Assembly: GCA_012523785.1 (NCBI GenBank)
Contig: JAAYTH010000047.1
Coordinates: 1 to 50,624 of the forward strand
Reading direction: 5' to 3'
DNA length: 50,624 nucleotides
Source of the DNA: Bacillota bacterium
GTDB lineage: Bacteria > Bacillota > DTU030
In this document: one piece after another, positions 1-50,624 of the stretch
Numbering within the stretch: the stretch's first letter is position 1
How the letters are laid out: each line of letters starts with the position of its first letter
Made by a program: the position numbers and the translations under genes
Notes under the pieces: generated by a model
Told to the model about the DNA's origin: nothing
What the model saw: only the letters and a program-made list of their open reading frames with translations
The model's database searches: none

Positions 1-530
1 AATGTAGCTGCCAGGCCAAAATCAGGGTGGGCCTGATAAAATTCTTCCAAGATACCAACGGCACTGTCGGGGTCAATTCTAATTGTGTCCCCATCATTCA
101 AGTAGTTAAATTGCCCCTGGGTACCATCATCAAAAGTAATGATGACCGGTGAGAAGCCGGCGGGGATTTTAATGTTATTGTCTAAAAAGTCATTGAGGCT
201 GGTGAGTCGGTATCCTGCTTCATAGAGTTTGGTCAGATCCCGACGAAAGTTAGCCGGTGTCCTGGTCCATTCCCCCTCTGGTTCATCAATTTGGTGATAC
301 ATGAGGATCATAACCCTACCGACTTCATTGGGCTCTATTCCTGGTGGAAATGGTTCAGGCGGGGGTTGCACCACAGGTTTGTTTTCCTCCACTAGGGTGG
401 CTGCGGGATCCGCCTCCGGGGTAACGGTGCTATTTTTATTTTCCTTGGTTGTAGGTATTCCACAACCTGTTACTAAGTGAACAATAACTATCATGACCAA
501 TAAGTAGGAAGACAATTGTGTTATTTTCAT
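1..530 (-). CDS. Polysaccharide deacetylase (NodB-homology) family lipoprotein; N-terminal portion only, the gene runs off the left edge of the window
   Basis: Absent from the ORF track because there is no stop inside the window. My own minus-strand translation from the ATG at 530 reads MKITQLSSYLLVMIVIVHLVTGCGIPTTKENK...GRVMILMYHQIDEPEGEWTRTPANFRRDLTKLYEAGYRLTSLNDFL...PVIITFDDGTQGQFNY. There is a lipobox (LVTGC) after a hydrophobic segment. TFDDG matches NodB motif 1. The start lies 3 nt downstream of the nrdJ stop on the same strand. Confidence 0.7.
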   Translation of the reverse strand, partial: MKITQLSSYLLVMIVIVHLVTGCGIPTTKENKNSTVTPEADPAATLVEENKPVVQPPPEPFPPGIEPNEVGRVMILMYHQIDEPEGEWTRTPANFRRDLTKLYEAGYRLTSLNDFLDNNIKIPAGFSPVIITFDDGTQGQFNYLNDGDTIRIDPDSAVGILEEFYQAHPDFGLAAT

Positions 531-532
531 TG

Positions 533-3500
533 TCAGCACTCACTATAACCGCAGATACATTGGGCACATCCTTCCGCCCGCACCAGGGTGTAGTTGCCAC
601 AGGAGGGACAGAGTTCAAAATTGGGTCCATGGGTCTGGGGATTTGGCTTGTCCGGAGGTGTAACCTGTTCTGACTGGGTATTATTACTGATATATTCGTC
701 ATAAAGGACCTTACCAATGGCATCAGCCAAGGAGCGGACCCGGTCGGGGCCAAAACCTAACTGCCGTTCGCCTCCGATACCTTTCAGCTGTTTTGTGACC
801 CAGCGCAGGGGGACCCCGGCCCGCAGCAGGCCGCTGGTGAGGCGCCCGATGGCCTCGCAATCGGCCTGGATATCAGAACCGCCGTGGCCCACCTGGATGA
901 ACAACTGCACCGGAAGCCCATTGAGTTCTGTTACAAAAATCTGTGCTTTGCCCACCGGTGTTTCCCGTTCAAACCAGCGGGCGGGCAGGCGATCCGGAAG
1001 TTCCATAGGTCGAACATTGCCCCACTCAGCCAATACATAGCCTTGTTTACGCAGATAATTTCTAAGCTGGTTAAAGGTTTTTGCTTTAGCCAGCTGATGA
1101 TCCAGCCAGGCTAAGGATCCGGAAGGTGCCGGTTCATCTTCCTTATCCTGTTCTTTGGTTCCTATGGTTAATATCCCTTGTTTACTCCCATCCCGGAAGA
1201 TGGTAATACCCTTGCAACCCAATTTCCAGGCCAGGGTGTAGGCAGCCTTTACATCACTGATAGAAGCCTCGTGGGGCAAGTTAACAGTTTTGGAAATAGC
1301 ATTGTCGACATGCTGTTGTAAGGCGGCTTGCATTTTGATGTGATCTCGCCAGTGGATATCATGAGCCGCAGCAAAAACCTTCTGCCATTTCTCCGGGACG
1401 CCGTCAATATTTTGCACAGTACCCTTGTAGGCAATTTGATCCATTAATTTTTCGTTGTAAAAGCCTTCGCGGCGGGCTACTTCCTCAAATAAAGGATGGA
1501 TAAAGCGCAGGGTTTGGCCATCGGCCGTCCGGCGGGTAAAAGCTACCGCAAAAATGGGTTCGATGCCCCCGGTACCCCCGATAATGATTCCGGTAGTACC
1601 GTTGGGAGCGACGGTTGTAGTAGTAGCATTGCGCATGGGTTGGCCCAGTTTCTCCCAGGTGGAACCCTTCCAATTGGGAAAGGTCCCCCGGACAGCGGCC
1701 AGTTCTTGGCTGCCGGCATGGGCCGCCTCCTGAACAATTTGCATAACCTGGGCGGCAAATTGCCTTCCTTCCTCCGAATTATAAGGGATTTCAGCGGAAA
1801 TCAACAGGTCCGCAAGGCCCAAGATTCCCAAGCCAATTTTTCTATTGGCCCGCACCATTTGGTCCATTTCCGCCGTTGGATAGGAAGAAACATCAATGAC
1901 ATTATCTAGGGCTCGCACGGCAAAGGCTGTATCCTCCCGCAGCTTTTTTTCGCGGATAGATTTGGATTCTTTGTCCCAATATGCAGCCACATTGATGGCC
2001 CCAAGGTTGCAGGCTTCAGCATGGAGAAGCGGTTGTTCACCACAATTATGGATGATGAGGCCTCCGGCTACCAGGGCATTAGCCCCCGGGACCTGAACAT
2101 CATAGACTTCCTCATATCCCTTATATTCCACCTTTTTTACTGAGGTATATAGTTTGTCATTATAGGGCCCCCGGGATAGAGAAGATAGATACTGGGAGGA
2201 GATAGCCTGTTTTTTTTCATCGGCAAACCCGATAATATCTAGGAATTTTGCTGCCGACTTGGAGGTCAAGACTAATTCGTATTGGGTTTTTGTGGGGTAG
2301 TAGGCTTGGCCCCCTTTGCCGTCAGGTAAGAGTCTTTTTTGGGCTGATCGTCTTTTATAAATTGTTGCTATAATACCAAAACGGGAAAGTATGAGTTGGG
2401 CTCTTTGCAAGAAGGTAAGGCTACTTTGGGCCAGCCGTATGGAGAACCGTCCCTTGGCAAAAATTTGTACACTGCCATCTGCTGCAAATAGGGCCGACAG
2501 CAATCCGGCCTGGAAGGAAAGGGAGCCTTGCATTATTTCATCGGTAATTGTTTTGGTATGGGTATCAATAATGGCATATTCTGCCGCCAGTTTAGTTACA
2601 GCCCGGGATTTAATTCTAATTTCCCCCCGACCTGCAATAGGCACGGGGGTAACCCCTAGATCCGCTGCTAATTTTTCTCCAATTTCATTATCATCCCCCC
2701 AGAAGGATAAAATGGCATCGGTATCATTAAATGAGCCATCACCCAGTAACCATCCTAACAATTGGCCTTGGTGGTATTCCTTCCGGGAAAGGGCGAACTT
2801 GGGGACCTGGGATCCCAAGGCGATGGCAGTACCAGGAACAAGCTTTTTAACCGGTAACCATCCAGAATCTGTCTGAACGAGATGGTCGGCCGTCGCCTTA
2901 AGCTTATAGCCGCGGGTCGTCTCAATTTCATAGACTGCTTTCCTTCCCGTGGAAAAGAAAGGTAAAACTTCTTGTTCCTTTCCTTCGGGGGTTATGATGG
3001 TAAAAGGTGCTTCCAAAAGATCCCGAACCTGGCGCAGTCCCTCGGCTACCCATACCCAGGTGTCTCCGGTTATGCACGGATTTGTGGTTTCAATTGTTCC
3101 CACTTGGGGAGTGGGGTTATCCTGATTGATTGTATCGTAAAACAAAAGTCCTGGGTCGCCGGTTAACCAGGCGGATTCACAAATTACATCAAATAATTCC
3201 CGGGCATTGGCTTGTCCCCAAATTTCTCCATTGCGGGGGTTTATTAGGGGATAATAGGGATCATTGTCTTCGCCGATGGCTTTTCGCATGAATTCATCCT
3301 GGGCCATTACGGATATATTAAAATTTGTTAGATCCCCATCGATTTTAGATTGAATAAACTCTTTAATATCGGGATGATCGGCGGCCAGGGAGGCCAGGGA
3401 GGCACCCCGGCGTATACCACCCTGTTTTACAGCTTCGGTGGCCCGGTTGAAGACCTTAATAAATTCTACGGGCCCGGATGATTCTCCCCCGGTGGAGCTC

Positions 3501-3970
3501 ACCCGATCACCCTTGGGACGTAGGGAGGAGAAACTATACCCGGTTCCACCACCGGCCTGCTGTACCAGGGCCATAGTCTGCAGCATCTCAAAAATATGGC
3601 CCATGTCATCGCCAACTACAAAGGCTGTGCAGGCTGCCTTGGATAGCCTGCGGCCTTTGCCGGAATTTGTGAGGGTGGGGGTGTTGAAAATGAGCTTTTT
3701 CGCAACCATTAGTTTATAAATATCTTCTGCAACCTTACGGATATCTTCCTTATTTCCGCCATAGTTTTCTTCCGCTGAAGCTATTTCTACTGCAACTCGC
3801 CAACACATGTCTTCCGGGGTTTCAATTACCTCCCCCTTTTTATTGCGCAGAAGGTAATTTCTTTTTTTAAGAATGGTTATGGCATTATCGGTCCATTGGC
3901 CGGATTCTGCGGGGCGCGGCCATTCCCGCCAGAGGGGATAAGCCCGTTTGGTTTCTTTTGATTTAGTCAT
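533..3970 (-). CDS. nrdJ: Class II (adenosylcobalamin-dependent) ribonucleotide reductase NrdJ, interrupted by one intein
   Basis: 1145-aa ORF. RNR motifs are present: FNTPTLTNSG, AACTAFVV, GGGTGYSFSSLRP, the thiyl-radical loop TTNP/CGEQPL (split by the intein), VAPNGTT, and the Cys-rich tail CPSCGNYTLVRAEGCAQCICGYSEC typical of NrdJ. An RBS (GGAGGA) sits upstream of the ATG at 3970. Confidence 0.95.
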   Translation of the reverse strand: MTKSKETKRAYPLWREWPRPAESGQWTDNAITILKKRNYLLRNKKGEVIETPEDMCWRVAVEIASAEENYGGNKEDIRKVAEDIYKLMVAKKLIFNTPTLTNSGKGRRLSKAACTAFVVGDDMGHIFEMLQTMALVQQAGGGTGYSFSSLRPKGDRVSSTGGESSGPVEFIKVFNRATEAVKQGGIRRGASLASLAADHPDIKEFIQSKIDGDLTNFNISVMAQDEFMRKAIGEDNDPYYPLINPRNGEIWGQANARELFDVICESAWLTGDPGLLFYDTINQDNPTPQVGTIETTNPCITGDTWVWVAEGLRQVRDLLEAPFTIITPEGKEQEVLPFFSTGRKAVYEIETTRGYKLKATADHLVQTDSGWLPVKKLVPGTAIALGSQVPKFALSRKEYHQGQLLGWLLGDGSFNDTDAILSFWGDDNEIGEKLAADLGVTPVPIAGRGEIRIKSRAVTKLAAEYAIIDTHTKTITDEIMQGSLSFQAGLLSALFAADGSVQIFAKGRFSIRLAQSSLTFLQRAQLILSRFGIIATIYKRRSAQKRLLPDGKGGQAYYPTKTQYELVLTSKSAAKFLDIIGFADEKKQAISSQYLSSLSRGPYNDKLYTSVKKVEYKGYEEVYDVQVPGANALVAGGLIIHNCGEQPLLHAEACNLGAINVAAYWDKESKSIREKKLREDTAFAVRALDNVIDVSSYPTAEMDQMVRANRKIGLGILGLADLLISAEIPYNSEEGRQFAAQVMQIVQEAAHAGSQELAAVRGTFPNWKGSTWEKLGQPMRNATTTTVAPNGTTGIIIGGTGGIEPIFAVAFTRRTADGQTLRFIHPLFEEVARREGFYNEKLMDQIAYKGTVQNIDGVPEKWQKVFAAAHDIHWRDHIKMQAALQQHVDNAISKTVNLPHEASISDVKAAYTLAWKLGCKGITIFRDGSKQGILTIGTKEQDKEDEPAPSGSLAWLDHQLAKAKTFNQLRNYLRKQGYVLAEWGNVRPMELPDRLPARWFERETPVGKAQIFVTELNGLPVQLFIQVGHGGSDIQADCEAIGRLTSGLLRAGVPLRWVTKQLKGIGGERQLGFGPDRVRSLADAIGKVLYDEYISNNTQSEQVTPPDKPNPQTHGPNFELCPSCGNYTLVRAEGCAQCICGYSEC
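2045..3076 (-). mobile_element. Intein (344 aa, residues 299-642 of the NrdJ ORF) with a LAGLIDADG homing-endonuclease domain
   Basis: It begins with Cys (CITGDTWVWV, block A) and has a TxxH block B (ATADHLV). Two dodecapeptide motifs are present: LLGWLLGDGSF and LLSALFAADGSV. It ends VYDVQVPGANALVAGGLIIHN followed by the +1 Cys. Removing it restores the canonical TTNPCGEQPL motif. I checked the codons: TGC at 3076-3074, AAT at 2047-2045, TGT (+1 Cys) at 2044-2042. Confidence 0.9.
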
Positions 3971-4372
3971 TGCCGTCCTCCTTCACTGACTAGCATCAAG
4001 TAATTCTCGGTGCCCTAATCATAGCATAAAATAGCAATTATTTCACTGTCAGGATGATTGCCGCCGGTCTTTGAAAAACGGTTATATGGTAGAATATTGG
4101 TGTTAACCCTGTCTAATCCTGGCGATAAATTTCTTTTCTCATTGTTATTTTTTCCTTCCTTTGGTTTTTATTTACCCCCCCCCGAATGCCTCGGCCATAT
4201 CTGTCCATATAATGGGGGCAGCTCCTGGGGAAAAACCATTTCGGGCACCGCCAACACTCCTTACATGACTGGGGACTAGGCTATACCTTGTCCCTTAATA
4301 AATTTTGTCCCCATGAAAAGCAGGGAAGGGGTAGGTATAGGCAGAATTACAAAATAAAGGGAGGAGTGCCTA

Positions 4373-5389
4373 ATGCTGGCCCTGGACCAAGGGTTGCAAG
4401 AACTACTCATAACGGTAAATTCATTGTTGCGGGACCGGACTCAGAATTATCCCCGCCGGGATGCAATCAGGCGATATCTCCGGGAAAAAATAGGGACATT
4501 GCAGAAACGGGCCCCCCTTAAGATAGATGCTTTACGGGCCTTGGCCGATGGCCGCCCCCTGATAGGGGTGGATGGCTCTGTACATTCCTATGGGACTGTA
4601 TTTCCCCATATAATTTATTGTTTTCGGGCCTTGGCTTCGGCTTCAACCTTATCTGTGGAAAAGGGTATCTCCCGGGTGGACTTATTTTACCCTGAAATGG
4701 CAGACCATCGCCGGGAAATTGAGGAAATAATTTCCCAGGCTGCCGCAGGCGGGGAGGAATTAGCCCCCGAAACGGCCGCAGCCCGGGCGGTGCGGCAAAG
4801 GCTGGCTGTTTTAGAAGTACAGGTGGCTATGGAAGCAGTAAATAAGTACCAACCCTTTGCGGTTTTATTTGATGGTGGTTTTCTCCGTTATGGCGGCCTG
4901 GCCCCGGCCCAATGGCAGGAATACCGGGAATTATCCCTGGCCAAGGATGTGGTGAGCATTGGTATCATTGAAGAGATTGGGACCTTTGATTTGGCCCGGA
5001 AAGTTTCAGCTGGCTTTCCAGAAGCATCTCCTTTTAGCTGTGACCGGGAACTCCTTTTTGGTATCTTAAAAAAGGGGGAATGGCTGGCGGTAAAAGAGGA
5101 TCTGGAGTTTAAAAAGACCTATTATACCTGTTTTGCCCGGCCCGGCTATTATCCTGGCGCGGTGGCTTATGATTTTTTTCAGGAGCAAACCCGGCGGGCA
5201 GCGGAATTCGTCCCTCTCCTTTTTGGTCTCACCCCCCAAGGGGGGCGGGGAATTCCCCAGTGGCTTGATCAGGTAGATGCAGCAGTGCGGATTACCAGGG
5301 GTGAAATGGAACTTTTACTGGCCTCCGGTTTAGACCGGGAACTACGAGAACGGTTATTTGTGTCACAGCGGGAAAGAAGAACTCTGTAA
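4373..5389 (+). CDS. nurA: NurA-like 5'-3' nuclease
   Basis: 338 aa. Two NurA-type acidic motifs are present: PLIGVDGSVHSYG and AVLFDGGFLRYG. It sits immediately upstream (18-nt gap, with GGGAGGA before the next ATG) of a HerA-type ATPase, which is the canonical partner arrangement. Confidence 0.65.
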   Translation: MLALDQGLQELLITVNSLLRDRTQNYPRRDAIRRYLREKIGTLQKRAPLKIDALRALADGRPLIGVDGSVHSYGTVFPHIIYCFRALASASTLSVEKGISRVDLFYPEMADHRREIEEIISQAAAGGEELAPETAAARAVRQRLAVLEVQVAMEAVNKYQPFAVLFDGGFLRYGGLAPAQWQEYRELSLAKDVVSIGIIEEIGTFDLARKVSAGFPEASPFSCDRELLFGILKKGEWLAVKEDLEFKKTYYTCFARPGYYPGAVAYDFFQEQTRRAAEFVPLLFGLTPQGGRGIPQWLDQVDAAVRITRGEMELLLASGLDRELRERLFVSQRERRTL

Positions 5390-5406
5390 TTTAGGGAGGA
5401 TAATCA

Positions 5407-7275
5407 ATGCAGATTGTTGGGCACACCACACAACAGGTAGTTTATGCCGCCTCACGGCGGCGGCCCTTTCGTATCAATGAGCTCCTCTTGATAGAAGATA
5501 GGATCCACAGTAATAGTAATCCCCTGGGGGAGGTGGTGGAAACCCAGTCTTTTAATAGGTATATTCCTTTGGCCACGGAACATAGCGACTTAGTTGATCG
5601 CCAGGTGATGGAAAATTTGGCTCAATTAGGTTACGATATTGGGGCCGATACCATTCATTTGGCCAGAATTAGAATTTTGGCCGAACTTGCATCCCCCGTC
5701 TCTGTTGGCATAGCCGTACGGGTACCTACTTTTGCTGAGATTAGAGATTTTCTCATACCCCGGGATCCCGCCACAGGACTAGTGTTGGGGGTTATTAGGG
5801 GTACGGAAGAACTTACCGTTGGATTACCCGCCCAGCTATCTAGAGTGGCGCTGCTGTACCAAAAGGATAGCGGAATTATGCCCCAGAAGGGGATCCCCTA
5901 CATAATGGATCACTGGACTTGGCCTGAATACCCCCATATCGGTATTTTTGGTGGTTCTGGATCGGGTAAATCCTTTGCCTTGCGGGTTTTGTTAGAAGAA
6001 TTAATGCGACAACAGCTGCCGGGGCTTATCCTAGATCCTCATTTTGAACTGTCTTTTACCGAACCCTTTCCCGATTTGCCTGCATCTTACCGGGAGGATT
6101 TTACCCGCCGTTCTATAGTGCTTATGGCCGGGCGGGATGTGGGGATTCTTTTTGAGGAGTTGAATGCTGCCGATTTGATCAATCTCCTGCAGGCGGCGGG
6201 GGAGGTAACGGAAAATATGAATAACGCCATCCAGACCTTACACCGACGCCGGGATTCCTTTGTTAGTTTCAGCACTAGAATACGGGATTTGACCCGGGGG
6301 TTGGAAGAAGAACAGGATCTAAAAAGAAAACTCCGGGAAGATGATGGCGATGGTTTCCGGGAAAAACAGGAAATAAGGCGTATTTTAGGCTTAGTGGAAA
6401 AATATAAGGATCGAGTCGGGCACGTCAGTACCCTCCGGGCCATTTCCCGCCGCTTGAACCGCCTGCAAACGGAACGGATTTTTACCGGTGGCATTGAACC
6501 CATCCGGGAGGCTATTATGAATAGGCGTTTGGTAGTGGTTCAGGGGCCCATATGGTTTCTGCAGGTATTGGGGGCCTATGTGATTCGCAAATTTTATCGG
6601 GAACGGCGCCAATATCAGGATGCCGAGCAGACGGGGGGAGAGGCGCCGAAGTTCCCTCCTTTTATAGTAGCCACCGATGAAGCCCATAATTTTGCCCCTC
6701 GCTCACCAGAAATACCGGCGCCGGCCCGCTCAATCCTACGTACCATTGCCCAGGAGGGGCGAAAATATGGGGTGTTTTTAATCTTGGCTACCCAGCGCCC
6801 CGCCCTCTTGGAAGATACTATAACAGCCCAGTTGAATACTAAACTTATTTTCCGCACTATCCGCTCCTCTGATCTGGAGGTAATTCGCGAAGAGACAGAT
6901 TTGGGTCCGGAGGAAGTCAGAAGACTCCCCTACCTGGGCTCGGGAAATGCCTTTGTTTCTTCGGCGGCTGTGGGGCGGACCATTGCTGTTCGTATCCGGG
7001 TGGCAAAGACTGTCAGCCCCCATAGCCGGCATCCCTTTTTGGAGTTAAAGGAGGATTTTATTCCCCCGGAAGAAGAGCTGGGGGAGGCACTTTTGACCTA
7101 CCTCCCTTTAGGAGATTTTAACTTTGATGTTCATCTAGGTACCTTGCAGCAGGAGTTAAAGCGGCGGATTACAATAGAAGAAATAACCTGCTGTCTAGAA
7201 GACCTGGTAGGGGAGGGGATAGTCGAGAAGAAGGAGATGGTGTTGGGGGTGGAATACAGGCGGCGGGAGGATTGA
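5407..7275 (+). CDS. herA: HerA-like (FtsK/HerA superfamily) hexameric ATPase/translocase
   Basis: 622 aa. Walker A is GIFGGSGSGKSFALRVL, Walker B is PPFIVATDEAHNFAP, and the HerA/FtsK hallmark VFLILATQRPALL is present. Confidence 0.85.
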   Translation: MQIVGHTTQQVVYAASRRRPFRINELLLIEDRIHSNSNPLGEVVETQSFNRYIPLATEHSDLVDRQVMENLAQLGYDIGADTIHLARIRILAELASPVSVGIAVRVPTFAEIRDFLIPRDPATGLVLGVIRGTEELTVGLPAQLSRVALLYQKDSGIMPQKGIPYIMDHWTWPEYPHIGIFGGSGSGKSFALRVLLEELMRQQLPGLILDPHFELSFTEPFPDLPASYREDFTRRSIVLMAGRDVGILFEELNAADLINLLQAAGEVTENMNNAIQTLHRRRDSFVSFSTRIRDLTRGLEEEQDLKRKLREDDGDGFREKQEIRRILGLVEKYKDRVGHVSTLRAISRRLNRLQTERIFTGGIEPIREAIMNRRLVVVQGPIWFLQVLGAYVIRKFYRERRQYQDAEQTGGEAPKFPPFIVATDEAHNFAPRSPEIPAPARSILRTIAQEGRKYGVFLILATQRPALLEDTITAQLNTKLIFRTIRSSDLEVIREETDLGPEEVRRLPYLGSGNAFVSSAAVGRTIAVRIRVAKTVSPHSRHPFLELKEDFIPPEEELGEALLTYLPLGDFNFDVHLGTLQQELKRRITIEEITCCLEDLVGEGIVEKKEMVLGVEYRRRED

Positions 7276-7633
7276 TTAGATGTTTGCTTTATGCCGTCCC
7301 GATTGAAAACATCTTTATTTAAAGAAACAGTAACTACTCAACCGCCCGCGTAAGGCATATCTTGTTATCTTTCTTTATATACCCGCAGACTATCTAAATT
7401 GTTATCCTGCGCGTCCAGCCTGTCCAGAGTGAAACAAAGGAAGTGTAGCGGAGGGAGGGCAATGTTCAAAAGAACCTTCCAGCCTAATGCCAAGATCCTC
7501 TGCTCCGCTCCGGGTGACATTGCACGTTGCTGCTGACTAATGACTATTTAACTTTAGCGGCTGTTGTCTAATCTTCACAAAAAAACAATAAAAAGGCTGG
7601 CAACACCGAATATTCATTGGGAGGTGTACCTGG

Positions 7634-8623
7634 ATGAGATTGCTGTTTTTAACTGATACCCACCACCGGGGGACCTCGCCCCAGAACCGGTTGGATAATT
7701 TTCCCGCTAGCCAAAAGGAAAAGCTACAGGAAGTTGTCGCCTTGGTTGAAAAACATAAGGTTGATTTTGTACTCCACGGGGGAGACTTTTGGGATAATCC
7801 CTTTCCCGCCCTCAATGTCTGTGGGGAGATATTAGAAATATATCGTGCTATAAGTGTTCCCATCTATGCCATCGCCGGAAACCACGACCTCTATGGGCAC
7901 AACCTAAACACCCTCCATCGGACTATGCTGGGCTTTATGGCCCGCCTGGGATTAGTGCAACTTCTAAAACCCGGGGTGCCGGTATATTTGAAAAAGGAGG
8001 GCCTGGGGTTACAGCTTACGGGACAATCATATCATTATGATATGGACCGGAGGGATCCGGCTTTGGACTACTGTGTTCGCAAAGAAAAGTGTGATCTTGC
8101 CATCCATATGGTTCATGGTTTGCTGGCGGACCGTTCCCTGGGCAATATCATCCGGCATACAGTTGTTGATAGGATTTTAACAACAGAGGCGGACCTAACT
8201 CTGGCGGGACATTATCACCTGGGCTTTCCCCCTGTAGAAGTGGATGATCGCTACTTTCTTAACCCCGGTGCTCTAGTCCGGGTGAATAACCATCCCTCCG
8301 AAATATCCCGCCGGCCGGCGGTAATTCTTATTGATTTATCCGGTGGAGCTATAAACTATCAGCTGCTCCACCTACAATCTGCCCTTCCCGGCAAGCTTGT
8401 ATTGGATCGGGAACAAGTCGAGCTTAAAATGCAACGGGAGGAACGGCTGGCTGATTTTGTCCGGGGGGTAAAGGCAGCTGGTGAATACTATGGCCTTGAC
8501 TTAGGGGAAATGGTGGCCACGATTGCTGCCAAGGAGACTTTATCCCCGGCCGTCCGGGAGGAAGCCCTGCGACGCCTGGCCTTGGCCCAGGAAGATTTCC
8601 AGACTGGGGGAGCGCGAGCATGA
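7634..8623 (+). CDS. Mre11/SbcD-like metallophosphoesterase (DNA repair exonuclease)
   Basis: 329 aa. The calcineurin-type phosphoesterase motifs occur in order: LFLTDTHHRG, LHGGDFWD, IAGNHDLYGH, IHMVHG, LAGHYHLG. An RBS (GGGAGGTG) is present. The stop overlaps the next start (ATGA at 8620-8623). Confidence 0.85.
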   Translation: MRLLFLTDTHHRGTSPQNRLDNFPASQKEKLQEVVALVEKHKVDFVLHGGDFWDNPFPALNVCGEILEIYRAISVPIYAIAGNHDLYGHNLNTLHRTMLGFMARLGLVQLLKPGVPVYLKKEGLGLQLTGQSYHYDMDRRDPALDYCVRKEKCDLAIHMVHGLLADRSLGNIIRHTVVDRILTTEADLTLAGHYHLGFPPVEVDDRYFLNPGALVRVNNHPSEISRRPAVILIDLSGGAINYQLLHLQSALPGKLVLDREQVELKMQREERLADFVRGVKAAGEYYGLDLGEMVATIAAKETLSPAVREEALRRLALAQEDFQTGGARA

Positions 8624-9933
8624 AAAAACTTCAGCGACTGACCATTGAAAACTTCCAGTCCCATGAATTCACCCAAATTGATTTTTCCCCCGGATTCAAT
8701 GTCATCGTCGGCCAATCGGACCAAGGGAAATCGGCCCTAATTCGAGCCCTGAAGTGGCTTATTTATAATGAGCCCCGGGGTGTTGATTTTATCCGCGTTG
8801 GGGCAACAAGGAGTAGTGTTACCATTCTTTTAACAGATGGCACCCAAATAACGCGGGAACGGACCCCATCCCGAAATCGCTATTATCTTTTAATACCGGG
8901 GCAGGAGGAAAATATCTTTGAAGGGTTCGGATCCCGAGTTCCCCAGGAGATACAAGATGCTCTGGGGATGGGAAAAGTAAAATTGGACGAAGACCTGGAA
9001 AGGATGTTGAATTTAGGCGAACAGCTGGAGGCACCCTTTCTTCTAGCGGAAACTGGTTCTGTAAAGGCCAAGGCCATCGGCCGTCTGTACGGGGTGCATA
9101 TCATTGATGCTGCCCTACGAGAAACAGTGCGGGATATGAGCCGGGCCCAGCAGGAGGAAAAACGCCTCGAAGATCGCCTCCGGCAAGTATCCGGGGATCT
9201 GGATGATTACTCTGACCTTCCCAATTTGGCACAAAAGGTGCAATATTTAAGGCAAAAATTGACGGAACTCAAGGTACTAACGGGACGGCTGGATACCTGC
9301 CGGGGACTTAAACAGAGGAAGGAAGAATTAGACAGTTATATTTTGCGGGCTGAGATAACCATCAAGGGATTGGTGGGGCTGCCAAAATGTGAGGAGTTAA
9401 TAAAAAAGATCGCCTTACTCCGGTCCCGCCATAGTGCCGCTAGGGAATATCGCCGGGAATTAAAGCAGGCCCGGGAAAAGGTCCTGCAGGCAGAAAAAGT
9501 ATTGCAGGCTACCCAAGGTTTAAAAAGGGCGGAAGAGTGGCAGCTGGCGGCCCAAAATTGCCGCCGTATGGGAACAGAACTTGCTAATCTCTACCGGGAA
9601 AATAGAAGGATAGAAGGCCATATCAATAGGGCCCAGGAGATATTGCAGCGGACAAAGGGGATAGAACAAGCTGTAAGGCATTTGGAGCTATACCAGGAAA
9701 AGAGGAAAGAAAGGTCTGTTTTAGAAAAATATCGACAGGAGTTTAGAACTGCCTTTCAACGGGGCAAAGGTGCCGAAGAAGCAATTTTGAATGCAGAAAA
9801 AGCAATTCGTCAATATGGGGATGAATATGGGACTCTGCTGGAGGGGTTGGGTAAATGTCCCCTTTGCTTTAGCGATATAACCCCAGAGACTATTAAAGGG
9901 ATTTTGAGTGAGTATACCGGGGAGGGTAGTTAA
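8620..9933 (+). CDS. Rad50/SbcC-like ATPase, piece 1 of 3: N-terminal ATPase lobe, ascending coiled coil and CxxC zinc hook
   Basis: 437 aa. The N-terminus LTIENFQSHEFTQIDFSPGFNVIVGQSDQGKSALIRAL has an SMC/Rad50-type Walker A. About 250 aa of heptad-rich, charge-rich sequence follow. The protein ends 21 residues after GKCPLCFSDI, a Rad50-hook-type CPxC motif. Confidence 0.75.
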   Translation: MKKLQRLTIENFQSHEFTQIDFSPGFNVIVGQSDQGKSALIRALKWLIYNEPRGVDFIRVGATRSSVTILLTDGTQITRERTPSRNRYYLLIPGQEENIFEGFGSRVPQEIQDALGMGKVKLDEDLERMLNLGEQLEAPFLLAETGSVKAKAIGRLYGVHIIDAALRETVRDMSRAQQEEKRLEDRLRQVSGDLDDYSDLPNLAQKVQYLRQKLTELKVLTGRLDTCRGLKQRKEELDSYILRAEITIKGLVGLPKCEELIKKIALLRSRHSAAREYRRELKQAREKVLQAEKVLQATQGLKRAEEWQLAAQNCRRMGTELANLYRENRRIEGHINRAQEILQRTKGIEQAVRHLELYQEKRKERSVLEKYRQEFRTAFQRGKGAEEAILNAEKAIRQYGDEYGTLLEGLGKCPLCFSDITPETIKGILSEYTGEGS

Positions 9934-10200
9934 TTGGGCTATGAAGAACAACTAGATCAACTTAAAAGGGGCCTCCAACAGGCTCTGCGCCTACGGGCCG
10001 ATGCCGAGACAAAACACAGCTTTTATTTGGAACAACGGGAAAGGATTTTACAAAAGATCAAAGAATTAGGGGTGGAGCCGGAGGAGCTGGACAAGGAAAT
10101 TAGCCGTTTGCAAAGGGAAATGGACCGGCTGTTAAAGGAGGCCGAAAAACTTATTCCTTGGGATTTACTTAAACAGCAGGAAGGTCAGGGGCGAGGGTGA
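9934..10200 (+). CDS. Rad50/SbcC-like ATPase, piece 2 of 3: 88-aa coiled-coil protein
   Basis: TTG start directly after the TAA of piece 1, in the same reading frame. GGGGAGGG lies 7 nt upstream. The sequence is entirely coiled-coil-like (EEQLDQLKRGLQQALRLRADAETKHSFYLEQRERILQKIKELG...). Confidence 0.5.
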   Translation: MGYEEQLDQLKRGLQQALRLRADAETKHSFYLEQRERILQKIKELGVEPEELDKEISRLQREMDRLLKEAEKLIPWDLLKQQEGQGRG

Positions 10201-10207
10201 TAAATAA

Positions 10208-10867
10208 ATGGCAAACTTACTTCAATTACAAAATGCTTTAGTGGATCTAGAAGCCCTTTACCACCAACGGCAGGGGCAGCGGGATCAGCTAGTCAGGGAA
10301 AGAAAAAGGCTACAGCAACAATTGGAGGAGATCATCCTAAAACGTGATTTATTGGATGAGGTACGGATCCTGTTTCAGATGACCTCTGAACATGCCCGGG
10401 AACAGGCACGGCAAACCATCGAATCTATGGTAACCCGGGCCCTCCAATATGTTTTTGGAGCTGACTTAGAGTTTAAAATCCGTATCGAGGAATCCCGGGG
10501 ACGGCCGGAGGCTGAGTTTTATGTGGCCTCAACCTATGGGGGTGAAGATGTTGTGGAGAACCGACCTCAGGATGCCCGGGGGGGTGGAGTGGTAGATGTG
10601 ATTTCCTTGGCCCTACGCCTGGTTCTTCTCCAGAGTACCCGCCCCCTCCTAGAGGGCCCGCTGCTTTTAGATGAACCAGCTAAGCATGTCTCCGATGAGT
10701 TTGCCTTCAATGTGGCGGAATTTTTGCGTGAGCTAGCCCAGGTCTTTGACCGGCAGGTGATTATGGTAACCCACAATCATCAGTTGGCCGGTGTGGCTGA
10801 CAATGCTTTTCGGGTGGAGATGGGGGAAGGAAAAAGTAGGGTTAATCAAGTGGGGGAAATTTTATAG
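10208..10867 (+). CDS. Rad50/SbcC-like ATPase, piece 3 of 3: descending coiled coil and C-terminal ATPase lobe
   Basis: 219 aa with its own RBS (GAGGGTGA) and ATG. The N-terminal 70 aa are coiled coil. These are followed by a signature-motif-like region ARGGGVVDVISLALRLVL, Walker B/D-loop PLLLDEPAKHVS, and a His-switch VMVTHNHQL. Confidence 0.7.
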   Translation: MANLLQLQNALVDLEALYHQRQGQRDQLVRERKRLQQQLEEIILKRDLLDEVRILFQMTSEHAREQARQTIESMVTRALQYVFGADLEFKIRIEESRGRPEAEFYVASTYGGEDVVENRPQDARGGGVVDVISLALRLVLLQSTRPLLEGPLLLDEPAKHVSDEFAFNVAEFLRELAQVFDRQVIMVTHNHQLAGVADNAFRVEMGEGKSRVNQVGEIL

Positions 10868-10988
10868 TGGGAAGGGTTTTCTCGGTGGGCATGTTCTAAG
10901 GTGTGTATAAAAGAAGGATGTCATATAATAGCTAATGGCTGGGGTGTGTTATTGTTATTGTAGTTAAATTCATTTAGGGGTTGATCCT

Positions 10989-13901
10989 GTGTACCATTGG
11001 GAGCAGGAAGGGCTATTTGCCCCGGCTGGTAAACAGCTATTTTTCTGGGGCAGTGGAAGAGAAATGAAGGATTACCTCCGGCAATTTTTAAAAGAAATGC
11101 AGGGGATGGGTCTGGAGCCGGATGAGATATTACTATTGTCACCCTACCGGGAAACAAAGAATGGGCTTAATTATCTTCTTCAGGAAGTATTTGGTGGCCG
11201 GGTAGCCAGACCCCACCTGGCCACCCTTCAGGGATTCTGTTTGGAGTTTTTAAATAGGGAAGGGCACCGCATCGGGTTGGAGGACCGGCCGGAGGTAATT
11301 AGGGGTTGGCAGGAATTTCTCATCCTGAAGAATCTGCTCCCCGGGCTAGTCCCCCAAGGTTATGATCCAACCTTGTGGGAAGAAAATGGACTTGTAGGTG
11401 AGATCCTGAGTTTTTTCAACCACCTTTGGGGACAAGGTATTAACCCAGTGGAATTCCGGCAAAGGGCACATAATTTTTCCGGGCCCCAACTCCTTGATTT
11501 ATCCATTGCTTATTCTAAATATGCCGATTTTTGCCGGCAGAGGGGATACCTCCCCTTGGCGGCCATAGCGCCTCTATCCTTCCAGCTTTTACAAGAACAT
11601 TCCTTCTTGCTGAAAAAATGCCGGGAGGGTAGACGGCTACTCATCGCTACTGATCTGGATCAACTAAAACCAGTTCAACTGCAAATAGTGGAGAGTCTTT
11701 TCGCTGTTTTTCCCTACTCCTTGGGCCTGGCTTTTAAAGGTTCTGGCTTAAGCAAAAAATTAAAGGCCGGGAAATCTGTCCAAGTGATAATGGGGGAAGA
11801 ATTAAAGCGGGAAAAAAAGATACAAGGATACAGTAACGGGGAGATGGAAAACTGGGGTGTGGCCCAGAAGATTGGCCAACTACTGGCAGAGGGGAAATAT
11901 AATCCTGGGGAAATTGCAGTTTTTCTTGGTGACACCTCCCGGGGGCAGCCGCTGATGAAGATTTTGGCCGCCATGGGCATTCCTTGTTATACTAAATTTA
12001 TCGGAGATACACCCTTGGAGCCGGTGTTGAGTTTTTTATCTGATTACCTAGAGGCCTTAATGGAACCGGACAACAATGAGGGGCAGATGAAATGGTTGTC
12101 TTCGCCGCTACTAGGTCTGGATGGTTTATGGTTGCGGCGGGCCTTCTATCGGGCCCAGGAACAGGACCGGCAATTGTTAGATGTGTTGGCTGATACGGGG
12201 AAAAAACCGGTGAAATTTTTCCTTTACCATCTTGAGGGGATTAGGACAGCTTGCATAAGCCCCCTGGAAATAGTGGAAGAATTATATGAAGAATATAATT
12301 TATTTCAGCCCCATGTGGATGGCCCGGGAGAGGGAAAAGGACAGGAGGTCCCGGAACCTTCAAGCAAGCGGCAGGATTTTCTTATGCTGGCGCGGGAATG
12401 TGAAGACCTAAACCACCATTTTAGGGGTAAAGATGCAAGCCTCCAGGAATTTCTGCAGCAACTAGAAGGGGCCTGGCCTTATTTAAAACGGGAAATAAGG
12501 GTTGCTGTGGGCCCAGGGGAAGGGGTTATGTTTGCTCTTATTCGGGATGCCCCTAAGTACATGCCTGGGGCTGCCTTTCTACCCGCAATGGCTGCTAATA
12601 TCTATCCACCCCAACGGATTCCAGCTCCCCTCCTGGGCAAAGGGGAATGGAATGAGCTCCGGGATATTTTTCCCCACTTGGAATTGCCTCCGGATTTTGA
12701 CCCCCGCCGTTTTCATACCGAGCATCGAGTTGCTTTAGAGCGGGGGGCTGCTGCCGCTGATCAGGCTTGGATCAGTTGGGCCCGCTCCTATCCTGAAATA
12801 GAAAAAACCGGGCCCTCGGATCTCTTGAGTGAGAATGTAGAAAAAAGGTATAAAACAGAGTTTAAGGAGGAATACCATTTTACCTGGCCCGATCCCGCTC
12901 CGGGAGCAACTACCAGGGAACGTTTAAGTGATTTTTACTCCCAGCAAATTAGCCGTGGGGGGGCAAAGCCATTGCCCAGGGCCCAGGAGGAGCCGGGCCA
13001 ATTTGGTATTTACCTTAAGAACCTTACTCCTCCCATCGAGGGAAAGAGGATAGCCGCCCAGATCGACTATTTCACCCCTTCCGCTATTAGGACTTATTTG
13101 GCCTGTCCCCGGCGTTATTATTATCAAAACATCCTGAAACTAAAAACTCCCCCCTACCCCCGCGCCCAGTTGGGTTTATTTTTGCACCGGGTCCTGGAGG
13201 TTTTTCACCGCCGTTTTCCCTCCCTGTTTGGTGTTGATGAAGAAATCGCAGGGTCCTATATGGAACAGGTTTTCAAGGAAATATGGCTAGACATGAGGTC
13301 ATCCTTTGGAAAGGGACTTCTATCAGATTTTTACCGGCAGGAAGCCAAATCCATCTGCCGGGCTTACTTGGCCCGGGAATTGCCCAATTGGGAACCGGGG
13401 CGATGGGCCAGGGTGGAAGAAACTATTGATTTCACCTTTAGGGGCAACCGACTACGGGGCCGCTGGGATAGGTTGGATATACTACCCGGTGGTGGTTGGG
13501 AAATAATTGACTACAAGACGGGAAGGGATCAGACAGAAGGGCAGCGTAAAAGGGAATTCCTACCCCGCGAAGGCGAAGGACCGGTGGACATGCAGTTGAT
13601 TATCTATTACCTGGGGGCTAGGAAGAAGGGAATATCCCCGGAGTACTTTACCTGGTATCGACTTTCAGGACTCATAGGCCGAAGTAAGGTAAAACGCAGT
13701 TTGTTCTTTGGGGAGGGGAAGGGTGGTATCACGCCAAGCGATTTGGAAAAGGCCAAGGGGATCCTTACCGAAATATTAGGGGAGATGCGGACAAATGATT
13801 ACCCCCCTAGACCCCGGAATGATCGAATCTGCAAGTATTGTGCCTTCCGATTTCCTTGTCCCGGCTCTCAACCTCTGGAGGAAGGGGAAATAAATGAATA
13901 G
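10989..13901 (+). CDS. addB: AddB-like subunit: degenerate helicase-like N-terminal region plus C-terminal PD-(D/E)XK nuclease with an Fe-S cluster
   Basis: 970 aa. I see no intact Walker A in the N-terminal part. The C-terminus has the AddB/RecB-family pattern: first Cys in YLACPRRYYYQ, nuclease core GRWDRLDIL...WEIIDYKTGR, and a terminal CKYCAFRFPC triad. It overlaps the following helicase gene by 8 nt. Confidence 0.75.
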   Translation: MYHWEQEGLFAPAGKQLFFWGSGREMKDYLRQFLKEMQGMGLEPDEILLLSPYRETKNGLNYLLQEVFGGRVARPHLATLQGFCLEFLNREGHRIGLEDRPEVIRGWQEFLILKNLLPGLVPQGYDPTLWEENGLVGEILSFFNHLWGQGINPVEFRQRAHNFSGPQLLDLSIAYSKYADFCRQRGYLPLAAIAPLSFQLLQEHSFLLKKCREGRRLLIATDLDQLKPVQLQIVESLFAVFPYSLGLAFKGSGLSKKLKAGKSVQVIMGEELKREKKIQGYSNGEMENWGVAQKIGQLLAEGKYNPGEIAVFLGDTSRGQPLMKILAAMGIPCYTKFIGDTPLEPVLSFLSDYLEALMEPDNNEGQMKWLSSPLLGLDGLWLRRAFYRAQEQDRQLLDVLADTGKKPVKFFLYHLEGIRTACISPLEIVEELYEEYNLFQPHVDGPGEGKGQEVPEPSSKRQDFLMLARECEDLNHHFRGKDASLQEFLQQLEGAWPYLKREIRVAVGPGEGVMFALIRDAPKYMPGAAFLPAMAANIYPPQRIPAPLLGKGEWNELRDIFPHLELPPDFDPRRFHTEHRVALERGAAAADQAWISWARSYPEIEKTGPSDLLSENVEKRYKTEFKEEYHFTWPDPAPGATTRERLSDFYSQQISRGGAKPLPRAQEEPGQFGIYLKNLTPPIEGKRIAAQIDYFTPSAIRTYLACPRRYYYQNILKLKTPPYPRAQLGLFLHRVLEVFHRRFPSLFGVDEEIAGSYMEQVFKEIWLDMRSSFGKGLLSDFYRQEAKSICRAYLARELPNWEPGRWARVEETIDFTFRGNRLRGRWDRLDILPGGGWEIIDYKTGRDQTEGQRKREFLPREGEGPVDMQLIIYYLGARKKGISPEYFTWYRLSGLIGRSKVKRSLFFGEGKGGITPSDLEKAKGILTEILGEMRTNDYPPRPRNDRICKYCAFRFPCPGSQPLEEGEINE

Positions 13902-16341
13902 ATATCTAAAGGGGTTAAATCCTGAACAGCGGCAGGCCGTTACCTATCCTTTGGATAAACCCCTTAAGGTGTTGGCCGGGGCCGGAACCGGCAAGACCAG
14001 GGTACTGACCACCAGATATATACATATCCTGGCCCAGGGCGGCAACTGGGCCCCGGAAAACATTTTAGCCTTGACCTTTACCAATAAGGCGGCGGCGGAA
14101 ATGAAAGAACGCATTGTTGATTCTTGCCGGAGGATGAGGATTGCCACTGGCCCTCTGTTTTTGCAAGAGAGCTGGATAGGCACCTTTCATTCCTGCTGCC
14201 ATCGATTTCTGCGGGAACATGCCCTAGGGGCAGGATTAGACCCGGAATTTACTGTTTATGATGAGGCCCGTTCTTGGCTCCTCTATCGGCGGGTGGTGGA
14301 TGAATTTTTATCCGCTAAGGGGGCAGTGCCGGAGGGCTTTGTCCTTACTGATCTCAATTTCTACGTAAAGGATGTCTATTTCCTCATCAATCGCCTGAAG
14401 GACAGCCTTATCTATCCAGATGATTACCAGCAGATGGTCAGAGAAGAAAATAATAAATATTATGACCGCTGGGGGGAGCTCTTAATGGGTTTAGGTGATA
14501 TGGAGCTACACCCGGCAACCCGGAAGGTTTTAATGGAGAGGGGCGAGGAGGCCCGGGAACAATCGGCTTGGGAGGGGGATCTCATCCAGGTCACCAATTT
14601 TTTGTTTTCTGCCTATCAAGAGGCACTGGCAGCAGCAAGGGCCCTTGATTTTGCTGATCTCATCTATTATACCTACCGGCTTTTACGGGACAATGTGGCC
14701 CTGGGAGAGGAGTGCCGACACCGATTTGCCTATATTTTGGTGGATGAATTTCAGGATACCAATAGGGCCCAATTTGCCCTTTTGCGCCTTTTGGCCCGGG
14801 ATGAAAAAATGTCTAATGTAACGGTAGTGGGGGATGAAAGACAGGCCATATATGGTTGGCGGAATGCCCGGATAGAAAATGTGAGGGAATTTGCGGCCCG
14901 GGAGTGGGGGGGTGAAGAGATAAGATTGCACACAAATTACCGTTCCTATCAGCAAATACTAGATCTAGCCCAGTTTAGTATGGAAAAATCCCCCCATTTG
15001 CTGCAGGATAATTCGCCCCTCCGGGCCCAGCGGGGAGTTGCCCCTGGGCCCCGCATCAGTTTGGCACTGGCCCAGGATAGGGGAGAGGAAGGAAACATAA
15101 TTGCCGCCGCCATTGGTGAACTCCTAAAGCAGGGGATGAGGGCTGAAGATATAGTAATTCTTCTGCGCAGCCCCCGCTGGGCCCAACCCTACGAGGGTGC
15201 CCTGCGCCTAAGGGGTATCCCCTTTCAGACCGTCGGCGGTGTGGGTTTTTATGATCGGGAAGAAATTAAAGATCTTTTGGCTTACCTGCGGGTTATTACC
15301 AACCCCTACGACGACCTGGCCTTGGTACGGGCCCTCATGGCCCCGCCTTGTTTTTGCAGTGATGCCGATTTGGCACAGATATGCCAATTGCAAAAACGGC
15401 GGGAGGGGATTGGAGGGGAAGAGGTCCATTTATATGATATCCTGCGCGGAGTGTTAGTGGAACCTGAAATTCCCCCGGCGGTAAGAAAGAAGGTGGAAGT
15501 CTTTTTGGCGCTGGGGGAAGGACTTATTGAATTACAAGATAAGATGTCACTGACAGATTTTTTGAACCAGATTCTACAAAGGACCGCCTATCTTAACTAT
15601 GTTTATGCTAACCCACCAGATGAAGTTCGCCGTCGAATTGGCAATATCAAGAAACTCTTTTCCCTCGCTTCCCAAATAGATCCGGGAACAGCTGCTGAAT
15701 TTATCCGTTATGCGGAATTCTTTTCGGAAAATGATCTACGGGAAGGCGAAGAAGCGGCCGGGTATAGGGATGCTGTCACCATAATGAGTGTCCACCAGGC
15801 CAAGGGTTTGGAGTTTCCCTATGTTTTTTTACCCAATCTCACGGATACTAATTTCCCCGTCCGGGCCCCTTACCCCAATTTAGATTACAGTGAAGATCTG
15901 GGATTAATTATAAAAAAGGACCGGTTGGGAAGGGATATGGCAAAATTTGCCCCCCATAATTATGATAAAGAAAATTATCGAGATATTTATAACCACTTTG
16001 GGATTATTAGTTACAAAGATAGACAGCGGGAAGAACAGCTACAGGAGGAGCGCCGTCTTTTTTATGTGGCCCTGACCAGGGCCCAAGAGGGGCTGTATTT
16101 GACTTGTCCTAAACCTTTCCCAAAAAGATCCCGGGGGCCCCATTTCTTCCGGGAAATCTGGGAAGGATATGAGCCGGCGGAAAAAATTGTGGGGCAGAAG
16201 GTTCAAGGTCCGGCGGGAGATGAAGACCCTTTGCTAGACTGGAAGCCGGGAGAGCTGCAGCAATACCATGAGGTTTTGTCAAAGTGGCTAGAGCTAGGAA
16301 AAAGGATTTTTACCGCTTCTGACAAATTTTTGCCAAAATAG
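13894..16341 (+). CDS. UvrD/PcrA/AddA-type superfamily 1 helicase with no recognisable C-terminal nuclease domain
   Basis: 815 aa. Motifs: LNPEQRQAV, Walker A AGAGTGKTRVLT, TFTNKAAAEM, ILVDEFQDTN, VGDERQAIYGWRNA, TNYRS, VTIMSVHQAKGLEFPYVF, LFYVALTRAQEGLYL. The protein ends about 90 aa after the last helicase motif. Confidence 0.9.
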   Translation: MNRYLKGLNPEQRQAVTYPLDKPLKVLAGAGTGKTRVLTTRYIHILAQGGNWAPENILALTFTNKAAAEMKERIVDSCRRMRIATGPLFLQESWIGTFHSCCHRFLREHALGAGLDPEFTVYDEARSWLLYRRVVDEFLSAKGAVPEGFVLTDLNFYVKDVYFLINRLKDSLIYPDDYQQMVREENNKYYDRWGELLMGLGDMELHPATRKVLMERGEEAREQSAWEGDLIQVTNFLFSAYQEALAAARALDFADLIYYTYRLLRDNVALGEECRHRFAYILVDEFQDTNRAQFALLRLLARDEKMSNVTVVGDERQAIYGWRNARIENVREFAAREWGGEEIRLHTNYRSYQQILDLAQFSMEKSPHLLQDNSPLRAQRGVAPGPRISLALAQDRGEEGNIIAAAIGELLKQGMRAEDIVILLRSPRWAQPYEGALRLRGIPFQTVGGVGFYDREEIKDLLAYLRVITNPYDDLALVRALMAPPCFCSDADLAQICQLQKRREGIGGEEVHLYDILRGVLVEPEIPPAVRKKVEVFLALGEGLIELQDKMSLTDFLNQILQRTAYLNYVYANPPDEVRRRIGNIKKLFSLASQIDPGTAAEFIRYAEFFSENDLREGEEAAGYRDAVTIMSVHQAKGLEFPYVFLPNLTDTNFPVRAPYPNLDYSEDLGLIIKKDRLGRDMAKFAPHNYDKENYRDIYNHFGIISYKDRQREEQLQEERRLFYVALTRAQEGLYLTCPKPFPKRSRGPHFFREIWEGYEPAEKIVGQKVQGPAGDEDPLLDWKPGELQQYHEVLSKWLELGKRIFTASDKFLPK

Positions 16342-16384
16342 TATTTGTATGGTATTATTATGGTGATGTTAAAATAAAAACAAA

Positions 16385-16490
16385 TAATCTCCGAGCCTGA
16401 TTAGCCTAAAGGTGTAAAGCCCAGGGTACCAGGCCGCTAGGGTACACCGGAAACGGTGCTGCCTCCCGGAATTATGGAAAGGAGATGGCG
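16385..16490 (+). promoter_or_regulatory. Candidate molybdenum/tungsten cofactor (Moco RNA motif) riboswitch aptamer
   Basis: As I recall them, the conserved Moco-motif blocks occur in the expected order. They are CTCCGAGCC (16389-16397), CCTAAAGG (16405-16412), GCCTCCC (16461-16467) and GGAAAGGAG (16476-16484). CTCC and GGAG can close a P1 stem. There is a 5-bp hairpin capped by a GAAA tetraloop (CACCG-GAAA-CGGTG, 16445-16458). Tetraloop-receptor-like halves are present: CCTAA(A)G and TATGG (16473-16477). No covariance-model search was run. Confidence 0.55.
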
Positions 16491-16504
16491 ATATAGAAGT
16501 TTTT

Positions 16505-16535
16505 AAAACGTCTTCTCCAAGACGTTTTTTCTTTT
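16505..16535 (+). terminator. Intrinsic terminator forming the expression platform of the leader
   Basis: AAAACGTCTT (16505-16514), loop CTCC, AAGACGTTTT (16519-16528), then TTCTTTT. An alternative pairing exists between GGAGATGGCG (16481-16490, including the 3' half of the proposed P1) and CGTCTTCTCC (16509-18). That pairing has 8 Watson-Crick pairs plus 1 G-U out of 10 and would act as an antiterminator. Confidence 0.75.
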
Positions 16536-16620
16536 GTCTGTCTATTTTTCCTTGCCAGCCCTCTGTCCCTCGCCTTCACCCGATGGAAGAATAATTATCA
16601 CTAGTTTGGGGTGTTTTGTT

Positions 16621-18132
16621 GTGGTTCACATTAATAAAAGTGTTATTTCCCGCTGCCTACTTGTTATTTTGGCTACCTTTATGTTTGCCAGCTTATTGGC
16701 CCTTGCCCTAACACCGCTTGTGGAGGCTGCCAGCGGTGATCTGGAAATAACCGGCCCTGGTCTTAATGGGAGAAGAATTATTATCAGCCAAGGCCAGTTG
16801 CGGGGCACAGAACCCCTATTTTTCCCGGATGGTACAATGGTTGAACAAGAGGAAGAATGGTACAGTGCTATCAATACTTGGCCCAGTAAGATCTGGTACC
16901 GGGGTCAGGGCATCAAGTTGAGGGACCTTCTCAGAGCTGCCGGCGGGGTTAATGAACAGGCTACACTTATCAAGTTTACTGCTAGGGATGGTTTAACTAT
17001 GACCTTTACCCTAGAGGAGTTAATAAATGAACCCGCCTATCGTTTCCCCAATTTTATGGATGGTGGTTTAGAGGGCCATCTTCCCGGTGATCCTTCGGGG
17101 GCAGTACAGGTGGAACCCCTCCTCGCCCATAAGAGTTTTTCCCATCATAAAAAACTAACAATTATGACGGAAGAAAATGAATTAACTGGCAGTGATGCCC
17201 CCCATCTCCTCTTTGGACAGCGGGCGATAACCCAACAAAACAATGCCCGTTTTATCAAGCAGGTAACAAAAATTGAGATACTTACAGATGAAATTGATAA
17301 ATGGGACAAGCCCAGCGTTTCTCCGGCCCCGGGGTTAGTGGCGGCCGGAACCTTGGTGAAACTTTGCGGGCCCTATGGGGATGAAGATAAGGTTCACTAT
17401 ACTATAGATGGCAGCAAGCCAGGCCTAGGGAGCCCTATGTATAACCTGGTTGCCAGCCGCTGGTGGTCCTCCCGCCGCGATTTAGATGACATCAACCGCC
17501 CCATAGAAATTACTGAGGACACAACTATTAAGGCTGTGACAATTGGGCCTGGTAAAGCAGATAGCGATATTGTCAGCTTTATCTTTAGGGTAAAAGAAGA
17601 CGAGGAAGAGACAGGCAAAACCCTTACTGATATTAATGGTCATTGGGCCCAAAATAATATCATTAAACTTGTTAACCGCGGTGCCATCAGTGGCTATATC
17701 GATGGCACCTTTAGGCCAGATCATATTATTACCAGGGCCGAGTATGTTACCGTGCTTTTGAAGGCCTTTCAAATGGAGGGAGAGGGGGAAAGGGTGTTTG
17801 CCGATACAAAATCCCATTGGGCCAAGGGATATATCGCTGCAGCGGTAGCTAAGGGTATTGACGACGGATATGACAGCACTACCTTTGGCCCCGATGATGT
17901 TATTACCCGGGAACAGATGGCAGTAATGGTGGCCCGGGCGGCCAATTTGGCAGCCCCTGGGAATAGGATTTCCTTTGCCGACGGAGATAAGATTTCCCCC
18001 GGGGCTGTGGACAGGGTGGCGGCGGCGGTGGAAAAAGGCATAATTAGGGGATACCCTGACAACACCTTCCGCCCCCAAGGCAGTGCCAGCAGGGCTGAGG
18101 CCGTTACCATTATTACCCGGGCACTGCCCTAG
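16621..18132 (+). CDS. Secreted surface protein, paralog A: SUOX-fold molybdopterin-binding-like domain, then a chitobiase/hexosaminidase-C-like (Fn3-associated) domain, then 3 SLH domains
   Basis: The ORF-track start at 16534 lies inside the terminator. I therefore prefer the in-frame GTG at 16621, which has GGGGTG 7 nt upstream. Signal peptide: CLLVILATFMFASLLALALTPLVEAASG. Motifs: LEITGPG...YSAINTWPSKIWYRGQGIKLRDLL...FTARDG...LLFGQRAITQQ...KIEILT. Also VHYTIDGSKPGLGSPMYN. The C-terminal repeats are SLH-type: HWAQNNIIKLVNRGAISGYIDGTFRPDHIITRAEY, SHWAKGYIAAAVAKGI, ISPGAVDRVAAAVEKGIIRGYPDNTFRPQGSASRAEA. Confidence 0.85.
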   Translation: MVHINKSVISRCLLVILATFMFASLLALALTPLVEAASGDLEITGPGLNGRRIIISQGQLRGTEPLFFPDGTMVEQEEEWYSAINTWPSKIWYRGQGIKLRDLLRAAGGVNEQATLIKFTARDGLTMTFTLEELINEPAYRFPNFMDGGLEGHLPGDPSGAVQVEPLLAHKSFSHHKKLTIMTEENELTGSDAPHLLFGQRAITQQNNARFIKQVTKIEILTDEIDKWDKPSVSPAPGLVAAGTLVKLCGPYGDEDKVHYTIDGSKPGLGSPMYNLVASRWWSSRRDLDDINRPIEITEDTTIKAVTIGPGKADSDIVSFIFRVKEDEEETGKTLTDINGHWAQNNIIKLVNRGAISGYIDGTFRPDHIITRAEYVTVLLKAFQMEGEGERVFADTKSHWAKGYIAAAVAKGIDDGYDSTTFGPDDVITREQMAVMVARAANLAAPGNRISFADGDKISPGAVDRVAAAVEKGIIRGYPDNTFRPQGSASRAEAVTIITRALP

Positions 18133-18241
18133 CAAACAATAGTAACTGCTTAGTGGCACCCACTGATGTCATTCTGGGCAAAGCGAAGGATCAGGGCCAT
18201 GGTTATTAATCAGACAGCAGAAGGGCCAGGGGAAGGAAGTT

Positions 18242-19846
18242 ATGATGGGTTTTACTAGAATATTGGCAGCAAATCATAAAATATCAGCGTCGGCCCTATT
18301 CCTACTGCTGTTCTTTTTTTTGCTTCCATCTGCCTCCGCCAGTGCCGAACCTGGTGGGGCCTTGGAAATCATTGGCCCTGGGGTGGAAACCCCCGGGACA
18401 TTTAAGCTCTCTGAACTGGAGGCCAGGGAGCAATATGAACATATTTACAGTGCTGTAAATACCTACCCCACCAAGCAGTGGTATGTAGCCCGGGGTGTTT
18501 TATTAAAAGATTTGCTTGGGTCCCTTGGCCTTAGGGATGAGGCAACCCTAATCCGTTTTTATTCCCAGGATGGCTATGATGTTGTTTTTACGGTACAAGA
18601 ATTGCTGGTGGACAAGCGCTACTATTTCCCTAAATTAAAGGACAATCATCCCAGTGATGGAAGTGTTCCCGGGTCTTCAGAAGATGCGGAAGAGGTAGAA
18701 ACAATTTTAGCCCTGGTCAGTGCTGAGGGAAGTGATAACCCGGAACATATGAATACAAAGGATACCCTACAGCTTATCCTGGGACAGCGGGCAGTGACGG
18801 AACAAGTAAGCACCTTGTTTGTGAAAAACATAAACAAGATTGAGGTACTAACCAAAGAGCTGGAACAATGGGATCGGCCGCGGATGAATGTGCCGGAGGG
18901 TTTTGTGCTGCCTCCGGGGGCAAAATTAATTTTACAGAACAAGAACTCTGATACCGACAAAATTTATTATACTATTGATGGCAGTACCCCCACTGTGGAT
19001 AGTCCCATGTTTAACTGGAGTGCCAGCCGCTGGTGGCCTCTGCGGGGAGATCTGGATAAGATCAATGCCCCCCTTAAAATTACAGATGACATCTTAAAAG
19101 ACCATGATAAACAAACCCTCACCATTAAGGCCCGGACCATAGGGCCGGGAAAGAAAGATAGCGATATAGTCACCTTTACCTTCTATATAGATCCTGACGC
19201 AGTTGATCCCACATTGGAGACAGGGGGGCCTACTACTGGGGTTTTTCTTGATCGGCAGGAGATTGAACTCCCGGTTGGAGGCACCTTCCAATTGGAGGCT
19301 AGGGTGGAACCTTTTAATGCGGACAACAAACATTTGATCTGGCGTTCCAATGATACCACGGTGGCCGTGGTAGATACCCAAGGTTTGGTGACAATGGTGG
19401 GTACAGGCAGTGCTGTTATCACCGTTGAAACTGTGGAAGGGGGCCACAGGGCTACTTGTCTTATCAATGGTACAGGTGGGGAAGAGGAGGATAAGATTGA
19501 AGTCGAGGAATACCTTGTGGAAGGGGATAATAATGTAAAAGCAGATCCCGTCGAAGGCGGGGGGGTAGATCCTGCTGAAACTGCCCCGTCCCCTGTGTCC
19601 GATGAAAGGTTATCCACAGATAGGTGGCAATACCTGATAAGCAGAGATGAATTATCTAGCCCAACAATAGATGGAACTCCGGGGAAAGAACAAGCCCCTT
19701 TAGGGCAACAAATATTTGCGATGTCGGTGGTAAATCCCACCCCCTTACAGGCGGATAACCATGAATTATCCACCACCTTGATTTTTCTATTTTTACTTCT
19801 TTCCGGTGCTGGTATAAAATACAGCGAATATGTGAAGGAGCTATAG
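18242..19846 (+). CDS. Secreted surface protein, paralog B: same N-terminal two-domain core, then a Big_2-like Ig domain, a low-complexity linker and a C-terminal transmembrane anchor
   Basis: Signal peptide: ALFLLLFFFLLPSASASAEPGG. Core motifs: YSAVNTYPTKQWYVARGVLLKDLL, YSQDGY, LILGQRAVTEQ, KIEVLT, IYYTIDGSTPTVDSPMFN. Big_2-like segment: LPVGGTFQLEARVEPFNADNKHLIWRSNDTTVAVVDTQGLVTMVGTGSAVITV. C-terminal hydrophobic tail: TTLIFLFLLLSGAGI followed by KYSEYVKEL. Confidence 0.85.
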   Translation: MMGFTRILAANHKISASALFLLLFFFLLPSASASAEPGGALEIIGPGVETPGTFKLSELEAREQYEHIYSAVNTYPTKQWYVARGVLLKDLLGSLGLRDEATLIRFYSQDGYDVVFTVQELLVDKRYYFPKLKDNHPSDGSVPGSSEDAEEVETILALVSAEGSDNPEHMNTKDTLQLILGQRAVTEQVSTLFVKNINKIEVLTKELEQWDRPRMNVPEGFVLPPGAKLILQNKNSDTDKIYYTIDGSTPTVDSPMFNWSASRWWPLRGDLDKINAPLKITDDILKDHDKQTLTIKARTIGPGKKDSDIVTFTFYIDPDAVDPTLETGGPTTGVFLDRQEIELPVGGTFQLEARVEPFNADNKHLIWRSNDTTVAVVDTQGLVTMVGTGSAVITVETVEGGHRATCLINGTGGEEEDKIEVEEYLVEGDNNVKADPVEGGGVDPAETAPSPVSDERLSTDRWQYLISRDELSSPTIDGTPGKEQAPLGQQIFAMSVVNPTPLQADNHELSTTLIFLFLLLSGAGIKYSEYVKEL

Positions 19847-19851
19847 TCAAA

Positions 19852-20505
19852 ATGAATGGGCCCATATTGATCTACCTCAAGGATATGCTTCACGGCATTG
19901 CTAGCGGCCTATTAATACCAACCATAATCATCCTTATCTGCTTTTTGGCCTTGTCAGTGGTGGAATTAGGCGGTTTGCTAGTAGAAATCATAATGGAAAG
20001 ACGTCGGGAAAAAACAAATGTACCCCAATTAATAAGTGCCCTGCCGGGAAAAGGTGCTGTGGAGATAATGGCTAAAATAGAACAAAGCTCCCTTTTTCTT
20101 CGGCAGAAGGAAGTTATTGCCGAGATAATCCGCCATAGGGAATTGCCATCTGCTTCTTTGCGCGCCCTGGCTCGACGCCTTCTATCGGCAGAGGAAAGCC
20201 ATTTTACCAGCATAACTGATAGAACTGATCTAGTGGCCCGCTTGGCCCCTATGTTGGGCCTAATGGGCACCCTTATACCCCTAGGACCGGGCATAATTGC
20301 CCTGGGTCAAGGTGATACCCAAACCCTGGCCAGTTCCCTGCTCATTGCCTTTGATACCACTGTAGCAGGCCTGGCCGCCGCTGGCGTTGCCTACGGCATA
20401 TCCCGGCTGCGGAAAAGATGGTATGAGGAGCAGATCAATACATTGGCAGCACTGTTGGAAAGTTTGCTGGAGGTGTTTGAAAATGGACGGGGGCTTGCGG
20501 AATAG
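19852..20505 (+). CDS. MotA/TolQ/ExbB-family proton-channel protein
   Basis: 217 aa. There is an N-terminal TM segment (LLIPTIIILICFLALSVVELGGLLV). The C-terminal two-TM channel core is LAPMLGLMGTLIPLGPGIIALGQGD...LLIAFDTTVAGLAAAGVAYGISRL, typical of MotA_ExbB. The gap to the preceding gene is 5 nt. Confidence 0.85.
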   Translation: MNGPILIYLKDMLHGIASGLLIPTIIILICFLALSVVELGGLLVEIIMERRREKTNVPQLISALPGKGAVEIMAKIEQSSLFLRQKEVIAEIIRHRELPSASLRALARRLLSAEESHFTSITDRTDLVARLAPMLGLMGTLIPLGPGIIALGQGDTQTLASSLLIAFDTTVAGLAAAGVAYGISRLRKRWYEEQINTLAALLESLLEVFENGRGLAE

Positions 20506-20815
20506 AAGGTACAGCGGCCTTGGAAGGAAGGAAGACATCAATCCCCTGGAAGGGGTCATCAATGTTGCCGATATCATGCTGGTTTTTGCCTGTGGTTTGA
20601 TGTTGGCCTTGGCTGTCTATTGGAATATTGATCTGGGCCCGGTAGGGGAACGAATTGATCTCCACAAGGGGCAGGAAATGACAGAGGACCCAAAAATACG
20701 GGACGATTTGGTGGAAAGTCCGGACCAGGGCGGCAGGTATGAACGGGTTGGTACTGTATACAAGGACCCGGCCACGGGACAGCTTTTTATGCTCACTGAA
20801 GGTGAGGGAAAATAG
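20483..20815 (+). CDS. Small single-pass membrane protein, DUF2149-like / ExbD-TolR-analogous partner of the preceding channel protein
   Basis: I chose the ATG at 20483, which has GGAGGTG 7 nt upstream and overlaps the upstream gene by 23 nt. The sequence MDGGLRNRRYSGLGRKEDINPLEGVINVADIMLVFACGLMLALAVYW resembles the ExbD/TolR N-terminal pattern (short charged tail, INxxPhxDVxhVhhhhh TM helix). A soluble tail follows (YERVGTVYKDPATGQLFML). The family assignment is from memory. Confidence 0.6.
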   Translation: MDGGLRNRRYSGLGRKEDINPLEGVINVADIMLVFACGLMLALAVYWNIDLGPVGERIDLHKGQEMTEDPKIRDDLVESPDQGGRYERVGTVYKDPATGQLFMLTEGEGK

Positions 20816-20894
20816 TTTTTCCCCGCCGCTAAAGTACATATTCGGATGGTGTTGTGTAAACCCAACAATATAAAAAAGGGGGAGAACAGGGCCC

Positions 20895-22274
20895 ATGGTA
20901 TCAAATAAAAAAGACACTACCCTAGTTGCAAGGCCGGCCCCGGACCCGGGGAAAAAACTTTATTTATTTGGTCCCTTGTTTTTTCTTGTTGCCGGGGTTC
21001 TATTGTTTTCCTTGGTACTGGATCTATCCTTGGGGGCGATGGTTTTTGCTAGCCCCGATTCCCTGATAATTGCCGGGGAAGGGGTGAAGGAGGAAGTGAT
21101 CTTTACCCGGGAAGAATTAGAGGAAATGGAACGGGAGCAATGTCTTTACAGTTCTATAAATACTTGGCCCACCAAGAAGTGGTATGTGGGAGAAGGAATA
21201 AAGCTTATGGATTTGCTCCACCAGGCGGGCCTCAAAAAAGAGGCCACCCTCTTGAGATTCACCGCAGCCGATGGTTTTACCGTGGATTTAACTTATAAGG
21301 AGTTGTTTGAAGACCAGCGTTACTGTTTTCCCAATTTTAAGAAAGGGGCCGCCAGTGGGGAGGGACATGTACCCGGCAGTGCATCTAATGCTGTGGCAGT
21401 GGAACCCATCATTGCCCTTTATGCCGTGGAGGGAAGCAGTGACCCCGAATATATGAGTACCCTATATTCACCCCAGCTGATGTTAGGGCAACGGGCAGTG
21501 ACAGAGCAGACGGGAAACTTATTTGTCAAGTACTTACATAAAATTGAGGTTCTTACCGATGACCTAGAACGGTGGGATGTGCCCCGGGGAAACCCTCCGG
21601 CGGGCCAGGTACCCAAGGGCAGCATGGTAGCCTTGAGCAATGATAACTGTGATGATGACAAGATTTATTACACCCTGGACGGCAGCACCCCCACCATTAA
21701 CAGTCCCATGTACAACTGGATTGCCAGCCGCTGGTGGTCAACCCGGGCGGAAGAATTAGGCACCATCAACCATCCCTTGGGGCCTCTAGTGGAGGACACC
21801 ACCATTAAGGCTGTTACCATTGGTCCCGGCAAGTTGGACAGCGAAGTGGCTGTTTTCCACTATCGGCTGGAAGGTGGGGAAGGGGATAAGGGAACCACCA
21901 TCCTTTTGACCATTGGTGAATATGAAGTTGATGTGGATGGTGAAATTATTTACCTAGATGCTGTCCCCTTTATCAAGCCCGGTGTCGACCGCACCCTGGT
22001 ACCGATACGTTTTATTGCCAAAGCCTTTGGTGTTGATATTGCTTGGAATCCCGAGGCCAGGCTAGTTATCATCAGCCTGGATGGTAAGGAGGTGGTCCTG
22101 GAGATCAACTCTAGCCAAGTGTATGTCAACGGGCTAGCCCGGACCATTGAATGTCCAGCTGAATTGCATCCTCCGGGCCGCACCTTTGTACCCCTGCGTT
22201 TTATCAGCGATATTTTGGGGGCCAAAAGTGTAGATTATGATGGGGAAAGCAGGCAGATAAGTATTATTTGGTAA
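20895..22274 (+). CDS. Surface protein, paralog C: N-terminal TM/signal anchor, the same two-domain core, and a C-terminal copper-amine-oxidase-N-like (stalk) domain
   Basis: TM segment: LYLFGPLFFLVAGVLLFSLVLDLSLGAMVFA. Core motifs: YSSINTWPTKKWYVGEGIKLMDLL, FTAADGF, LMLGQRAVTEQ, KIEVLT, IYYTLDGSTPTINSPMYN. The C-terminal segment is DRTLVPIRFIAKAFGVDIAWNPEARLVIISLDGKEVVLEINS...GRTFVPLRFISDILGAKSVDYD, which is the Cu_amine_oxidN1-type repeat pattern. Confidence 0.85.
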   Translation: MVSNKKDTTLVARPAPDPGKKLYLFGPLFFLVAGVLLFSLVLDLSLGAMVFASPDSLIIAGEGVKEEVIFTREELEEMEREQCLYSSINTWPTKKWYVGEGIKLMDLLHQAGLKKEATLLRFTAADGFTVDLTYKELFEDQRYCFPNFKKGAASGEGHVPGSASNAVAVEPIIALYAVEGSSDPEYMSTLYSPQLMLGQRAVTEQTGNLFVKYLHKIEVLTDDLERWDVPRGNPPAGQVPKGSMVALSNDNCDDDKIYYTLDGSTPTINSPMYNWIASRWWSTRAEELGTINHPLGPLVEDTTIKAVTIGPGKLDSEVAVFHYRLEGGEGDKGTTILLTIGEYEVDVDGEIIYLDAVPFIKPGVDRTLVPIRFIAKAFGVDIAWNPEARLVIISLDGKEVVLEINSSQVYVNGLARTIECPAELHPPGRTFVPLRFISDILGAKSVDYDGESRQISIIW

Positions 22275-22376
22275 GGAAGCGGTTTGTTTTACAACCGTGT
22301 CTATTTTTTTGCTGGGGAGGTGATGTATCCGTTTTGCTTATGTCACCCGGGTAAAATATTATCAGGAGGTAGTAAT

Positions 22377-25300
22377 ATGCCAAAAAAGGTGAATAGGATA
22401 TCTGTACAGAAGGTTTTATCACTTATCTTGGGGTTACTTTTGCTTTTGAGTGGGGCTGGACAATTGACGGTACTTCCCGCCCGGGCCGCCGGAATGGAGG
22501 TACTTTATGAAGGACGGATTGACTTGCCAGCGGGCGAAACCTTTGCTGTAACAGCCTATAACTCAGGGGTATCTTATACGGTGGACATGGATACTCCCTT
22601 GGGGGCCCTCCAAATAGCGGGAGACCTGGCAGGCTTTGAGTATGATGTTACCGACAAGAACATTGATGCCTCGGGTGCCTTATTGCTGGACAATGTGGGC
22701 CAATATGAGCGGAAACCGGGCTATTGGTATGCTTATGTCAATGGTGCCTACAAGGATGGTTTTAACAATCCCGCCGGGGCCCTGAACCTTATTAAGCTCA
22801 CTAATGGCGATGAAGTTGAATTCTATTATGCTGCCGATGTAAAGGGCAAAGAAGAAGATTTAGCTGCTGTTCAAGGGGCTGCCATAGCAGCGGTCATAGC
22901 CCACATAGGAACAGATGGGGCAGCGGTTACGGATACAGGGGAAAAGACAGATGTGGATGTCACCCAAGATGACTGGACCCTGCAGCTTTCAGGTGCCCGG
23001 GAAGAAACGGTTAGCAGGAGCTACTTTGAAGAGGGATTAGCCTGTCATTCAAGCCATCAGGTGTTTTGGACCGATGAGGATGGCAATGAATGGGGTGGGG
23101 TACCCCTTTGGCTCTTGGTGGCCATGGTGGATGACGATCCGGATGAAGGATCGGCCCATTACAACTTTAATGATGAACTGGCAAATGAAGGCTATACCAT
23201 CGACGTTATTGCCGGTGATGGTTGGAAGGCTACCCTCGCTAGTGCAGACATCGCCCGGGATGATGGCTATATTATTGCCAACACCTTAAATGGCAAACCC
23301 CTGCCCAAGGAAACGCCGGGGGGTAAAGACTGCTGGCCCCTCCATTTAAAGGGAGAAAAGATCTTTGGTGGCCAACAGGTGGGTAACATTGTCCGCATTG
23401 AACTGACCGGCCTGCCAAAACCAGTAGAAGGATGGACATTAGAGCTGGTGGGTAAGGTTGGAGATTCCATCACCCAGGAAGAATTTGAAAAGGGGCAAGT
23501 CTGTATCGGGACCAAGGACCACTATGCCGAGTGGACCGATAATGAAGGGAAAGTTTGGTCCGGTACCCCCCTATGGATATTGGCCGGTGCTGTAGATGAT
23601 ATTGAAGAAAGCACCCATTGGACCTTTAATGATGTCGTGGCCCAGGAGGGTTATACCATACGCGTAGAGGCCGAAGACGGATTTTCCAGGACTTTTTCCA
23701 GCCAAGATGTGGCCCGCAGTGGCGACTACATTGTTGCCGATCGGGTAGATGGTAAACCTCTTTCTGCCAAACACTGGCCCCTCCGTCTTGTCGGTCCTGG
23801 TGTGACCAAAGAGGATGGTTCCCTGGGTGGGGCCGCTGTCGGCAACATTGTTAAAATTACAATTCCCGAATTGCTTACGCCGGCGGCGGAGGGGGGCTCT
23901 TGGAATCTTACCCTTACCGGTGCAATTGACTATATCATGTCCCAGGCAGAATTTGAAGAGGGCCTAGCCTGCCATAAAAAAGAATGGATAGATGCCGAGG
24001 GCCAAGTCTGGTCCGGGATGCCCCTTTGGTACTTGGCGGGTTGGGTAGATGATAAGGTACCCCACGATTTTAATGTCAATCTGGCTAATGCCGGGTATAC
24101 AATCCATGTCAAGGCGGAGGATGGCTATACCAAGGATTTTGCCAGTCAAGATGTGGCCAAGAGCAGTGACTATATACTGGCCAATGAAGTAGATGGTGAA
24201 CCCTTAACTGAATCCTGGCCCCTACGCTTGGTCGGTGACGGTGTAGCTACAGATGGTTCCTTAGGTGGTCACAGTGTAGGTGGTGTGGCGACTGTAGCCT
24301 TGACTGATTTTGAGGCAGAAACGCCTGTACCAGAAATTCGGATCATAAAATACGGCGAAGATGGCCAAACCGTTCTGGCTGAGGAGACAGTAACCTACCA
24401 GTGGATGGAGGAAAACTTGGAAGTAATTGGTGATGGAAAAACTGTTTACAGATATGAAGGAATCATTTTTGACCCCGAAGATGAATGGGGTGATAATATT
24501 GCTGTCCCGAAGGATTTCAAAATTGAGAATGCCGTAAAGGGTACCCGGGTCAAGGATTTAGTGGAACTTGTCGGAGGGATGGGGGCTGGGACCGAAATTG
24601 TTTTTGTGGCCAAGGATGGCTGGGAAACCAGGTTACCCTATTCCAGTATTTATACAGACCCAATGGTGCAGGAACGTCAGGGTGACGCCATTCTGGCATG
24701 GTATTCCGATGGCGAATATGTACCCGACTACGCTGGAATTCGCCTCTTCTTTACCCCCGGTGGGGATCATATCTACCGGCAAAAAGATATGCGGGACACC
24801 CTTCCGGAGGCTTACTGGCACTATTACGGTAAGGGCGGTACATTACTTCCCTCCTGTGCCGGTTTATCGGCAAAATGGCTTGCGGAGGTTTGGGTTTATT
24901 CTATGCCGGAAAAGGATTGGACACTGAAGTTGGATGGCAGGGAGATCGGTGGGCTGGAATATGAGGTGAGCAAAACCTATTGGGAGCAGGGTCTGACCTG
25001 TCAGTTTGGTGCCAACCATAAGTCTTCTTACACCGATGATAAAGGACGGGTGTGGGAGGGAATGTCCCTTTGGCTTTTGGCCGGATTTGTCGATGATGAG
25101 GATCAGCACTCCGACCATGCCTTTAACACTGCGCTGGCCGAGGCTGGTTACAATATCCTCCTCACTGCTGCTGACGGTCATTCTGTGACGGTCCACAGCA
25201 CCGATATCATACGAAATAAGGATTATATTGTGGCCAGTATGTTAGATGGCCGAGCTATGTCAGAAGATGATAAACACTGGCCCCTGCGTTTGGTGGGCCC

Positions 25301-25865
25301 TGCGGTAAGTGGTAAGAATTCGATTTCACAAATTGTTAAAATTGAGCTTCTCCCGGATTCCGACATTGCCGGACATTGGGCGGAAGAGAGTATTAAGAAA
25401 TTGATGGACAGGGGAGTAATAGAAGGCTATCCCGATGGCACCTTTAGGCCAGAAGAAAACATAACCCGGGCTGAGTTTGCTGCTTTACTAGTAAAAGCCT
25501 TTGGACTTGACGTCTCCGGTGAAAAGGTATTTGCTGACACAGCTGGCCATTGGGCTCAAAGTATCATCTCTACGGCTGAATACCATGACATCGTATCCGG
25601 TTATGATGAAAATACCTTTGGACCCAATGATCCGGTTACCCGGCAAGAAGTGGCAGTAATGATTGTCCAGGCGGCTCAACTAGATCCAAAGGCTAACTTA
25701 CCGGCCTTTGCCGATGCTGACAGCATTTCTCCCTGGGCTAAAGATGCCATTGCCCGGGCGACGGCAGCTGGGGTCATCAAGGGATATCCCGACGAAACCT
25801 TCCAGCCCCAAGGAAAAGCCAGCCGGGCAGAGGCGGTCACGGTTTTAGTCAATTGCTTGGGCTAG
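22377..25865 (+). CDS. 1162-aa SLH-anchored multi-module surface protein: DUF4430-like domain, then 4 similar plus 1 divergent SUOX-fold molybdopterin-binding-like modules, then 3 SLH domains
   Basis: I moved the start to the ATG at 22377, which has AGGAGG 7 nt upstream; the track start is 22284. Signal peptide: VLSLILGLLLLLSGAGQLTVLPARAAG. The DUF4430-like stretch (about 22494-22835) ends GYWYAYVNGAYKDGFNNPAGALNLIKLTNGDEVEFYYA. The repeated modules lie at about 22968-23411, 23427-23870, 23895-24308 and 24912-25352. A divergent module lies at about 24324-24902. Each module starts W(T/N)L.L.G and ends HWPLRLVGP or SWPLRLVGD ...VGNIVKI. SLH repeats run from 25362 (HWAEESIKKLMDRGVIEGYPDGTFRPEENITRAEF ...). 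Confidence 0.85.
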   Translation: MPKKVNRISVQKVLSLILGLLLLLSGAGQLTVLPARAAGMEVLYEGRIDLPAGETFAVTAYNSGVSYTVDMDTPLGALQIAGDLAGFEYDVTDKNIDASGALLLDNVGQYERKPGYWYAYVNGAYKDGFNNPAGALNLIKLTNGDEVEFYYAADVKGKEEDLAAVQGAAIAAVIAHIGTDGAAVTDTGEKTDVDVTQDDWTLQLSGAREETVSRSYFEEGLACHSSHQVFWTDEDGNEWGGVPLWLLVAMVDDDPDEGSAHYNFNDELANEGYTIDVIAGDGWKATLASADIARDDGYIIANTLNGKPLPKETPGGKDCWPLHLKGEKIFGGQQVGNIVRIELTGLPKPVEGWTLELVGKVGDSITQEEFEKGQVCIGTKDHYAEWTDNEGKVWSGTPLWILAGAVDDIEESTHWTFNDVVAQEGYTIRVEAEDGFSRTFSSQDVARSGDYIVADRVDGKPLSAKHWPLRLVGPGVTKEDGSLGGAAVGNIVKITIPELLTPAAEGGSWNLTLTGAIDYIMSQAEFEEGLACHKKEWIDAEGQVWSGMPLWYLAGWVDDKVPHDFNVNLANAGYTIHVKAEDGYTKDFASQDVAKSSDYILANEVDGEPLTESWPLRLVGDGVATDGSLGGHSVGGVATVALTDFEAETPVPEIRIIKYGEDGQTVLAEETVTYQWMEENLEVIGDGKTVYRYEGIIFDPEDEWGDNIAVPKDFKIENAVKGTRVKDLVELVGGMGAGTEIVFVAKDGWETRLPYSSIYTDPMVQERQGDAILAWYSDGEYVPDYAGIRLFFTPGGDHIYRQKDMRDTLPEAYWHYYGKGGTLLPSCAGLSAKWLAEVWVYSMPEKDWTLKLDGREIGGLEYEVSKTYWEQGLTCQFGANHKSSYTDDKGRVWEGMSLWLLAGFVDDEDQHSDHAFNTALAEAGYNILLTAADGHSVTVHSTDIIRNKDYIVASMLDGRAMSEDDKHWPLRLVGPAVSGKNSISQIVKIELLPDSDIAGHWAEESIKKLMDRGVIEGYPDGTFRPEENITRAEFAALLVKAFGLDVSGEKVFADTAGHWAQSIISTAEYHDIVSGYDENTFGPNDPVTRQEVAVMIVQAAQLDPKANLPAFADADSISPWAKDAIARATAAGVIKGYPDETFQPQGKASRAEAVTVLVNCLG

Positions 25866-25904
25866 ATGCAAAAGGCAAGCAGTAGGGTTTTATGCTAAAG
25901 GATG

Positions 25905-25949
25905 ATTGGGCAAAACTTCAGGGGCTTAGGCAACTATGTTTTGCCCAAT
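25905..25949 (+). terminator. Long-stem hairpin between the giant surface-protein gene and the phosphoesterase gene; a possible internal terminator or processing site
   Basis: ATTGGGCAAAAC (25905-25916) and GTTTTGCCCAAT (25938-25949) form a perfect 12-bp stem with a 21-nt loop. The trailing sequence TGTTACAT is not a clean U-tract, so terminator function is uncertain. Confidence 0.3.
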
Positions 25950-26019
25950 TGTTACATAAAAAGTAGTGCCATTATTCGGTAATGCCCCTGATATTATCTA
26001 GAATAAAAGGAGTAAAAAA

Positions 26020-27423
26020 ATGAAGTGCAGGGAATTTATCTTTAACATCTGCCGGGACAGGGCCGGCCCAGTGATTGTCCTGCTGGTGTATTTCTTACTG
26101 TTGACCAATCCTATTCCGGTGGCAGCAGGATGTGGGCACAATGCTGGCCGGGCTGACCATATTCTTCTTTCTTGGACTGGGGATCCCTTGACCACGCAGA
26201 CTATTTCCTGGCAGGCCGGGGCGGGAAGCGGCCAAGATTCCCTCCAATATATTGCCGCCGCCAAATATGACGGTACTTTTTCCGATGTTGGGAAAGTGAA
26301 GGGAAAGGGAAGCCCCCTTGATAAGGACTATTGGCGCTTTACAGTAACCCTAAGGGGTTTATTACCTAAAACCGAATATCTTTATAGGGTCGGCGGGGAA
26401 GGGGATTGGAGTGAACCTGCCTCTTTCACCACCGCCGCACCGGAGGATCGTTTTTCCTTTCTTTATATGGGGGATGTCCAAGAAGGTTATGAAGATTGGG
26501 GTGACATGTTGGCCCAAGTTTGGAAGGAAAATCCCCAACTCCGGTTTGTCCTTATGGGTGGCGACCTGGTGGATAAGGGAAATGATTTAAGTGAATGGCA
26601 GCAATTTTTAACTGCCGCCGGGCCCGTTTTTAGGAGCCTACCCCTACTAGCGGCGGTAGGAAACCACGATGATACAAACCTATTCCGGACCCTTTTTGCC
26701 TTACCTACCAATGGGCCCAAGGGGCATGAGGGGACTGTCTATTCCTTTGACTATGGTAATTGCCATATCACGGTATTGAATAGCAATTGCATGGGCATTC
26801 CCGGTACCCTGGGTTTTGATGACTTGGCCCATTGGCTGCGGCAGGATTTAGCCTCCAGCCGGCAGACCTGGAAGTTTGTGGTTTTTCACCATCCCCCCTA
26901 CCAGGTGGTTCAAAACTGGCGGGGAGAACACCTGCAAAAGAACTGGGTACCTTTTTTGGAGGAAGGTGGTGTGGACCTGGTCTTTAGTGGCCACCAACAT
27001 GTTTACATGCGGACAAAACCACTATGGGAAGGTTGTATTCAGCCCGAGGGGCAGGGTATTGTCTATGTAATGGGCAATTCAGGCACTAAATACTATGGGC
27101 CCGGCCCTGATCAGGACTATATTACTCAGCAGGTGGCCTGGGTAAGCAATTACCAGTTGATTGAGATTGACGGCAACACTTTATATATGACGGCCAAGGC
27201 TGCTTCGGGTGAGGTAATAGATACCTACAGGATAGTAAAGGGGAGCGGGGTCGTTGACAATCGCAATGATGAAATTTGCCCCGCCGGTTTTAGGTATTAT
27301 TTCATCCCCTGGTGGCTATTACACCCTGTAAAGACTCCTATTGACTATGCCGCCGTCCTTACACAGGCTAATGCGATTATAAGCGCTAACTTGGAGGGTT
27401 TCCCCAGCTATTTTACAAATTGA
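26020..27423 (+). CDS. Secreted or membrane-anchored purple-acid-phosphatase-like metallophosphoesterase
   Basis: 467 aa. RBS AAAGGAG. N-terminal hydrophobic segment GPVIVLLVYFLLLTNPIPVAAGCG. A PAP N-terminal Fn3-like part follows (ILLSWTGDPLTTQTISWQ...YLYRVGG...WSEPASFTTA). The metallophosphatase motifs are FLYMGDVQ, MGGDLVDKG, AVGNHD, VVFHHPPY, SGHQHVY. Confidence 0.8.
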   Translation: MKCREFIFNICRDRAGPVIVLLVYFLLLTNPIPVAAGCGHNAGRADHILLSWTGDPLTTQTISWQAGAGSGQDSLQYIAAAKYDGTFSDVGKVKGKGSPLDKDYWRFTVTLRGLLPKTEYLYRVGGEGDWSEPASFTTAAPEDRFSFLYMGDVQEGYEDWGDMLAQVWKENPQLRFVLMGGDLVDKGNDLSEWQQFLTAAGPVFRSLPLLAAVGNHDDTNLFRTLFALPTNGPKGHEGTVYSFDYGNCHITVLNSNCMGIPGTLGFDDLAHWLRQDLASSRQTWKFVVFHHPPYQVVQNWRGEHLQKNWVPFLEEGGVDLVFSGHQHVYMRTKPLWEGCIQPEGQGIVYVMGNSGTKYYGPGPDQDYITQQVAWVSNYQLIEIDGNTLYMTAKAASGEVIDTYRIVKGSGVVDNRNDEICPAGFRYYFIPWWLLHPVKTPIDYAAVLTQANAIISANLEGFPSYFTN

Positions 27424-27494
27424 TCTTTCGATCAGATGGGCTCCTCCCTATATGTTTTTAAATGTGTTATTTCCCAAGTATGGGGGTTAAGGAT

Positions 27495-28046
27495 ATGCAA
27501 GCACTTATTTTTCGCCAGAAAACATTTGCCTACCTACTTCTCCTTATATTTTGCTTTTGGGGTAACGGCTGTGGCCCAGTAGAAGATCATCCCCCGGGGG
27601 CCGTTATTATCGAAGGAGTTGGTGTAGAAAGTACAGTATCCTTCACTTTGGAAGAATTAAAGGCCTTGGAAGATGGCCTGGTGGAGGCTGATTACTATGC
27701 CCTTAATTCCTATGGCACCGAGGGGCGTTTCCACTTTAAGGGTATTTGGGTATGGCATATAATAGAGAAAATGGTAAATTTGCAGGATGATGCGGCGGTA
27801 GTCAACTTCATTGGCCAGGATGATTACCAGGTGGAGTTTACCCTGGAAGATGTAAAAAAGGAAGATTATATAGATGAAGGGGACCCGGCAGTAAAACACA
27901 AGATGATCATAGCATGGGAAGAAGATGGAGTAGAGTATGATCCTAGCCGAGGCAATCCCTTCCAGCTGGTGGTTGGCCAGCGGGAACCCGGGGATGTGAA
28001 TAGGCCCTACTGGGTGCGAAATCTCAAAATTATTCGTATAGATTAG
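27495..28046 (+). CDS. Small lipoprotein consisting of a single SUOX-fold molybdopterin-binding-like domain
   Basis: The start is uncertain (27462, 27480 or 27495). The signal and lipobox region is AYLLLLIFCFWGNGCGP. Domain pattern: VIIEGVGVESTVSFTLEELKAL...FKGIWVWHIIEKM...VNFIGQDDYQVEF...MIIAWEEDGVEY...NPFQLVVGQREPGDVNRPYWVRNLKIIRI. Confidence 0.75.
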   Translation: MQALIFRQKTFAYLLLLIFCFWGNGCGPVEDHPPGAVIIEGVGVESTVSFTLEELKALEDGLVEADYYALNSYGTEGRFHFKGIWVWHIIEKMVNLQDDAAVVNFIGQDDYQVEFTLEDVKKEDYIDEGDPAVKHKMIIAWEEDGVEYDPSRGNPFQLVVGQREPGDVNRPYWVRNLKIIRID

Positions 28047-28244
28047 TAGTTACTAGCCCGTGGTGTTTATAAAATCATCGCTTACAAAGTATCTAAACCA
28101 TACTATAAACCGACCTAATTATCGTTATGCAAAGATCCTTTGCTTCCTTCAATCTGGTACTAAGGGTTATACCCAGTAGTGGCAATTAGTACTACAGGGC
28201 TTGAAATCTATAGAAGATGGCTATCTAGGCTGGGGGGTAATATT

Positions 28245-29315
28245 GTGGAAGTAACAAAAAATCACCCAAAATACTACCTGGGCAATAGAGATCTGTTGAT
28301 CATTGCCGTATTAAGCGGTATTGGTGGGGTGATGAGTACCTATGTAGGCTATTTGGGCAACCTGATAAACCAAGTTTTTGGTGTACCCTTTGGTGCAGGG
28401 CAATTTGCTTCGGGGTTACATGTCTTTTGGTTTATTTTAGTGGCCGGGTTGGTAAAAAAGCCCGGTGCTGCCAGTGCCGCGGGCCTTCTTAAGGGTATTA
28501 TTGAGCTATTGACCGGCAGCACCCATGGTGTGGCCATTGTTTTGGTTTCCCTAGTTCAGGGGCTGTTGATTGATCTGGTTCTTTTTCTCTTCAGGCACCC
28601 TAGTATGGTCAGTTACATGCTGGCCGGCGGCATTTCCGCCGCTTCTAATGTTTTTATCTTTCAACTTCTTTATTTTTCTGGGGCACCTATTACATATATT
28701 ATTTTTATCGGCTCCCTAGCCTTTGTTTCTGGTATTCTCTTGGCTGGCAGTTTTGGGTGGAGTGTTTTGGATGTGGTACTGCAAGCCAGGCCCTATCGCA
28801 TTTCTGCCAGGGAAGAAAACAGCATAATTGCTCCTGATAAAGGAGTTAAAACAGCCCCCTCCACCATTAAAGTTGTTAGCACCTTCCTTTTGATACTATT
28901 ATTGGCTGGGGGGGCGGTATACTATTTTGCCCTTGTTTTTGAACCACCTTGGATTGCCCCCCTCATTCAAGTAGAAGGGGCAGTAGAAAAGACCATTTCC
29001 CTTCCCCTGGAACACTTTACCTCCCATGAAACAACGATTAGGGCCGAATTGCAGGGCCAGGTCAAATATGTCCCCCCCCAAGAATATACGGGGATTCCCG
29101 TCTATGCCATATTACAAGAATCAGTACCCTCAAGTGAAGCTACGAAACTCAAGGTTATGGCTTCTGATGGCTATATGGTGGAGTTTGATTTGATAAAGGT
29201 GTTAAATGATAACCAGATGCTCCTCATCCGTGAAGGGGATAGCCTACGGCTAATAGCCGGAAATTATGAGGGAGGCCGTTGGGTAAGGATGGTAAACAAG
29301 TTTATTATAGAGTAA
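28245..29315 (+). CDS. ECF-transporter substrate-specific (S) component fused, through an extra TM helix, to a C-terminal extracytoplasmic SUOX-fold molybdopterin-binding-like domain
   Basis: The start is ambiguous: GTG at 28245 with GGGGGG 7 nt upstream, versus the track start at 28179. There are about 6 hydrophobic helices in S-component style (LLIIAVLSGIGGVMSTYVGYL; GLHVFWFILVAGLV; AIVLVSLVQGLLIDLVLFLF; MLAGGISAASNVFIFQLLYF; ITYIIFIGSLAFVSGILLAG). A seventh helix follows (VVSTFLLILLLAGGAVYYFALVF). The soluble domain lies at about 28965-29312: IQVEGAVEKTISLPLEHF...YTGIPVYAILQE...KVMASDGYMVEFD...LRLIAGNYEGGRWVRMVNKFII. The gene is immediately followed by EcfA-A and EcfT genes. Confidence 0.7.
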   Translation: MEVTKNHPKYYLGNRDLLIIAVLSGIGGVMSTYVGYLGNLINQVFGVPFGAGQFASGLHVFWFILVAGLVKKPGAASAAGLLKGIIELLTGSTHGVAIVLVSLVQGLLIDLVLFLFRHPSMVSYMLAGGISAASNVFIFQLLYFSGAPITYIIFIGSLAFVSGILLAGSFGWSVLDVVLQARPYRISAREENSIIAPDKGVKTAPSTIKVVSTFLLILLLAGGAVYYFALVFEPPWIAPLIQVEGAVEKTISLPLEHFTSHETTIRAELQGQVKYVPPQEYTGIPVYAILQESVPSSEATKLKVMASDGYMVEFDLIKVLNDNQMLLIREGDSLRLIAGNYEGGRWVRMVNKFIIE

Positions 29316-29366
29316 GTAAACAAAAATCAGCCTAACTCCTTTTTCAAGCTAAGGGAGGGAATTGAT

Positions 29367-30905
29367 ATGACAATGCCCCTCGTAGCCATCAATAATTTAT
29401 CCTTCACCTACAATGGCACTGTCTCTCCTGTACTGAGGAACATTAACCTGCAGGTATACCCGGGGCAATTTTTAACCATAACTGGTCCCAGCGGCTGTGG
29501 AAAATCCACCCTGGCCCTCTGCTTGGCGGGTTTTATTCCCCATGCCTATCCGGGAAAAATGACCGGCAGCATTCACATACAGGGGAAGGATACCCGGGAT
29601 TATCCGGCCGGAGGTTTATCGGGTATTGTGGGCCTGGTGCAGCAAGATCCGGAGGCTCAACTTTGTACCTTGACGGTAAAGGATGAAATAGCCTTTGGCC
29701 CGGAAAATCTTTGTTTGCCACCGAAGGTGATAAGAAAGCGGGTTTTAAGCGCCCTGGAAGCTGTGGGAGCTAAAGATTTGCTTGCCAGGAAGGTTCATAC
29801 CCTTTCTGGGGGTGAAAAACAGCGAATAGCCATTGCCTCAGTGCTGGCTATGAATCCTTCCCTTTTGATCTTGGATGAACCGACGGCAAATCTGGACCCT
29901 TCCTGTACCAGGGAGGTATTGCTTACTTTGGGGGAACTAAAGGGAAGGCAGAAAACTGCCATTATAGTCCTAGAACATCGAATAGATAGGTTAGCCGGTA
30001 TTACCGATAGACTTTTTTATATGGATAAAGGAAGATTATTCACGGCCCGGGGTCCGGATAAATTCAAAAAAAAATATGTACCCAGCAAAAGGCGCCACGG
30101 GCCCATGTCAGCTGGGGTCCAGGTTGCAAATAAGACTAATGCAAGCAATAACAATAAAGTGCTTCCCCTATTGACAGTGGAAAATTTGCGGGCTGGCTAT
30201 GCTGCTAGGGACGTTTTTAGCGATCTCAGTTTTTCCATTTATTCCGGGGAAACCCTGGCCCTTATGGGGGATAACGGTAGTGGCAAAACCACACTTTTAT
30301 TGGCATTGTTGGGTCTTTTGCATAATACAGGGGGCAGTATATACTTTAGGGGCGAAAATATAACCAAAATGAAGGCCTCCCAGCGGGCCCGGGAGATGGG
30401 CCTAGTTTTCCAAAACCCTAACCACCAGATATTTGCTCCTACTGTTACTGAAGAAGCAATGCTGCCTTCCCTTTATTTAAGCCCGGAAACGCCGGGGCAA
30501 ATCAAAGGCAAGGTTAAAAAGCTGCTGGGGGAATTTGAACTATTAAAGTATGAAAATCTTAATCCCTTTACCCTGAGTTTGGGGGAGAAAAAAAGACTTA
30601 CTCTCCTTTCGGTCCTGGCCTATGCACCGTCCCTTTTACTTTTGGATGAACCCCTTGTGGGGCAGGATAGCCGGCGACTGGGGATTTTTTTCGCTGCTTT
30701 ACAAAAGCACCGGCACCGGGGAGGAGGGGCATTGATGATCTGCCATGAACCAGAGGTGGTTCATTCTTGCTGCCAAAGGGTTTTGTTTTTGGAGCAGGGT
30801 AAATTGCTCATTAATGCCCCGGTAAAGGAAGCCTTTTGCCAATTGGAAAAAATGGGGCGCGGGGAATATTTGCCCTTACAGGCCGAGGGGAAGTGGGGGG
30901 AGTGA
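29367..30905 (+). CDS. ECF transporter ATPase, fused tandem EcfA-EcfA' (two ABC nucleotide-binding domains)
   Basis: 512 aa. RBS GGGAGGG. The first domain has GPSGCGKST, LSGGEKQR and LLILDEP. The second domain has GDNGSGKTT, LSLGEKKR and LLLLDEP. Confidence 0.9.
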   Translation: MTMPLVAINNLSFTYNGTVSPVLRNINLQVYPGQFLTITGPSGCGKSTLALCLAGFIPHAYPGKMTGSIHIQGKDTRDYPAGGLSGIVGLVQQDPEAQLCTLTVKDEIAFGPENLCLPPKVIRKRVLSALEAVGAKDLLARKVHTLSGGEKQRIAIASVLAMNPSLLILDEPTANLDPSCTREVLLTLGELKGRQKTAIIVLEHRIDRLAGITDRLFYMDKGRLFTARGPDKFKKKYVPSKRRHGPMSAGVQVANKTNASNNNKVLPLLTVENLRAGYAARDVFSDLSFSIYSGETLALMGDNGSGKTTLLLALLGLLHNTGGSIYFRGENITKMKASQRAREMGLVFQNPNHQIFAPTVTEEAMLPSLYLSPETPGQIKGKVKKLLGEFELLKYENLNPFTLSLGEKKRLTLLSVLAYAPSLLLLDEPLVGQDSRRLGIFFAALQKHRHRGGGALMICHEPEVVHSCCQRVLFLEQGKLLINAPVKEAFCQLEKMGRGEYLPLQAEGKWGE

Positions 30906-31792
30906 ATTTACACCTTAAAGGCAAATATAAAACCTTACTCCCAAAAGCAAAACAAAAAGACATTTATCCCGGTTTGACCTATGTCGATAACCCATCCCGG
31001 ATTCACTCTTTGCACCCCCTTATCAAGTTGGCCTTGCTGTTTTGCTTTGGTATAATGGTTTTTGCCGTTTCCACGGTTATGGGTCAGGTTCTTCTCTTTT
31101 GCCTGCTTTTAACCGCCTGTCTCCTGGCCCAATTGGGTAGCTCTTTTTTCCTTCGCAGATTGAGATTTATTTTTATATTTTGTTTTTTTATCTTCCTGGT
31201 CCAAGCCCTGACGGTAAAAGAAGGCTTTTTGATCTGGCGTTTTTCCCTCGGCTACTTTCACCTATCTTTATGGTCAAAGGGGCCCTGGGAAGGTTTACGA
31301 ATGGCAATGCGTTTTATCAATATTATCGGCTCTAGTTTCTTGTTTGTGGCCACTACAGATCCTAATAGGTTGGCCTATGCCCTAATGCAGGTTGGACTTC
31401 CATATCGCCATGGCTTTGCCCTCATAACAGCCCTCCGTTTTATCCCGGTTTTTCATCTGGAGTTGGAGCAGGTAAAAAATGCCCAAGCGGCCAAGGGTAT
31501 AGAGCTGGAAGGACTTTCACCTAAGCAACTGCTGCGAGCCCTCAAATATATTTTGCTCCCCCTGGTTGTCTCTAGTTTGAGCCGGGTGGATAATTTGACC
31601 CTTTCCATGGAGGGCCGGGCCTTTGGTTTACACCCCCAAAGGACTTATATGCACTCCCAAGTATTATCAGAGAAAGAAAAAATAGTGCTTTTTATGATTC
31701 CGCCCGCATTTTTGCTTCTATATTTTATTTGTAATTGCCCGGCAGCGCTCCTTAATACCATCCTGAATATTGCAAAGTCCCTTTGGCACTGA
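30902..31792 (+). CDS. ecfT: ECF transporter transmembrane T component (EcfT/CbiQ family)
   Basis: The GTG at 30902 overlaps the TGA of the ATPase gene (GTGA), and the track start at 30836 is probably too early. The protein is multi-TM with the two coupling-helix-type motifs VKNAQAAKGIE and LSMEGRAFG (the AxxxRG pattern). Confidence 0.85.
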   Translation: MNLHLKGKYKTLLPKAKQKDIYPGLTYVDNPSRIHSLHPLIKLALLFCFGIMVFAVSTVMGQVLLFCLLLTACLLAQLGSSFFLRRLRFIFIFCFFIFLVQALTVKEGFLIWRFSLGYFHLSLWSKGPWEGLRMAMRFINIIGSSFLFVATTDPNRLAYALMQVGLPYRHGFALITALRFIPVFHLELEQVKNAQAAKGIELEGLSPKQLLRALKYILLPLVVSSLSRVDNLTLSMEGRAFGLHPQRTYMHSQVLSEKEKIVLFMIPPAFLLLYFICNCPAALLNTILNIAKSLWH

Positions 31793-31903
31793 CCCGTAAA
31801 GTTCTTTTGTTCTTAAGTTATCTTTCGTTGACATGTAGAAGGGATGAAAGCCGGGGCTCCTTAACAGCAATGAAATTGACACCCTATTTCCTCCGGAGCA
31901 AGC

Positions 31904-31942
31904 AAAAGAGGGTTATAGACAAAGCGTCTATAGCCCTCTTTT
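31904..31942. terminator. Bidirectional intrinsic terminator between convergent ecfT and the symporter gene
   Basis: AAAAGAGGGTTATAGAC (31904-31920), loop AAAGC, GTCTATAGCCCTCTTTT (31926-31942). The stem is 17 bp with one G-U pair. A-runs and T-runs flank both sides. Confidence 0.8.
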
Positions 31943-31972
31943 CATTGGCAGTTCTAATAGCCTGGCGGACTT

Positions 31973-33184
31973 TTATCCGCCTATTTCCGCTCCACTAGTT
32001 ACGGATGTTTCCAACCCTTCTTCGGTGGTGGCCACAACAATGGCACCGGCAGCATCACCAAGAATATTCATGGAAGTACGGATCATGTCAAAGATTCGAT
32101 CTACTCCGGCGATAAGCAGTATACCCTCCAGGGGTAATCCCACTGCCTGCAGTACCATACTCAGCATGATCATACCGGCTCCGGGAACACCAGCGGTCCC
32201 AATAGAGGCTAAGGTGGCGGTGAGGATGATCATTAGGTACTGGGGAAGTCCAAGCTGGATTCCATAGACCTGGGCGATGAAGTAAGCACAGACACCTTGG
32301 TAAATGGCTGTACCGTCCATGTTAATCGTGGCTCCCAAAGGCTGAACAAAGCTGGAGATTTCACTGGGTACACCCAAGTTTTCTTGGGCATTGCGCATAG
32401 AAACAGGGAGTGTAGCTGCACTGGAGCAGGTGGTAAAGGCTACTGCCCAGGCCTCAAACATCCCCCGGAAGAAATCCATTGGATTTATTTTGGCGAAGAA
32501 ATAAACGGCTCCGGAATATACAAGAGCTGCATGCAAAATATTGGCAATATAAACGGCCAGGAGTGCCTTGGCTAGGGGTAGCAGTACATCTGCACCACTG
32601 GTGGCTGTGACCCAAGCCATAAGGGCCCCGGCGGCATAGGGTGCCAGGTTCATGATCATACCGGTTATAGTATACATGGTTTCGGCTAGGCTCTCACAAA
32701 AAGCCAAGAAAGGCTTTCCTTTATCACCGACCATGGTGGCACCGATGCCGACGAATAGGGCGGCAACAATAATTTGCAACATGTTATCCGTGGCTAGAGA
32801 ATCAATGATGTTAGTGGGTACCATATCAAGGAAAACATCGATAATGTTTGGTATGGGTGCTGCTTCATATTCACCTACCTCTGTCAATATAAAGCCTGCT
32901 CCGGGCTGCATAATTAGTGCAATGATTATGCCAATAACAATGGCGATGGCAGTTGTAAGAAGAAAGTAGACTATGGTTTTACCGCCGACACGGCCTAGTT
33001 TTCTTATATCCCCTATACTGGAAGCCCCCACTACAAGTGAGGCAAAGACCATGGGTGCAATAAGCATCTTGATTAAACGGATAAACAAATCGCCTACTGG
33101 TTTGAGTGCTGCCAATTGCGGGATAAATAAACCCAGGATAGCGCCAATCAGAAATCCGATTAGGACCTTTTGCCATAGCTTCAT
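31973..33184 (-). CDS. Dicarboxylate/amino acid:cation symporter (DAACS, GltP/GltT/SstT-like)
   Basis: 403 aa and multi-TM. Family hallmarks: MKLWQKVLIGFLIGAILG, LIKMLIAPMVFASLV, TCSSAATLPV, GATINMDGTA, AGVPGAG, DRIFDMIRTSMNILGDA. Confidence 0.9.
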   Translation of the reverse strand: MKLWQKVLIGFLIGAILGLFIPQLAALKPVGDLFIRLIKMLIAPMVFASLVVGASSIGDIRKLGRVGGKTIVYFLLTTAIAIVIGIIIALIMQPGAGFILTEVGEYEAAPIPNIIDVFLDMVPTNIIDSLATDNMLQIIVAALFVGIGATMVGDKGKPFLAFCESLAETMYTITGMIMNLAPYAAGALMAWVTATSGADVLLPLAKALLAVYIANILHAALVYSGAVYFFAKINPMDFFRGMFEAWAVAFTTCSSAATLPVSMRNAQENLGVPSEISSFVQPLGATINMDGTAIYQGVCAYFIAQVYGIQLGLPQYLMIILTATLASIGTAGVPGAGMIMLSMVLQAVGLPLEGILLIAGVDRIFDMIRTSMNILGDAAGAIVVATTEEGLETSVTSGAEIGG

Positions 33185-33472
33185 CTTTAAACCTCCTTTG
33201 AAGATTTAATAAGATACAAAACCATGTCCCAAGGTTTCGGTTCCTAATTTATCACCCCCGAAAATATTATTTGTTCATAAGGATCAAAAACCTATCCTGA
33301 AGTCTATTCCGGTTCATGCAACCGGGCAACTTGCACAATTATTGTGATGTGCCTCAATATTATATATTGTCCTTGAAAAGGGAAATTCCTGCCTGCAAAT
33401 TCATATTTGTCCCAAATCCAGTAATTTTAGCTATTTAGAACAGAATAAAACCATTATAAAGATTCTTCAAAA

Positions 33473-33501
33473 TTGACAGGGGGGTAAGGTAAGCTTATAA
33501 T
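33473..33501 (+). promoter_or_regulatory. Consensus sigma-70-type promoter upstream of the DUF134 gene
   Basis: TTGACA (33473-33478), a 17-nt spacer, then TATAAT (33496-33501). It lies 43 nt upstream of the ATG at 33545. Confidence 0.7.
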
Positions 33502-33544
33502 TGTAGTGGGTTGGGCTGAAAAGGATTAAATGGGAGTGATTTAT

Positions 33545-34009
33545 ATGGCTAGGCCACCTAAATGGCGGTGGGTTGAATTTATTCCCAAGATAACACATTT
33601 TAAACCAGCCGGTCTTCCTATGCGGGACTTAGACGAAATTGTCCTCACCCACGAAGAATTAGAAGCTATTCGCCTAAGTGATAAAGAAATGCTTGAGCAG
33701 GAAACATGTGCCCAAAGAATGGGAATTTCCCGGCCTACCTTCCACCGCATAATCAAGGGAGCCAGGGGGAAGGTGGCTGAAGCCCTAGTTGGAGGCAAGG
33801 CCATTAGAATTGCCGGTGGACGCTATCGGGTAGTTAAACGGTATTACCATTGCCACAGTTGCAACCATAGCTGGGATGGACCCCTTGTCACGTGCCCGCC
33901 GGAAGAAACCCACTGCCCCCAATGTGAAAGTGGGGATGTTGATGGTAAAAATGAAAGCGATGGTCGTGGGGGCCGCCACCGACGTAGGAGGGGCCGGGGG
34001 GAGGAATAG
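33545..34009 (+). CDS. DUF134 (UPF0251) family putative DNA-binding protein with a C-terminal zinc-ribbon and Arg/Gly-rich tail
   Basis: MARPPKWRWVEFIPKITHFKPAG...LTHEELEAIRLSDKEMLEQETCAQRMGISRPTFHRIIKGARGKVAEAL is the DUF134 pattern with a sigma-70-region-4-like HTH. This is followed by CHSCNHSW...CPQCESG and GRGGRHRRRRGRGEE. RBS GGGAGTGA. Confidence 0.75.
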   Translation: MARPPKWRWVEFIPKITHFKPAGLPMRDLDEIVLTHEELEAIRLSDKEMLEQETCAQRMGISRPTFHRIIKGARGKVAEALVGGKAIRIAGGRYRVVKRYYHCHSCNHSWDGPLVTCPPEETHCPQCESGDVDGKNESDGRGGRHRRRRGRGEE

Positions 34010-34039
34010 AGGACACTAGGTTTTTTTATATTTTCTGCC

Positions 34040-34069
34040 TTGACAGGAAGAGCTAGGGGTTGGTATACT
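34040..34069 (+). promoter_or_regulatory. Sigma-70-type promoter with extended -10, upstream of the glutaredoxin-like gene
   Basis: TTGACA (34040-34045), an 18-nt spacer whose end is TGG, then TATACT (34064-34069). The TGnTATACT arrangement matches an extended -10. Confidence 0.6.
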
Positions 34070-34121
34070 GGCTGTAGCAATACCCCCATGGGTATATTAA
34101 AATGTGGAGGAGGTATTTATC

Positions 34122-34361
34122 ATGGCCACAAGAGTAATAGTCTACAGCACTCCCACCTGCCCTTATTGCAACCTGGTTAAGGAATATTTAGAAGAAAATG
34201 ATGTGGATTTTAGTGTAATTGATGTGACAGTTGACCAAGAAGCAAGGGAAGAATTTATCCGCAAGGGTTATCGGGGTGTCCCGGTGACTGTTATTGGTAC
34301 AGAAGAAATAACAGGTTTTGATGTTTCTAGATTGGAAAAAGCCCTGGCTGAACTCCAATAA
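34122..34361 (+). CDS. Glutaredoxin-like protein (NrdH/Grx family, CPYC active site)
   Basis: MATRVIVYSTPTCPYCNLVKEYLEENDVDFSVIDV...YRGVPVTVIG. GGAGGAGG lies 8 nt upstream of the ATG at 34122; the track start at 34104 falls inside the RBS. Confidence 0.85.
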   Translation: MATRVIVYSTPTCPYCNLVKEYLEENDVDFSVIDVTVDQEAREEFIRKGYRGVPVTVIGTEEITGFDVSRLEKALAELQ

Positions 34362-34549
34362 CATTAATTGTAAGGACAATGAATATTCCCCCCAATTACC
34401 TGGGGGGAAATATTTTACCCCCGGGAATATACTGTCTGGAAAGAAATATTTCCAGCGAGCAGGAATTCCAAATGCTAAAAAGAAAGCAATCCTAATCCTA
34501 TAGGCGAATATGTTAATAACAATATAATATAAGGAAAGGGGGTATAGGG

Positions 34550-35755
34550 TTGAGGTTGTCACAGCGCGTATTAACCGTGCCGGAGTCTCCTATTAGAAAA
34601 CTTACTCCTCTGGCTGATAAGGCAAAAAAAACGGGACGGAGGATCTATCATTTAAATATTGGTCAACCAGATCTGCCTACTCCAGAAGGCTTTTTAAAGG
34701 GGGTAAAAAATTTCCGGGGGGAAGTTTTAAGTTATTGCCCCTCCCCGGGGCTTCCGGAACTTTTGCAGGTGTTTTCTGATTACTATCGCCAGCGGGAAAT
34801 TCCGCTGGCACCAGAAGAATTGCTGGTTACAAATGGTGGCAGTGAAGCTTTACTTTTTTCCTTCATGGCTGTCTGTGATCCTGGTGATGAAATGCTTGTT
34901 CCCGAGCCCTTTTATACCAGTTACTACCTTATAGCCAGAGCCCTGGGCATCAAACTGTGCCCAGTGCCCACTTTTGTTGAAGACGGTTTTCACCTTCCAG
35001 CCTGGGGAGAATTTGAAAGACGTATTACACCCCGCACCCGGGCCCTACTGGTGACAAATCCCGGTAATCCCACCGGGACCGTCTACACAAGAGAAGAAAT
35101 GAATATGTTGGGTGAGTTGGCTAAAAAATTTAACCTATTCTTGATTGCTGACGAAGTCTATCGGGAATTTGTTTATGAAGGTGAACATAAGAGTTTTTTA
35201 GAGTATTCTACCCTTTGGGATCGGATTCTGTTGGTCGATAGCATCTCCAAACGCTTTAGCGCCTGTGGTGCACGGATTGGCTCCTTAGCATGTAAAAATC
35301 CGATAATTAGGAAACAATTGCACAAGTTGGCTGAAACCCGTTTGGCAGTAGCCATGATGGAACAAATGGGAGCCATCGCCCTTGCCGAAACACCCTCTGA
35401 CTATTTTCAGAGGGCTAACTTGGAATACAAACGGCGGCGGGATATAACTGTTGCTGGGCTACAGTCTATTCCAGGGGTCTATTGTCGTCGTCCGGAAGGG
35501 GCCTTTTATATTCTCGCTCGGCTTCCAGTAGTCGACGCTGAGGATTTTGCCGCTTGGCTCCTACAGGATTTTTACCTTGACGGTGCTACTGTGATGCTGG
35601 CCCCGGCCAATGGTTTTTATTTAACACCTGGCAAGGGGAAGGACGAAGTTCGCATTGCATATGTCCTCAAAGAGGAAGACCTGGTTGATGCCCTGGCCAT
35701 ACTTAAAGAAGGGTTAAGAGTGTATAATAATAGATCAACGGCTAGTTCGGGATGA
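34550..35755 (+). CDS. Class I/II pyridoxal-phosphate-dependent aminotransferase (aspartate/aromatic aminotransferase-like)
   Basis: 401 aa. Motifs: ESPIRKL, LNIGQPDLPTP, NPGNPTG, LIADEVYREF, DSISKRFSACGARIG (the PLP lysine context). Confidence 0.85.
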   Translation: MRLSQRVLTVPESPIRKLTPLADKAKKTGRRIYHLNIGQPDLPTPEGFLKGVKNFRGEVLSYCPSPGLPELLQVFSDYYRQREIPLAPEELLVTNGGSEALLFSFMAVCDPGDEMLVPEPFYTSYYLIARALGIKLCPVPTFVEDGFHLPAWGEFERRITPRTRALLVTNPGNPTGTVYTREEMNMLGELAKKFNLFLIADEVYREFVYEGEHKSFLEYSTLWDRILLVDSISKRFSACGARIGSLACKNPIIRKQLHKLAETRLAVAMMEQMGAIALAETPSDYFQRANLEYKRRRDITVAGLQSIPGVYCRRPEGAFYILARLPVVDAEDFAAWLLQDFYLDGATVMLAPANGFYLTPGKGKDEVRIAYVLKEEDLVDALAILKEGLRVYNNRSTASSG

Positions 35756-35907
35756 GGCCGGGCTTTAGTTAGGCTATCCAATGCCAAGCCTTTTACCAAA
35801 GGTTATTATGGATATTGCCATTTTTCCATTGCGGGATCTATTTAATCTATAAGGATGGCCAGGACTAGGCTACTGGCTGTTTCTTTTTATTCCGTTGGGG
35901 GAAAGGC

Positions 35908-35942
35908 AACAGGCAAGTACCCCAGACGATGTCTTGCCTGTT
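35908..35942 (+). terminator. Hairpin downstream of the aminotransferase gene (first of two tandem hairpins)
   Basis: AACAGGCAAG (35908-35917) and CTTGCCTGTT (35933-35942) form a perfect 10-bp stem with a 15-nt loop, followed by TAT. Confidence 0.45.
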
Positions 35943-35949
35943 TATAGTG

Positions 35950-35979
35950 AAGCGGAGGATCTTTAAAGATCCTCCGCTT
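35950..35979. terminator. Near-perfect 30-nt palindromic hairpin (second of two tandem hairpins)
   Basis: AAGCGGAGGATCTT-TA-AAGATCCTCCGCTT, followed by AGTTTTCG. The sequence is symmetric, so it could terminate transcription from either direction. Confidence 0.5.
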
Positions 35980-36135
35980 AGTTTTCGATAACATCGCCGG
36001 GCACCTCCGGGCAGTAATTCATGCCGCCCAGGGCGGCACCATTTAAAAGATGAAATAGAATAGGGTAGTGGCTAGTGACCGTAGTTATCCTTATCCCGGG
36101 CTTGGGCATAACGGGAGCCCATTGGTAATAGCCAG

Positions 36136-36167
36136 TGGTTAACCATACATAAAATATAGGTTGACCA
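36136..36167 (+). promoter_or_regulatory. Candidate BirA operator upstream of bioY
   Basis: TGGTTAACC, a 14-nt AT-rich spacer, then GGTTGACCA. This resembles the Firmicute BirA site (TGTTAACC-N14-GGTTAACA as I recall it) with 1 and 2 mismatches in the two half-sites. It lies 60 nt upstream of the bioY start. Confidence 0.45.
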
Positions 36168-36226
36168 TACAGGGAAAAGTTGATATGCTACATATAGTAA
36201 ATATAAACGCTAGGAGGGTATATGTA

Positions 36227-36805
36227 TTGGAGAAAAAAACATTCATGTCTTTGCGGGAGATGTTGAGAGCGGGCTTAATGGCTGCTTTAACAGGTGTTCT
36301 GGCCTGGGTTCAGATTCCTTTACCCTTTAGCCCCGTACCAATAACAGGGCAGACCTTTGGGGTTATGCTGGCCGGTTCCCTTTTGGGGGCCAGAACAGGT
36401 TTTATCAGTATGCTATTATTTTTACTTCTAGGGACAGCGGGAGTGCCAGTATTTGCCGGTGCCAAGGCCGGGATAGGGGTACTTCTCGGCCCCACGGGGG
36501 GGTATCTTTTGGCCTTTCCCCTGGCCGCCTATATTATCGGCCGCATTGCCTGTCCACCCCGGGGGGCCTCGGGGCTAATGCGGATGGGTTGGGCAAATTT
36601 AATTGGGGGTATTTTAGTTATTTACACAATGGGAACTATACAACTTGCCTTGGTTGCTAATATGGATCTTAGTACTGCATTTGTCGCAGGTTCTCTATAT
36701 TTCATACCCGGGGATCTCTTGAAGGTGGTGGTGGCAGCCGCTGTGGCTAGTCGTGTGCGGGCTATTATACCGCATTTTAAACTGGAGGGAAAAGGGGAAG
36801 GATAA
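36227..36805 (+). CDS. bioY: Biotin transporter S component BioY
   Basis: Motifs: AALTGVLAWVQIPLPFSPVPITGQTFGVMLAGSLLG...LLGTAGVPVFAG...GPTGGYLLAFPLAAYIIG...FIPGDLLKVV. I prefer the TTG at 36227, which has AGGAGGG 8 nt upstream. The ATG at 36245 is an alternative. Confidence 0.9.
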   Translation: MEKKTFMSLREMLRAGLMAALTGVLAWVQIPLPFSPVPITGQTFGVMLAGSLLGARTGFISMLLFLLLGTAGVPVFAGAKAGIGVLLGPTGGYLLAFPLAAYIIGRIACPPRGASGLMRMGWANLIGGILVIYTMGTIQLALVANMDLSTAFVAGSLYFIPGDLLKVVVAAAVASRVRAIIPHFKLEGKGEG

Positions 36806-36840
36806 AATACATAGATAGCCAGGACCTGAAAAAGGCCTTT

Positions 36841-36875
36841 AAACCCCGGAGTTTTAAACGGGGTTTTTCTTTTTA
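36841..36875 (+). terminator. Intrinsic terminator after bioY
   Basis: AAACCCCG (36841-48), a 10-nt loop, CGGGGTTT (36859-66), then TTCTTTTT. Confidence 0.8.
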
Positions 36876-37005
36876 AGGCTGGCATTACGTCGCTGAAAAC
36901 GATAAAATAGTGGCACAGTGCTAAACAACAAGCCCAATTATTAATGGGGCAACTGCCCTTAACTATAAAACAAGGGTTTCAAATGGCAGAAAGGAAGGGG
37001 AAGTA

Positions 37006-37458
37006 TTGGTGAAGAAATTGTACCGGTCGCGAAGGGACAGGATCTTGGGCGGGGTTTCCGGCGGTATAGCTAATTATCTGGGAATAGATGTTGTTCTAGT
37101 GAGGATTATATGGGTAATATTATCCTTGGGCGTTGGGAGTGGCCTTATCGGTTATATTATTTGCTGGGTTATTATTCCCGAAGAGCCCCTTGGACATTCT
37201 ACCAAGCAGGGTGATGTCATTGATACGGCAACGGGGGAGGGGGGGCGACGGGTCATCGGTTTGTTTTTAATGGGGTTGGGTGTTTTTTGTCTTCTACGCA
37301 GGTTGAGTGGCGTATTTTTATCTTTGCTAAATAGGTTTTTGCCGGGTATATACTGGCATCAGTTATGGCATTTAGCCTGCTCTCTTTTTTGGCCCTTGGT
37401 GCTAATACTAGCAGGAATAGCCCTGATGGTTGGGGCCCTTGGGAGGAGAAGATATTGA
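37006..37458 (+). CDS. PspC-domain membrane protein
   Basis: KLYRSRRDRILGGVSGGIANYLGIDVVLVRIIWVILSL is the PspC-domain signature. Additional TM helices follow. Confidence 0.85.
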   Translation: MVKKLYRSRRDRILGGVSGGIANYLGIDVVLVRIIWVILSLGVGSGLIGYIICWVIIPEEPLGHSTKQGDVIDTATGEGGRRVIGLFLMGLGVFCLLRRLSGVFLSLLNRFLPGIYWHQLWHLACSLFWPLVLILAGIALMVGALGRRRY

Positions 37459-37793
37459 AAAGCCAGCGCTTTTTACTGGGACTGTTTTTGCTGTCAGTTG
37501 GTTTTGTATTGTTTCTGCAGAGACTTGATTTGATCCCTTTTTTTTCTCTTGGGGAAACTTTAGCCAAGTATTGGCCCGTTATACTGATTGGGATTGGGTT
37601 TTACCTGGCATGCAACCGCGGTAATGCCATAATTATTGTAATCATGTCTTTGTTTGTACTTCTGCTTTTAGGGGCGGGCTTGGCCTGGTTGGAAAACTCA
37701 GGTGGGGACTGGAATAATTATAACCGGGGGCGGGATGAGGTGATTATTCCGCGACAGATTGAGGTTCTGCCCATACCCCGGTTACAAAGATAG
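37455..37793 (+). CDS. Small multi-pass membrane protein (LiaF-N/DUF5668-like), translationally coupled to the PspC-domain gene
   Basis: The TTG at 37455 overlaps the TGA of the upstream gene (TTGA), with GGGAGGAG 7 nt upstream. The sequence is LKSQRFLLGLFLLSVGFVLFLQRLDLIPFF...YWPVILIGIGFYLA. The track start at 37365 would overlap the PspC-domain ORF by 94 nt. Confidence 0.55.
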   Translation: MKSQRFLLGLFLLSVGFVLFLQRLDLIPFFSLGETLAKYWPVILIGIGFYLACNRGNAIIIVIMSLFVLLLLGAGLAWLENSGGDWNNYNRGRDEVIIPRQIEVLPIPRLQR

Positions 37794-37823
37794 TTTAGCT
37801 GCTATATAATAATGGTAAATCTT

Positions 37824-38588
37824 TTAGTCATTTTCTGATCTGGGGCCTTTTGGCCAATGCCGGGGTTGCCAATAAAATCGATATAGAATTACAGCGATTA
37901 TGGTAGCGGCACTGACCAATTGTGCGGTACGATAAGGGCCAAACATAAGGCTATCTGTCCGGAATCCCTCTATAAAAAAACGCCCCAGGGAATAACCGCC
38001 AATATATGTTAAAAAAATATCTCCAGTGCAAAGATCCTTACGGCGGCGCAGCCATAGAAGGAGAAGGAATATAAATATATTCCACAGGAATTCATAAAGG
38101 AAGGTGGGATGGCGGTATGCACCGGCAATGTACATGGCCCAGGGGAGGTCTGTGGGGTAGCCGTAGGCTTCTTGGTTAAAGAAATTTCCCCAACGACCGA
38201 TGGCTTGGCCCAAAATAAAGCTGGGGGCAACTATGTCCGTCAGTTTTACAAAGGGAAGCCCGTAATAACGGGTCATAATATAGCCTACCAGCAGCCCACC
38301 GATGATTGCCCCGTGGATGGCGAGGCCGCCCTCCCAGATCATAACAGTTTCCAGCGGGTGTAGGCTGTAATAATCCCAGCGAAAGATCACATAAAATAAA
38401 CGAGATCCTATTAATCCCCCCGGAATGGCCGCCAAAAGCACATTGAAAAACTGGTCTAGGTCAATGCCCTCGCGTTCCACTTCCCGGGTGGCCAGGTATA
38501 TCCCAATAAGGATAGCCGATGCGATTAAAAGGCCATACCAGCGGATGGGAATGTTTCCAATCTTAAATGCGACAGGATTAGGATTCAT
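37824..38588 (-). CDS. lgt: Prolipoprotein diacylglyceryl transferase
   Basis: 254 aa. Motifs: IRWYGLLIASAILIG, GGLIGSRLFYV, WEGGLAIHGAIIGG, GRWGNFFNQEAYG, GLFLxGY-like LTYIGGYSLGRFFIEGFRTD. Confidence 0.95.
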   Translation of the reverse strand: MNPNPVAFKIGNIPIRWYGLLIASAILIGIYLATREVEREGIDLDQFFNVLLAAIPGGLIGSRLFYVIFRWDYYSLHPLETVMIWEGGLAIHGAIIGGLLVGYIMTRYYGLPFVKLTDIVAPSFILGQAIGRWGNFFNQEAYGYPTDLPWAMYIAGAYRHPTFLYEFLWNIFIFLLLLWLRRRKDLCTGDIFLTYIGGYSLGRFFIEGFRTDSLMFGPYRTAQLVSAATIIAVILYRFYWQPRHWPKGPRSEND

Positions 38589-38965
38589 TTCTTTGCCCCT
38601 TTCTGAGGGTTATGTTAAATAAATGCCCCGACTTGATGGGATGTTATGCCCCTAGTGCATTAGGCGGAAGGAGGAATGCCCTTAGAAGAATTCGATTATA
38701 CGCTTTAAATTCCTCTTTTCATTTTTACTAACGGTGGATATAGTGTTTTTATATGGCATTTCCCCTAGTATAGTGTCCACCTGGACACTTCCACGGCAAA
38801 AGCCGCCTAGACTAATTTATGCCCCACATGAAGAGGATGTATTTTGAAAAGCCGCCCACACGGATAATTATCCGCCGGGTGCGGCCTGTAGTACAAGGTA
38901 AAGGAAACATATCATTGCTGATACTTTCTTTCTTAGAGGACTAAAAATGGGGGGGTGATGGTGGG

Positions 38966-39247
38966 ATGAAACATCCGGTTGCTAGTGATGCCAGAAAAAA
39001 TATCTACAACCGCCTACGGCGAATTGAAGGACAGGCACGGGGGATTCAAAGAATGGTGGAGGAGGGAAAGGATTGCACCCAGATTATTACCCAGCTTACT
39101 GCCCTTCAGGCGGCGGTTAAGAATGTAAGCAAGCTGGTCTTGAGTAATTACTTGGAATGCTGCATAGAAGAAGAAATGTCCCGCAGTGGTGATTACCGAG
39201 CGGCGATAAGACGACTTTCGGAAATACTTATTCAGGCCAAACTGTAA
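38966..39247 (+). CDS. CsoR/RcnR/FrmR (DUF156) family metal- or stress-sensing transcriptional repressor
   Basis: 93 aa. Motifs: NRLRRIEGQARGIQRMVEEGKDCTQIITQLTALQAAVKNVSKLVLSNYLECC. The sensing positions read C...Y...C rather than the CsoR C-H-C, so the effector is unclear. Confidence 0.8.
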   Translation: MKHPVASDARKNIYNRLRRIEGQARGIQRMVEEGKDCTQIITQLTALQAAVKNVSKLVLSNYLECCIEEEMSRSGDYRAAIRRLSEILIQAKL

Positions 39248-39269
39248 ACGGCGAGAAACCAAAAACGAA

Positions 39270-39300
39270 CCACGAGACCCGTTTTAGACGGGACTCGCGG
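39270..39300. terminator. Imperfect hairpin between convergent csoR-like and amidase genes
   Basis: CCACGAGACCCGT, loop TTTAG, ACGGGACTCGCGG. The stem is 13 bp with two mismatches. Flanking sequence is A-rich on the left and TATTTAT on the right. Confidence 0.5.
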
Positions 39301-39327
39301 TATTTATGGACAATAATTTATCTTGTT

Positions 39328-41769
39328 TCATTGGAAATAACGAAGGATGCCCGCAGTTATGCCTGCGGCTACTTTTTGTTGAAAACTATCCTGCCGCAGA
39401 AGTGCTTCTTCCGGCGCGTAAGAGAGAAAAGCTGTTTCTACCAATACCGCCGGTACGGTGTTATTGCGGAGGACATAATACTTGCTGTCCCTTACGCCGA
39501 CCCGGCGTAGGCCCGGGTTCTTTGCCAGCTCATCCATTATATGCACTCCCAACCTACTGCTCTCCTGACTCCGGGGGTTAGCACTGGAATAATAGACGGT
39601 GGAACCATTGGTCGCCGGGTTATAGTTGTAGTCGGCATGGATGCTAACAAATAGATGGGGCTTATGGGAATTGCTGAGGTTTACTCTTCCTTCCAAACTA
39701 ACATCCCGGTCCTGCTGTCGGGTTAAAATAACCCGGGCTCCTTGTGCTTCCAAAAGGGCAGCAGTTTTTAATGTAATGGGTAAAACAACATCTTTCTCCT
39801 TTGTGCCATAGGTTGGGCCAATGGCACCGGGGTCACTTCCCCCATGGCCAGCGTCCAGCATAATTATTTTACCCTTAAGAGCACCTTTAGATTCTAGGTC
39901 CACGGAACCTTCGAAGTTGGGATCATCACCAGGGTTAATGCCTAGTAGAACTTGGAGCCCGCCGTCTCCTGTAGCCCCTAGTTTAGCATCTACTTGCTGT
40001 AATTTGTGTTCCAAGAAAATTGTATTATCACTAATATGTAAATTGCTAAAGGGCCCGGGGGCAAGGGATCTTTTAACTTCCGGAATTTCCATTTTGGGTA
40101 TTTCTAATGTTATTCGCCCTGGGCCGGTCCTTAGTTTTCCGCCTAGGGGATGTGTCCCCTTAACTAGGAAGCTGTAAAGGCTATCATTTACCCGGCTTAA
40201 GGTTATTTCATTTATCCCCGGGGCAGGAGCATCTTGAGTTTCTTGGCTCAAAGTTGTATACCAAGCAGCCAGGTAGGCGCTTTTTCCTTGGAAGGATATT
40301 TTAAGCCATTTCTCATCACCCTTTGTTATTACCTGTTCAACGGGCACCTTGGTGCCGGCGGGTAGGCCGCCCAGGCGCAGTGAGTCCTCCCCAGGTGCCT
40401 TCCGCACATTGAGGTTGGACATAAGGGTGGCCATGGTAACTTTTTTACCGGGAATCACCAAGCGCAGTCCCCAAGTTGTCCCATTATCAATGAAACGATA
40501 TTGTATTTCAGCGGTCGGAACAGAAGGAAACTGGGTGTTATTGTCGGCTTGCTCTCCCGGATCCCGGTCATTATTTATAGTTGGATCATCTTGGAACGGG
40601 GGTTCTTCAATTCCGGTTTGCCCCCCACCGGTATCTTTCTTTGGAGGTTCTGATATGGCAACTATATCTGTATATTCACCAGCTATGTAGGCTTTTTGCC
40701 CTTGATAGAGTATCTGCAGCCAGGTTTCACCTTGATATTGCACCAGGTCCTTTACCGCAATGTCGGTTCCAAGGGGTAATTGCCCTATTCGGGGCGAATT
40801 GACACCCGGGTTAGTTCTCACGTTAAGGTTGGCGGTTGTCGTTGCCAGTAAAAGGTAGCCATTGCCATCATTTGGCGGGGATTTTTCCGGTTCGCGGGGT
40901 GGGGAAGTGGTCGTAAGGGATGTATAGGCGGCAGAGATGTACCCCACCCGCCCTTGGTATTGCACCTTCAACCATGTTTCCCCGTCGAGATTTTCCACAG
41001 CTTGTACAGATACTTCCGTACCCTGGGGTAGTGTTAGGATTATCGTCGATTTTGTACTGGGACCAGTTCGCAGGTTTAAATTGCTCCTAGTCGTGGCCTT
41101 AAGCTCTGGGCTGGATACCCCGGCCCCTCCTTGCCCATTATTCCCGGCAAGTCCAACACATTTGAGCATGACTTGGGCTGCTTCGTTCCGTCGAAGGGGC
41201 TGCTGGGGTTGAAAACGCCCTTGGGTATCACCACTAAATAATCCTCTTTCCCGGGCAATGGCTACAAAACTTAAGGCCCAAGGACTGATTTTATTATCAT
41301 CGGTAAATCCCGGTTTCCCCCTAAAGGTTTCTGCTTCTTGAGTCAGCCCTAGGGCCCGGACTAAAACAACCGCTGCTTCTTCTCTTGTCACCGGTGTAAG
41401 GGGCCCAAAGGTGCCATCACCTCGGCCTTGCATAATTCCTTCCCGCACCACTGCCGCTACAGCCTCCTGGGCCCAGGAGGGAATCTGCCAGGCATCTTTA
41501 AAGGAAAAAACAGGTTTGATTTCCGGGGGCAAACCCAAGGCTTGGGTGACAACTACCGCAAATTCTCCCCGATTTATGGCTCGTTGGGGAGCAAAGGTAC
41601 CATCAGGATTTCCGGAAAATATTCCTTGGGATACAGCCGCCAAAATAGCGTCTTTGGCCCAATCATCCTCAATATCACTAAAATTGGGGGGGTTGGCCAG
41701 GGCTGTAGCCGTTGAGAAGCTCAATACCACCAATAATAAAAAAGCACTAATTTTTTTCATATTATTCAC
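39328..41769 (-). CDS. Cell-wall hydrolase: signal peptide, 3 SLH domains, 3 SH3b-like domains and a C-terminal N-acetylmuramoyl-L-alanine amidase (Amidase_3)
   Basis: 813 aa. SLH: FSDIEDDWAKDAILAAVSQGIFSGNPDGTFAPQRAINRGEFA and two further repeats. SH3b-like: NLNLRTGPSTKS...GETWLKVQYQGRVGYISAAY, NLNVRTNPGVNS...GETWLQILYQGQKAYIAGEY, NLNVRKAPGEDS...DEKWLKISFQGKSAYLAAWY. Amidase_3: IIMLDAGHGGSDPGAIGP...LFVSIHADY...VPAVLVETAFLS. Confidence 0.9.
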   Translation of the reverse strand: MNNMKKISAFLLLVVLSFSTATALANPPNFSDIEDDWAKDAILAAVSQGIFSGNPDGTFAPQRAINRGEFAVVVTQALGLPPEIKPVFSFKDAWQIPSWAQEAVAAVVREGIMQGRGDGTFGPLTPVTREEAAVVLVRALGLTQEAETFRGKPGFTDDNKISPWALSFVAIARERGLFSGDTQGRFQPQQPLRRNEAAQVMLKCVGLAGNNGQGGAGVSSPELKATTRSNLNLRTGPSTKSTIILTLPQGTEVSVQAVENLDGETWLKVQYQGRVGYISAAYTSLTTTSPPREPEKSPPNDGNGYLLLATTTANLNVRTNPGVNSPRIGQLPLGTDIAVKDLVQYQGETWLQILYQGQKAYIAGEYTDIVAISEPPKKDTGGGQTGIEEPPFQDDPTINNDRDPGEQADNNTQFPSVPTAEIQYRFIDNGTTWGLRLVIPGKKVTMATLMSNLNVRKAPGEDSLRLGGLPAGTKVPVEQVITKGDEKWLKISFQGKSAYLAAWYTTLSQETQDAPAPGINEITLSRVNDSLYSFLVKGTHPLGGKLRTGPGRITLEIPKMEIPEVKRSLAPGPFSNLHISDNTIFLEHKLQQVDAKLGATGDGGLQVLLGINPGDDPNFEGSVDLESKGALKGKIIMLDAGHGGSDPGAIGPTYGTKEKDVVLPITLKTAALLEAQGARVILTRQQDRDVSLEGRVNLSNSHKPHLFVSIHADYNYNPATNGSTVYYSSANPRSQESSRLGVHIMDELAKNPGLRRVGVRDSKYYVLRNNTVPAVLVETAFLSYAPEEALLRQDSFQQKVAAGITAGILRYFQ

Positions 41770-42129
41770 CCCGGTCCTTTATGATTGCCTTGCACAGACA
41801 AGTGCTGATTCTTTGGGACACCTCCTTGTCTGGACTGACCCCCTCTAAACACATGCATATTTATTCTATACCAACATATATTTCCCCTTGATGTAATAAT
41901 TTCCAATTATGGTGCGGAAAGGGCTTCCCTTTTTGGTTAGACTGCTGGATGTCCTCGCATGTTCCATTATGCTATAAAAAAAGAGGATTTTTAGAATAAA
42001 AAGAGAAACTCCCATTAAACAGAACTATAACTATACAATATAAGTTAGGGGTGAAGGCTGTGCCGCCATATATACTTCTCCATTGAAGGCATATATCCCT
42101 ACAGTAATTAAAGTGGAGGTTAAAAAGGC

Positions 42130-42411
42130 ATGGCTAGTAGGTACAAGTCGATTGTTATTGGTGCTGCCCTTGGTTTAGCCGCAATGCCGGTTATCATGGC
42201 CCTGTCCTGGGGGCTTTTGCTGGCATCGGGTTGTGTGCAGGGTGTTACTAACATAAATAGATTTCAAACAATACTACCATGGGCTGGTTTGTTTTCCCTC
42301 TTTGCCGCACTGGTAGCCGCGCTGTTTTTCGTTTACCAGGGGTATAGGCTAGACAAAAGAGGGTTACTCTCTAAAGACGTTGGGGATATGAATAAAATCC
42401 AAAGCAATTAA
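42130..42411 (+). CDS. Small hypothetical membrane protein (2 predicted TM helices)
   Basis: 93 aa. There is a good RBS (GGAGG 10 nt upstream). Hydrophobic helices: IVIGAALGLAAMPVIMALSWGLLL and AGLFSLFAALVAALFFVY. I recognise no family. Confidence 0.5.
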   Translation: MASRYKSIVIGAALGLAAMPVIMALSWGLLLASGCVQGVTNINRFQTILPWAGLFSLFAALVAALFFVYQGYRLDKRGLLSKDVGDMNKIQSN

Positions 42412-42497
42412 AAACTGCTGACTTTAGGCAATGATAGTGCTATAAGTGGATTTTCCGAAAAGGGGGTAATACAGCCCTAGATTGGAGAAGTGATCTA

Positions 42498-43274
42498 TTG
42501 CCAAAACGTGGTCAGGAATTTAGAGCCGAAATTATAAAGGCCCGGCCAAGGCTATCCCCCGAAACGATATCCCAAAGCCCATCATCCCTACTCCACTTTG
42601 TTCGTTGGGTGACTGAAAGGGGAGAAGGGCTGACCCAAAGGGAACAAACTCTTATTCGGAATCACCGTATTATGCTCCATGATTGCGCAGCAGAAGAATT
42701 GAGACGGGAGTTTAACAATATTCTTCTTAGTCCTGCCGTTTTGGATGCCCTTGAGCTGATGGTAGATTCGGGGCTTTTGGAGGTACTTATCCCCGAATTA
42801 CTGCGGGGAAAAGGGATGAAGCAAAGTTTTATTCACCCCGATGATGTACTGACCCATAATTTACTCACATGCTCATTGGTGAAACCATTGCTTCATCTCA
42901 GACTTGCGGGGCTTCTCCATGATGTAGGTAAACCGGACTACTATGTGGATGATCCCCAGGTGGGGCGTAGATTTCCCAACCATAGCTACCGCTCGGCAAT
43001 ACTGGTCCCCACAATTCTGGGCCGTTTTTCTTATCCGGCTGAATTAGTGAAACAGGTTAGGCTTTTGGTAGAGAACCATATGTTTATTTGGGTTCCCCAG
43101 CATGGCCTGGAACCTGTGCGGGAACTCATGGAACGGGTAGGGAAAGAAAATATCGCAGACCTTGTTGAATTGATTACCAGTGACAGGGAAGCCATCTGGG
43201 GGGAGAAAATTAAGGAATGTAATAGGGCCTTGTGGCACGCACTGTCTGAAGTGATAACAAGTACTGAAATGTAG
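42498..43274 (+). CDS. HD-domain protein (metal-dependent phosphohydrolase, related to the C-terminal part of CCA-adding/poly(A) polymerase family enzymes)
   Basis: 258 aa with a TTG start and GGAGAAG upstream. HD motif context: DVLTHNLLT...LRLAGLLHDVGKP. Confidence 0.65.
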   Translation: MPKRGQEFRAEIIKARPRLSPETISQSPSSLLHFVRWVTERGEGLTQREQTLIRNHRIMLHDCAAEELRREFNNILLSPAVLDALELMVDSGLLEVLIPELLRGKGMKQSFIHPDDVLTHNLLTCSLVKPLLHLRLAGLLHDVGKPDYYVDDPQVGRRFPNHSYRSAILVPTILGRFSYPAELVKQVRLLVENHMFIWVPQHGLEPVRELMERVGKENIADLVELITSDREAIWGEKIKECNRALWHALSEVITSTEM

Positions 43275-43454
43275 TATATTATACTTGTGGGGATTCACTC
43301 CCCTACAACGCACTATTGAAAGAAGGAAACGAAAGGCGCTGTTTTAAGATGGTAATAGGGGAACTGCCCCGTGTAGAAACCCCGGGGCGTCCTGAGGGGG
43401 CGGGACAGGAAAACTTACCTTGTCTTGCCGAAGACGAAAAAGGAGGGAAACATT

Positions 43455-43814
43455 GTGGCACAGGATGAACTAGGTCGTACGAAAGTAGCAGAGGAAGTTG
43501 TGGCCATCATAGCGGGGCTCGCCGCAACAGAAATTGAAGGAGTGGCGGGTATGAGTGGTGGTATCGTCAGCGGGATTGCCGAACGGTTGGGTAGAAAGGA
43601 TCTTACCCGGGGCGTGAAGGTGGAGGTTGGAGAAGAACAAGTGGCTGTTGACCTTTTCGTCATCACCCATTTTGGCATGTCTATTCCTGACATTGCCCGG
43701 GATATTAAGGGAAATGTCAAGAAAAAGATCGAATCCATGACCGGCTTGGAAGTTGTAGAGGTAAATGTCAATGTCCAGGGAGTGCACATGGAAGCAAAAG
43801 AGGTGGAGCAATAA
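43455..43814 (+). CDS. Asp23/Gls24-family alkaline-shock / envelope-stress protein
   Basis: GTG at 43455 with AAAGGAGGG 7 nt upstream. Motifs: GRTKVAEEVVAIIAGLAATEIEGVAGMSGG...VKVEVGEEQVAVDLFVITHFGMSIPDIARDIKGNVKKKIESMTGLEVVEVNVNVQGV. Confidence 0.9.
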   Translation: MAQDELGRTKVAEEVVAIIAGLAATEIEGVAGMSGGIVSGIAERLGRKDLTRGVKVEVGEEQVAVDLFVITHFGMSIPDIARDIKGNVKKKIESMTGLEVVEVNVNVQGVHMEAKEVEQ

Positions 43815-43821
43815 TAAAGGG

Positions 43822-43850
43822 AACCCCGTAATTCTACGGGGTTAATTTTT
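43822..43850. terminator. Intrinsic terminator after asp23; it could also serve the convergent ATP-grasp gene
   Basis: AACCCCGT (43822-29), loop AATTCT, ACGGGGTT (43836-43), then AATTTTTAT. Confidence 0.8.
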
Positions 43851-43896
43851 ATCCTTTTTCCAGGCCCTGGTTTTGTGAATATAAGAGTGTCTGTGC

Positions 43897-44940
43897 TTAT
43901 CCCGTGACATCGGCCACTTCTTTACTATACACCCGTTCTAGGGCGGTATTTAGAATATATGCCAGTAAATCATCGTAGCTAATCCCGGTTTGCGCCGCCA
44001 TATAAGGCAGGGAACCACTGGGAGATAGGGAGGGGGTTCCATTGACATCAATGACCATAGGGGTTCCACTTTCATCTTCCCGCACATCGATCCTAAGAAT
44101 ATCTTGGGCACCAACGGCATGGAAAGTGTCTACTGCCAACTTATATAAACGCCAGTAGCGAGGGTCCTCACTAGTGATAACTTCTTGCTCCTGCCGTTTT
44201 GTGGAGGAACTTTTTTTCACCTGGGTAGTGAGAATGCCTCCATGGGGAGGGAAGCCTAATATAGGTAAAACAAGTTTCTTTTTATTTCCTATAATCCCGA
44301 TGGTATATTCGCGGCCGGGAAGATAATTTTCAACCAAGATGGAAGAATCATCTAACTGGGAGAGTATATAATCTATCTGGGTTTTGAGTTCAACCCGACT
44401 ATTGACAAGGGAGTTATCATTAATTCCAATACTATTACCACTGCCGCTGGGTTTAACAAAAAGAGGGTAGCCTATGATTCTATCAATGTTACTAAGTTGT
44501 TGATCAATGAAACCCATTTTGGGCTTAATTAGGGAATGGACGGGTATCCGGATACCCGCGGCGGCCAGGACCCGGTATGTTTCATCCTTGTTGCGACATA
44601 TCCGCATGGCTGCAGCACTGGAGTGGGTTGCGGGTATAGATATATTCTCCAGTAACTGTCTTACCCAAGGTGTTCCAGAACCATCATACAAAGTAGAGGG
44701 GAGAGCAAGAAAACCCTCGGCAATACAAAAGGCAATTAGAAAAGGCCCTTTGGTGTAGATAAACTCCTGTAATTGGGCAGGACTACGCAAATTGAGATGA
44801 ACTATTTCATATCCTTTTCGAGATAAAATGTGGCTTATTTGTACGACATTGTTCATAGTTATACATTCACTATAGCAATTAATTCTTTTATCGTCCGGGA
44901 CGGCATTATAGACGAATAGTACCTTATCATTCATAAACAT
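43897..44940 (-). CDS. ATP-grasp enzyme of the D-alanine--D-alanine ligase family
   Basis: 347 aa. Motifs: GYPLFVKPSGSGNSIG, VENYLPGREYTIGIIG, LRIDVREDESGTPMVIDVNGTPSLSP. Substrate specificity cannot be read from the sequence. Confidence 0.7.
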   Translation of the reverse strand: MFMNDKVLFVYNAVPDDKRINCYSECITMNNVVQISHILSRKGYEIVHLNLRSPAQLQEFIYTKGPFLIAFCIAEGFLALPSTLYDGSGTPWVRQLLENISIPATHSSAAAMRICRNKDETYRVLAAAGIRIPVHSLIKPKMGFIDQQLSNIDRIIGYPLFVKPSGSGNSIGINDNSLVNSRVELKTQIDYILSQLDDSSILVENYLPGREYTIGIIGNKKKLVLPILGFPPHGGILTTQVKKSSSTKRQEQEVITSEDPRYWRLYKLAVDTFHAVGAQDILRIDVREDESGTPMVIDVNGTPSLSPSGSLPYMAAQTGISYDDLLAYILNTALERVYSKEVADVTG

Positions 44941-45112
44941 TTACCCCCTTTAATAATTAGCAATTATGTGAGTTATTGCCACCGCTAACTTTAGAATGCA
45001 TAACAAGTTGGCGATAACGGTGAATTCATTTTATCTTATTGTGGTTGGTTTGGCAAGGGATGGGGGCAATTTTAGATTGTTTGGACTTATTAGGCATTGC
45101 CGGCTAGAAACA

Positions 45113-46846
45113 TTACTCCTTTAGCTTCCGATAAAGGGTGGCTATACTTATGGATAGACTGTCGGCGATTTTATGCTTTGCGGCCAGGCTATTGCCAAAT
45201 CGGCGTATCCGCTCCTCAATAATCCCCCTTTCATATCTTCTGGTAATTTCCGCCAGCGTCATGTTTTTCTCTTCGTTGGCTAAGGATATTTTATTGCCGA
45301 TATTTTCTATGCCTAACAGGTTTCCTTTTTCAAAAATAGTAGCATACTCGATTAGGTTGCGTAATTCCCTTATATTACCAGGATATGAATAATTCATAAG
45401 TAGCTCTTCACACTCAGCCGTAAAACCTTTTAGTCTTTTATTATATACCCGGCAAAAATGCTGCAAAAAATGTCGGGCCAGAATTATGATATCGTAGCCT
45501 CTCTTTCGTAGGGGAGGTATTCTAATAGGTACTACATTGAGCCTATAAAACAGATCTTCCCGGAAGGAACCCTTATCAACCAATGCTTGCAAATCCTTAT
45601 GGGTAGCCGATATGATCCTTGGGTTAACCTCAATTAAAGAATGGCCCCCCACCCGGGTAATTTCTTTTTCTTCCAAGGCACGCAACAACTTTGCTTGCAT
45701 TTGCAAGGGCAAATCGCCTATTTCGTCCAAAAATAAGGTACCATTTTTACAGATTTCAAACTTCCCCTGCTTACCTCCCGGGCTGGCCCCGGTGAAGGAA
45801 CCCTTTTCATACCCAAAAAGCTCACTTTCTATCAGGGTTTCGGGGATTGCACTACAATTTAGGGGTAGATAGATGTCGTTTTTTCGGCGGCTGTTATTAT
45901 GGATAGCCTTGGCAAACAAATCCTTTCCGGTTCCGGTTTCTCCTATTAATAGAACAGCCACGTCTTTTCCCGCCACTTGGATGGCCATCTGCCGTGCATC
46001 CAAAAGTGCCTCGCTCTCCCCCAAAATATCGTCAAAGGTTACCATGTTTCGGTCCCGAGCAGATTTTAATACCGACTCCCGCATTTTAATAAAATCCGTA
46101 AAAATTAAGATAATGCCTTTCTGCTCTCCCTTAATCATTATTGGGCTGGCGTTTATAACAAACTCGAAACTATTGATTATAAAAGGCCCAACCTCACCGT
46201 TAAAGCCTTGGGCCACCAATTGATTATATATTTTGGGGGTAATTATATTTTGGAGGGAGGAAAGACTGCCTTCCCCCAAACCAAGTTTTAGATTTATATA
46301 CTCATTGGTCGTAATGATTTCCAGAGCATTGTCGAGAAACATAATTCCTTCATTGACAGAGTTTAATAGGGTGATAAGCTCCGAAGAACGGTGTTCCAAA
46401 AGAGTACTGTATTTTTTTTCCTTAATCATGGTGGATATTATGTTACTTAACTGACTTTCAAAGGCCAGGTAGCTGCTTTTGTTATCAAGAAGAGTTTCCC
46501 GGGCTGATTGGTTAAAAGCACACATGCCCAATACACCAATAGTTTTATTGTTTAATTTAATGGGGATACATAATTCCGCCAGTTCCTTACAAGTAAGGCG
46601 CCCGGCACAATCAATACAGGCACTATTTTCCCTTGGGTTTTCAATAAAATACTGGTGGCCGCTGACAATGCATTTTTCAAAAACTGAATTGCGGGGCGCT
46701 ATCTTGCCGAACTGTTTTTTAACACGCTCCGTTGCCACCAACCTCCGGAGGTTTTCATCCACAACTGTAAGATCAACATTTGTAATGGCGTGAATTGCCT
46801 CCACAATGTGTTGGAGTTCCCCTTTAATGCTGTTTAAAACACTCAT
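45113..46846 (-). CDS. Sigma-54-dependent transcriptional activator (bacterial enhancer-binding protein) with N-terminal sensor (GAF/PAS-like) domains and a C-terminal Fis-type HTH
   Basis: AAA+ core: VLLIGETGTGKDLFAKAIH, ESELFGYEKGSFTGA (the GAFTGA-type loop) and GTLFLDEIGDL. HTH: LAAKHKIADSLSISIATLYRKLK. I prefer the ATG at 46846; the GTG at 46861 is an alternative. Confidence 0.9.
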   Translation of the reverse strand: MSVLNSIKGELQHIVEAIHAITNVDLTVVDENLRRLVATERVKKQFGKIAPRNSVFEKCIVSGHQYFIENPRENSACIDCAGRLTCKELAELCIPIKLNNKTIGVLGMCAFNQSARETLLDNKSSYLAFESQLSNIISTMIKEKKYSTLLEHRSSELITLLNSVNEGIMFLDNALEIITTNEYINLKLGLGEGSLSSLQNIITPKIYNQLVAQGFNGEVGPFIINSFEFVINASPIMIKGEQKGIILIFTDFIKMRESVLKSARDRNMVTFDDILGESEALLDARQMAIQVAGKDVAVLLIGETGTGKDLFAKAIHNNSRRKNDIYLPLNCSAIPETLIESELFGYEKGSFTGASPGGKQGKFEICKNGTLFLDEIGDLPLQMQAKLLRALEEKEITRVGGHSLIEVNPRIISATHKDLQALVDKGSFREDLFYRLNVVPIRIPPLRKRGYDIIILARHFLQHFCRVYNKRLKGFTAECEELLMNYSYPGNIRELRNLIEYATIFEKGNLLGIENIGNKISLANEEKNMTLAEITRRYERGIIEERIRRFGNSLAAKHKIADSLSISIATLYRKLKE

Positions 46847-47200
46847 GCAAACACACACCACACCTTCTTTGAATTGATTGTTGACGATTATATATGGGTA
46901 CTGTAACTATTTGCAAGAAACTATTCATAAAAATTCTATACACATGCTGTAACTGAGCTGACAATTAATTTTATCATATTTATCCATATTTGTAGAGGTC
47001 CCGGGTCAATATTTATTATAATTGATAAATACCTTTTATTTATGATAATTAGCCCATACATAGCTAGTGCTATATATGGGCAAGGCAAATAGTAAATAGT
47101 GCGATATCTTTATCATATATGACAAATTGATAGAATAACAACTAGTCTGTCTCACCGCATATTCCTCGAGATTGTCCGTATTGCACCTATCTAGTGGATT

Positions 47201-47216
47201 TGGCATAAATATTGCT
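47201..47216 (+). promoter_or_regulatory. Sigma-54 (-24/-12) promoter upstream of the UPF0597 gene
   Basis: TGGCAT-AAATA-TTGCT matches TGGCAC-N5-TTGCW with exact spacing. It lies 34 nt upstream of the ATG at 47250 and is divergent from the enhancer-binding-protein gene. Confidence 0.8.
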
Positions 47217-47249
47217 ATATATTGTAGTCGAAATGGGAGGTAAAATATT

Positions 47250-48515
47250 ATGCCAAGACAACTGTTAGTTAGGATTTTGCGAGATCAAATAAAACCAGCC
47301 CTGGGCTGTACGGAACCCGGTGCTGTTGCCTATGGGGTTGCCCTGGCAAAGGAGCTGTTGGATTCCCCAATTACAGAACTTAAAATTACTGTTGACAAAA
47401 ACATTCTAAAAAATGGTATGAATGTTGGTATTCCGGGTACAAAGGAACGGGGCCTTACTTTTGCTGCCGCCTTGGCCCTTGTTATAGGCAAATCGCAATA
47501 TGTATTGGAAACCTTAAAGGATGTCACACCCGGCAGCATACAAACCGCCAGGGAAATCATGGAATCTGGCATTGTTAAACTCAAACTCAATAAGGAAGCA
47601 GATCGCCTCTATATCTGTGTTGAGGCCCGGGGGAAGGAAGATAAGTCTCGCGTTATAATTAAAGATGACCATACCAATGTAGTATTTAAAAGCAAAGACA
47701 ACCAGATATTATTGAACACGGAAGCTACAGTTTTGGCAACTCCTATCCCTAAGGAAATTAAATACAGGATCAAAAATTACTGCATTGAGGAACTGATTGA
47801 ATTTGCCAGGGGGGTATCTATTGCAAGATTGACATTTATACAAGAAGGCATAGATATGAATATGCATGTTGCTAAAATTGGTCTCCAGAAAGATCTAGGC
47901 ATAGGCTTGGGAAAATTCTTTTTCTCTAAAGCCAAAGATGTGTTCGATAGAGCCAAGGCATATACCGCCGCGGCTTCTGAAGCCCGTATGTCCGGTTATC
48001 CCCTGCCGGTTATGAGCAGCGCCGGATCTGGGAATCATGGGCTTGTAGCCATTACCCCTTTAGCGGCAATTGGTTCGGAAATGGGCATTTCTGAGGAAAA
48101 TATAATTCGTTCAGTCACTCTCAGCCATTTACTCACAATATATGTTAAGGTACATACCGGCGCCCTTTCACCTGTATGCGGGTGTGGTATTGCTGCAGGG
48201 GTTGGATGTTCGGCTGGTTTAACTCTCCTGCTGGGTGGTAGCAATGAACAAATAAAAGCTGCCATAAGTAACATGGCTGCAGGTATTTCCGGTATGATAT
48301 GTGATGGAGCCAAGCTGGGATGTTCCTATAAGCTTTCAATAGCAGTTGATGCGGCAATAGATGCAGCAAACATGGCCTTGGAGGCTATTTATATTCCCTT
48401 TGATAATGGTATCCTGGCTGAAACTGTGGAGAAGACTATACAAAATATGGCCCTGGTTTCCAAGGTGGGGATGAGCAATACTGACAATGTTATTTTGGAT
48501 ATTCTAATGAAATAA
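47250..48515 (+). CDS. UPF0597 family protein (YhaM/CdsB-type L-cysteine desulfidase-like; serine-dehydratase-alpha-like fold)
   Basis: 421 aa. RBS GGGAGG. The N-terminal motif is ILRDQIKPALGCTEPGAVAYGVALA. Later motifs are SAGSGNHG and SPVCGCGIAAG, MICDGAKLGCSYK. Confidence 0.8.
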   Translation: MPRQLLVRILRDQIKPALGCTEPGAVAYGVALAKELLDSPITELKITVDKNILKNGMNVGIPGTKERGLTFAAALALVIGKSQYVLETLKDVTPGSIQTAREIMESGIVKLKLNKEADRLYICVEARGKEDKSRVIIKDDHTNVVFKSKDNQILLNTEATVLATPIPKEIKYRIKNYCIEELIEFARGVSIARLTFIQEGIDMNMHVAKIGLQKDLGIGLGKFFFSKAKDVFDRAKAYTAAASEARMSGYPLPVMSSAGSGNHGLVAITPLAAIGSEMGISEENIIRSVTLSHLLTIYVKVHTGALSPVCGCGIAAGVGCSAGLTLLLGGSNEQIKAAISNMAAGISGMICDGAKLGCSYKLSIAVDAAIDAANMALEAIYIPFDNGILAETVEKTIQNMALVSKVGMSNTDNVILDILMK

Positions 48516-48979
48516 TTATCATGGTAATTTGTGGCAGCCGTTGTTATTTTGATGTCTTTATTTGCTGTTGTTAGTCATTACTATGTCACTGTTTGTATAG
48601 TAACCGGGTGTTTTATACCACGAAAATATAAATGATGGAGGATTTCATTTCGAAAACTGTTTTGCAAACATTCCGGTAGGGATAGGTCTCTTTTTTGACG
48701 ATATTATCAAATGAATTACGGTGAGAAATGTCTGTATTATAGTCCTAAGTAGAAATACAATCATGGAAGCAGTGCAAAACTACTTTTAGCGGCAGAATTA
48801 TTGTTACACCTTCCAGGGATAAAAACTCCGGTGTCTTGTGGTACTACTGTGGTGCTACTAAGGTAGGATACGAAGTCTTGTTTGTTGGAATTAGTTAGTA
48901 TTACCGGGGAGGTGGTTTAGTTTATTATAATTAATAACCTTTGTTAAACATAAATAAAGGGCCCAAATGGAGGGTTACA

Positions 48980-49999
48980 ATGAAAATGATGACAAAGAGG
49001 GAACGGGTAGAAGCAGCATTGAATGGAAAGGAGGTGGATAGGGTACCCCATAGTATATGGTTGCATTTCCCCCACAAAGATCAGGATCCCCGATCATTGG
49101 CGGAACACCAGGTGGGATTTATGAAAAAATATGATCACGATTTTATAAAGCTTATGCCTTTTGGATTATATGGTGTACAGGACTACGGCGCAAAAGTTAA
49201 AATATTTGGGACAAAGACTGAGCCGCCAATTATTGATCAATACGGAATAAAAGACATAAAAGAATGGGAGAGAGTTGGAGTATTTAACGGCACATATGGA
49301 ACATTAGGGAAACAAGTTCAGCTGTCCCAACATGTTTCAAGATTGCTTCAAAAGGAAAAAGATGATATCCCATTTGTTCAGACAATATTTAGCCCATTAA
49401 CAACTGCGGAAAAGTTAGCTGGGCCAAGACTTTATGAAGATTTAAAGCAATATCCTAATATTATTCACCAAGCATTACAAAATATAACCGAAACAACAAT
49501 TAACTTTATAAAAGAAAATATTAATGCTGGGGTTAGTGGTTTCTTTTTCGCCACTAAATGTTCAACCTTGGATTTAATGACTAAGGAAGAATATACAGAA
49601 TTTGGTACGAAATACGACCTACAGTTATTTGAATCATACAAAAGTGAAACTTTCTTTAATATAATTCATATACATGGCGAAAATACAATGTTTGAAGAAT
49701 TGGCTGCCTATCCGGGAAATTGTATCAGTTGGCACGATCGTTGGGTTGCACCTGATATGGGGGAAGCTAGAAAAATAACTGATAAGTGCCTATTAGGTGG
49801 ACTCAATGAAAGGGATACATTGGTTAATGGTACACCGGAAGATATAGACACTCATGTTATGGAAGCAATAGAGATGGCAGGTAGAAAAAGTCTAATGATT
49901 GGCCCAGGTTGTGTCGCAAAACCAGAAACACCAGAAATAAATTATTTTGCGGCTAGAGTTGCGGTGGAAAAGTATGGAAGGTATAAATCCAAAACTTGA
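48980..49999 (+). CDS. Uroporphyrinogen-decarboxylase (URO-D) family protein, possibly a methyltransferase or decarboxylase of the MtaA/CmuA-like group
   Basis: ATG at 48980 with GGAGGG 7 nt upstream. The N-terminus is MTKRERVEAALNGKEVDRVPHSIW. Later motifs are IHIHGENTMFEELAAYPGNCISWHD and GPGCV. The assignment is at family level only. Confidence 0.65.
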   Translation: MKMMTKRERVEAALNGKEVDRVPHSIWLHFPHKDQDPRSLAEHQVGFMKKYDHDFIKLMPFGLYGVQDYGAKVKIFGTKTEPPIIDQYGIKDIKEWERVGVFNGTYGTLGKQVQLSQHVSRLLQKEKDDIPFVQTIFSPLTTAEKLAGPRLYEDLKQYPNIIHQALQNITETTINFIKENINAGVSGFFFATKCSTLDLMTKEEYTEFGTKYDLQLFESYKSETFFNIIHIHGENTMFEELAAYPGNCISWHDRWVAPDMGEARKITDKCLLGGLNERDTLVNGTPEDIDTHVMEAIEMAGRKSLMIGPGCVAKPETPEINYFAARVAVEKYGRYKSKT

Positions 50000-50028
50000 T
50001 TTTTTAAACAAAAATAGGGGGTTAGAAC

Positions 50029-50624
50029 ATGATTAAGAAGCAAAAAACAATATCATTGTTGTTATTGGTGGTACTAATATCATTACCTTTATTTTTCTTA
50101 AGCGCTTGCGGACCAACCGGAAATGGAGATGTAGCTGAAGAGGGAGATAGTCAAGAAAATGGTGAAACCTTTGAATTAAAGTTTGCTACCGTTGTGAATT
50201 CACCACATGCATGGGTAGATACTGCGAATTATTTTGCCGAAGAGGTAGAAAAAAGAACCAATGGAAAAGTAAAAACTGTAGTATATCCCGGGGGACAATT
50301 GGGCGACGATGAAACAAGTGCTGATGAACTCCGGATGGGTACAGTAGATTTAATGATTGGGGGAACATCAAATATTACATCCTTCGTACCGGAATTGCAA
50401 ATATTTAACTTAACATATCTATTTGATAATTTAGAACATCAACGACATAGTATACGATTTGGTGGCCCATTAGAGAAAAAATACAAAGAGATATTTGATG
50501 AAAAAGGGATTGGACTAAAACTATTGAATTTAACCGTTGGTGGAACTAGACACTTTTTCAACAATAAGAAACCTGTTGTTGACCCTGAAGATATAAAAGG
50601 AATAAAAATGAGAACTAGTGGCTC
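50029..50624 (+). CDS. TRAP-transporter solute-binding lipoprotein (DctP family); partial, runs off the right edge of the window
   Basis: Absent from the ORF track because there is no stop in the window. My own translation reads MIKKQKTISLLLLVVLISLPLFFLSACGPTGNGD...FELKFATVVNSPHAWVDTANYFAEEVEKRTNGKVKTVVYPGGQLGDDETSADELRMGTVDLMIGG...IKGIKMRTSG. There is a lipobox (LSAC) and the DctP-type motif pattern. Confidence 0.8.
   Translation, partial: MIKKQKTISLLLLVVLISLPLFFLSACGPTGNGDVAEEGDSQENGETFELKFATVVNSPHAWVDTANYFAEEVEKRTNGKVKTVVYPGGQLGDDETSADELRMGTVDLMIGGTSNITSFVPELQIFNLTYLFDNLEHQRHSIRFGGPLEKKYKEIFDEKGIGLKLLNLTVGGTRHFFNNKKPVVDPEDIKGIKMRTSG

What the first reader, a model, noticed from the sequence alone, without database searches (positions are those of the whole stretch)
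4373..16341. Three DNA-end-resection machineries in one 12-kb array: NurA-HerA, Mre11/Rad50-like and an AddAB-like helicase-nuclease
What the sequence shows: all eight genes are on one strand. They are arranged as nurA-herA (18-nt gap), a 358-nt gap, four tightly packed genes for the Mre11-like protein and the three Rad50-like pieces (ATGA overlap, 0-nt and 7-nt gaps), a 121-nt gap, then the addB-like gene and helicase gene (8-nt overlap).

Established knowledge:
- herA-mre11-rad50-nurA is the signature DSB-resection operon of thermophilic archaea.
- addB-addA-sbcD-sbcC are adjacent in Bacillus subtilis.
- Bacterial NurA/HerA pairs are known (for example in Deinococcus) but, as far as I recall, are generally not linked to Mre11/Rad50 genes.

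This locus merges the archaeal-type quartet with the Firmicute AddAB module. That suggests either one co-regulated resection hub or a functional interplay between HerA-NurA and SbcCD-like proteins in a bacterium.

HerA-family ATPases also occur in anti-phage systems, so a defence role for the nurA-herA pair cannot be excluded from sequence alone. I found no LexA (Cheo) box GAAC-N4-GTTC in the gaps.
Basis: partly seen in the sequence, partly recalled or inferred. Interest (0 to 1): 0.7.

Follow-up and report, generated by a model that had tools for sequence, protein, structure and literature searches.

The report
HerA-NurA plus three-piece Rad50 operon
This bacterium carries a conserved six-gene DNA-break-processing cluster (NurA, HerA, an Mre11-like nuclease and a Rad50-like ATPase naturally built from three separate proteins) that many Firmicutes share and sometimes place right behind recA; the neighbouring AddAB-like genes are a recent, here truncated, neighbour and not part of it.

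Summary
In detail: eight same-strand genes lie at the stated coordinates, and profile searches support every domain assignment.

(1) nurA-herA-mre11-rad50 is a real, conserved unit. 28 of 80 reference loci, which form one HerA clade of Bacillota, have the same order.

(2) The three "Rad50 pieces" are not decay. All 29 tabulated loci keep three ORFs with intact ATPase motifs and an invariant CPxC. The 88-aa middle protein is always stand-alone. The N-terminal piece carries a variable number of 47-residue repeats, while the other two pieces keep a constant length.

(3) In Thermoactinomycetaceae and Tepidanaerobacter the same four-gene Mre11/Rad50 module directly follows recA(-recX). There nurA-herA, where located, lies in the core abrB-metS region. 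This argues for recombinational repair and against phage defence.

(4) The AddAB-like pair is adjacent in only one relative (86% HerA identity). It is absent at 83% identity and in 19 other adequately covered loci. The window's helicase has lost its about 250-aa nuclease domain. "Three machineries in one hub" is therefore not supported.

Verdict: a new variant of a known kind, an uncharacterised bacterial HerA-NurA/Mre11/split-Rad50 system.

The parts
4373..5389 (+). nurA: NurA-family nuclease (338 aa)
   Evidence: Pfam PF09376 NurA, E 3.7e-14, matching positions 3-254 of 254. The motifs gVDGS, mDG, DRelLfG and RGiPlwLD are conserved across 78 orthologues. It is paired with herA in 80 of 80 loci.
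5407..7275 (+). herA: HerA/FtsK-superfamily ring ATPase-translocase (622 aa)
   Evidence: Pfam DUF87/HerA central domain, plus NCBIfam and PADLOC HerA models. Invariant Walker A GIFGGSGSGKS, Walker B TDEAH and QEGRKYG. Best PDB sequence matches are HerA chains 9x1l, 8xau and 4d2i. Orthologues at about 50% identity occur across Bacillota.
7276..7633 (.). Non-conserved 358-nt spacer between herA and the mre11-like gene
   Evidence: It is an insertion relative to L081 (gap about 80 nt) and is unrelated to the 550-nt gap of L082. Most relatives have gaps of 9-35 nt. There is no Rfam hit, no Cheo box and no convincing terminator.
7634..8623 (+). mre11-like: Mre11/SbcD-family nuclease (329 aa)
   Evidence: All five phosphoesterase motifs are conserved: TDxH, GGDfFD, GNHD, IHmVHG and GHnHlG. 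The AF2 model has pLDDT 88.9. All top 50 Foldseek PDB hits are Mre11 (best 9bi5_B, E 1.4e-15, TM 0.62). The stop overlaps the R50N start (ATGA).
8620..9933 (+). R50N: N-lobe of a Rad50-type ABC ATPase (Walker A, Q-loop) plus a helical arm, ending just after CPLC (437 aa)
   Evidence: Pfam AAA_23 and NCBIfam Rad50 N-terminus. Foldseek of the AF2 model gives the P. furiosus Rad50 N-lobe 1f2u_A as top hit, at 29-31% identity. All top 120 homologues are 388-541 aa and none is full length.
9238..9801 (+). Four tandem 47-residue repeats within R50N (residues 207-394)
   Evidence: Profile autocorrelation peaks at lags 47 and 94. HHalign of residues 200-298 against 301-410 gives probability 98% and E 7e-14. 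The stacked units and the AF2 helix breaks fall on the unit boundaries. Family length classes differ by one unit.
9856..9867 (+). CPLC motif (C413-P414-L415-C416), a candidate zinc hook
   Evidence: Read directly from the DNA. C413, P414 and C416 are invariant in 56 homologues. 17 of 56 homologues match Pfam Rad50_zn_hook, best E 1.5e-4; the window copy itself does not reach E 0.05.
9934..10200 (+). R50m: small helical subunit (88 aa), TTG start preceded by GGGAGGG
   Evidence: It is a separate ORF in all 29 tabulated loci. In 1.84 billion representative proteins it has 102 clusters, nearly all 77-106 aa and none inside a long chain. The motifs GVxPExL and C-terminal IPWDLL are conserved.
10208..10867 (+). 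R50C: short helical stalk plus the C-lobe of the Rad50-type ATPase (219 aa)
   Evidence: Invariant ARGGGVVD (signature-like), LLLDEP (Walker B) and VTHN (H-loop). A family profile searched against the PDB gives M. jannaschii and P. furiosus Rad50 C-lobes at E 1.6e-10 and 2.3e-10, with SMC only at 3e-4.
10989..13901 (+). AddB-like subunit: degenerate UvrD-like N-terminal domain plus a PD-(D/E)XK nuclease with a Cys4 cluster (970 aa). It is a lineage-specific neighbour, not part of the conserved unit.
   Evidence: Pfam PDDEXK_1, 115 bits. The sequence has no Walker A, and it has GRWDRLD...EIIDYK and C...CKYCAFRFPC. There is no PDB sequence hit. It is present only in the window and L081.
13894..16341 (+). 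Truncated AddA-like UvrD/PcrA-type helicase (815 aa) lacking the C-terminal nuclease domain
   Evidence: It aligns to residues 1-805 of the 1059-aa L081 orthologue, whose residues 806-1059 form a PD-(D/E)XK domain. No remnant lies downstream. NCBIfam addA_Gpos scores 268-276 bits against a cut-off of 708.

Best explanation
Window 4373-10867 encodes a conserved six-gene DNA-end-processing system of Bacillota, made of two modules.

Module 1 is NurA (nuclease) plus HerA (ring translocase).

Module 2 is an Mre11-family nuclease plus a Rad50-family ABC ATPase built from three polypeptides:
- R50N: the ATPase N-lobe, an arm of 47-residue helical repeats, and a terminal CPxC.
- R50m: an 88-aa helical subunit.
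- R50C: a short stalk plus the ATPase C-lobe.

Inferred mechanism:
- R50N and R50C reconstitute a Rad50-type head through a short coiled coil formed in trans. By my recollection of Hopfner et al. 2000, laboratory Rad50 head constructs made from separate N- and C-terminal fragments assemble this way.
- Two such heads dimerise on ATP and clamp a DNA end together with the Mre11-like dimer.
- The repeat arms are tied together through zinc at CPxC.
- The Mre11-like nuclease cleans or nicks the end.
- HerA-NurA then carries out processive resection, producing 3' tails for RecA.

The downstream AddB-like and AddA-like pair is a separate two-subunit helicase-nuclease. It became adjacent only in this shallow lineage and is truncated here. 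It is not part of the conserved system.
For: Shown by the data:
- Domain identities.
- Intact catalytic motifs in all five enzymatic proteins.
- The same gene order in 28 of 80 reference loci plus L081, L082/L083 and L085. These loci form one HerA clade whose sub-clades follow taxonomy.
- The three-ORF Rad50 is kept in all 29 tabulated loci, in various frames and with various stop codons. No full-length homologue appears among the top hits for R50N or R50m.
- The four-gene MR-like module lies immediately after recA-recX in Lihuaxuella and Paludifilum, and after recA in Tepidanaerobacter.
- Both modules co-occur in a genome when they are unlinked (Lihuaxuella L043 plus L084; T. permanentifrigoris L003 plus L087).
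- In unlinked genomes nurA-herA sits in the core region holB-yabA-rsmI-abrB-[nurA-herA]-metG-tatD-rnmV-ksgA.
- The window's flanks are housekeeping genes.

Inferred: the order of action and the role in homologous recombination, by analogy with the archaeal HerA-NurA/Mre11-Rad50 system and D. radiodurans NurA-HerA (PMC9960219, PMC8708640).
Against: - There is no experimental or expression data.
- No LexA/Cheo box lies in the gaps.
- The window has a 358-nt non-conserved spacer between herA and mre11, so co-transcription is not assured here.
- The geometry of the split Rad50 is unresolved. R50N length varies by whole 47-aa units (371-710 aa), whereas R50m plus R50C stays at 292-330 aa (r = 0.09). 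A canonical antiparallel N/C coiled coil with an apical hook does not fit.
- The window's own CPLC does not reach Pfam's zinc-hook model.
- HerA-family and SMC-like ATPases also occur in defence systems, and weak PADLOC hits exist.
- Co-occurrence of the two modules in alkaliphilic Bacillaceae, Halanaerobiales and Tissierellia could not be tested.
Confidence: 0.7

Rival explanations
1. The nurA-herA pair, or the whole six-gene cluster, is an anti-phage or anti-plasmid defence system. A HerA ring and a Rad50/SMC-like sensor would detect foreign DNA ends, and the nucleases would degrade them.
For: PADLOC gives domain-level hits of HerA to defence-type HerA models and to mad8. R50N and R50C hit LmuB, GajA, PtuA and mad3. 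NCBIfam anti-phage HerA models are hit at 43-53 bits. HerA-based defence systems are established (8xau and 8j4u are among the PDB hits).
Against: - All defence hits are far below family level and cover only the generic ATPase parts. NCBIfam cut-offs are 800-850 bits.
- The cluster has no effector or methyltransferase partner. MADS needs mad6-8 plus a methyltransferase.
- The contexts are core genome and stable over several orders: abrB-metS, recA-recX-rny, and ribonucleotide reductase or uppP flanks.
- The HerA tree follows taxonomy, which argues against patchy horizontal transfer.
- No mobile-element genes lie in the window.
Confidence: 0.08
2. One reading: all eight genes form one co-regulated resection hub in which HerA-NurA, the MR-like complex and an AddAB-like enzyme work together.
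For: All eight genes are on the same strand. Only 121 nt separate R50C from the AddB-like gene. The same eight-gene order occurs in L081. By general knowledge, B. subtilis has addB-addA-sbcD-sbcC adjacent, a precedent for AddAB/SbcCD linkage.
Against: - The adjacency is absent in L082/L083 (83% HerA identity), in L085, and in 18 other loci with at least 3 kb downstream of R50C.
- The window's AddA-like gene has lost its nuclease domain, and a Moco-riboswitch operon abuts it.
- The pair is not an AddA/AddB equivalog.
Confidence: 0.07
3. The system is housekeeping but serves a DNA transaction other than DSB resection. Examples are replication-fork processing, chromosome or spore-DNA handling in these mostly spore-forming lineages, or processing of incoming DNA.
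For: HerA belongs to the FtsK/HerA pump superfamily. In unlinked genomes nurA-herA lies beside yabA, holB and abrB (replication and transition-state genes), and the MR-like module lies beside spoVS, rny and ymdB. By the literature summarised in PMC8708640 and PMC5448004, bacterial nurA/herA mutants have modest or unusual phenotypes.
Against: Direct fusion to recA(-recX) in two distant lineages points to recombination. Mre11 and Rad50 folds with intact nuclease and ATPase motifs are hallmarks of DNA-end processing.
Confidence: 0.12
4. The three Rad50-like ORFs are a decaying pseudogene (a nonsense mutation plus a frameshift) or a sequencing artefact.
For: In the window, R50N and R50m are in frame and separated by a single TAA, and R50C is frameshifted relative to them.
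Against: - The same three ORFs occur in all 29 tabulated loci, with different frames, overlaps and stop codons.
- Each piece is 35-60% identical across classes, with invariant catalytic residues.
- Shine-Dalgarno sequences precede the R50m and R50C starts.
- No unsplit homologue was found.
Confidence: 0.02

Closest known systems
Archaeal herA-mre11-rad50-nurA operon (Sulfolobus, Pyrococcus)
   Same: It has the same four protein families in one gene cluster: the NurA domain, the HerA ATPase, the Mre11 fold with five phosphoesterase motifs, and a Rad50-type ABC head that gives archaeal Rad50 as its best structural and profile matches. The presumed role is DSB end resection upstream of the recombinase.
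   Different: - The gene order is nurA-herA-mre11-rad50 here.
- Sequence similarity to the archaeal proteins is only remote, far below the equivalog cut-offs.
- Rad50 is made of three polypeptides, with a 47-aa-repeat arm of variable copy number and a separate 88-aa subunit.
- Mre11 is short (329 aa).
- The host is bacterial (Bacillota).
Deinococcus-Thermus NurA-HerA (D. radiodurans drNurA-HerA; Thermus nurA-hepA; Oceanithermus profundus nurA-hepA-sbcD-sbcC)
   Same: It is a bacterial nurA-herA gene pair in that order. In O. profundus, sbcD/sbcC homologues lie downstream (PMC5448004), so bacterial linkage has a published precedent. D. radiodurans NurA-HerA resects DNA ends in vitro (PMC9960219).
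   Different: phmmer gives no detectable similarity of the window's NurA to any PDB NurA, and the D. radiodurans HerA is not among the PDB hits. This is therefore a separate Bacillota clade. No split Rad50, R50m subunit or recA linkage was reported for those systems in the papers I could read.
Bacterial SbcCD (E. coli, B. subtilis) and T. maritima Mre11-Rad50
   Same: A nuclease gene directly precedes and overlaps the ATPase gene. The best PDB sequence hits of the Mre11-like protein are T. maritima Mre11/SbcD (2q8u, 3qg5). A CxxC motif follows the helical arm.
   Different: - SbcC/Rad50 is a single polypeptide of about 850-1050 aa, with an antiparallel N/C coiled coil and an apical hook. Here the ATPase is split in three, and the arm length varies independently of the other two subunits.
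- The NCBIfam sbcd model is hit at only 30 bits against a cut-off of 78.
AddAB (B. subtilis) and AdnAB (mycobacteria) helicase-nucleases
   Same: In the full-length L081 form it is a two-subunit design. One subunit has a degenerate UvrD-like domain plus a PD-(D/E)XK nuclease with a Cys4 cluster. The other has an active UvrD-type motor plus a C-terminal PD-(D/E)XK nuclease.
   Different: - It is not an equivalog: addA_Gpos scores 276 against 708 bits, and addB models are hit at 32 bits or less.
- The motor is closer to PcrA/UvrD (264 bits) than to AddA (181) or AdnB (173).
- Both subunits are shorter (969 and 1059 aa).
- In the window the motor subunit lacks its nuclease.
HerA- or SMC-based defence systems (Sir2-HerA, DUF4297-HerA, Lamassu LmuB, Gabija GajA, MADS mad3/mad8)
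   Same: They share ATPase folds. PADLOC models give E values of 1e-12 to 1e-21 over the ATPase cores.
   Different: The cluster has no Sir2, DUF4297, LmuA or methyltransferase effector partner. It has a core-genome context and vertical inheritance. The hits are restricted to generic motifs.

Membership tests
NurA nuclease family (PF09376) | Full-length match to the NurA domain profile above the curated threshold | tested here: met
   53.3 bits against a cut-off of 21, matching profile positions 3-254 of 254.
NurA nuclease family (PF09376) | Conserved acidic catalytic motifs (the D of motif I, and so on) | tested here: met
   gVDGS, lE, mDG and RGiPlwLD.vD are conserved across 78 orthologues. 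Mapping these onto the archaeal catalytic residues rests on my own knowledge and was not aligned explicitly.
NurA nuclease family (PF09376) | Gene pairing with a HerA ATPase | tested here: met
   80 of 80 loci.
HerA helicase/translocase (FtsK-HerA superfamily) | HerA central ATPase domain with Walker A, Walker B and an arginine finger | tested here: met
   DUF87, 54.5 bits. GIFGGSGSGKS, TDEAH and QEGRKYG are invariant. The best PDB hits are HerA chains.
HerA helicase/translocase (FtsK-HerA superfamily) | Equivalog-level identity with archaeal DSB-repair HerA or with anti-phage HerA | tested here: not met
   NF040819 scores 61.5 against 970. NF042944 scores 52.7 against 850. This is a separate clade.
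HerA helicase/translocase (FtsK-HerA superfamily) | Hexameric ring that binds a NurA dimer | not testable with these tools
   No multimer modelling or biochemistry was available.
Mre11/SbcD nuclease | Five calcineurin-type phosphoesterase motifs | tested here: met
   TDxH, GGDfFD, GNHD, IHmVHG and GHnHlG are conserved.
Mre11/SbcD nuclease | Mre11 fold (nuclease plus capping region) as the best structural match | tested here: met
   AF2 pLDDT 88.9. All top 50 Foldseek PDB hits are Mre11, with E 1e-15 to 1e-12, TM about 0.6 and about 300 aligned columns.
Mre11/SbcD nuclease | C-terminal Rad50-binding helices | tested here: inconclusive
   Helices 260-284, 290-300 and 305-323 are predicted, but at pLDDT 50-77. 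Binding was not modelled.
Mre11/SbcD nuclease | Curated family thresholds (TIGR00619 sbcd; archaeal Mre11 equivalogs) | tested here: not met
   sbcd scores 29.9 against 77.65. The Mre11 models score 27 bits or less against 500-600.
Rad50/SbcC ABC ATPase | N-lobe with Walker A and Q-loop, and C-lobe with signature motif, Walker B, D-loop and H-loop | tested here: met
   R50N has GQSDQGKS and QLExPFL. R50C has ARGGGVVD (a GGG variant of the SGG signature), LLLDEP and VTHN. Foldseek and profile searches put Rad50 first.
Rad50/SbcC ABC ATPase | Single polypeptide whose N- and C-terminal helices form one antiparallel coiled coil | tested here: not met
   There are three polypeptides in every genome examined. 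The R50N arm varies by 47-aa units, independently of R50m and R50C.
Rad50/SbcC ABC ATPase | CxxC zinc hook | tested here: inconclusive
   CPxC is invariant. 17 of 56 homologues match PF04423 weakly, and the window copy does not. The motif's position relative to the arm tip is unresolved.
Rad50/SbcC ABC ATPase | Adjacent, translationally coupled Mre11/SbcD gene | tested here: met
   There is an ATGA overlap at 8620-8623. The same order occurs in all loci.
AddAB helicase-nuclease | AddA: UvrD-type motor plus a C-terminal RecB-type nuclease | tested here: not met
   The window protein ends at residue 815 with no nuclease. The orthologue in L081 has one.
AddAB helicase-nuclease | AddB: inactive helicase-like domain plus a PD-(D/E)XK nuclease with an Fe-S cluster | tested here: met
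   Weak UvrD N-terminal domain without a Walker A. PDDEXK_1 at 115 bits. The Cys pattern is C...CxxCx5C. Fe-S binding is inferred from the Cys pattern.
AddAB helicase-nuclease | Equivalog-level similarity to AddA or AddB models | tested here: not met
   addA_Gpos scores 268-276 against 707.65. addB_alphas scores 27-32 against 486.5. There is no addB_Gpos hit.
MADS / Lamassu / HerA-effector defence systems | Presence of the system's mandatory partners (mad6-8 plus a methyltransferase; LmuA effector; Sir2 or DUF4297) | tested here: not met
   PADLOC gives only ATPase-core hits and finds no partner proteins among the eight genes. The MADS requirements are taken from bioRxiv 10.1101/2023.03.30.534895.

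The most novel reading that the evidence does not exclude
The Bacillota Mre11/Rad50-like module represents a structurally new way of building a Rad50/SMC-type machine. The ABC head is assembled from two gene products. The arm is not an antiparallel N/C coiled coil. It is a modular rod of 47-residue repeats, with 3 to about 10 copies, belonging to one subunit and tied by a terminal CPxC, for example as a parallel R50N-R50N rod. An obligatory 88-aa third subunit completes the complex. Together with HerA-NurA it would form a widespread, recA-linked and so far unstudied bacterial counterpart of the archaeal resection machinery.
Probability: 0.4. Interest if true: 0.75.

Novelty: new variant of a known kind. 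Interest (0 to 1): 0.6.

Why it matters
**An open question becomes testable.** How HerA-NurA cooperates with Mre11-Rad50 is still unresolved in archaea, and those hosts are hard to manipulate. A conserved bacterial version exists in culturable aerobes such as Tumebacillus, Ammoniphilus and Thermoactinomycetaceae. In some lineages it is wired directly behind recA, which offers a tractable system for that question.

**A natural dissection of Rad50.** The head halves, the arm and a small subunit are separate proteins, and the arm length changes in 47-residue steps. This gives a built-in experiment on what the coiled coil and the hook are needed for.

**Annotation.** These genes are currently labelled "metallophosphoesterase", "AAA family ATPase" or "hypothetical". 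The two small ORFs carry no Pfam family in the gene calls retrieved here and are easily mistaken for debris of a broken sbcC.

**Firmicute DSB repair.** It also suggests that resection in many Firmicutes is not limited to AddAB and RecJ.

Tried and rejected
- **Programmed readthrough or selenocysteine at the R50N/R50m in-frame stop.** Rejected. The in-frame arrangement occurs in about one third of loci, as chance predicts, and TAA, TAG and TGA are all used.
- **An apparent N+m fusion in L018.** This was an artefact of a tblastn HSP running through a stop codon.
- **R50m or the R50C N-terminus as diverged copies of the 47-aa repeat.** HHalign probabilities are 18% or less.
- **MADS membership, suggested by the mad3 and mad8 PADLOC hits.** Rejected, because the mandatory partners and the methyltransferase are missing.
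- **A regulatory element or RNA in the 358-nt herA-mre11 gap.** There is no Rfam hit, no conservation with relatives, no Cheo box and no inverted repeat of note.
- **NurA against PDB sequences.** No hit.
- **AddB-like against PDB sequences.** No hit.
- **Direct verification of the R50N arm geometry.** The model coordinates are not exposed, so the fold-back and parallel-dimer models could not be distinguished.
- **Literature.** Iyer 2004, Constantinesco 2004 and Cheng 2015 are not held. Later literature searches timed out, so the absence of prior reports rests on only three successful NurA/HerA-related searches.
- **Promoter and terminator scan.** Terminator-like sites were at shuffle level and promoter-like sites somewhat above it, but neither gave a decisive signal. 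The one exception is the riboswitch terminator at 16505-16528.

Full report
**1. Observation**

Profile searches support every assignment at domain level:
- NurA: PF09376, 53 bits, a full-length match.
- HerA: DUF87 plus HerA models.
- A calcineurin-type phosphoesterase with weak SbcD/Mre11 hits.
- AAA_23/Rad50 N-terminus for the 437-aa ORF.
- The C-terminal part of SMC_N/RecN/Rad50 for the 219-aa ORF.
- PDDEXK_1 (115 bits) plus a degenerate UvrD N-domain for the 970-aa ORF.
- A PcrA/UvrD-type motor for the 815-aa ORF.

No Cheo box lies in the gaps. The flanks are housekeeping genes. Upstream is a class II ribonucleotide reductase with an intein. Downstream are SLH and molybdopterin-domain proteins, ECF transporter genes, and others. 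There are no mobile-element or defence genes.

**2. The first six genes are a conserved unit**

HerA has orthologues at about 50% identity across Bacillota. A scan of one genome per species returned 80 loci.

- nurA-herA is paired in 80 of 80 loci.
- In 28 loci it is followed in the same order by the Mre11-like gene and the three Rad50-like ORFs. These loci come from Thermacetogeniaceae, Ammonifex, Syntrophaceticus, Syntrophomonadaceae, Desulfovirgula, Desulfotomaculum copahuensis, Thermosyntropha, Tumebacillus and Ammoniphilus.
- The complete genome of Desulfofarcimen acetoxidans shows the same array.
- In a neighbour-joining HerA tree, all MR-linked loci form one clade and all unlinked loci form the other. 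Sub-clades follow taxonomy. This indicates vertical inheritance and a single origin, or a single loss, of the linkage.

**3. The "three Rad50 pieces" are a conserved three-subunit architecture**

All 29 tabulated loci have three ORFs, with different relative frames, overlaps and stop codons. This excludes a pseudogene or recoding.

*R50N.*
- It has Walker A (GQSDQGKS), a Q-loop, and an invariant CPxC about 21 aa from its C-terminus.
- All top 120 homologues are 388-541 aa.
- The AF2 N-lobe best matches the Rad50 N-lobes of P. furiosus, T. maritima and M. jannaschii.

*R50C.*
- It has ARGGGVVD, LLLDEP and VTHN.
- Its family profile hits archaeal Rad50 C-lobes at about 1e-10, against 3e-4 for SMC.

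*R50m.*
- This 88-aa protein has its own conserved motifs, GVxPExL and a C-terminal IPWDLL.
- In 1.84 billion representative proteins it is always a stand-alone protein of about 77-106 aa.

*Mre11-like.*
- It keeps all five phosphoesterase motifs.
- The model is confident (pLDDT 89), and all of its top 50 PDB matches are Mre11.

**4. An unexpected arm**

The helical part of R50N is a tandem array of 47-residue repeats.
- Autocorrelation peaks at lags 47 and 94.
- HHalign of residues 200-298 against 301-410 gives probability 98% and E 7e-14.
- There are four units, at residues 207-394.
- The AF2 helix breaks fall on the unit boundaries.

The family length classes of about 390, 437, 484 and 531 aa, and 710 aa in D. 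copahuensis, differ by whole units. R50m and R50C stay constant. R50N has SD 63 aa, R50m plus R50C has SD 8.6 aa, and r = 0.09.

A canonical antiparallel N/C Rad50 coiled coil formed in trans cannot accommodate this. I infer one of two models: a self-contained fold-back or zig-zag of R50N, or a parallel R50N-R50N rod tied by the terminal CPxC. The tools could not distinguish them, because no coordinates and no multimer modelling were available. 17 of 56 homologues match Pfam's Rad50 zinc-hook model weakly, and the window copy does not.

**5. Context elsewhere points to recombination, not defence**

In Lihuaxuella and Paludifilum (Thermoactinomycetaceae), the same four-gene MR-like module starts at the stop codon of recX, within cinA-recA-recX-[module]-rny-ymdB-spoVS. 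In Tepidanaerobacter syntrophicus it follows recA directly.

In Lihuaxuella, nurA-herA lies elsewhere (L043), so both modules co-occur when unlinked. In T. permanentifrigoris a PKS cluster separates them.

In the unlinked HerA clade, nurA-herA sits in the core region holB-yabA-rsmI-abrB-[nurA-herA]-metG-tatD-rnmV-ksgA.

The PADLOC hits are generic ATPase-core hits. MADS is excluded.

**6. The AddAB-like pair**

Adjacency to the six-gene unit occurs only in the window and in L081 (86% HerA identity). It is absent in L082/L083 (83% identity), in L085, and in 18 further loci with at least 3 kb downstream of R50C.

In L081 the motor subunit is 1059 aa with a C-terminal PD-(D/E)XK domain. The window protein matches only residues 1-805, and no remnant lies downstream. 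Immediately after the window gene comes a Moco riboswitch (16377-16500, 64.9 bits) with its terminator. This riboswitch heads an unrelated operon.

The pair has the AddAB/AdnAB architecture. The AddB-like subunit lacks a Walker A and has RecB-type nuclease motifs and a Cys4 pattern. It is nevertheless far below the AddA and AddB equivalog scores, and its motor is closer to PcrA/UvrD.

The "three machineries in one hub" reading is therefore not supported. A mis-assembly at the junction cannot be excluded.

**7. Prior knowledge**

[quoted passage not shown] Blesa et al. 2017 noted sbcD/sbcC homologues downstream of nurA-hepA in Oceanithermus profundus (PMC5448004). Bacterial linkage as such therefore has a precedent.

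I found no description of the Bacillota cluster, the three-part Rad50, the 47-aa repeat arm or the recA linkage. Several key papers were not held, and later searches failed.

**8. Verdict**

The best explanation (confidence 0.7) is a conserved Bacillota DSB end-processing system, made of HerA-NurA plus an Mre11-like nuclease and a three-subunit Rad50-like ATPase, that feeds RecA. The AddAB-like genes are an incidental neighbour, truncated here.

Novelty: a new variant of a known kind. Interest: 0.6.

Noticed in passing
window 16377-16500 (+), terminator hairpin 16505-16528: A Moco (molybdenum/tungsten cofactor) riboswitch, RF01055 at 64.9 bits, lies directly after the truncated helicase gene. 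It heads the downstream cluster of SLH, Fn3_assoc and molybdopterin-oxidoreductase-domain proteins (16534-28046). An S-layer-anchored molybdoenzyme operon under Moco control is unusual.
   Followed up: partly
window 13894-16341, breakpoint about 16166-16341: The AddA-like helicase has lost its C-terminal PD-(D/E)XK nuclease domain of about 250 aa, compared with the 1059-aa orthologue in L081. DNA homology to L081 ends near 16166. This is either a real deletion or rearrangement, or a contig mis-join.
   Followed up: partly
window 533-3970 (-): The class II ribonucleotide reductase carries an intein with a LAGLIDADG homing-endonuclease domain. The intein is present in the 83%-identity relative L082 (1148 aa) but absent in the 86%-identity relative L081 (801 aa).
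   Followed up: no
window 9238-9801 (R50N residues 207-394): There are four tandem 47-residue repeats. Copy number varies from 3 to about 10 between lineages. 5 of 56 homologues weakly hit a spectrin-like repeat Pfam model.
   Followed up: yes
L084 8001-11349; L086 8001-11373; L088 7004-10395: The Mre11-like/R50N/R50m/R50C module is inserted between recA(-recX) and rny in Thermoactinomycetaceae and Tepidanaerobacter. Its start overlaps or abuts the upstream gene.
   Followed up: yes
L038-L080 (for example L063 5993-17999): In alkaliphilic Bacillaceae, Thermoactinomycetaceae, Halanaerobiales and Tissierellia, nurA-herA is inserted between abrB and metG in the origin-proximal core region (holB, yabA, rsmI ... 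tatD, rnmV, ksgA).
   Followed up: yes
L089 7015-9700 (Acetivibrio cellulolyticus): The module has the mre11-like gene, R50N and R50m but no R50C within 8 kb. rimO-pgsA follow instead. R50C may be lost or relocated.
   Followed up: no
L003 and L087 (Tumebacillus permanentifrigoris, same contig): A polyketide synthase/P450 cluster of about 19 kb is inserted between herA and the MR-like module. The two are contiguous or nearly so in other Tumebacillus.
   Followed up: partly
L027, L040, L045: MAG contigs labelled Deltaproteobacteria and Candidatus Sumerlaeota carry Bacillota-type nurA-herA. L040 also has rsmI, metG and tatD neighbours. This suggests mis-binning or horizontal transfer.
   Followed up: no
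window 16534-22274: Three paralogous genes encode Fn3_assoc plus CHB_HEX_C_1 domain proteins, two of them with SLH or copper-amine-oxidase N-terminal domains. A MotA/ExbB-like gene is interspersed among them.
   Followed up: no

What the first reader, a model, noticed from the sequence alone, without database searches (positions are those of the whole stretch)
8620..10867. Rad50/SbcC-like ATPase encoded as three polypeptides, with the first break exactly after the zinc hook and marked by a single in-frame TAA
What the sequence shows:
- Piece 1 (437 aa) carries the N-terminal ATPase lobe and a coiled coil, and ends 21 residues after CPLC.
- Its TAA stop (9931-9933) is followed immediately, in the same reading frame, by the TTG start of piece 2 (88 aa, pure coiled coil).
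- GGGGAGGG lies 7 nt upstream of that TTG.
- Piece 3 (219 aa) is in another frame and has its own RBS and ATG. It supplies the remaining coiled coil, the signature-like motif, Walker B (LLLDEP) and the His-switch.

A functional Rad50 head needs the N and C lobes of one chain brought together by its antiparallel coiled coil. Here the two arms would be separate chains joined only non-covalently at the hook apex.

Possible explanations are a genuine conserved split architecture, stop-codon read-through or coupled reinitiation at the TAA-TTG junction, or a recent nonsense mutation or sequencing error (a pseudogene).

The total length of about 744 aa is also short for SbcC or Rad50, implying short coiled coils.
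Basis: partly seen in the sequence, partly recalled or inferred. Interest (0 to 1): 0.65.

Follow-up and report, generated by a model that had tools for sequence, protein, structure and literature searches.

The report
Naturally three-piece Rad50 DNA-repair ATPase
The DNA-break-repair ATPase Rad50, normally one long chain that folds back on itself, is here made from three separate conserved proteins, an arrangement shared by hundreds of Bacillota genomes and their phages that no paper I could find describes.

Summary
Three adjacent ORFs (437, 88 and 219 aa) carry, in order, the Rad50 N-lobe plus ascending arm plus CPLC zinc hook, a small coiled-coil protein, and the Rad50 C-lobe.

It is not a pseudogene, a sequencing error or a read-through site.
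- All 120 best homologues of piece 1 end 17-37 residues after a CPxC hook.
- Piece 2 occurs only as a free-standing small protein (102 clusters among 1.84 billion proteins).
- Piece 3 is always about 210-260 aa.
- The three-gene layout next to an Mre11 nuclease recurs in about 80 cellular loci and in many of 562 or more viral loci.
- The piece 1/piece 2 junction uses all three frames (32/28/21), so the in-frame TAA-TTG here is coincidence.
- In Acetivibrio, piece 3 sits at an unlinked locus.
- Two independent metagenome assemblies and one metatranscriptome contig reproduce both junctions exactly.

Both halves match P. furiosus Rad50 best. The catalytic motifs are invariant.

One feature is unexpected. 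The arm of piece 1 is built from 47-aa tandem repeats, three to six per protein, while pieces 2 and 3 keep a constant length.

How the arms pair, and how many copies of piece 2 are present, remain unresolved.

Verdict: a real split, three-subunit Rad50, which is a new variant of a known kind.

The parts
4373..5389 (+). NurA-like nuclease gene (338 aa), first gene of the cluster
   Evidence: It matches Pfam NurA at E 3.7e-14. A NurA gene is present upstream in 35 of 82 related cellular loci.
5407..7275 (+). HerA-like FtsK/HerA-family ATPase gene (622 aa)
   Evidence: It matches Pfam DUF87/HerA at 2.2e-14 and NCBIfam helicase_HerA at 5e-17. A HerA gene is present in 37 of 82 related loci.
7634..8623 (+). 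Mre11/SbcD-like metallophosphoesterase nuclease gene (329 aa); its stop overlaps the piece 1 start (ATGA)
   Evidence: It matches Pfam Metallophos at 7.6e-13, with weak NCBIfam sbcd/Mre11 hits. Motifs DTHH, GGDFWD, GNHD and GHYH are visible in the sequence. An Mre11 gene is adjacent in 82 of 82 cellular loci.
8620..9933 (+). Piece 1 (437 aa): Rad50 N-terminal ATPase lobe, ascending helical arm, zinc hook, and a short helix after the hook
   Evidence: It matches Pfam AAA_23/AAA_15 and NCBIfam Rad50 PRK03918 at 8e-21. The best PDB profile hits are PfRad50 N chain 3qkr_A/1ii8_A (about 1e-11) and the hook structures 1l8d/6zff. The AF2 model has pLDDT 80.7, and its best Foldseek hit is 1f2u_A. All 120 homologues end 17-37 aa after CPxC.
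8710..8733 (+). Walker A / P-loop GQSDQGKS (residues 31-38 of piece 1)
   Evidence: G31, D34, G36 and K37 are invariant in 94 homologues.
9238..9801 (+). Four tandem ~47-aa helical repeats forming most of the arm (residues ~207-394 of piece 1)
   Evidence: AF2 predicts helices 200-251, 254-298, 301-345 and 348-410, separated by 2-residue breaks. hhalign between repeat profiles gives probability 95-98% and E 1e-8 to 1e-12, against scores of 15-19 for reversed controls. The hook position in relatives is quantised at about 366/413/460/508. Each repeat has one a/d hydrophobic seam.
9856..9867 (+). CPLC zinc-hook motif (residues 413-416 of piece 1)
   Evidence: C413, P414 and C416 are invariant. 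The flanking sequence aligns to the P. furiosus Rad50 hook structure 1l8d at E 8e-6 and 3.7e-5.
9919..9936 (+). Junction between pieces 1 and 2: Shine-Dalgarno-like GGGGAGGG (9919-9926), TAA stop (9931-9933), TTG start (9934-9936)
   Evidence: The sequence is. The TTG aligns with the initiator Met of relatives (MGYEEQL...). The frame relation is not conserved.
9934..10200 (+). Piece 2 (88 aa): conserved free-standing helix-break-helix coiled-coil subunit with motifs RxRAE, GVxPExL and LIPWDLL
   Evidence: It is present in 79 of 82 cellular loci between pieces 1 and 3. It forms 102 clusters among 1.84e9 proteins, all 56-184 aa. It matches phrog_18563 'unknown function'. It has no Pfam, PDB or PADLOC homologue.
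10208..10867 (+). Piece 3 (219 aa): helix of about 60 aa that leaves the head (descending arm base) plus the Rad50 C-terminal ATPase lobe
   Evidence: phmmer best PDB hit is PfRad50 C chain 3qkr_B at 1.4e-5. The AF2 model has pLDDT 90.4, with helix 2-83 followed by an alpha/beta lobe. Foldseek hits are 5h66_B, 3qkr_B, 1ii8_B and 1f2t_B. There are 1057 homologues, and the best 120 are all 202-258 aa.
10577..10597 (+). Signature-like motif RGGGVVD (residues 124-130 of piece 3)
   Evidence: R124, G125, G126, G127 and D130 are invariant in 89 homologues.
10661..10678 (+). Walker B LLLDEP with catalytic Glu (residues 152-157 of piece 3), followed by a D-loop-like AKHVS
   Evidence: L154, D155, E156, P157, K159, H160 and S162 are invariant.
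10772..10774 (+). His-switch histidine (H189 of piece 3, in VTHN)
   Evidence: H189 is invariant.
10989..16341 (+). Downstream AddB-like (970 aa, PD-(D/E)XK) and AddA-like (815 aa, UvrD helicase) genes: the neighbouring end-resection machinery
   Evidence: Pfam matches are PDDEXK_1 at 7.9e-33 and UvrD-helicase at 1.9e-71. The same neighbourhood is seen in L002/L003.

Best explanation
This is a functional Rad50-type ATPase built from three separately translated subunits. It is encoded next to its Mre11-type nuclease and, in this genome, next to NurA, HerA and AddAB.

**Shown**
- The three genes are each conserved families with fixed boundaries.
- The catalytic residues are invariant.
- The locus is transcribed as sequenced.

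**Inferred mechanism**
- Piece 1 supplies Walker A, the Q-loop, the whole ascending arm and the CPxC hook. Two hooks share one zinc ion to join two complexes.
- Piece 3 supplies the signature motif, Walker B, the D-loop and the His-switch.
- The N-terminal helix of piece 3, about 60 aa, pairs antiparallel with the base of the piece 1 arm. This rebuilds the ABC head and the Mre11-binding arm base, as in the engineered two-chain P. furiosus Rad50 catalytic domain.
- Piece 2 lies on the hook-proximal part of the arm, taking the place of the descending strand that follows the hook in ordinary Rad50.
- The three cistrons are produced by translational coupling through overlapping or abutting stops and starts.
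- The complex recognises and processes DNA ends for recombinational repair.

**Unresolved**
The piece 1 arm changes length by whole 47-aa repeats with no matching change in pieces 2 and 3. The central repeats must therefore be buried by something other than a continuous descending strand. Candidates are the partner arm, extra copies of piece 2, or self-packing.
For: **ORFs and motifs.**

**Conserved boundaries**
- All 120 piece 1 homologues end 17-37 aa after CPxC.
- The best 120 piece 3 homologues are 202-258 aa.
- Piece 2 is found only as a small protein in a scan of 1.84e9 proteins.

**Conserved gene layout**
- Among 82 cellular loci, Mre11 is present in 82, piece 1 in 81, piece 2 in 79 and piece 3 in 63.
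- The same three pieces occur in viral loci, with Mre11 before, between, after or fused to them.
- Piece 3 is unlinked in Acetivibrio clariflavus.
- Junction frames are random and spacers are tiny.

**Family assignment**
- Piece 1 matches the PfRad50 N chain and hook.
- Piece 3 matches the PfRad50 C chain.
- Catalytic residues are invariant.

**Interdependence and pairing**
- In the piece 1-only model the Q-loop region, residues 121-160, is disordered (pLDDT below 50), as expected if it needs piece 3.
- The smallest viral piece 1 is about 293 aa, giving an arm of about 125 aa. This is close to piece 2 plus the piece 3 helix, about 133 aa.

**Sequence and expression.** Independent DNA assemblies and an RNA contig are identical across both junctions.
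Against: - No direct evidence here shows that the three proteins bind one another, or in what ratio. Complex prediction could not be run.
- Homology of piece 2 to a Rad50 descending arm is weak. The alignment to 1l8d runs only about 13 residues past the junction.
- Piece 2 versus the piece 3 helix is at noise level.
- The lengths of pieces 2 and 3 do not follow the length of piece 1 (r = -0.11). A simple one-to-one antiparallel arm therefore cannot hold for most family members.
- One MAG (L069) has an internal deletion in piece 2.
- The family is very common in phages, so a role other than host repair is conceivable.
Confidence: 0.82

Rival explanations
1. Piece 2 is not a leftover of the descending arm. 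It is a distinct accessory subunit. It could bind in several copies along the repeated arm of piece 1, as the small helical XseB subunits decorate XseA in exonuclease VII. Alternatively it could bridge to Mre11 or HerA.
For: - Piece 2 has sharply conserved specific motifs and a fixed length.
- It has no detectable similarity to piece 1 repeats and only noise-level similarity to the piece 3 helix.
- The piece 1 arm is made of homologous repeats, each with a buried-type hydrophobic seam. Repeat number varies from 3 to 6 with no change in pieces 2 or 3.
- Piece 2 stays with piece 1 when piece 3 moves elsewhere in the genome.
- A precedent exists for multi-copy small helical subunits: ExoVII XseA4-XseB24 (abstract of PMC10835039, seen).
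Against: - The helical length of piece 2 (about 72 aa) is not a multiple of the 47-aa repeat.
- The gene order of pieces 1, 2 and 3 mirrors the order of segments in an ordinary Rad50.
- In the smallest viral forms, one copy of piece 2 plus the piece 3 helix already matches the arm length.
- Tight translational coupling suggests roughly equal synthesis.
Confidence: 0.25
2. The module is basically a phage or mobile-element recombination or defence-related system. It would not be the host's housekeeping break-repair complex, and the copy in this window would be a domesticated or resident mobile copy.
For: - At least 562 viral contigs encode relatives, including Bacillus phage 0305phi8-36 and prophage phBC6A51.
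- Each piece has its own PHROG family.
- There are weak PADLOC similarities to LmuB, mad3 and mad8.
Against: - In the window and its close relatives, the genes sit in a syntenic chromosomal neighbourhood with ribonucleotide reductase, NurA-HerA and AddAB.
- PADLOC hits are far from full-length and cover generic ABC-ATPase regions.
- The layout is conserved across many cultured Bacillota at the same locus type.
Confidence: 0.15
3. Pieces 1 and 2 are joined into one protein by read-through of the in-frame TAA, or the gap reflects programmed recoding.
For: In this window the TTG start is the next in-frame codon after TAA. One relative, L052, also has a zero-gap in-frame junction.
Against: - Across 81 loci the two genes use all three relative frames (32/28/21), often overlapping.
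- Close relatives at 77% and 51% identity overlap out of frame.
- TAA followed by T is a strong terminator context (general knowledge).
- The RNA contig shows no editing.
Confidence: 0.02
4. The breaks are a recent nonsense or frameshift mutation or an assembly error, so the locus is a pseudogene.
For: None beyond the bare appearance of a stop and a frame change inside what looks like one gene.
Against: - The same boundaries occur in all relatives.
- Catalytic residues are invariant.
- Two independent assemblies and one RNA contig are identical.
- Piece 3 is unlinked in some genomes.
Confidence: 0.01

Closest known systems
Rad50/SbcC with Mre11/SbcD (canonical single-chain SMC-like ABC ATPase with zinc hook)
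   Same: It shares Walker A, the Q-loop, the signature-like motif, Walker B, the D-loop and the His-switch. It has a CPxC hook with Rad50-like flanks and an adjacent Mre11-type nuclease gene. The best sequence and fold matches are to P. furiosus Rad50.
   Different: - It is encoded and conserved as three polypeptides, broken 17-37 aa after the hook and again about 60 aa before the C-lobe.
- The total is only 744 aa.
- The ascending arm is made of 47-aa tandem repeats whose number varies without any matching change in the other strand.
Engineered two-chain P. furiosus Rad50 catalytic domain (PDB 1F2T/1F2U, 1II8, 3QKR)
   Same: The N and C halves are separate chains that assemble into an active ABC head with a short antiparallel arm stub. 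Pieces 1 and 3 match chains A and B of these entries respectively.
   Different: Those are laboratory truncations that lack most of the arm and the hook. Here the split is natural, keeps the full arm and hook on the N-terminal chain, and adds a third subunit.
Archaeal-type NurA-HerA-Mre11-Rad50 gene cluster
   Same: The window has NurA, HerA, Mre11 and the Rad50 pieces in one co-directional cluster. About 43% of related cellular loci do too.
   Different: It is bacterial (Bacillota), Rad50 is tripartite, AddAB lies next to it, and many relatives and all the phage versions examined lack NurA-HerA.
Mre11-Rad50 fusion protein of Bacillus phage 0305phi8-36 (gp8, A7KV18), described by Yoshida et al. 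2011 (PMC3175470)
   Same: It belongs to the same family. gp8 is Mre11 fused to a piece 1 homologue ending after its CxxC. gp7 is piece 2 and gp5 is piece 3. It is the top BFVD match.
   Different: In the phage the nuclease is fused to piece 1. The paper noted that one P-loop NTPase segment 'was not observed', and did not report that it is encoded by a separate downstream gene.
Exonuclease VII XseA-XseB (analogy only)
   Same: A nuclease complex in which many copies of a small helical subunit sit on a larger subunit: XseA4-XseB24 (abstract of PMC10835039). It is a precedent for one reading of piece 2.
   Different: There is no homology, no ABC ATPase and no zinc hook. The resemblance was not tested.

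Membership tests
Rad50/SbcC family | N-terminal ABC lobe with Walker A and Q-loop, homologous to Rad50 | tested here: met
   Piece 1 matches NCBIfam Rad50 PRK03918 at 8e-21 (far below the full-length cut-off, as expected for a fragment). The PDB profile hit to PfRad50 N chain is about 1e-11, and Foldseek gives 1f2u_A. G31, D34, G36, K37 and Q135 are invariant.
Rad50/SbcC family | C-terminal ABC lobe with signature motif, Walker B, D-loop and His-switch | tested here: met
   Piece 3 matches PfRad50 C chain at 1.4e-5. Foldseek hits are SMC/Rad50 C-terminal chains. RGGG..D, DEP and H189 are invariant. The signature motif reads RGGG rather than the usual SGG(E/Q).
Rad50/SbcC family | CxxC zinc hook at the far end of the coiled-coil arm | tested here: met
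   CPxC is invariant, and the flanks align to the hook structures 1l8d/6zff at 8e-6 to 4e-5. Zinc binding itself was not testable.
Rad50/SbcC family | One polypeptide whose two arm strands form an intramolecular antiparallel coiled coil | tested here: not met
   There are three separate genes in every relative examined, and no uninterrupted homologue among the listed hits.
Rad50/SbcC family | Ascending and descending arm strands of matching length | tested here: not met
   The piece 1 arm is about 240 aa here and about 190-335 aa in cellular relatives. Piece 2 plus the piece 3 helix stays constant at about 135-145 aa, and lengths are uncorrelated (r = -0.11).
Rad50/SbcC family | Partner Mre11/SbcD nuclease encoded alongside | tested here: met
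   A metallophosphoesterase with Mre11 motifs overlaps the piece 1 start. An Mre11 gene is adjacent in 82 of 82 cellular loci, and adjacent or fused in most viral loci.
Rad50/SbcC family | ATP-dependent DNA-end binding and stimulation of Mre11 nuclease | not testable with these tools
   This needs biochemistry.
Archaeal-type HerA-NurA-Mre11-Rad50 operon | Co-directional cluster of all four functions | tested here: met
   In the window NurA is 4373-5389, HerA is 5407-7275, Mre11 is 7634-8623 and the Rad50 pieces are 8620-10867. This is not universal in the family: HerA is present in 37 of 82 loci.
RecN | Full-length match to RecN models, no zinc hook, no Mre11 partner | tested here: not met
   Piece 3 hits TIGR00634 at 6e-10, scoring 38.6 bits against a cut-off of 408. 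A hook and an Mre11 gene are present.
Anti-phage SMC-like ATPases (Lamassu LmuB, Gabija GajA, Septu/retron PtuA, MADS mad3) | Full-length match to the defence-system model and the cognate effector genes nearby | tested here: not met
   PADLOC hits are partial. LmuB at 7e-14 covers residues 3-99 only, and mad3 matches piece 3 at 1e-12. No cognate partner genes are present, and the neighbours are repair genes.

The most novel reading that the evidence does not exclude
The tripartite Rad50 has an arm architecture not seen in any SMC-like protein. The arm would be a single-chain rod of 47-aa repeats carrying the hook, capped at its two ends by separate subunits: piece 3 at the head and piece 2 at the hook. 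The central repeats would be buried by the partner arm or by extra copies of piece 2. Because the descending strand is discontinuous, arm length could evolve by gaining or losing single repeats. If so, head-to-hook communication in Rad50 would not need a continuous two-stranded coiled coil.
Probability: 0.3. Interest if true: 0.85.

Novelty: new variant of a known kind. Interest (0 to 1): 0.7.

Why it matters
Rad50, like all SMC-type proteins, is thought to depend on one chain folding back on itself, so that the hook and the ATPase head are linked through a continuous antiparallel coiled coil. How signals travel along that arm is an open question.

This family is a natural, widespread version in which the chain is cut just after the hook and again near the head. 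One strand of its arm varies by whole repeats. It offers a ready-made system for testing which covalent connections and which arm pairings are actually needed.

It also corrects the annotation of hundreds of genes. These are currently labelled 'AAA family ATPase', 'exonuclease SbcC', 'hypothetical protein' and 'chromosome segregation ATPase' in Bacillota and their phages. They include prophage phBC6A51 of Bacillus cereus (genes BC1852-BC1857) and Bacillus phage 0305phi8-36. For that phage, a published analysis had noted a missing ATPase half without locating it.

Tried and rejected
**Complex prediction could not be done.**
- A block alignment of a typed piece 1 + 2 + 3 concatenation with separate homologue sets was badly misaligned by MAFFT, so I did not submit it.
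- Model coordinates are not returned. Whether the piece 1 helices form a rod or a zigzag bundle therefore could not be read off. The BFVD comparison (rmsd 87 Å to gp8) only shows that at least one of the two models is extended.

**Coevolution between adjacent repeats was uninformative.** Mutual information with average-product correction over 431 repeat pairs was swamped by shared ancestry, with no diagonal standing out.

**Profile comparisons involving piece 2 were at noise level.** This applies to piece 2 versus the piece 3 N-helix (probability 44%, score 23) and versus piece 1 repeats, judged against reversed-sequence controls.

**Searches with piece 2 gave only generic coiled-coil or repeat-protein hits.** I searched PDB, Pfam, NCBIfam and PADLOC. 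The match of the GVxPE motif to designer PPR proteins is spurious.

**Literature searches for a split Rad50 or SbcC found nothing**.

**One relevant paper could not be read.** The ABC-ATPase classification paper of Krishnan et al. 2020 (PMC7544218) is not held, so prior mention there cannot be excluded.

**Hypotheses considered and rejected:** pseudogene, read-through, RecN, and membership of a defence system (see the rival explanations and membership tests).

Full report
**1.

The window carries three abutting ORFs on the + strand.
- Piece 1 is 8620-9933 (437 aa).
- Piece 2 is 9934-10200 (88 aa, TTG start).
- Piece 3 is 10208-10867 (219 aa).

Piece 1 starts in an ATGA overlap with the stop of an upstream Mre11-like gene. 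It has a Walker A motif (GQSDQGKS), a long helical stretch and CPLC at residues 413-416, and it stops at TAA 21 residues later. The next codon, in the same frame, is the TTG start of piece 2, with GGGGAGGG 7 nt upstream. Piece 3 is in another frame and carries RGGGVVD, LLLDEP and THN.

Contigs from two unrelated DNA studies reproduce 9055-10900 without a single difference. A metatranscriptome contig covers 9862-10654, which spans both junctions, also unchanged. Sequencing error and RNA-level repair of the frame are therefore excluded. One caveat is that metatranscriptomes can contain some DNA.

**2. The breaks are a family trait.**

*Piece 1.* A protein search returned 333 relatives. All of the best 120 are 388-541 aa long and end 17-37 residues after a CPxC motif.

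*Piece 3.* There are 1057 relatives, and the best 120 are 202-258 aa.

*Piece 2.* In an exhaustive scan of 1.84 billion representative proteins, it matches 102 clusters. All are small proteins of 56-184 aa, mostly 77-100, and none lies inside a long protein.

*Cellular loci.* Close relatives at 77% and 51% identity have the same three genes (444+84+220 aa and 442+88+220 aa), but there piece 2 overlaps the end of piece 1 in a different frame. A scan of one genome per species found 267 matching species. Counts for the 80 loci fetched plus two earlier ones:

| Gene | Loci with it (of 82) |
|---|---|
| Mre11 | 82 |
| Piece 1 | 81 |
| Piece 2 | 79 |
| Piece 3 | 63 |
| HerA | 37 |
| NurA | 35 |

*Junctions.* The relative frame of pieces 1 and 2 is 32/28/21 across the three possibilities. 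The spacers are tiny, with medians of 3 nt and 1 nt, and there are many ATGA-type overlaps. The in-frame TAA-TTG of this window is therefore a one-in-three coincidence. Read-through is not a conserved mechanism, and translational coupling is the likely way the three are co-produced.

*Unlinked piece 3.* In the Acetivibrio group the operon is Mre11, piece 1, piece 2 only. In A. clariflavus, piece 3 lies elsewhere, between folD and rny. This is hard to reconcile with anything but three independent genes.

**3. Both ATPase halves are Rad50.**

*Piece 1.*
- A profile of piece 1 finds the P. furiosus Rad50 N-terminal chain (3qkr_A, 1ii8_A, about 1e-11) and the Rad50 hook structures 6zff (1.3e-5) and 1l8d (3.7e-5).
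- Its AlphaFold model (pLDDT 80.7) matches 1f2u_A best.

*Piece 3.*
- It finds the C-terminal chain of the same crystal constructs (3qkr_B at 1.4e-5).
- Its model (pLDDT 90.4) is one helix spanning residues 2-83 followed by the C-lobe.
- That model matches the C-terminal chains of SMC and Rad50 heads.

*Conservation.* Walker A and Q135 in piece 1 are invariant. So are the RGGG..D, DEP and H189 residues in piece 3.

*Interdependence.* In the piece 1-only model the Q-loop region (residues 121-160) is disordered. This fits a lobe that is incomplete without its partner.

**4. Piece 2 is a true, specific subunit.**

It aligns without internal gaps across the family. It has the motifs RxRAE, GVxPExL and a C-terminal LIPWDLL, and a conserved helix break in the middle. 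It has no homologue in Pfam, NCBIfam, PADLOC or the PDB.

A profile of the piece 1 C-terminus joined to piece 2 hits the P. furiosus hook structure at 8e-6. The alignment runs on across the junction for about 13 residues. That is suggestive only.

**5. An unexpected feature: a repeat-built arm.**

The model of piece 1 has helices 161-195, 200-251, 254-298, 301-345 and 348-410, separated by two-residue breaks.

Profile comparison shows that the last four helices are homologous ~47-aa repeats, aligned in register. Probabilities are 95-98% and E-values are 1e-8 to 1e-12, with scores of 33-42 against 15-19 for reversed controls.

In the 120 homologues the hook sits at about residue 366, 413, 460 or 508, in 9, 39, 41 and 31 proteins respectively. 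That corresponds to three to six repeats.

Each repeat keeps a single a/d hydrophobic seam along its length, so each is buried against something.

Yet piece 2 (78-103 aa) and piece 3 (210-239 aa) do not change with piece 1 length (r = -0.11). A simple one-to-one antiparallel arm cannot hold for most members.

In the smallest viral versions piece 1 is about 293 aa, with an arm of about 125 aa. There, piece 2 plus the piece 3 helix (about 133 aa) would just cover the arm. This supports the idea that these two form the descending strand and that extra repeats were inserted later.

What buries the extra repeats is unknown. The candidates are the partner arm, more copies of piece 2, or self-packing. 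My attempts to decide failed, both by coevolution analysis and by model comparison.

**6. The family is also common in phages.**

A scan of viral contigs found at least 562 relatives. Two layouts recur.
- Layout A is piece 1, piece 2, piece 3, Mre11.
- Layout B is a short piece 1, Mre11, an ~80-aa coiled-coil ORF (a divergent piece 2), then piece 3.

In Bacillus phage 0305phi8-36, gp8 is Mre11 fused to piece 1, gp7 is piece 2 and gp5 ('chromosome segregation ATPase') is piece 3. In B. cereus prophage phBC6A51 the genes are BC1852, BC1854, BC1855 and BC1857.

PHROGs files the pieces as three unrelated families, named 'exonuclease', 'unknown function' and 'ATPase'.

Yoshida et al. 2011 noted that the 0305phi8-36 fusion lacks one P-loop segment, but did not locate it.

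Five literature searches found no description of a split Rad50. One relevant classification paper could not be read.

**7. Context and likely role.**

In the window the cluster reads NurA, HerA, Mre11, pieces 1-3, AddB, AddA. It lies downstream of a divergently oriented ribonucleotide reductase gene, and the closest relatives share the core of this order, with extra genes inserted in some. Defence-system models match only partially.

I conclude that this is the organism's DNA-end-processing complex. That rests on inference from family and neighbourhood. A mobile or phage-related role is kept as a minority rival.

**8. Verdict.**

Pseudogene, sequencing error and read-through are rejected.

The thing works like Rad50-Mre11, but it fails two defining structural features of the family: a single chain, and matched arm strands. 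I therefore class it as a new variant of a known kind.

The assembly model is inferred, not shown. In that model piece 3 sits on the arm base and piece 2 sits near the hook. The stoichiometry of piece 2 and the pairing of the central repeats are open.

Noticed in passing
window 533-3970 (- strand): The ribonucleotide reductase large-subunit gene carries an intein with a LAGLIDADG homing-endonuclease domain (Pfam Intein_splicing and LAGLIDADG_3 inside Ribonuc_red_lgC). The relative L002/L003 has the same.
   Followed up: no
window 13894-16341: The AddA-like helicase is only 815 aa and shows no PD-(D/E)XK nuclease domain. The corresponding gene in relative L002/L003 is 1073-1135 aa and has one. 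The ORF here ends just before a riboswitch, so it may be truncated or rearranged.
   Followed up: no
window 16377-16500: A molybdenum/tungsten cofactor (Moco) riboswitch, Rfam RF01055 at 64.9 bits, lies immediately after the AddA-like gene and upstream of an S-layer-homology protein gene.
   Followed up: no
window 7462-7536: A short ORF with a strong Shine-Dalgarno sequence begins MFKRTFQPNAK, resembling the conserved N-terminus of ribosomal protein L34 (from memory), and then diverges. It lies in the 360-nt HerA-Mre11 spacer, which is not conserved in L001.
   Followed up: partly
window ~7560-7633: The last ~70 nt before the Mre11 start are well conserved with relative L001, while the rest of the spacer is not. 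They include AACACCGAATATT and the ribosome-binding site. This may be a promoter or operator for the Mre11 and piece 1-3 unit.
   Followed up: no
L069 8437-8525 (Mahella sp. MAG): Piece 2 has an internal deletion of about 175 nt relative to its close relative L053, leaving only the last 27 codons. It is the only such case among about 80 loci, and may be a real loss or an assembly fault.
   Followed up: partly
L165 (Bacillus phage 0305phi8-36) 2987-7023; also L097: The Mre11 nuclease is fused to the N-terminus of the piece 1 homologue (gp8, 769 aa). An extra 238-aa gene (gp6) sits between piece 2 (gp7) and piece 3 (gp5). A second viral contig, L097, has a similar 707-aa fusion.
   Followed up: partly
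L002/L003 4318-4908 and 8338-10094: In the 51%-identity relative, an aldolase class II gene lies between HerA and Mre11. A Zn-dependent phospholipase C-like gene plus an opposite-strand gene lie between piece 3 and AddB. The repair cluster therefore tolerates insertions.
   Followed up: no
piece 1 residues 40-60 (window ~8737-8799): A family-specific, nearly invariant motif RAL+W..YNEPRG.DF.R.G follows the Walker A helix. It was specific enough to serve as the search pattern in both collection scans. Its role is unknown.
   Followed up: no

Follow-up and report, generated by a model that had tools for sequence, protein, structure and literature searches.

We find that an 11-gene cluster in the window (the whole 50,624-nucleotide stretch of Bacillota bacterium DNA that was analysed) lies behind a riboswitch of the Moco family and combines surface proteins carrying a repeated SUOX-fold module with a complete ECF importer. 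Our best explanation, which we hold with about even confidence, is that the cluster is a riboswitch-repressed salvage importer for a pterin related to the tungsten cofactor (Tuco) or Moco. If true, this would be a way of taking up a cofactor that, according to current thinking, bacteria cannot import. In the literature we found neither a published Moco/ECF link nor a description of such a system, in agreement with a preliminary description of this DNA, which knew of no ECF S family for Moco and no salvage route of this kind.

Layout and riboswitch leader of the cluster

The 11 plus-strand genes encode, in order, paralog A, paralog B, an ExbB-like protein, a DUF2149 protein, paralog C, a big wall protein, a purple-acid-phosphatase-type enzyme (PAP), a single-module lipoprotein, the ECF S component, EcfAA' and EcfT (Table 1). 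As the preliminary description had reported, gaps are short (at most ~200 nt in this predicted 15-kb operon) and stop and start codons overlap: GTGA at 30902-30905 joins the EcfAA' stop to the probable EcfT GTG start, as the sequence itself shows. The hairpin that ends the cluster is also as described, and is common to the cluster and a convergent SDF symporter gene; given the A run and T run around it, it can act in both directions. Pfam matches above thresholds support the MotA/ExbB plus DUF2149 pair, the PAP-like enzyme and the full ECF transporter. A DUF4430-like domain, also claimed earlier, falls below threshold (E 0.038, 14.9 bits versus a cut-off of 23.8), and this identity is not supported.

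Table 1. Features of the cluster and its leader, with positions in the window.
Feature	Position (nt)	Strand	Details
Promoter-like site	16330-16358	+	TTGCCA-17-TATTAT with extended -10 TG; consensus match only
Moco/Tuco riboswitch aptamer, variant without P3 stem	16377-16500	+	RF01055
Intrinsic terminator of expression platform	16505-16535	+	10-bp stem AAAACGUCUU/AAGACGUUUU, then UUCUUUU
Paralog A	16534-18132	+	Sec signal, type II SUOX/PruR-like module, Fn3_assoc/CHB_HEX_C_1, three SLH wall anchors (SLH 1.8e-41); probable start GTG 16621
Paralog B	18242-19846	+	Sec signal, type II module, Fn3_assoc, Big_2, hydrophobic C-terminal tail
MotA/TolQ/ExbB-family proton-channel protein	19852-20505	+	PF01618 40.5 bits, three transmembrane segments
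DUF2149 protein, ExbD-like partner	20387-20815	+	PF09919 33.3 bits (threshold 27.1), single transmembrane segment; start uncertain, ATG 20483 option overlaps ExbB-like gene
Paralog C	20895-22274	+	N-terminal membrane anchor, type II module, Fn3_assoc, Cu_amine_oxidN1
Big wall protein	22284-25865	+	1162 aa from probable ATG 22377; Sec signal, N-terminal domain, four type I modules, three SLH repeats (SLH 4e-44)
Type I modules of big wall protein	22968-23417, 23427-23879, 23895-24317, 24912-25355	+	
Doubtful divergent fifth module of big wall protein	~24530-24730	+	~aa 750-815
PAP, purple-acid-phosphatase-type metallophosphoesterase	26020-27423	+	Pur_ac_phosph_N 58.8 bits, Metallophos 71.3 bits
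Single-module lipoprotein	27462-28046	+	One type II module, PruR-like SUOX fold without Cys
ECF S component	28179-29315	+	YkoE-type core, extra transmembrane helix, extracytoplasmic type II module
Fused EcfA-EcfA' ATPase	29367-30905	+	ABC_tran 4e-60 in two stretches
EcfT (CbiQ family)	30836-31792	+	PF02361 92.2 bits; probable start GTG 30902
Bidirectional intrinsic terminator	31905-31942		AAAAGAGGGTTATAGAC-AAAGC-GTCTATAGCCCTCTTTT, perfect 17-bp stem, flanking A run and T run

The structured leader noted ahead of the 11 genes gives the sole Rfam match within the window, to RF01055 on the plus strand (64.9 bits, E 2e-13; gathering threshold 36), with 19 nt between the promoter-like site and the aptamer. 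The Moco riboswitch proposed earlier therefore stands as to family, with an amendment as to variant: model positions ~61-75, the P3 stem, are deleted, and the aptamer scores 95 bits against a P3-less model (R1). The P3 stem is absent from the window riboswitch and from every relative inspected. Regulski et al. 2008 (PMC2408646) correlated this P3-less Moco RNA variant with the tungsten cofactor. Judged from its sequence, the window riboswitch is of the variant that marks a putative Tuco class, and the tungsten correlation would place the system in a tungsten regulon. The aptamer is followed by a 10-bp hairpin (16505-16528) and a T run. An intrinsic terminator as expression platform points to an OFF switch, the logic that had been ascribed to the leader, and the terminator loop UCUCC may base-pair with the GGAGA in the 3' strand of the aptamer.

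The repeated module, its carriers and the ECF importer

The module is carried by six proteins, namely paralogs A, B and C, the big wall protein, the lipoprotein and the S component. The preliminary description had counted seven proteins and about 10-11 copies; the repeats are real, and nine are firm with a marginal tenth, the fifth of the big protein (PF00174 E 0.012, type II profile domain E 0.14). Type II modules, which have no Cys, occur in the three paralogs, the lipoprotein and the S ectodomain, and the four type I modules of the big wall protein belong to a class with 99% conserved Cys and 95% conserved His. Profiles of both types, built without window sequences, match the window proteins (type II: lipoprotein 4e-85, B 2.2e-19, C 1.5e-15, A 4.7e-11, S ectodomain 6e-7; type I: 3e-44 to 2e-56 for the four modules). 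The SUOX fold assigned to the module earlier is borne out by PF00174 (64 bits on the big wall protein, 24.1 bits on the lipoprotein), by matches of the module profiles to SorA and SoxC in the PDB, and by Foldseek searches with AF2 models, which return only SUOX-fold hits at E<=1e-3. For the lipoprotein (pLDDT 88.6) these are 44 of 44 hits, with the highest target-normalised TM-score to PruR 7kom (TMt 0.74); for the type I model of the big protein (pLDDT 80), PruR takes the top seven places. As far as the models go, PruR proteins rank with the nearest relatives of known structure for both module types. PruR binds pterins, has no Mo-ligating Cys and no predicted enzymatic activity, and was crystallised with neopterin (PMC11194511); its pocket is truncated, reportedly leaving too little room for whole Moco (PMC11194511, PMC13259868). 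In the AF2 model the type I Cys sits in a loop ahead of the hairpin, away from its canonical position at the tip. The modules had been called catalytically retired, which fits the Cys-less type II and not type I, with its conserved Cys and His.

The window proteins have N-termini of Sec, lipoprotein or membrane-anchor type and no Tat signals, and of 149 related proteins 136 show nothing like a Tat motif; in the relative L028:782-2479 a Tat-like motif, TRRQLMR, does occur. Moco enzymes need Tat signals. A Pfam search of the cluster proteins found no Mo-co_dimer domain, and among the compared loci neither a haem nor a cytochrome partner gene recurs. The single-module lipoprotein has 102 homolog clusters. 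From its lipobox (VAAGC), PAP is probably a lipoprotein too, and its translation keeps the GD, GDxx, GNHD and GHxH motifs.

The S component (356 aa from a probable GTG at 28245) matches PF09819 (ABC_cobalt) with 72.8 bits, and its profile matches YkoE 5edl over positions 15-181 (9e-14) and SoxC 2xts over positions 277-356 (1e-5). By profile comparison, the S core is a homolog of YkoE, which binds thiamine/HMP, and not of the metal-specific CbiM/NikM, and the cluster contains no CbiN/NikN.

Conservation of the S-module operons

An S component with a fused module is found in at least 245 species, and its bacterial genes nearly always have a P3-less Moco RNA ahead of them. Searching 81 sources with the P3-less model yielded 43 RNAs, nearly all on the S-gene strand. 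Such an RNA lies upstream in 22 of the 35 bacterial loci that have 7 kb or more of sequence on that side, and in 10 of the 13 others the gene cluster runs right up to where the 10-kb upstream flank ends. The RNA is immediately 5' of S (within ~400 nt) in L029, L044, L045 and L048, and Pelotomaculum loci have separate copies ahead of TupA genes, S-AA'-T and the big-protein-PAP pair. The conserved core comprises a module protein, a metallophosphoesterase-module fusion (seen in minimal operons), S-module, EcfAA' and EcfT, which a kinase-like gene often accompanies. Of the 55 loci whose flanks are long enough, 37 encode a metallophosphoesterase; the adjacent kinase-like gene (APH/RIO-like) is present in 21 loci, about half of those related, and none occurs in the window. 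The ExbB and DUF2149 pair recurs in 7 loci, flanked by B- and C-like genes. Tungstate and molybdate transport genes are also found: TupA, TupB, TupC and a MOT1-family molybdate transporter lie in the S-module operon of L024 and L032, and Tup genes are close by in Pelotomaculum and adjacent in L042, L044, L048, L014 and L043. In S. wolfei, P3-less RNAs lie upstream of sulfite-oxidase-like genes and MPT synthesis genes are also present (PMC2408646), so the hosts are not obviously auxotrophs.

Riboswitch, module proteins and ECF genes hence co-occur across many lineages, the synteny that the preliminary description had proposed to look for. The acquisition function it favoured gains strong comparative support from riboswitches that precede S-module/EcfAA'/EcfT; the ligand we only infer, and likewise in which direction it is handed over and what the phosphatase, the kinase-like protein and ExbB/DUF2149 do.

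A proposed salvage route and its alternatives

We propose that when cytoplasmic cofactor is scarce, the P3-less aptamer would be unliganded, the leader terminator would not form and the 11 genes would be transcribed. Given that Sec exports proteins unfolded, the SUOX/PruR-fold modules should arrive at the surface empty. Ligand shed by neighbouring cells would be caught by SLH-anchored A and the big four-module protein, together with membrane-tethered B and C; the PAP-type lipoprotein may trim a phosphate or pyrophosphate ester, and the single-module lipoprotein and the S-fused module could hand the product to the YkoE-type S core for ATP-driven import by EcfAA'T. Proton-motive force, through ExbB/DUF2149 (whose genes B and C flank), probably drives release or hand-over across the wall, and the APH/RIO-like protein of related loci could re-phosphorylate the imported compound. 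Candidate ligands are molybdopterin carrying W or Mo, the trimming product of a dinucleotide cofactor, and precursors, for example cPMP or MPT.

Fusion of the module to the S component and to a metallophosphoesterase suits substrate recognition, not redox catalysis. Transporters under TPP, B12, FMN, preQ1 and THF riboswitches carry the sensed cofactor or a precursor (see also PMC3766115), a precedent that by analogy would favour salvage, and the phosphoesterase and kinase-like gene parallel NadN-PnuC-NadR and thiamine salvage. Counting against salvage are the near-invariant type I Cys and His, the size of the PruR pocket, the MPT synthesis genes of S. wolfei and a window without a kinase-like gene. 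Free Moco and Tuco are labile, which also counts against it.

We consider it unlikely that the cluster instead acquires inorganic W or Mo, with the ECF importing tungstate, molybdate or thio-/poly-oxo species, and metal being concentrated at the wall by the surface modules, through the type I Cys/His, and by the phosphatase-like protein, whose dinuclear site binds tungstate and molybdate as phosphate analogues. The tungsten-correlated P3-less class (PMC2408646), the retained type I Cys and His, the known metal ECF importers (CbiMNQO, NikMNQO) and the Tup genes adjoining several loci are consistent with this, and the riboswitch-controlled operons that contain TupABC and MOT1 fit inorganic tungstate acquisition as well as they fit salvage. 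However, the S core resembles YkoE rather than CbiM/NikM, and CbiN/NikN is missing; the module fold is known for pterin binding; TupA oxyanion binders encoded alongside would make a second oxyanion route redundant; metal uptake gives no role to the kinase-like gene that recurs among the loci; and the phosphatase catalytic motifs are intact. We know of no binding of free oxyanions by the SUOX module fold.

It is quite improbable that the module proteins are Moco-/Tuco-dependent surface oxidoreductases (MsrP/YedY or sulfite-dehydrogenase type) beside an ECF importer for an unrelated substrate, for example thiamine or HMP. The PF00174 matches, the NCBI name 'molybdopterin-dependent oxidoreductase', the conserved type I Cys, the one Tat-like relative and the reading of S. 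wolfei homologs as sulfite oxidases by Regulski et al. (PMC2408646) agree with such enzymes, but a cofactor-triggered OFF switch is the wrong logic for a cofactor consumer. Moreover, signals are of Sec/lipoprotein type, not Tat; type II modules have no Cys and the type I Cys is off the canonical tip; the searches above gave no dimerisation domain or electron-transfer partner; the module is fused to S, with riboswitches directly 5' of S; and PruR is structurally one of the nearest matches to either type, and the nearest of all to type I. Uptake or sensing of a non-Moco pterin (neopterin, monapterin or a folate-pathway pterin) apart from cofactor supply, as suggested by the likeness to neopterin-bound PruR (PMC11194511) and by pterin excretion in bacteria (PMC13259868), is highly doubtful given a riboswitch class specific to Moco/Tuco metabolism, folate-branch pterins that are not molybdopterin precursors, the absence of a DcpA-type partner and the co-localised tungstate transporters.

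As a candidate salvage importer, the cluster resembles group I ECF vitamin importers (YkoEDC for thiamine/HMP under a TPP riboswitch; CbrT and CbiMNQO under B12 riboswitches) in having a dedicated S, fused EcfAA' and EcfT in one operon behind an OFF cofactor riboswitch; the S core links it to YkoEDC, and the layout of metal transporter plus cofactor importer to the B12 regulon. Unlike these, its riboswitch is of the Moco/Tuco family, and it adds lipoprotein and wall-anchored receptors, a phosphoesterase and the ExbB/DUF2149 pair. Whereas ECF systems by definition have no external binding proteins, its S is extended by a seventh helix and an extracytoplasmic domain that would act as receptor. 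With the periplasmic PruR proteins (PDB 7kom, 7kos, 7kou, 7kp2, 7rkb), which have no known enzymatic activity, it shares small secreted SUOX-fold domains and, in type II, the missing Mo-ligating Cys, but sequence identity is only 14-20%, and where PruR has its PW motif, type II modules carry an Asn that is invariant and lies at the hairpin tip. PruR signals to the c-di-GMP enzyme DcpA in Proteobacteria, whereas the domains described here, in Bacillota and archaea, are multiplied, wall-anchored, or fused to transporters or phosphoesterases. SUOX-family enzymes (SorA, SoxC, sulfite oxidase, YedY/MsrP) share the fold and C-terminal motifs such as LRL(V/I)xxGxxGxxWVK, with the big wall protein above the PF00174 threshold, and differ in the Tat signal, dimerisation domain, redox partner and canonical Cys discussed above. 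NadN-PnuC-NadR (extracellular phosphoesterase, importer and cytoplasmic kinase, one after the other) offers an analogy of logic alone, with other families. Finally, the Hmu haem loci of Porphyromonas and Bacteroides (hmuYRSTUV) also place MotA/ExbB-family and DUF2149 genes beside surface receptors for a metal-organic cofactor; in contrast to Hmu, the cluster lacks a TonB-dependent outer-membrane receptor, TonB itself and a chelatase of the CobN kind, and its host has SLH-anchored wall proteins and ECF import.

Riboswitch leader and gene content of the cluster

As the preliminary description had supposed, the cluster is preceded by a Moco-riboswitch leader. RF01055 (Moco RNA motif) is the sole Rfam family in the 50.6-kb window, where it matches 16377-16500 of the plus strand over the full length of the covariance model (1-135) with 64.9 bits against a gathering threshold of 36 (E = 2e-13), and its conserved core is present. 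The window RNA lacks the P3 stem (model positions ~61-75 are deleted in its Rfam alignment), which places it in the P3-less ('Tuco') subclass. This subclass is defined by the absence of P3 and correlates with tungsten-cofactor metabolism (Regulski et al. 2008, PMC2408646). The 181-nt leader is more stably folded than its shuffled counterparts (z = -3.0), and it is organised like a transcriptional OFF switch, as predicted from the terminator-type expression platform.

Features of the leader and cluster, with positions in the window
Feature	Position	Strand	Description
Promoter-like element	16330-16358		TTGCCA-17-TATTAT, extended TG; consensus match
Leader hairpin	16505-16535		10-bp hairpin then T run (terminator-type expression platform)
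Paralog A	16534-18132	+	three SLH repeats, Fn3_assoc; probable start GTG 16621
Paralog B	18242-19846	+	Fn3_assoc, Big_2
ExbB-like	19852-20505	+	MotA_ExbB (PF01618), 40.5 bits
DUF2149 protein	20387-20815	+	DUF2149 (PF09919), 33.3 bits; single-pass
Paralog C	20895-22274	+	Fn3_assoc, Cu_amine_oxidN1
Big wall protein, 1162 aa	22284-25865	+	PF00174, 64 bits, several stretches; three SLH repeats; probable start ATG 22377
PAP	26020-27423	+	purple-acid-phosphatase-type metallophosphoesterase
Lipoprotein	27462-28046	+	PF00174, 24.1 bits
S component	28179-29315	+	PF09819; probable start GTG 28245
EcfAA'	29367-30905	+	fused ATPase, ABC_tran x2
EcfT	30836-31792	+	CbiQ family, PF02361; probable start GTG 30902, overlapping EcfAA' stop codon
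Closing terminator	31905-31942		perfect 17-bp hairpin, A run and T run on its sides

Probable true starts were taken from the sequence and ribosome-binding sites. The last three genes encode, consecutively, an S component (the substrate-binding membrane component), a fused ATPase with two ABC_tran domains and an EcfT protein, which is the complete ECF transporter that had been described, in the arrangement of group I. The ExbB/ExbD-like pair also holds, with Pfam matches for both members and a single-pass partner, and the phosphoesterase (PAP) is purple-acid-phosphatase-like as proposed: it has an N-terminal PAP domain, a Metallophos domain, and the GD, GNHD and GHQH metal-ligand motifs in its translation. 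By comparison, the DUF4430 (transcobalamin-like) domain had to be dropped, since its match lies below the Pfam threshold (E = 0.038; 14.9 bits vs 23.8). Kinase-like and Tup genes were searched for in the window and none was found. A MotA/ExbB channel with a single-pass partner is shared with Ton/Hmu-type energisers, and Hmu haem-uptake loci are known to pair DUF2149 with ExbB; neither TonB nor a TonB-dependent outer-membrane receptor appears in Pfam scans of the window and related loci.

The cluster is flanked by housekeeping genes, and the gene beyond the closing hairpin is a convergent SDF symporter. On the plus strand (4373-16341), a run of DNA-end-processing genes encodes NurA, a HerA-like ATPase, an Mre11-like phosphoesterase, a Rad50-like AAA_23 protein, an AddB-like PD-(D/E)XK nuclease and an AddA/UvrD-like helicase, and terminates just 5' of the riboswitch promoter. 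Farther upstream (533-3970, minus strand), a ribonucleotide reductase large subunit is split by an intein that contains a LAGLIDADG homing-endonuclease domain.

Fold, cysteines and export of the surface modules

Using profiles built solely from sequences outside the window, we recovered the repeated module of the preliminary description. The profile for type II modules (Cys-less; lipoprotein family) matches the lipoprotein (4e-85), paralogs B (2e-19), C (1.5e-15) and A (5e-11), and the C-terminal part of the S component (6e-7). The profile for type I modules (Cys/His-bearing; from related loci) matches four repeats of the big wall protein (aa 229-378, 383-529, 539-676 and 877-1023; 3e-44 to 2e-56). 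The two types are homologous (hhalign probability 96.7%, E = 3.7e-10). Because these matches are firm and a fifth, divergent repeat of the big protein (aa ~750-815) is marginal, we count nine firm modules in six proteins, not the seven proteins listed originally.

The assignment of the module to the SUOX fold was borne out by PF00174, by profile matches, and by AF2 models compared with the PDB. For the lipoprotein model (pLDDT 88.6; 53-sequence alignment), 44 of 44 Foldseek matches at E<=1e-3 are SUOX-fold proteins (7kom, TMt 0.74), among them SorA, SorT, chicken and plant sulfite oxidase, nitrate reductase, YedY, SoxC and the PruR 'putative pterin binding proteins'. The type I model (pLDDT 80.3, pTM 0.81) rests on a five-sequence alignment because a homolog search with one module returned a single match, a word-index effect; PruR structures take the first seven places among its Foldseek matches, ahead of sulfite oxidase and SoxC. 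Sequence profiles separately match SorA (1e-4) and SoxC (1e-5) in the PDB. Profiles were needed for this, since the big protein and the lipoprotein, searched against the PDB as single sequences, gave SLH matches only, or nothing.

Although the modules share the Moco-domain fold of SUOX-family enzymes, they differ from them in several respects. The enzymes carry their Mo-ligating Cys at the tip of a long beta-hairpin, whereas a conserved Cys is missing from type II modules, which read N-S-Y-G at this tip, with the Asn invariant. A search for PF03404, the SUOX dimerisation domain, gave no match, and neither a cytochrome gene nor a YedZ-like one is present. A closer likeness is to PruR, a secreted SUOX-fold protein without the Mo-ligating cysteine and with no predicted enzymatic activity, in which the Moco site is truncated and pterin is bound between Tyr and Trp (PMC11194511). 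Type II modules are likewise compact secreted SUOX folds without the catalytic Cys, and TM-scores of modules to the PruR entries 7kom, 7kos and 7rkb are 0.5-0.74. PruR hallmarks are the pterin-stacking Tyr/Trp, an H-bonding Asn, a PW motif and the pruR-dcpA operon; the modules contain a DGY motif and invariant Trp residues, as read from sequence rather than from a residue-level structural alignment to PruR, and a DcpA-like gene is found in no locus. Type I modules have a Cys, apparently elsewhere, that is conserved in 99% of 78 modules from bacteria and archaea, with a His six residues on in 95%. In the AF2 model this Cys lies in a low-confidence loop ahead of a short hairpin, a region not aligned to SUOX enzymes, as the HMMER profile-to-PDB and hhalign alignments covered the C-terminal half only.

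The N-termini of the window proteins are Sec-type signal peptides, lipoboxes or membrane anchors. Tat export of these proteins was rejected, as no twin-arginine motif is present in any of them; among related proteins a Tat-like motif is absent in 136 of 149. Both results come from a simple regular expression applied to ORFs with uncertain starts. Extracytoplasmic Moco enzymes leave the cell folded and cofactor-loaded via Tat, and therefore the window domains would arrive at the surface empty. One type I module protein (L028:782-2479, in a related locus) has a Tat-like TRRQLMR, unlike nearly all others, and could be a cofactor-loaded exception.

The S component consists, in order, of a YkoE-like core (PDB 5edl, E = 9e-14, profile positions 15-181), an extra strongly hydrophobic helix and the module. 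S-component structures have both termini in the cytoplasm, and we therefore infer that the extra helix places the module outside the cell. ECF transporters by definition have no extracytoplasmic substrate-binding protein or domain; this system conflicts with that definition, since a SUOX-fold ectodomain is attached to its S component and the adjacent gene encodes a single-module lipoprotein. The membrane core is homologous to that of YkoE, the thiamine/HMP S component, but the context is not shared: the upstream RNAs are of the Moco family, and no TPP element is linked to the cluster or related operons.

Related loci in bacteria and archaea

The fusion of S component and module forms 339 homolog clusters at 90% identity and occurs in at least 245 species genomes; a search of 1.84 billion representatives gave 787 matches at E<=1e-3, with only a few dozen full-length fusions. 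Bacterial carriers include Syntrophomonadaceae, Dethiobacteria, Pelotomaculum, Desulfotomaculaceae, Syntrophaceticus, Thermovorax, Anoxynatronum, Desulfosporosinus and one Thermotogae MAG, and there are several archaeal carriers (Asgard lineages, Methanomassiliicoccales, Thermoplasmata). Overall, the system is found in syntrophic and alkaliphilic Bacillota, and in archaeal versions (Asgard, Thermoplasmatota, methanogen-related) that have no riboswitch.

The joint occurrence of riboswitch, module proteins and ECF genes in other genomes was confirmed. Five P3-less Moco RNAs were used to build a covariance model, which gave 43 matches in the window and 80 loci, nearly all on the strand of the S gene, and such an RNA lies upstream in 22 of the 35 bacterial loci whose upstream flank spans 7 kb or more. 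Of the 13 RNA-less loci, 10 have a gene cluster that reaches the upstream edge of the 10-kb flank; the window itself would look RNA-less in such a flank because its RNA is 11.8 kb upstream of S. Four loci (L029, L044, L045 and L048) have the RNA directly upstream of S (within ~400 nt). P3 is absent in all 11 RNAs inspected in alignments (ten in Rfam alignments; that of L031, 118 nt, aligned end-to-end with the P3-less model), and the remaining RNAs (116-124 nt) are too short to hold it.

Where the downstream flank is long enough (42 loci), EcfA comes after S in 41 and EcfT in 36. The minimal conserved operon comprises the riboswitch, a type I module protein of ~335-485 aa, a fusion of metallophosphoesterase and type I module, the S-module protein, EcfAA' and EcfT. 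A small APH/RIO/Bud32-like kinase-like gene adjoins EcfT in 21 loci. The large version seen in the window (B-ExbB-DUF2149-C, big protein, PAP and lipoprotein) is also present in L001, L011, L015, L023 and L043; L009 and L035 contain the B-ExbB-DUF2149-C block together with module proteins, with no phosphoesterase detected. In L024 and L032, TupA (NCBIfam E = 3e-64), TupB, TupC and a MOT1-family molybdate transporter are encoded in the same riboswitch-controlled operon, and in Pelotomaculum separate P3-less RNAs precede TupA genes, S-AA'-T and a big-protein-PAP pair. We also looked for moa and moe genes beside related loci; the flanking genes are mostly unrelated (for example, a two-component system, trigger factor, Clp and spore germination genes), and therefore carry no information on auxotrophy.

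Several loci have further neighbours. Three P3-less Moco RNAs lie within ~6 kb in L048:7675-13952, and each stands at the head of its own unit: two TupA genes, S-EcfAA'-EcfT, and a big module protein with PAP. Pelotomaculum loci have a DUF364 'putative heavy-metal chelation' gene after TupB and TupC. A TrmO_N (PF01980) protein of ~270 aa is encoded in seven loci (L035:9081-9890, L036:9025-9831, L046:1020-1832, L002, L042, L044 and L048), in three of them directly upstream of S. Finally, a second riboswitch in L024 and L032 is followed by genes for a protein with a dockerin and for giant proteins (1600-2100 aa) whose modules resemble type II (L024:13710-14660 and 14653-19506; L032:14674-21051), and the capture proteins of these MAGs may sit on a cohesin-dockerin scaffold instead of SLH anchors.

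Candidate substrates of the importer

Taken together, these data place an ECF importer under the predicted control of a tungsten-class Moco-family riboswitch, with secreted PruR-like domains, predicted to be empty, on its S component and accessory proteins; the phosphoesterase is part of this core system. The acquisition function put forward in the preliminary description is partly supported, and made more specific, by the riboswitch-linked ECF synteny, the pterin-binding fold and the phosphoesterase in the core, and we give about an even chance to the substrate being a pterin of the W/Mo cofactor pathway. Transporters under riboswitch control carry the sensed cofactor or a precursor. This rule, together with a pterin-binding fold fused to both transporter and phosphoesterase, an S core of YkoE type rather than CbiM type, and a tungsten/ECF regulon laid out like the B12 regulon, points to a pterin. 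Such a pterin would be captured at the wall by the surface receptor domains and would pass, after trimming by the phosphoesterase, to the S component for import; where the kinase-like gene is present, it would then be re-phosphorylated.

The main rival is that the system takes up inorganic tungsten or molybdenum. The co-operons with Tup and MOT1 genes and the Cys and His of type I modules favour this reading, which we nevertheless consider rather unlikely. Surface Moco enzymes beside an unrelated importer, the alternative raised initially, are less likely still: the OFF logic, Sec signals, missing partners and fusions all speak against them. Uptake of a non-Moco pterin is just as improbable given the riboswitch class.

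We found no paper linking a Moco riboswitch with an ECF transporter and none on a bacterial Moco importer, and a riboswitch-controlled ECF importer with external receptors appears to be undescribed so far. A T11SS preprint mentions molybdopterin uptake only as speculation, and a review describes Moco as not importable and made de novo, with C. elegans as the sole known exception, by an unexplained mechanism (PMC9026282). With slightly less confidence than for a pterin substrate as such, we propose that this may be the first prokaryotic salvage importer for the W/Mo pterin cofactor or its precursors, in which empty PruR-like domains, forming a receptor cascade along wall and membrane, and a phosphoesterase would feed an ECF transporter with an external receptor on its own S component, under a tungsten-cofactor-sensing riboswitch. 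If true, salvage would contradict the view that prokaryotes cannot import Moco, provide anaerobes with a dedicated importer, and suggest cross-feeding of cofactor or tungsten in syntrophic formate- and hydrogen-transferring communities that rely on tungsten enzymes. The PruR-type pterin-binding fold would gain a transport role beside its signalling one, in an ECF transporter that uses external receptor domains against the definition of its class, and the proteins are possible tools to stabilise and deliver Moco. In Syntrophomonas wolfei, P3-less Moco RNAs before 'sulfite oxidase' genes were noted in 2008 as an unexplained exception (PMC2408646); these genes very probably belong to the module family described here, and a salvage system would account for the anomaly. 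Were the substrate inorganic tungsten instead, this would still be a new type of W/Mo uptake system, and either way hundreds of 'molybdopterin-dependent oxidoreductase' and 'thiamine permease' annotations would need correction.

Two other S components were observed. L030 (15278-19442) and L031 (same coordinates) each contain a second P3-less Moco RNA, and behind it lies a small ECF S component of another kind (PF12822, 178 aa), followed by a Nitro_FeMo-Co-like protein and a xanthine-dehydrogenase-family Mo enzyme. In L067, L073 and L076, homologs of this small S component are encoded a few genes away from the main system, and it may therefore be a second cofactor-related S component that shares the energising module. 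In the window, a lone BioY S component (36161-36805, plus strand) has no adjoining EcfAT genes and may rely either on the cluster's EcfAA'T module or on one from another site in the genome.

Follow-up and report, generated by a model that had tools for sequence, protein, structure and literature searches.

Organization of the locus

The analysed window is a 50,624-nt stretch of contig JAAYTH010000047.1 from a Bacillota bacterium. On its forward strand, a leader region lies between addA (stop at 16341) and a conserved cluster of 11 genes at 16621-31792 (Table 1). The only promoter-like site in 16000-17000, as judged by consensus match, overlaps the 3' end of addA and has a predicted transcription start at ~16365. 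An open reading frame listed for the first gene starts at a TTG (16534) inside the U tract of a terminator, and the first-pass annotation had argued that the true start must lie downstream. The gene call P0001 agreed with this: it is 100% identical, comprises 503 aa and corresponds exactly to 16621-18132, with a GTG start codon followed by a Sec-type signal peptide.

Table 1 Coordinates of the leader elements and of the downstream genes
Feature	Position	Strand	Details or basis
Sigma-70-like promoter: TTGCCA, 17 nt, TG-extended TATTAT	16330-16358	+	10 of 12 matches to consensus
Aptamer, Moco/Tuco family RF01055, P3-less	16377-16500	+	Rfam covariance model; model R1
P1 5' strand AUCUCC	16387-16392	+	Pairs with GGAGAU 16481-16486; Rfam alignment and folding
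P2 hairpin	16395-16434	+	GCCUGAU/ACCAGGC, GCC/GGU, AGGU/GCCC, loop GUAAA; Rfam alignment
Junction CGCUA, site that P3 would occupy	16435-16439	+	Model positions ~61-73 deleted
P4 hairpin GGGUACACCG-GAAA-CGGUGCUGCCU	16440-16464	+	GAAA tetraloop 16450-16453
P5, CC 16465-16466/GG 16476-16477, loop CGGAAUUAU	16465-16477	+	Rfam alignment
Switching strand GGAGAUGGCG	16481-16490	+	P1 3' strand 16481-16486; whole, antiterminator 5' strand
Intrinsic terminator	16505-16535	+	Stem 16505-16514/16519-16528, loop CUCC 16515-16518, U tract 16529-16535
Antiterminator 3' strand, inside terminator 5' arm and loop	16509-16518	+	Pairs with 16481-16490
RBS GGGGUG (16608-16613) and start codon GTG (16621)	16608-16623	+	Sequence; gene call
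Gene 1: secreted; Cys-less SUOX-fold domain, Fn3_assoc/CHB_HEX_C, three SLH repeats	16621-18132	+	
Gene 2: SUOX-fold/Big_2 protein	18242-19846	+	
Gene 3: MotA/ExbB	19852-20505	+	
Gene 4: DUF2149	20387-20815	+	ORF; likely start ATG 20483
Gene 5: SUOX-fold stalk-domain protein	20895-22274	+	
Gene 6: SLH-anchored, 1193 aa, tandem Oxidored_molyb-like modules with invariant Cys motif	22284-25865	+	
Genes 7-11	26020-31792	+	Metallophosphoesterase, lipoprotein-like SUOX, ECF S component, fused ATPase, T component

Aptamer architecture and covariation

We searched the whole window against 4227 Rfam families. The sole match was RF01055 (Moco RNA motif) at 16377-16500 (+), with 64.9 bits and an E value of 2e-13; it scored 29 bits above the curated gathering score of 36 bits, spanned model positions 1-135, the full length of the model, and met no competing family. 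The same segment scored 80.5 bits with our own covariance model R1, and the leader folded better than 200 of 200 shuffles (z = -3.26). The Moco-motif class named in the first-pass annotation was thus confirmed, as were the blocks it had listed, which begin at 16389 (CTCCGAGCC), 16405 (CCTAAAGG), 16461 (GCCTCCC) and 16476 (GGAAAGGAG). The conserved multistem junction of RF01055 (CCGAG, CCUCCC, GGAAAGG) is present in the leader, and its blocks are invariant in 42 relatives. The CACCG-GAAA-CGGTG hairpin seen at first pass (16445-16458) turned out to be part of P4, and the P2 stem that could not be drawn convincingly at that stage is present and covarying.

The internal loop of P2 resembles a tetraloop receptor (CCUAAA 16405-16410, CAGG 16422-16425). 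Of the two receptor elements proposed earlier, CCTAA(A)G contains the receptor 5' half (CCUAAA), but TATGG (16473-16477) falls in the loop and 3' strand of P5; this motif occurs 80 times in the window. The receptor 3' half at 16421-16427 reads CCAGGGU (CAGGG) instead of the usual YAUGG/UAUGG and is unique among 70 relatives. This atypical sequence could weaken the docking of P2 on P4.

The comparison set comprised 70 homologous RNAs from 64 related loci, including Syntrophomonas and Syntrophomonadaceae; all the RNAs lie on the gene strand, and the closest protein identity among the loci is 67%. The alignment was fitted by covariance model to the Rfam-derived structure, towards which its pair counts lean; with this bias, changes on both sides of a pair were found in 25 of 33 pairs, 83.7% of cells were paired (69.5% in shuffles), and the covariation score was 0.427; shuffles gave 0.194, and slid partners never exceeded 0.148. 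Covariation in homologous leaders, which had been proposed as a check at first pass, was found in all four helices. Two-sided changes occur in 4 of 6 P1 pairs (90.5% of cells paired), covarying pairs number 8/10 and 4/4 in P2 and 8/11 in P4 (91.5% of cells paired), and one P5 pair changes from CG to UA in 7 relatives. The GAAA tetraloop on P4 is kept in 67 of the 70. When RNAalifold was applied to an ordinary MAFFT alignment, P2 was not recovered and invariant G/C columns were paired wrongly (22-23 with 111-112); the covariance-model alignment was used instead.

P3, whose status the first-pass annotation had singled out as separating Moco-type from W-cofactor-type forms, is absent from the leader, as in the W-cofactor-type form, and from 69 of the 70 relatives; the exception, L062:14264, keeps it. 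All relatives tested with Rfam (13/13 and 5/5) scored above gathering. On these covariance-model data, we assign 16377-16500 to the known Moco/Tuco riboswitch family RF01055 as a P3-less member. Tandem and triple aptamer arrangements with terminators are present among the relatives, and many have a second riboswitch ~8 kb downstream. Neither Rfam nor model R1 found a second riboswitch inside the operon of the window, where only 10 nt separate gene 5 from gene 6.

Competing structures downstream of the aptamer

The terminator recognized at first pass, a 10-bp stem at 16505-16528 with a T-tract, was found independently as 10 pairs with a CTCC loop followed by TTCTTTT; the hairpin alone has a folding energy of -8.9 kcal/mol. 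Terminator-like hairpins lie 3' of 60 of the 70 homologous aptamers, compared with 20 of 207 random segments. For L005 a simple terminator finder picked an incorrect hairpin, and for L011:9646 it returned nothing; the alignment showed that both have the orthologous terminator.

The complementarity earlier noted between GGAGATGGCG (16481-16490) and CGTCTTCTCC (16509-16518) is real but imperfect, with 9 of 10 positions paired, one of them G-U, and one U-U mismatch (duplex energy -11.7 kcal/mol). A slightly longer antiterminator duplex reaches -14.5 kcal/mol, a value attained by 1% of shuffles (-7.7 +/- 2.3). The minimum free energy structure of the full leader contains P1 and the terminator (-52.9 kcal/mol), and enforcing the antiterminator gives -50.9 kcal/mol, a gap of 2 kcal/mol; the 3' part of the leader on its own adopts the antiterminator fold (-15.9 kcal/mol). 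The switch arrangement (GGAGAYG..., ACGUCUUCUCC, U tract) is kept in 11 of the 11 closest orthologous leaders, as is the terminator loop CUCC, which is otherwise unconstrained. Both the energetics and this conservation bear out the earlier proposal that P1 and the antiterminator are mutually exclusive.

Since one strand is common to P1 and the antiterminator, the switch is expected to follow OFF logic, and ligand-dependent termination is well supported by the folding energies and the conservation. Transcription would start from the promoter at 16330-16358. When a pterin cofactor, most likely the tungsten cofactor, is bound, P1 would be closed (16387-16392 with 16481-16486), the hairpin at 16505-16528 with its U tract would form, and transcription would end before the GTG at 16621. 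When no ligand is bound, the P1 3' strand and its extension (16481-16490) would pair with the terminator 5' arm and loop (16509-16518); the terminator would then be prevented, and RNA polymerase would read into the cluster at 16621-31792. We conclude that 16377-16535 is very probably an mRNA leader in which a P3-less Moco/Tuco riboswitch and a terminator exert OFF control over the 11 genes.

Predicted products of the downstream genes

Searching the PDB with the sequences of the SUOX-like domains gave nothing relevant: a profile retrieved only a hexosaminidase Fn3-like piece, gene 6 only SLH domains, and gene 8 no match. Because these searches were uninformative, a comparison at the level of fold was needed. 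The AF2 model of the gene-1 domain (pLDDT 83.7) had SorA, YedY, SorT, nitrate reductase and PruR as its best PDB fold matches, all with probability 1.00, and the domain is thus modelled with the SUOX Moco-binding fold. At the sequence level, PF00174 matched gene 6 (64 bits) and gene 8 (24.1 bits), the latter encoding a small SUOX-fold lipoprotein-like protein.

The modules fall into types that differ in cysteine content. Across 45 sequences, the modules of genes 1, 2, 5 and 8 have no conserved Cys, and the domains of genes 1, 2 and 8 have no Cys of any kind; this module type lacks the conserved Mo-coordinating Cys of SUOX molybdoenzymes. In the gene 6 modules, the Cys is invariant (71 of 71 homologous modules). 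Exported bacterial SUOX members such as YedY/MsrP and SorA carry a twin-arginine signal peptide and are exported with the cofactor already bound. The signal peptides encoded by genes 1, 2, 5, 6, 7 and 8 lack an RR motif.

MotA/ExbB accompanies the SUOX gene in 50 of 64 loci and DUF2149 in 51 of 64, frequencies that are biased as measures of gene association by the gathering of the loci via the downstream gene. Gene 7 encodes a purple-acid-phosphatase-like metallophosphoesterase. The S, A and T components of an ECF transporter are encoded together: the S component (PF09819, 28179-29315) has an extra C-terminal extracytoplasmic domain, the fused A-A ATPase matches TIGR04520 with 316 bits (cut-off 315), and the T component is of CbiQ type. 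The order of genes 7-11 recurs in four related loci (L033, L035, L044 and L059), and we infer that these genes are co-transcribed with the leader. Our literature search for a link between Moco riboswitches, ECF transporters, DUF2149 or cofactor salvage found no paper on the cluster; the only find was a note from 2007 describing fusions of SLBB with sulfite oxidase in Syntrophomonas.

Mode of control and identity of the ligand

Other explanations of the leader were weighed against ligand-dependent termination. A genuine aptamer could act through translation, Rho or an ON switch, as many family members, e.g., E. coli moaA and E. limosum wor and tup (PMC11725836), act on the RBS, and a detectable terminator is missing in 10 of the 70 relatives. 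We consider such control improbable for this leader, in which the terminator is canonical and conserved. Translational control was rejected because the RBS (16608-16613) is far from every switching helix, ~120 nt past P1 and ~75 nt past the terminator, and none of the predicted pairings involves it. ON logic is disfavoured because P1 would need to compete with the terminator itself, whereas it shares its strand with the antiterminator. It is less credible still that the hairpin at 16505-16528 merely terminates the upstream addBA operon, the aptamer being a remnant in decay whose receptor is damaged. The unique receptor 3' half would fit such decay, and the interval from the addA stop to the hairpin holds no other predicted terminator; yet the orthologous leaders keep both terminator and antiterminator although addA/addB are near none of the 64 loci, a predicted promoter lies between addA and the aptamer, and the aptamer has all its helices intact and the score margin given above.

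Under the favoured termination mechanism, the ligand of the P3-less leader is most likely the tungsten cofactor. The P3-less form is correlated with W (PMC2408646), and in E. limosum the operons controlled by P3-less 'Tuco' riboswitches with terminators rise in expression when W is limiting (PMC11725836). Among the relatives, P3-less RNAs precede TupA-like PBP_like_2 binding proteins (L043 and L014) and the only P3-bearing RNA (L062) precedes a ModA-like SBP_bac_11 transporter, both labels denoting Pfam families only. The fold match to E. coli YedY includes a W-cofactor form (1xdy). A molybdenum cofactor or a metal-free pterin precursor might instead drive the same OFF mechanism, the absence of P3 being a structural variant only; we regard this as rather unlikely, with several observations in its favour. 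The link between P3 and W is correlative, no W-specific gene was found inside the window, and the downstream proteins share a fold known from Mo enzymes. Moreover, the exceptions listed by Regulski et al. include P3-less RNAs of S. wolfei that lie 5' of putative sulfite-oxidase genes, presumed to use Moco, of the same kind as those downstream in the window (PMC2408646). As a marker of W specificity, P3 absence is a correlation; deletion of P3 from the E. coli RNA simply abolished regulation (PMC2408646).

Because the ligand is too labile for routine binding assays, no family member is known to have been shown to bind Moco or Tuco in vitro.

Comparison with known systems and possible role of the cluster

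Among the closest counterparts are the focA and fetABC1 leaders of E. limosum (PMC11725836), which likewise match RF01055 with P1, P2, P4 and P5 and without P3, carry a poly-U hairpin with a competing antiterminator and are predicted OFF switches. They differ in their genes, which encode a formate/nitrite-type channel and an iron ABC transporter, unlike the SUOX-fold surface proteins, ExbB/DUF2149 and ECF transporter of the window; and their genes go up when W is limiting, a response that is only predicted for the genes behind the present leader. The P3-less Moco RNAs of Syntrophomonas wolfei (Regulski et al. 2008, PMC2408646) share the subtype and the putative sulfite-oxidase genes downstream, and the same study reported tandem and triple arrangements with terminators, as in the relatives of the leader; the S. 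wolfei cases were treated there as unexplained exceptions and the operon was left unanalysed. The E. coli moaA riboswitch belongs to the same family and shares the conserved junction nucleotides, the GAAA on P4 and repression by cofactor. In contrast to the leader, it has P3 and works at the level of translation, with the RBS buried in P1; its target is molybdopterin biosynthesis, and the W cofactor elicits no response from it.

For the regulated proteins, the comparator is PruR (PDB 7kom, 7kos, 7kp2; PMC11194511), not an RNA but a periplasmic pterin-binding protein. Like the Cys-less modules, it is a secreted SUOX-fold domain without the Mo-ligating cysteine (Foldseek TM 0.58-0.65 normalised to PruR), and pterin binding by the domains of the window is putative. 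PruR, from Proteobacteria, is small, stands alone and acts in signalling together with a c-di-GMP enzyme; the SUOX domains of the window are joined to cell-wall anchors, and their genes are linked to those for ExbB/DUF2149 and an ECF transporter.

The RNA itself is an ordinary member of a class described in 2008, and the cluster predicted to be under its control is less ordinary. Were the cofactor-binding proteins enzymes, an OFF switch ahead of them would run against intuition. Ligand-repressed riboswitches nearly always precede genes for making or importing the ligand or its precursors. Our leading guess for the cluster is the acquisition of tungsten or a pterin cofactor at the cell surface. 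More specifically, and tentatively, the riboswitch may serve to shut off a hitherto undescribed surface acquisition system. In such a system, wall-anchored PruR-like Cys-less modules and tandem invariant-Cys modules would capture a pterin cofactor or a tungsten species from outside the cell, which would pass to the ECF S component bearing its own extracytoplasmic domain, with the ExbB/DUF2149 proton-channel pair and the phosphatase assisting. Such a system, if real, would represent the first route by which bacteria salvage Moco/Tuco or precursors and would explain the 'sulfite oxidase' exceptions of the 2008 class description, an anomaly noted when the class was first described and which the cluster may resolve.

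The leader adds one well-documented case of predicted transcriptional OFF control to the P3-less branch, and the 70 related sequences, with their covariation and with conserved antiterminators, form a clean set. The cluster offers a testable lead on the supply of tungsten or pterin cofactor in strictly anaerobic, syntrophic Bacillota. The proposed surface acquisition system would belong to anaerobic Bacillota, namely Pelotomaculum, Syntrophomonas, Desulfotomaculaceae and Dethiobacteria.

Identity and anatomy of the leader aptamer

Scanning of the whole 50.6-kb window with 4227 Rfam families returned a sole match, the Moco RNA motif RF01055 at 16377-16500 (+), which was full-length and scored 64.9 bits (E 2e-13), by a wide margin above the gathering score of 36. 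The first-pass annotation had proposed this class and had named this model score as the deciding test; the blocks that it listed lie at 16389 (CTCCGAGCC), 16405 (CCTAAAGG), 16461 (GCCTCCC) and 16476 (GGAAAGGAG), with the CACCG-GAAA-CGGTG hairpin at 16445-16458. The P2 stem, which it could not draw, is present. TATGG at 16473-16477, which it took for the second half of a tetraloop receptor, is P5 loop and 3' strand, and 80 copies of this pentamer are present in the window. The true receptor position is CCUAAA...CAGG(G), its 3' half (CCAGGGU, 16421-16427) replacing the usual YAUGG (C/U-AUGG); the CAGG(G) variant is a single case among 70 related aptamers, and the GAAA loop of the window is intact. 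The 164-nt leader was more stable than 200 of 200 dinucleotide shuffles (z = -3.26).

Features of the leader aptamer and of the downstream gene cluster
Feature	Position	Strand	Description
P1	16387-16392, 16481-16486	+	AUCUCC with GGAGAU
P2	16395-16434	+	GCCUGAU/ACCAGGC, GCC/GGU, AGGU/GCCC, loop GUAAA
Junction	16435-16439	+	CGCUA
P4	16440-16464	+	GAAA loop 16450-16453
P5	16465-16466, 16476-16477	+	CC with GG
J5/1	16478-16480	+	AAA
Gene 1	16621-18132	+	SUOX-like (sulfite-oxidase fold) domain, Fn3_assoc, SLH repeats
Gene 2		+	SUOX-like domain, Big_2
Gene 3		+	MotA/ExbB
Gene 4		+	DUF2149
Gene 5		+	SUOX-like domain, stalk domain
Gene 6	22284-25865	+	1193-aa SLH protein, tandem Oxidored_molyb-like modules
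Gene 7		+	Purple-acid-phosphatase-like metallophosphoesterase
Gene 8		+	Small SUOX-like lipoprotein-like protein
Genes 9-11	28179-29315 (S component)	+	ECF transporter: S component (PF09819), fused A-A ATPase, T component

Relatives of the first downstream protein, sought in one genome per species, gave 64 loci from Pelotomaculum, Syntrophomonadaceae, Desulfotomaculaceae, Sporotomaculum, Desulfoscipio, Dethiobacter and Thermovorax; no protein identity exceeded 67%, which means that the scanned collection lacks the genome of the window. We combined 42 regex-seeded sequences with the Rfam-derived structure in a covariance model of our own; it gave 70 matches in these loci, all 70 on the gene strand. 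With Rfam's RF01055 model, all relatives that were tested (13 of 13 and 5 of 5) exceeded the gathering score. In the 70-sequence alignment, which was fitted to the structure and is therefore biased in its favour, standard pairs filled 83.7% of the cells versus 69.5% in shuffles, 25 of the 33 pairs changed on both sides, and the covariation score was 0.427 versus 0.194 for shuffles (0 of 500 reached it) and at most 0.148 with partners slid by 1-3 columns. Covariation was seen in P1, P2, P4 and even the 2-bp P5, and compensatory changes in P1 and P4 were already visible in an unfitted MAFFT/RNAalifold run.

Two exclusive folds of the leader

An independent scan recovered the terminator noted earlier (a 10-pair stem at 16505-16528 with loop CTCC and tail TTCTTTT), and GGAGATGGCG (16481-16490) and CGTCTTCTCC (16509-16518) were found in place. 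The complementarity claimed for these two strands holds at 9 of 10 positions, with one U-U mismatch and one G-U. The antiterminator 5' strand consists of the P1 3' strand plus four further bases, and its target is the terminator 5' arm and loop. This duplex reaches -11.7 kcal/mol, and the terminator hairpin by itself -8.9 kcal/mol. When the switching strand was shuffled with its composition kept, the antiterminator duplex surpassed 99% of the shuffles. With the aptamer removed, the remaining 3' part of the leader adopts the antiterminator fold (-15.9). The minimum free energy structure of the full leader combines P1 and terminator (-52.9); with the antiterminator enforced the best value is -50.9, 2 kcal/mol above the minimum. 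P1 and antiterminator exclude each other, as had been proposed, because the P1 3' strand is common to both, and two such near-isoenergetic folds look like a transcriptional OFF riboswitch.

The switching elements are also kept in relatives. GGAGAYG..., ACGUCUUCUCC, the 3' arm and the U tract were retained in all 11 closest orthologous leaders; the loop CUCC, which has no role in the terminator hairpin, is conserved or compatibly changed (CUUC with G-U pairing in related locus L007). Distant relatives have other sequences with the same logic, for example GGAGCC... with ...GGCUUC in the terminator 5' half, with energies between -12 and -17 kcal/mol. A terminator-like hairpin lies after 60 of the 70 aptamers versus after 20 of 207 random segments of the same loci. 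In none of the 64 loci is addA or addB nearby, so the hairpin belongs to the leader and not to the upstream operon.

A TG-extended sigma-70-like promoter was predicted by sequence scan at 16330-16358, directly after the addA stop codon. TTG 16534 falls inside the U tract, and the real start lies downstream, as the first-pass annotation had argued: an identical public gene call of 503 aa corresponds exactly to GTG 16621-18132, with GGGGUG 7 nt upstream of the GTG and a Sec-type signal peptide after it. Translational control of this gene is unlikely, since the ribosome-binding site lies about 75 nt past the terminator, outside all switching helices. The element is a P3-less RF01055 RNA predicted to be a terminator-type OFF switch, of a known class and with close published precedents for its mechanism; the earlier observation and its interpretation were essentially right.

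Ligand of the riboswitch

The P3 hairpin of the RF01055 model (positions ~61-73) is deleted in the window RNA, which gives the tungsten-cofactor-type form. Regulski et al. (PMC2408646) divided the class into RNAs with and without P3 and found that the latter go with tungsten-cofactor metabolism; two P3-less S. wolfei RNAs before putative sulfite oxidase genes were left as unexplained exceptions. The window presents the same situation as these two. P3-less 'Tuco' riboswitches were described in 2024 in Eubacterium limosum, where two are followed by terminators and their operons are up under tungsten limitation (PMC11725836).

The split between molybdenum (Moco) and tungsten (Tuco) forms recurs locally in the related loci. 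The only P3-bearing RNA among the 70 (L062:14264-14408, 94.9 bits) precedes a ModA-like SBP_bac_11 ABC transporter, and P3-less RNAs precede TupA-like PBP_like_2 proteins (L043:2476 and L014:1852) as well as sulfite-oxidase-fold clusters. The tungsten cofactor is therefore the ligand favoured by this correlation, which is seen in the literature and in the related loci.

Two relatives carry further riboswitches upstream of the Moco-type one: a cobalamin riboswitch 1.5 kb away (L017:2099-2277, 106 bits) and a SAM riboswitch (L011:2106-2237, 85 bits).

Gene cluster under probable control of the leader

The RNA alone adds little; the main interest is the conserved, uncharacterised cluster under its probable control. 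Eleven closely spaced genes follow on the + strand up to 31792, and none of the terminator candidates within this run was convincing. The SUOX gene is accompanied by MotA/ExbB in 50 and by DUF2149 in 51 of the 64 loci, and the phosphatase, small SUOX protein and ECF genes keep their order in relatives wherever the flank extends that far. Of the 70 riboswitches in relatives, 43 precede SUOX-fold genes and 15 the ECF S component, with 4 before the phosphatase and 2 before the small SUOX protein. Tandem or triple copies are frequent, and the riboswitch often recurs some 8 kb further inside the cluster; only one copy is present in the window. Two or three tandem P3-less aptamers, mostly each with its own terminator, stand before the same cluster at L056:7245-7707, L052:7394/7567, L040:1968/2136, L046:8717/8905, L043:8485/8666, L055:6088/6255, L034:6094/6259 and L026:9422/9646.

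Possible function of the regulated proteins

The gene 1 domain, as modelled with AlphaFold (pLDDT 83.7), matches SorA sulfite dehydrogenase, YedY (including the tungsten-cofactor form), SorT and nitrate reductase, and also PruR pterin-binding proteins. Canonical SUOX enzymes need a cysteine, which holds the molybdenum. A conserved cysteine is missing from gene 1-type modules, and the domains of genes 1, 2 and 8 lack cysteines altogether; in this they resemble PruR, which without that cysteine binds free pterins (PMC11194511). The tandem modules of gene 6 have an invariant cysteine in the motif FE.GLAC..H..WTD..W.G.PLW (71 of 71 modules in relatives), and it is unusual for one Sec-exported SLH-anchored protein to have several putative cofactor sites. 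A weak DUF4430/transcobalamin-like piece lies at the gene 6 N-terminus. No twin-arginine motif was found in any signal peptide of the cluster proteins, so these surface proteins are probably exported unfolded, without a cytoplasm-loaded cofactor. The S component exceeds its usual length by ~180 aa. It has an extra transmembrane segment at ~aa 225-256, and its C-terminal extracytoplasmic domain weakly resembles the SUOX-like modules (hhalign E 8e-4).

Ligand-repressed riboswitches normally govern synthesis or import of their own ligand. From this OFF logic, the ECF transporter, export by Sec, the ExbB-like pair and pterin-fold modules that lack Cys, we draw a tentative leading hypothesis, that the cluster may serve cell-surface acquisition of tungsten or of a pterin cofactor. 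The DUF2149 and MotA/ExbB pair is reported from the Porphyromonas hmu haem-uptake operon. Flavins in Listeria are reported as a precedent for ECF-mediated cofactor trafficking (PMC9973259). The main alternative would be a redox machine outside the cell that depends on W/Mo and is also loaded there. SLBB-sulfite-oxidase fusions in Syntrophomonas were termed extracellular enzymes in a 2007 survey (PMC1796856). In some relatives, an ApbE flavin transferase gene (L056:7797-8855) or a TupA-like binding-protein gene (L014:2117-3034) stands between riboswitch and ECF S component, a hint that the system includes a redox step or is linked to tungstate.

Other features of the window

At 19852-20815, the listed DUF2149 ORF (TTG 20387) shares 119 nt with the MotA/ExbB gene; the in-frame ATG 20483 would give the usual short overlap and an ExbD-partner-like protein of ~110 aa with one transmembrane segment. 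A run for DNA-end processing occupies 4373-16341 (+): NurA, a HerA-like ATPase, an Mre11-like phosphoesterase, Rad50/SbcC-like ATPase pieces (8620-9933 and 10208-10867, possibly one split gene), AddB and AddA. At 533-3970 (-), an intein that carries a LAGLIDADG homing-endonuclease domain splits a ribonucleotide reductase large subunit, which has a TSCPD domain at its C-terminus.
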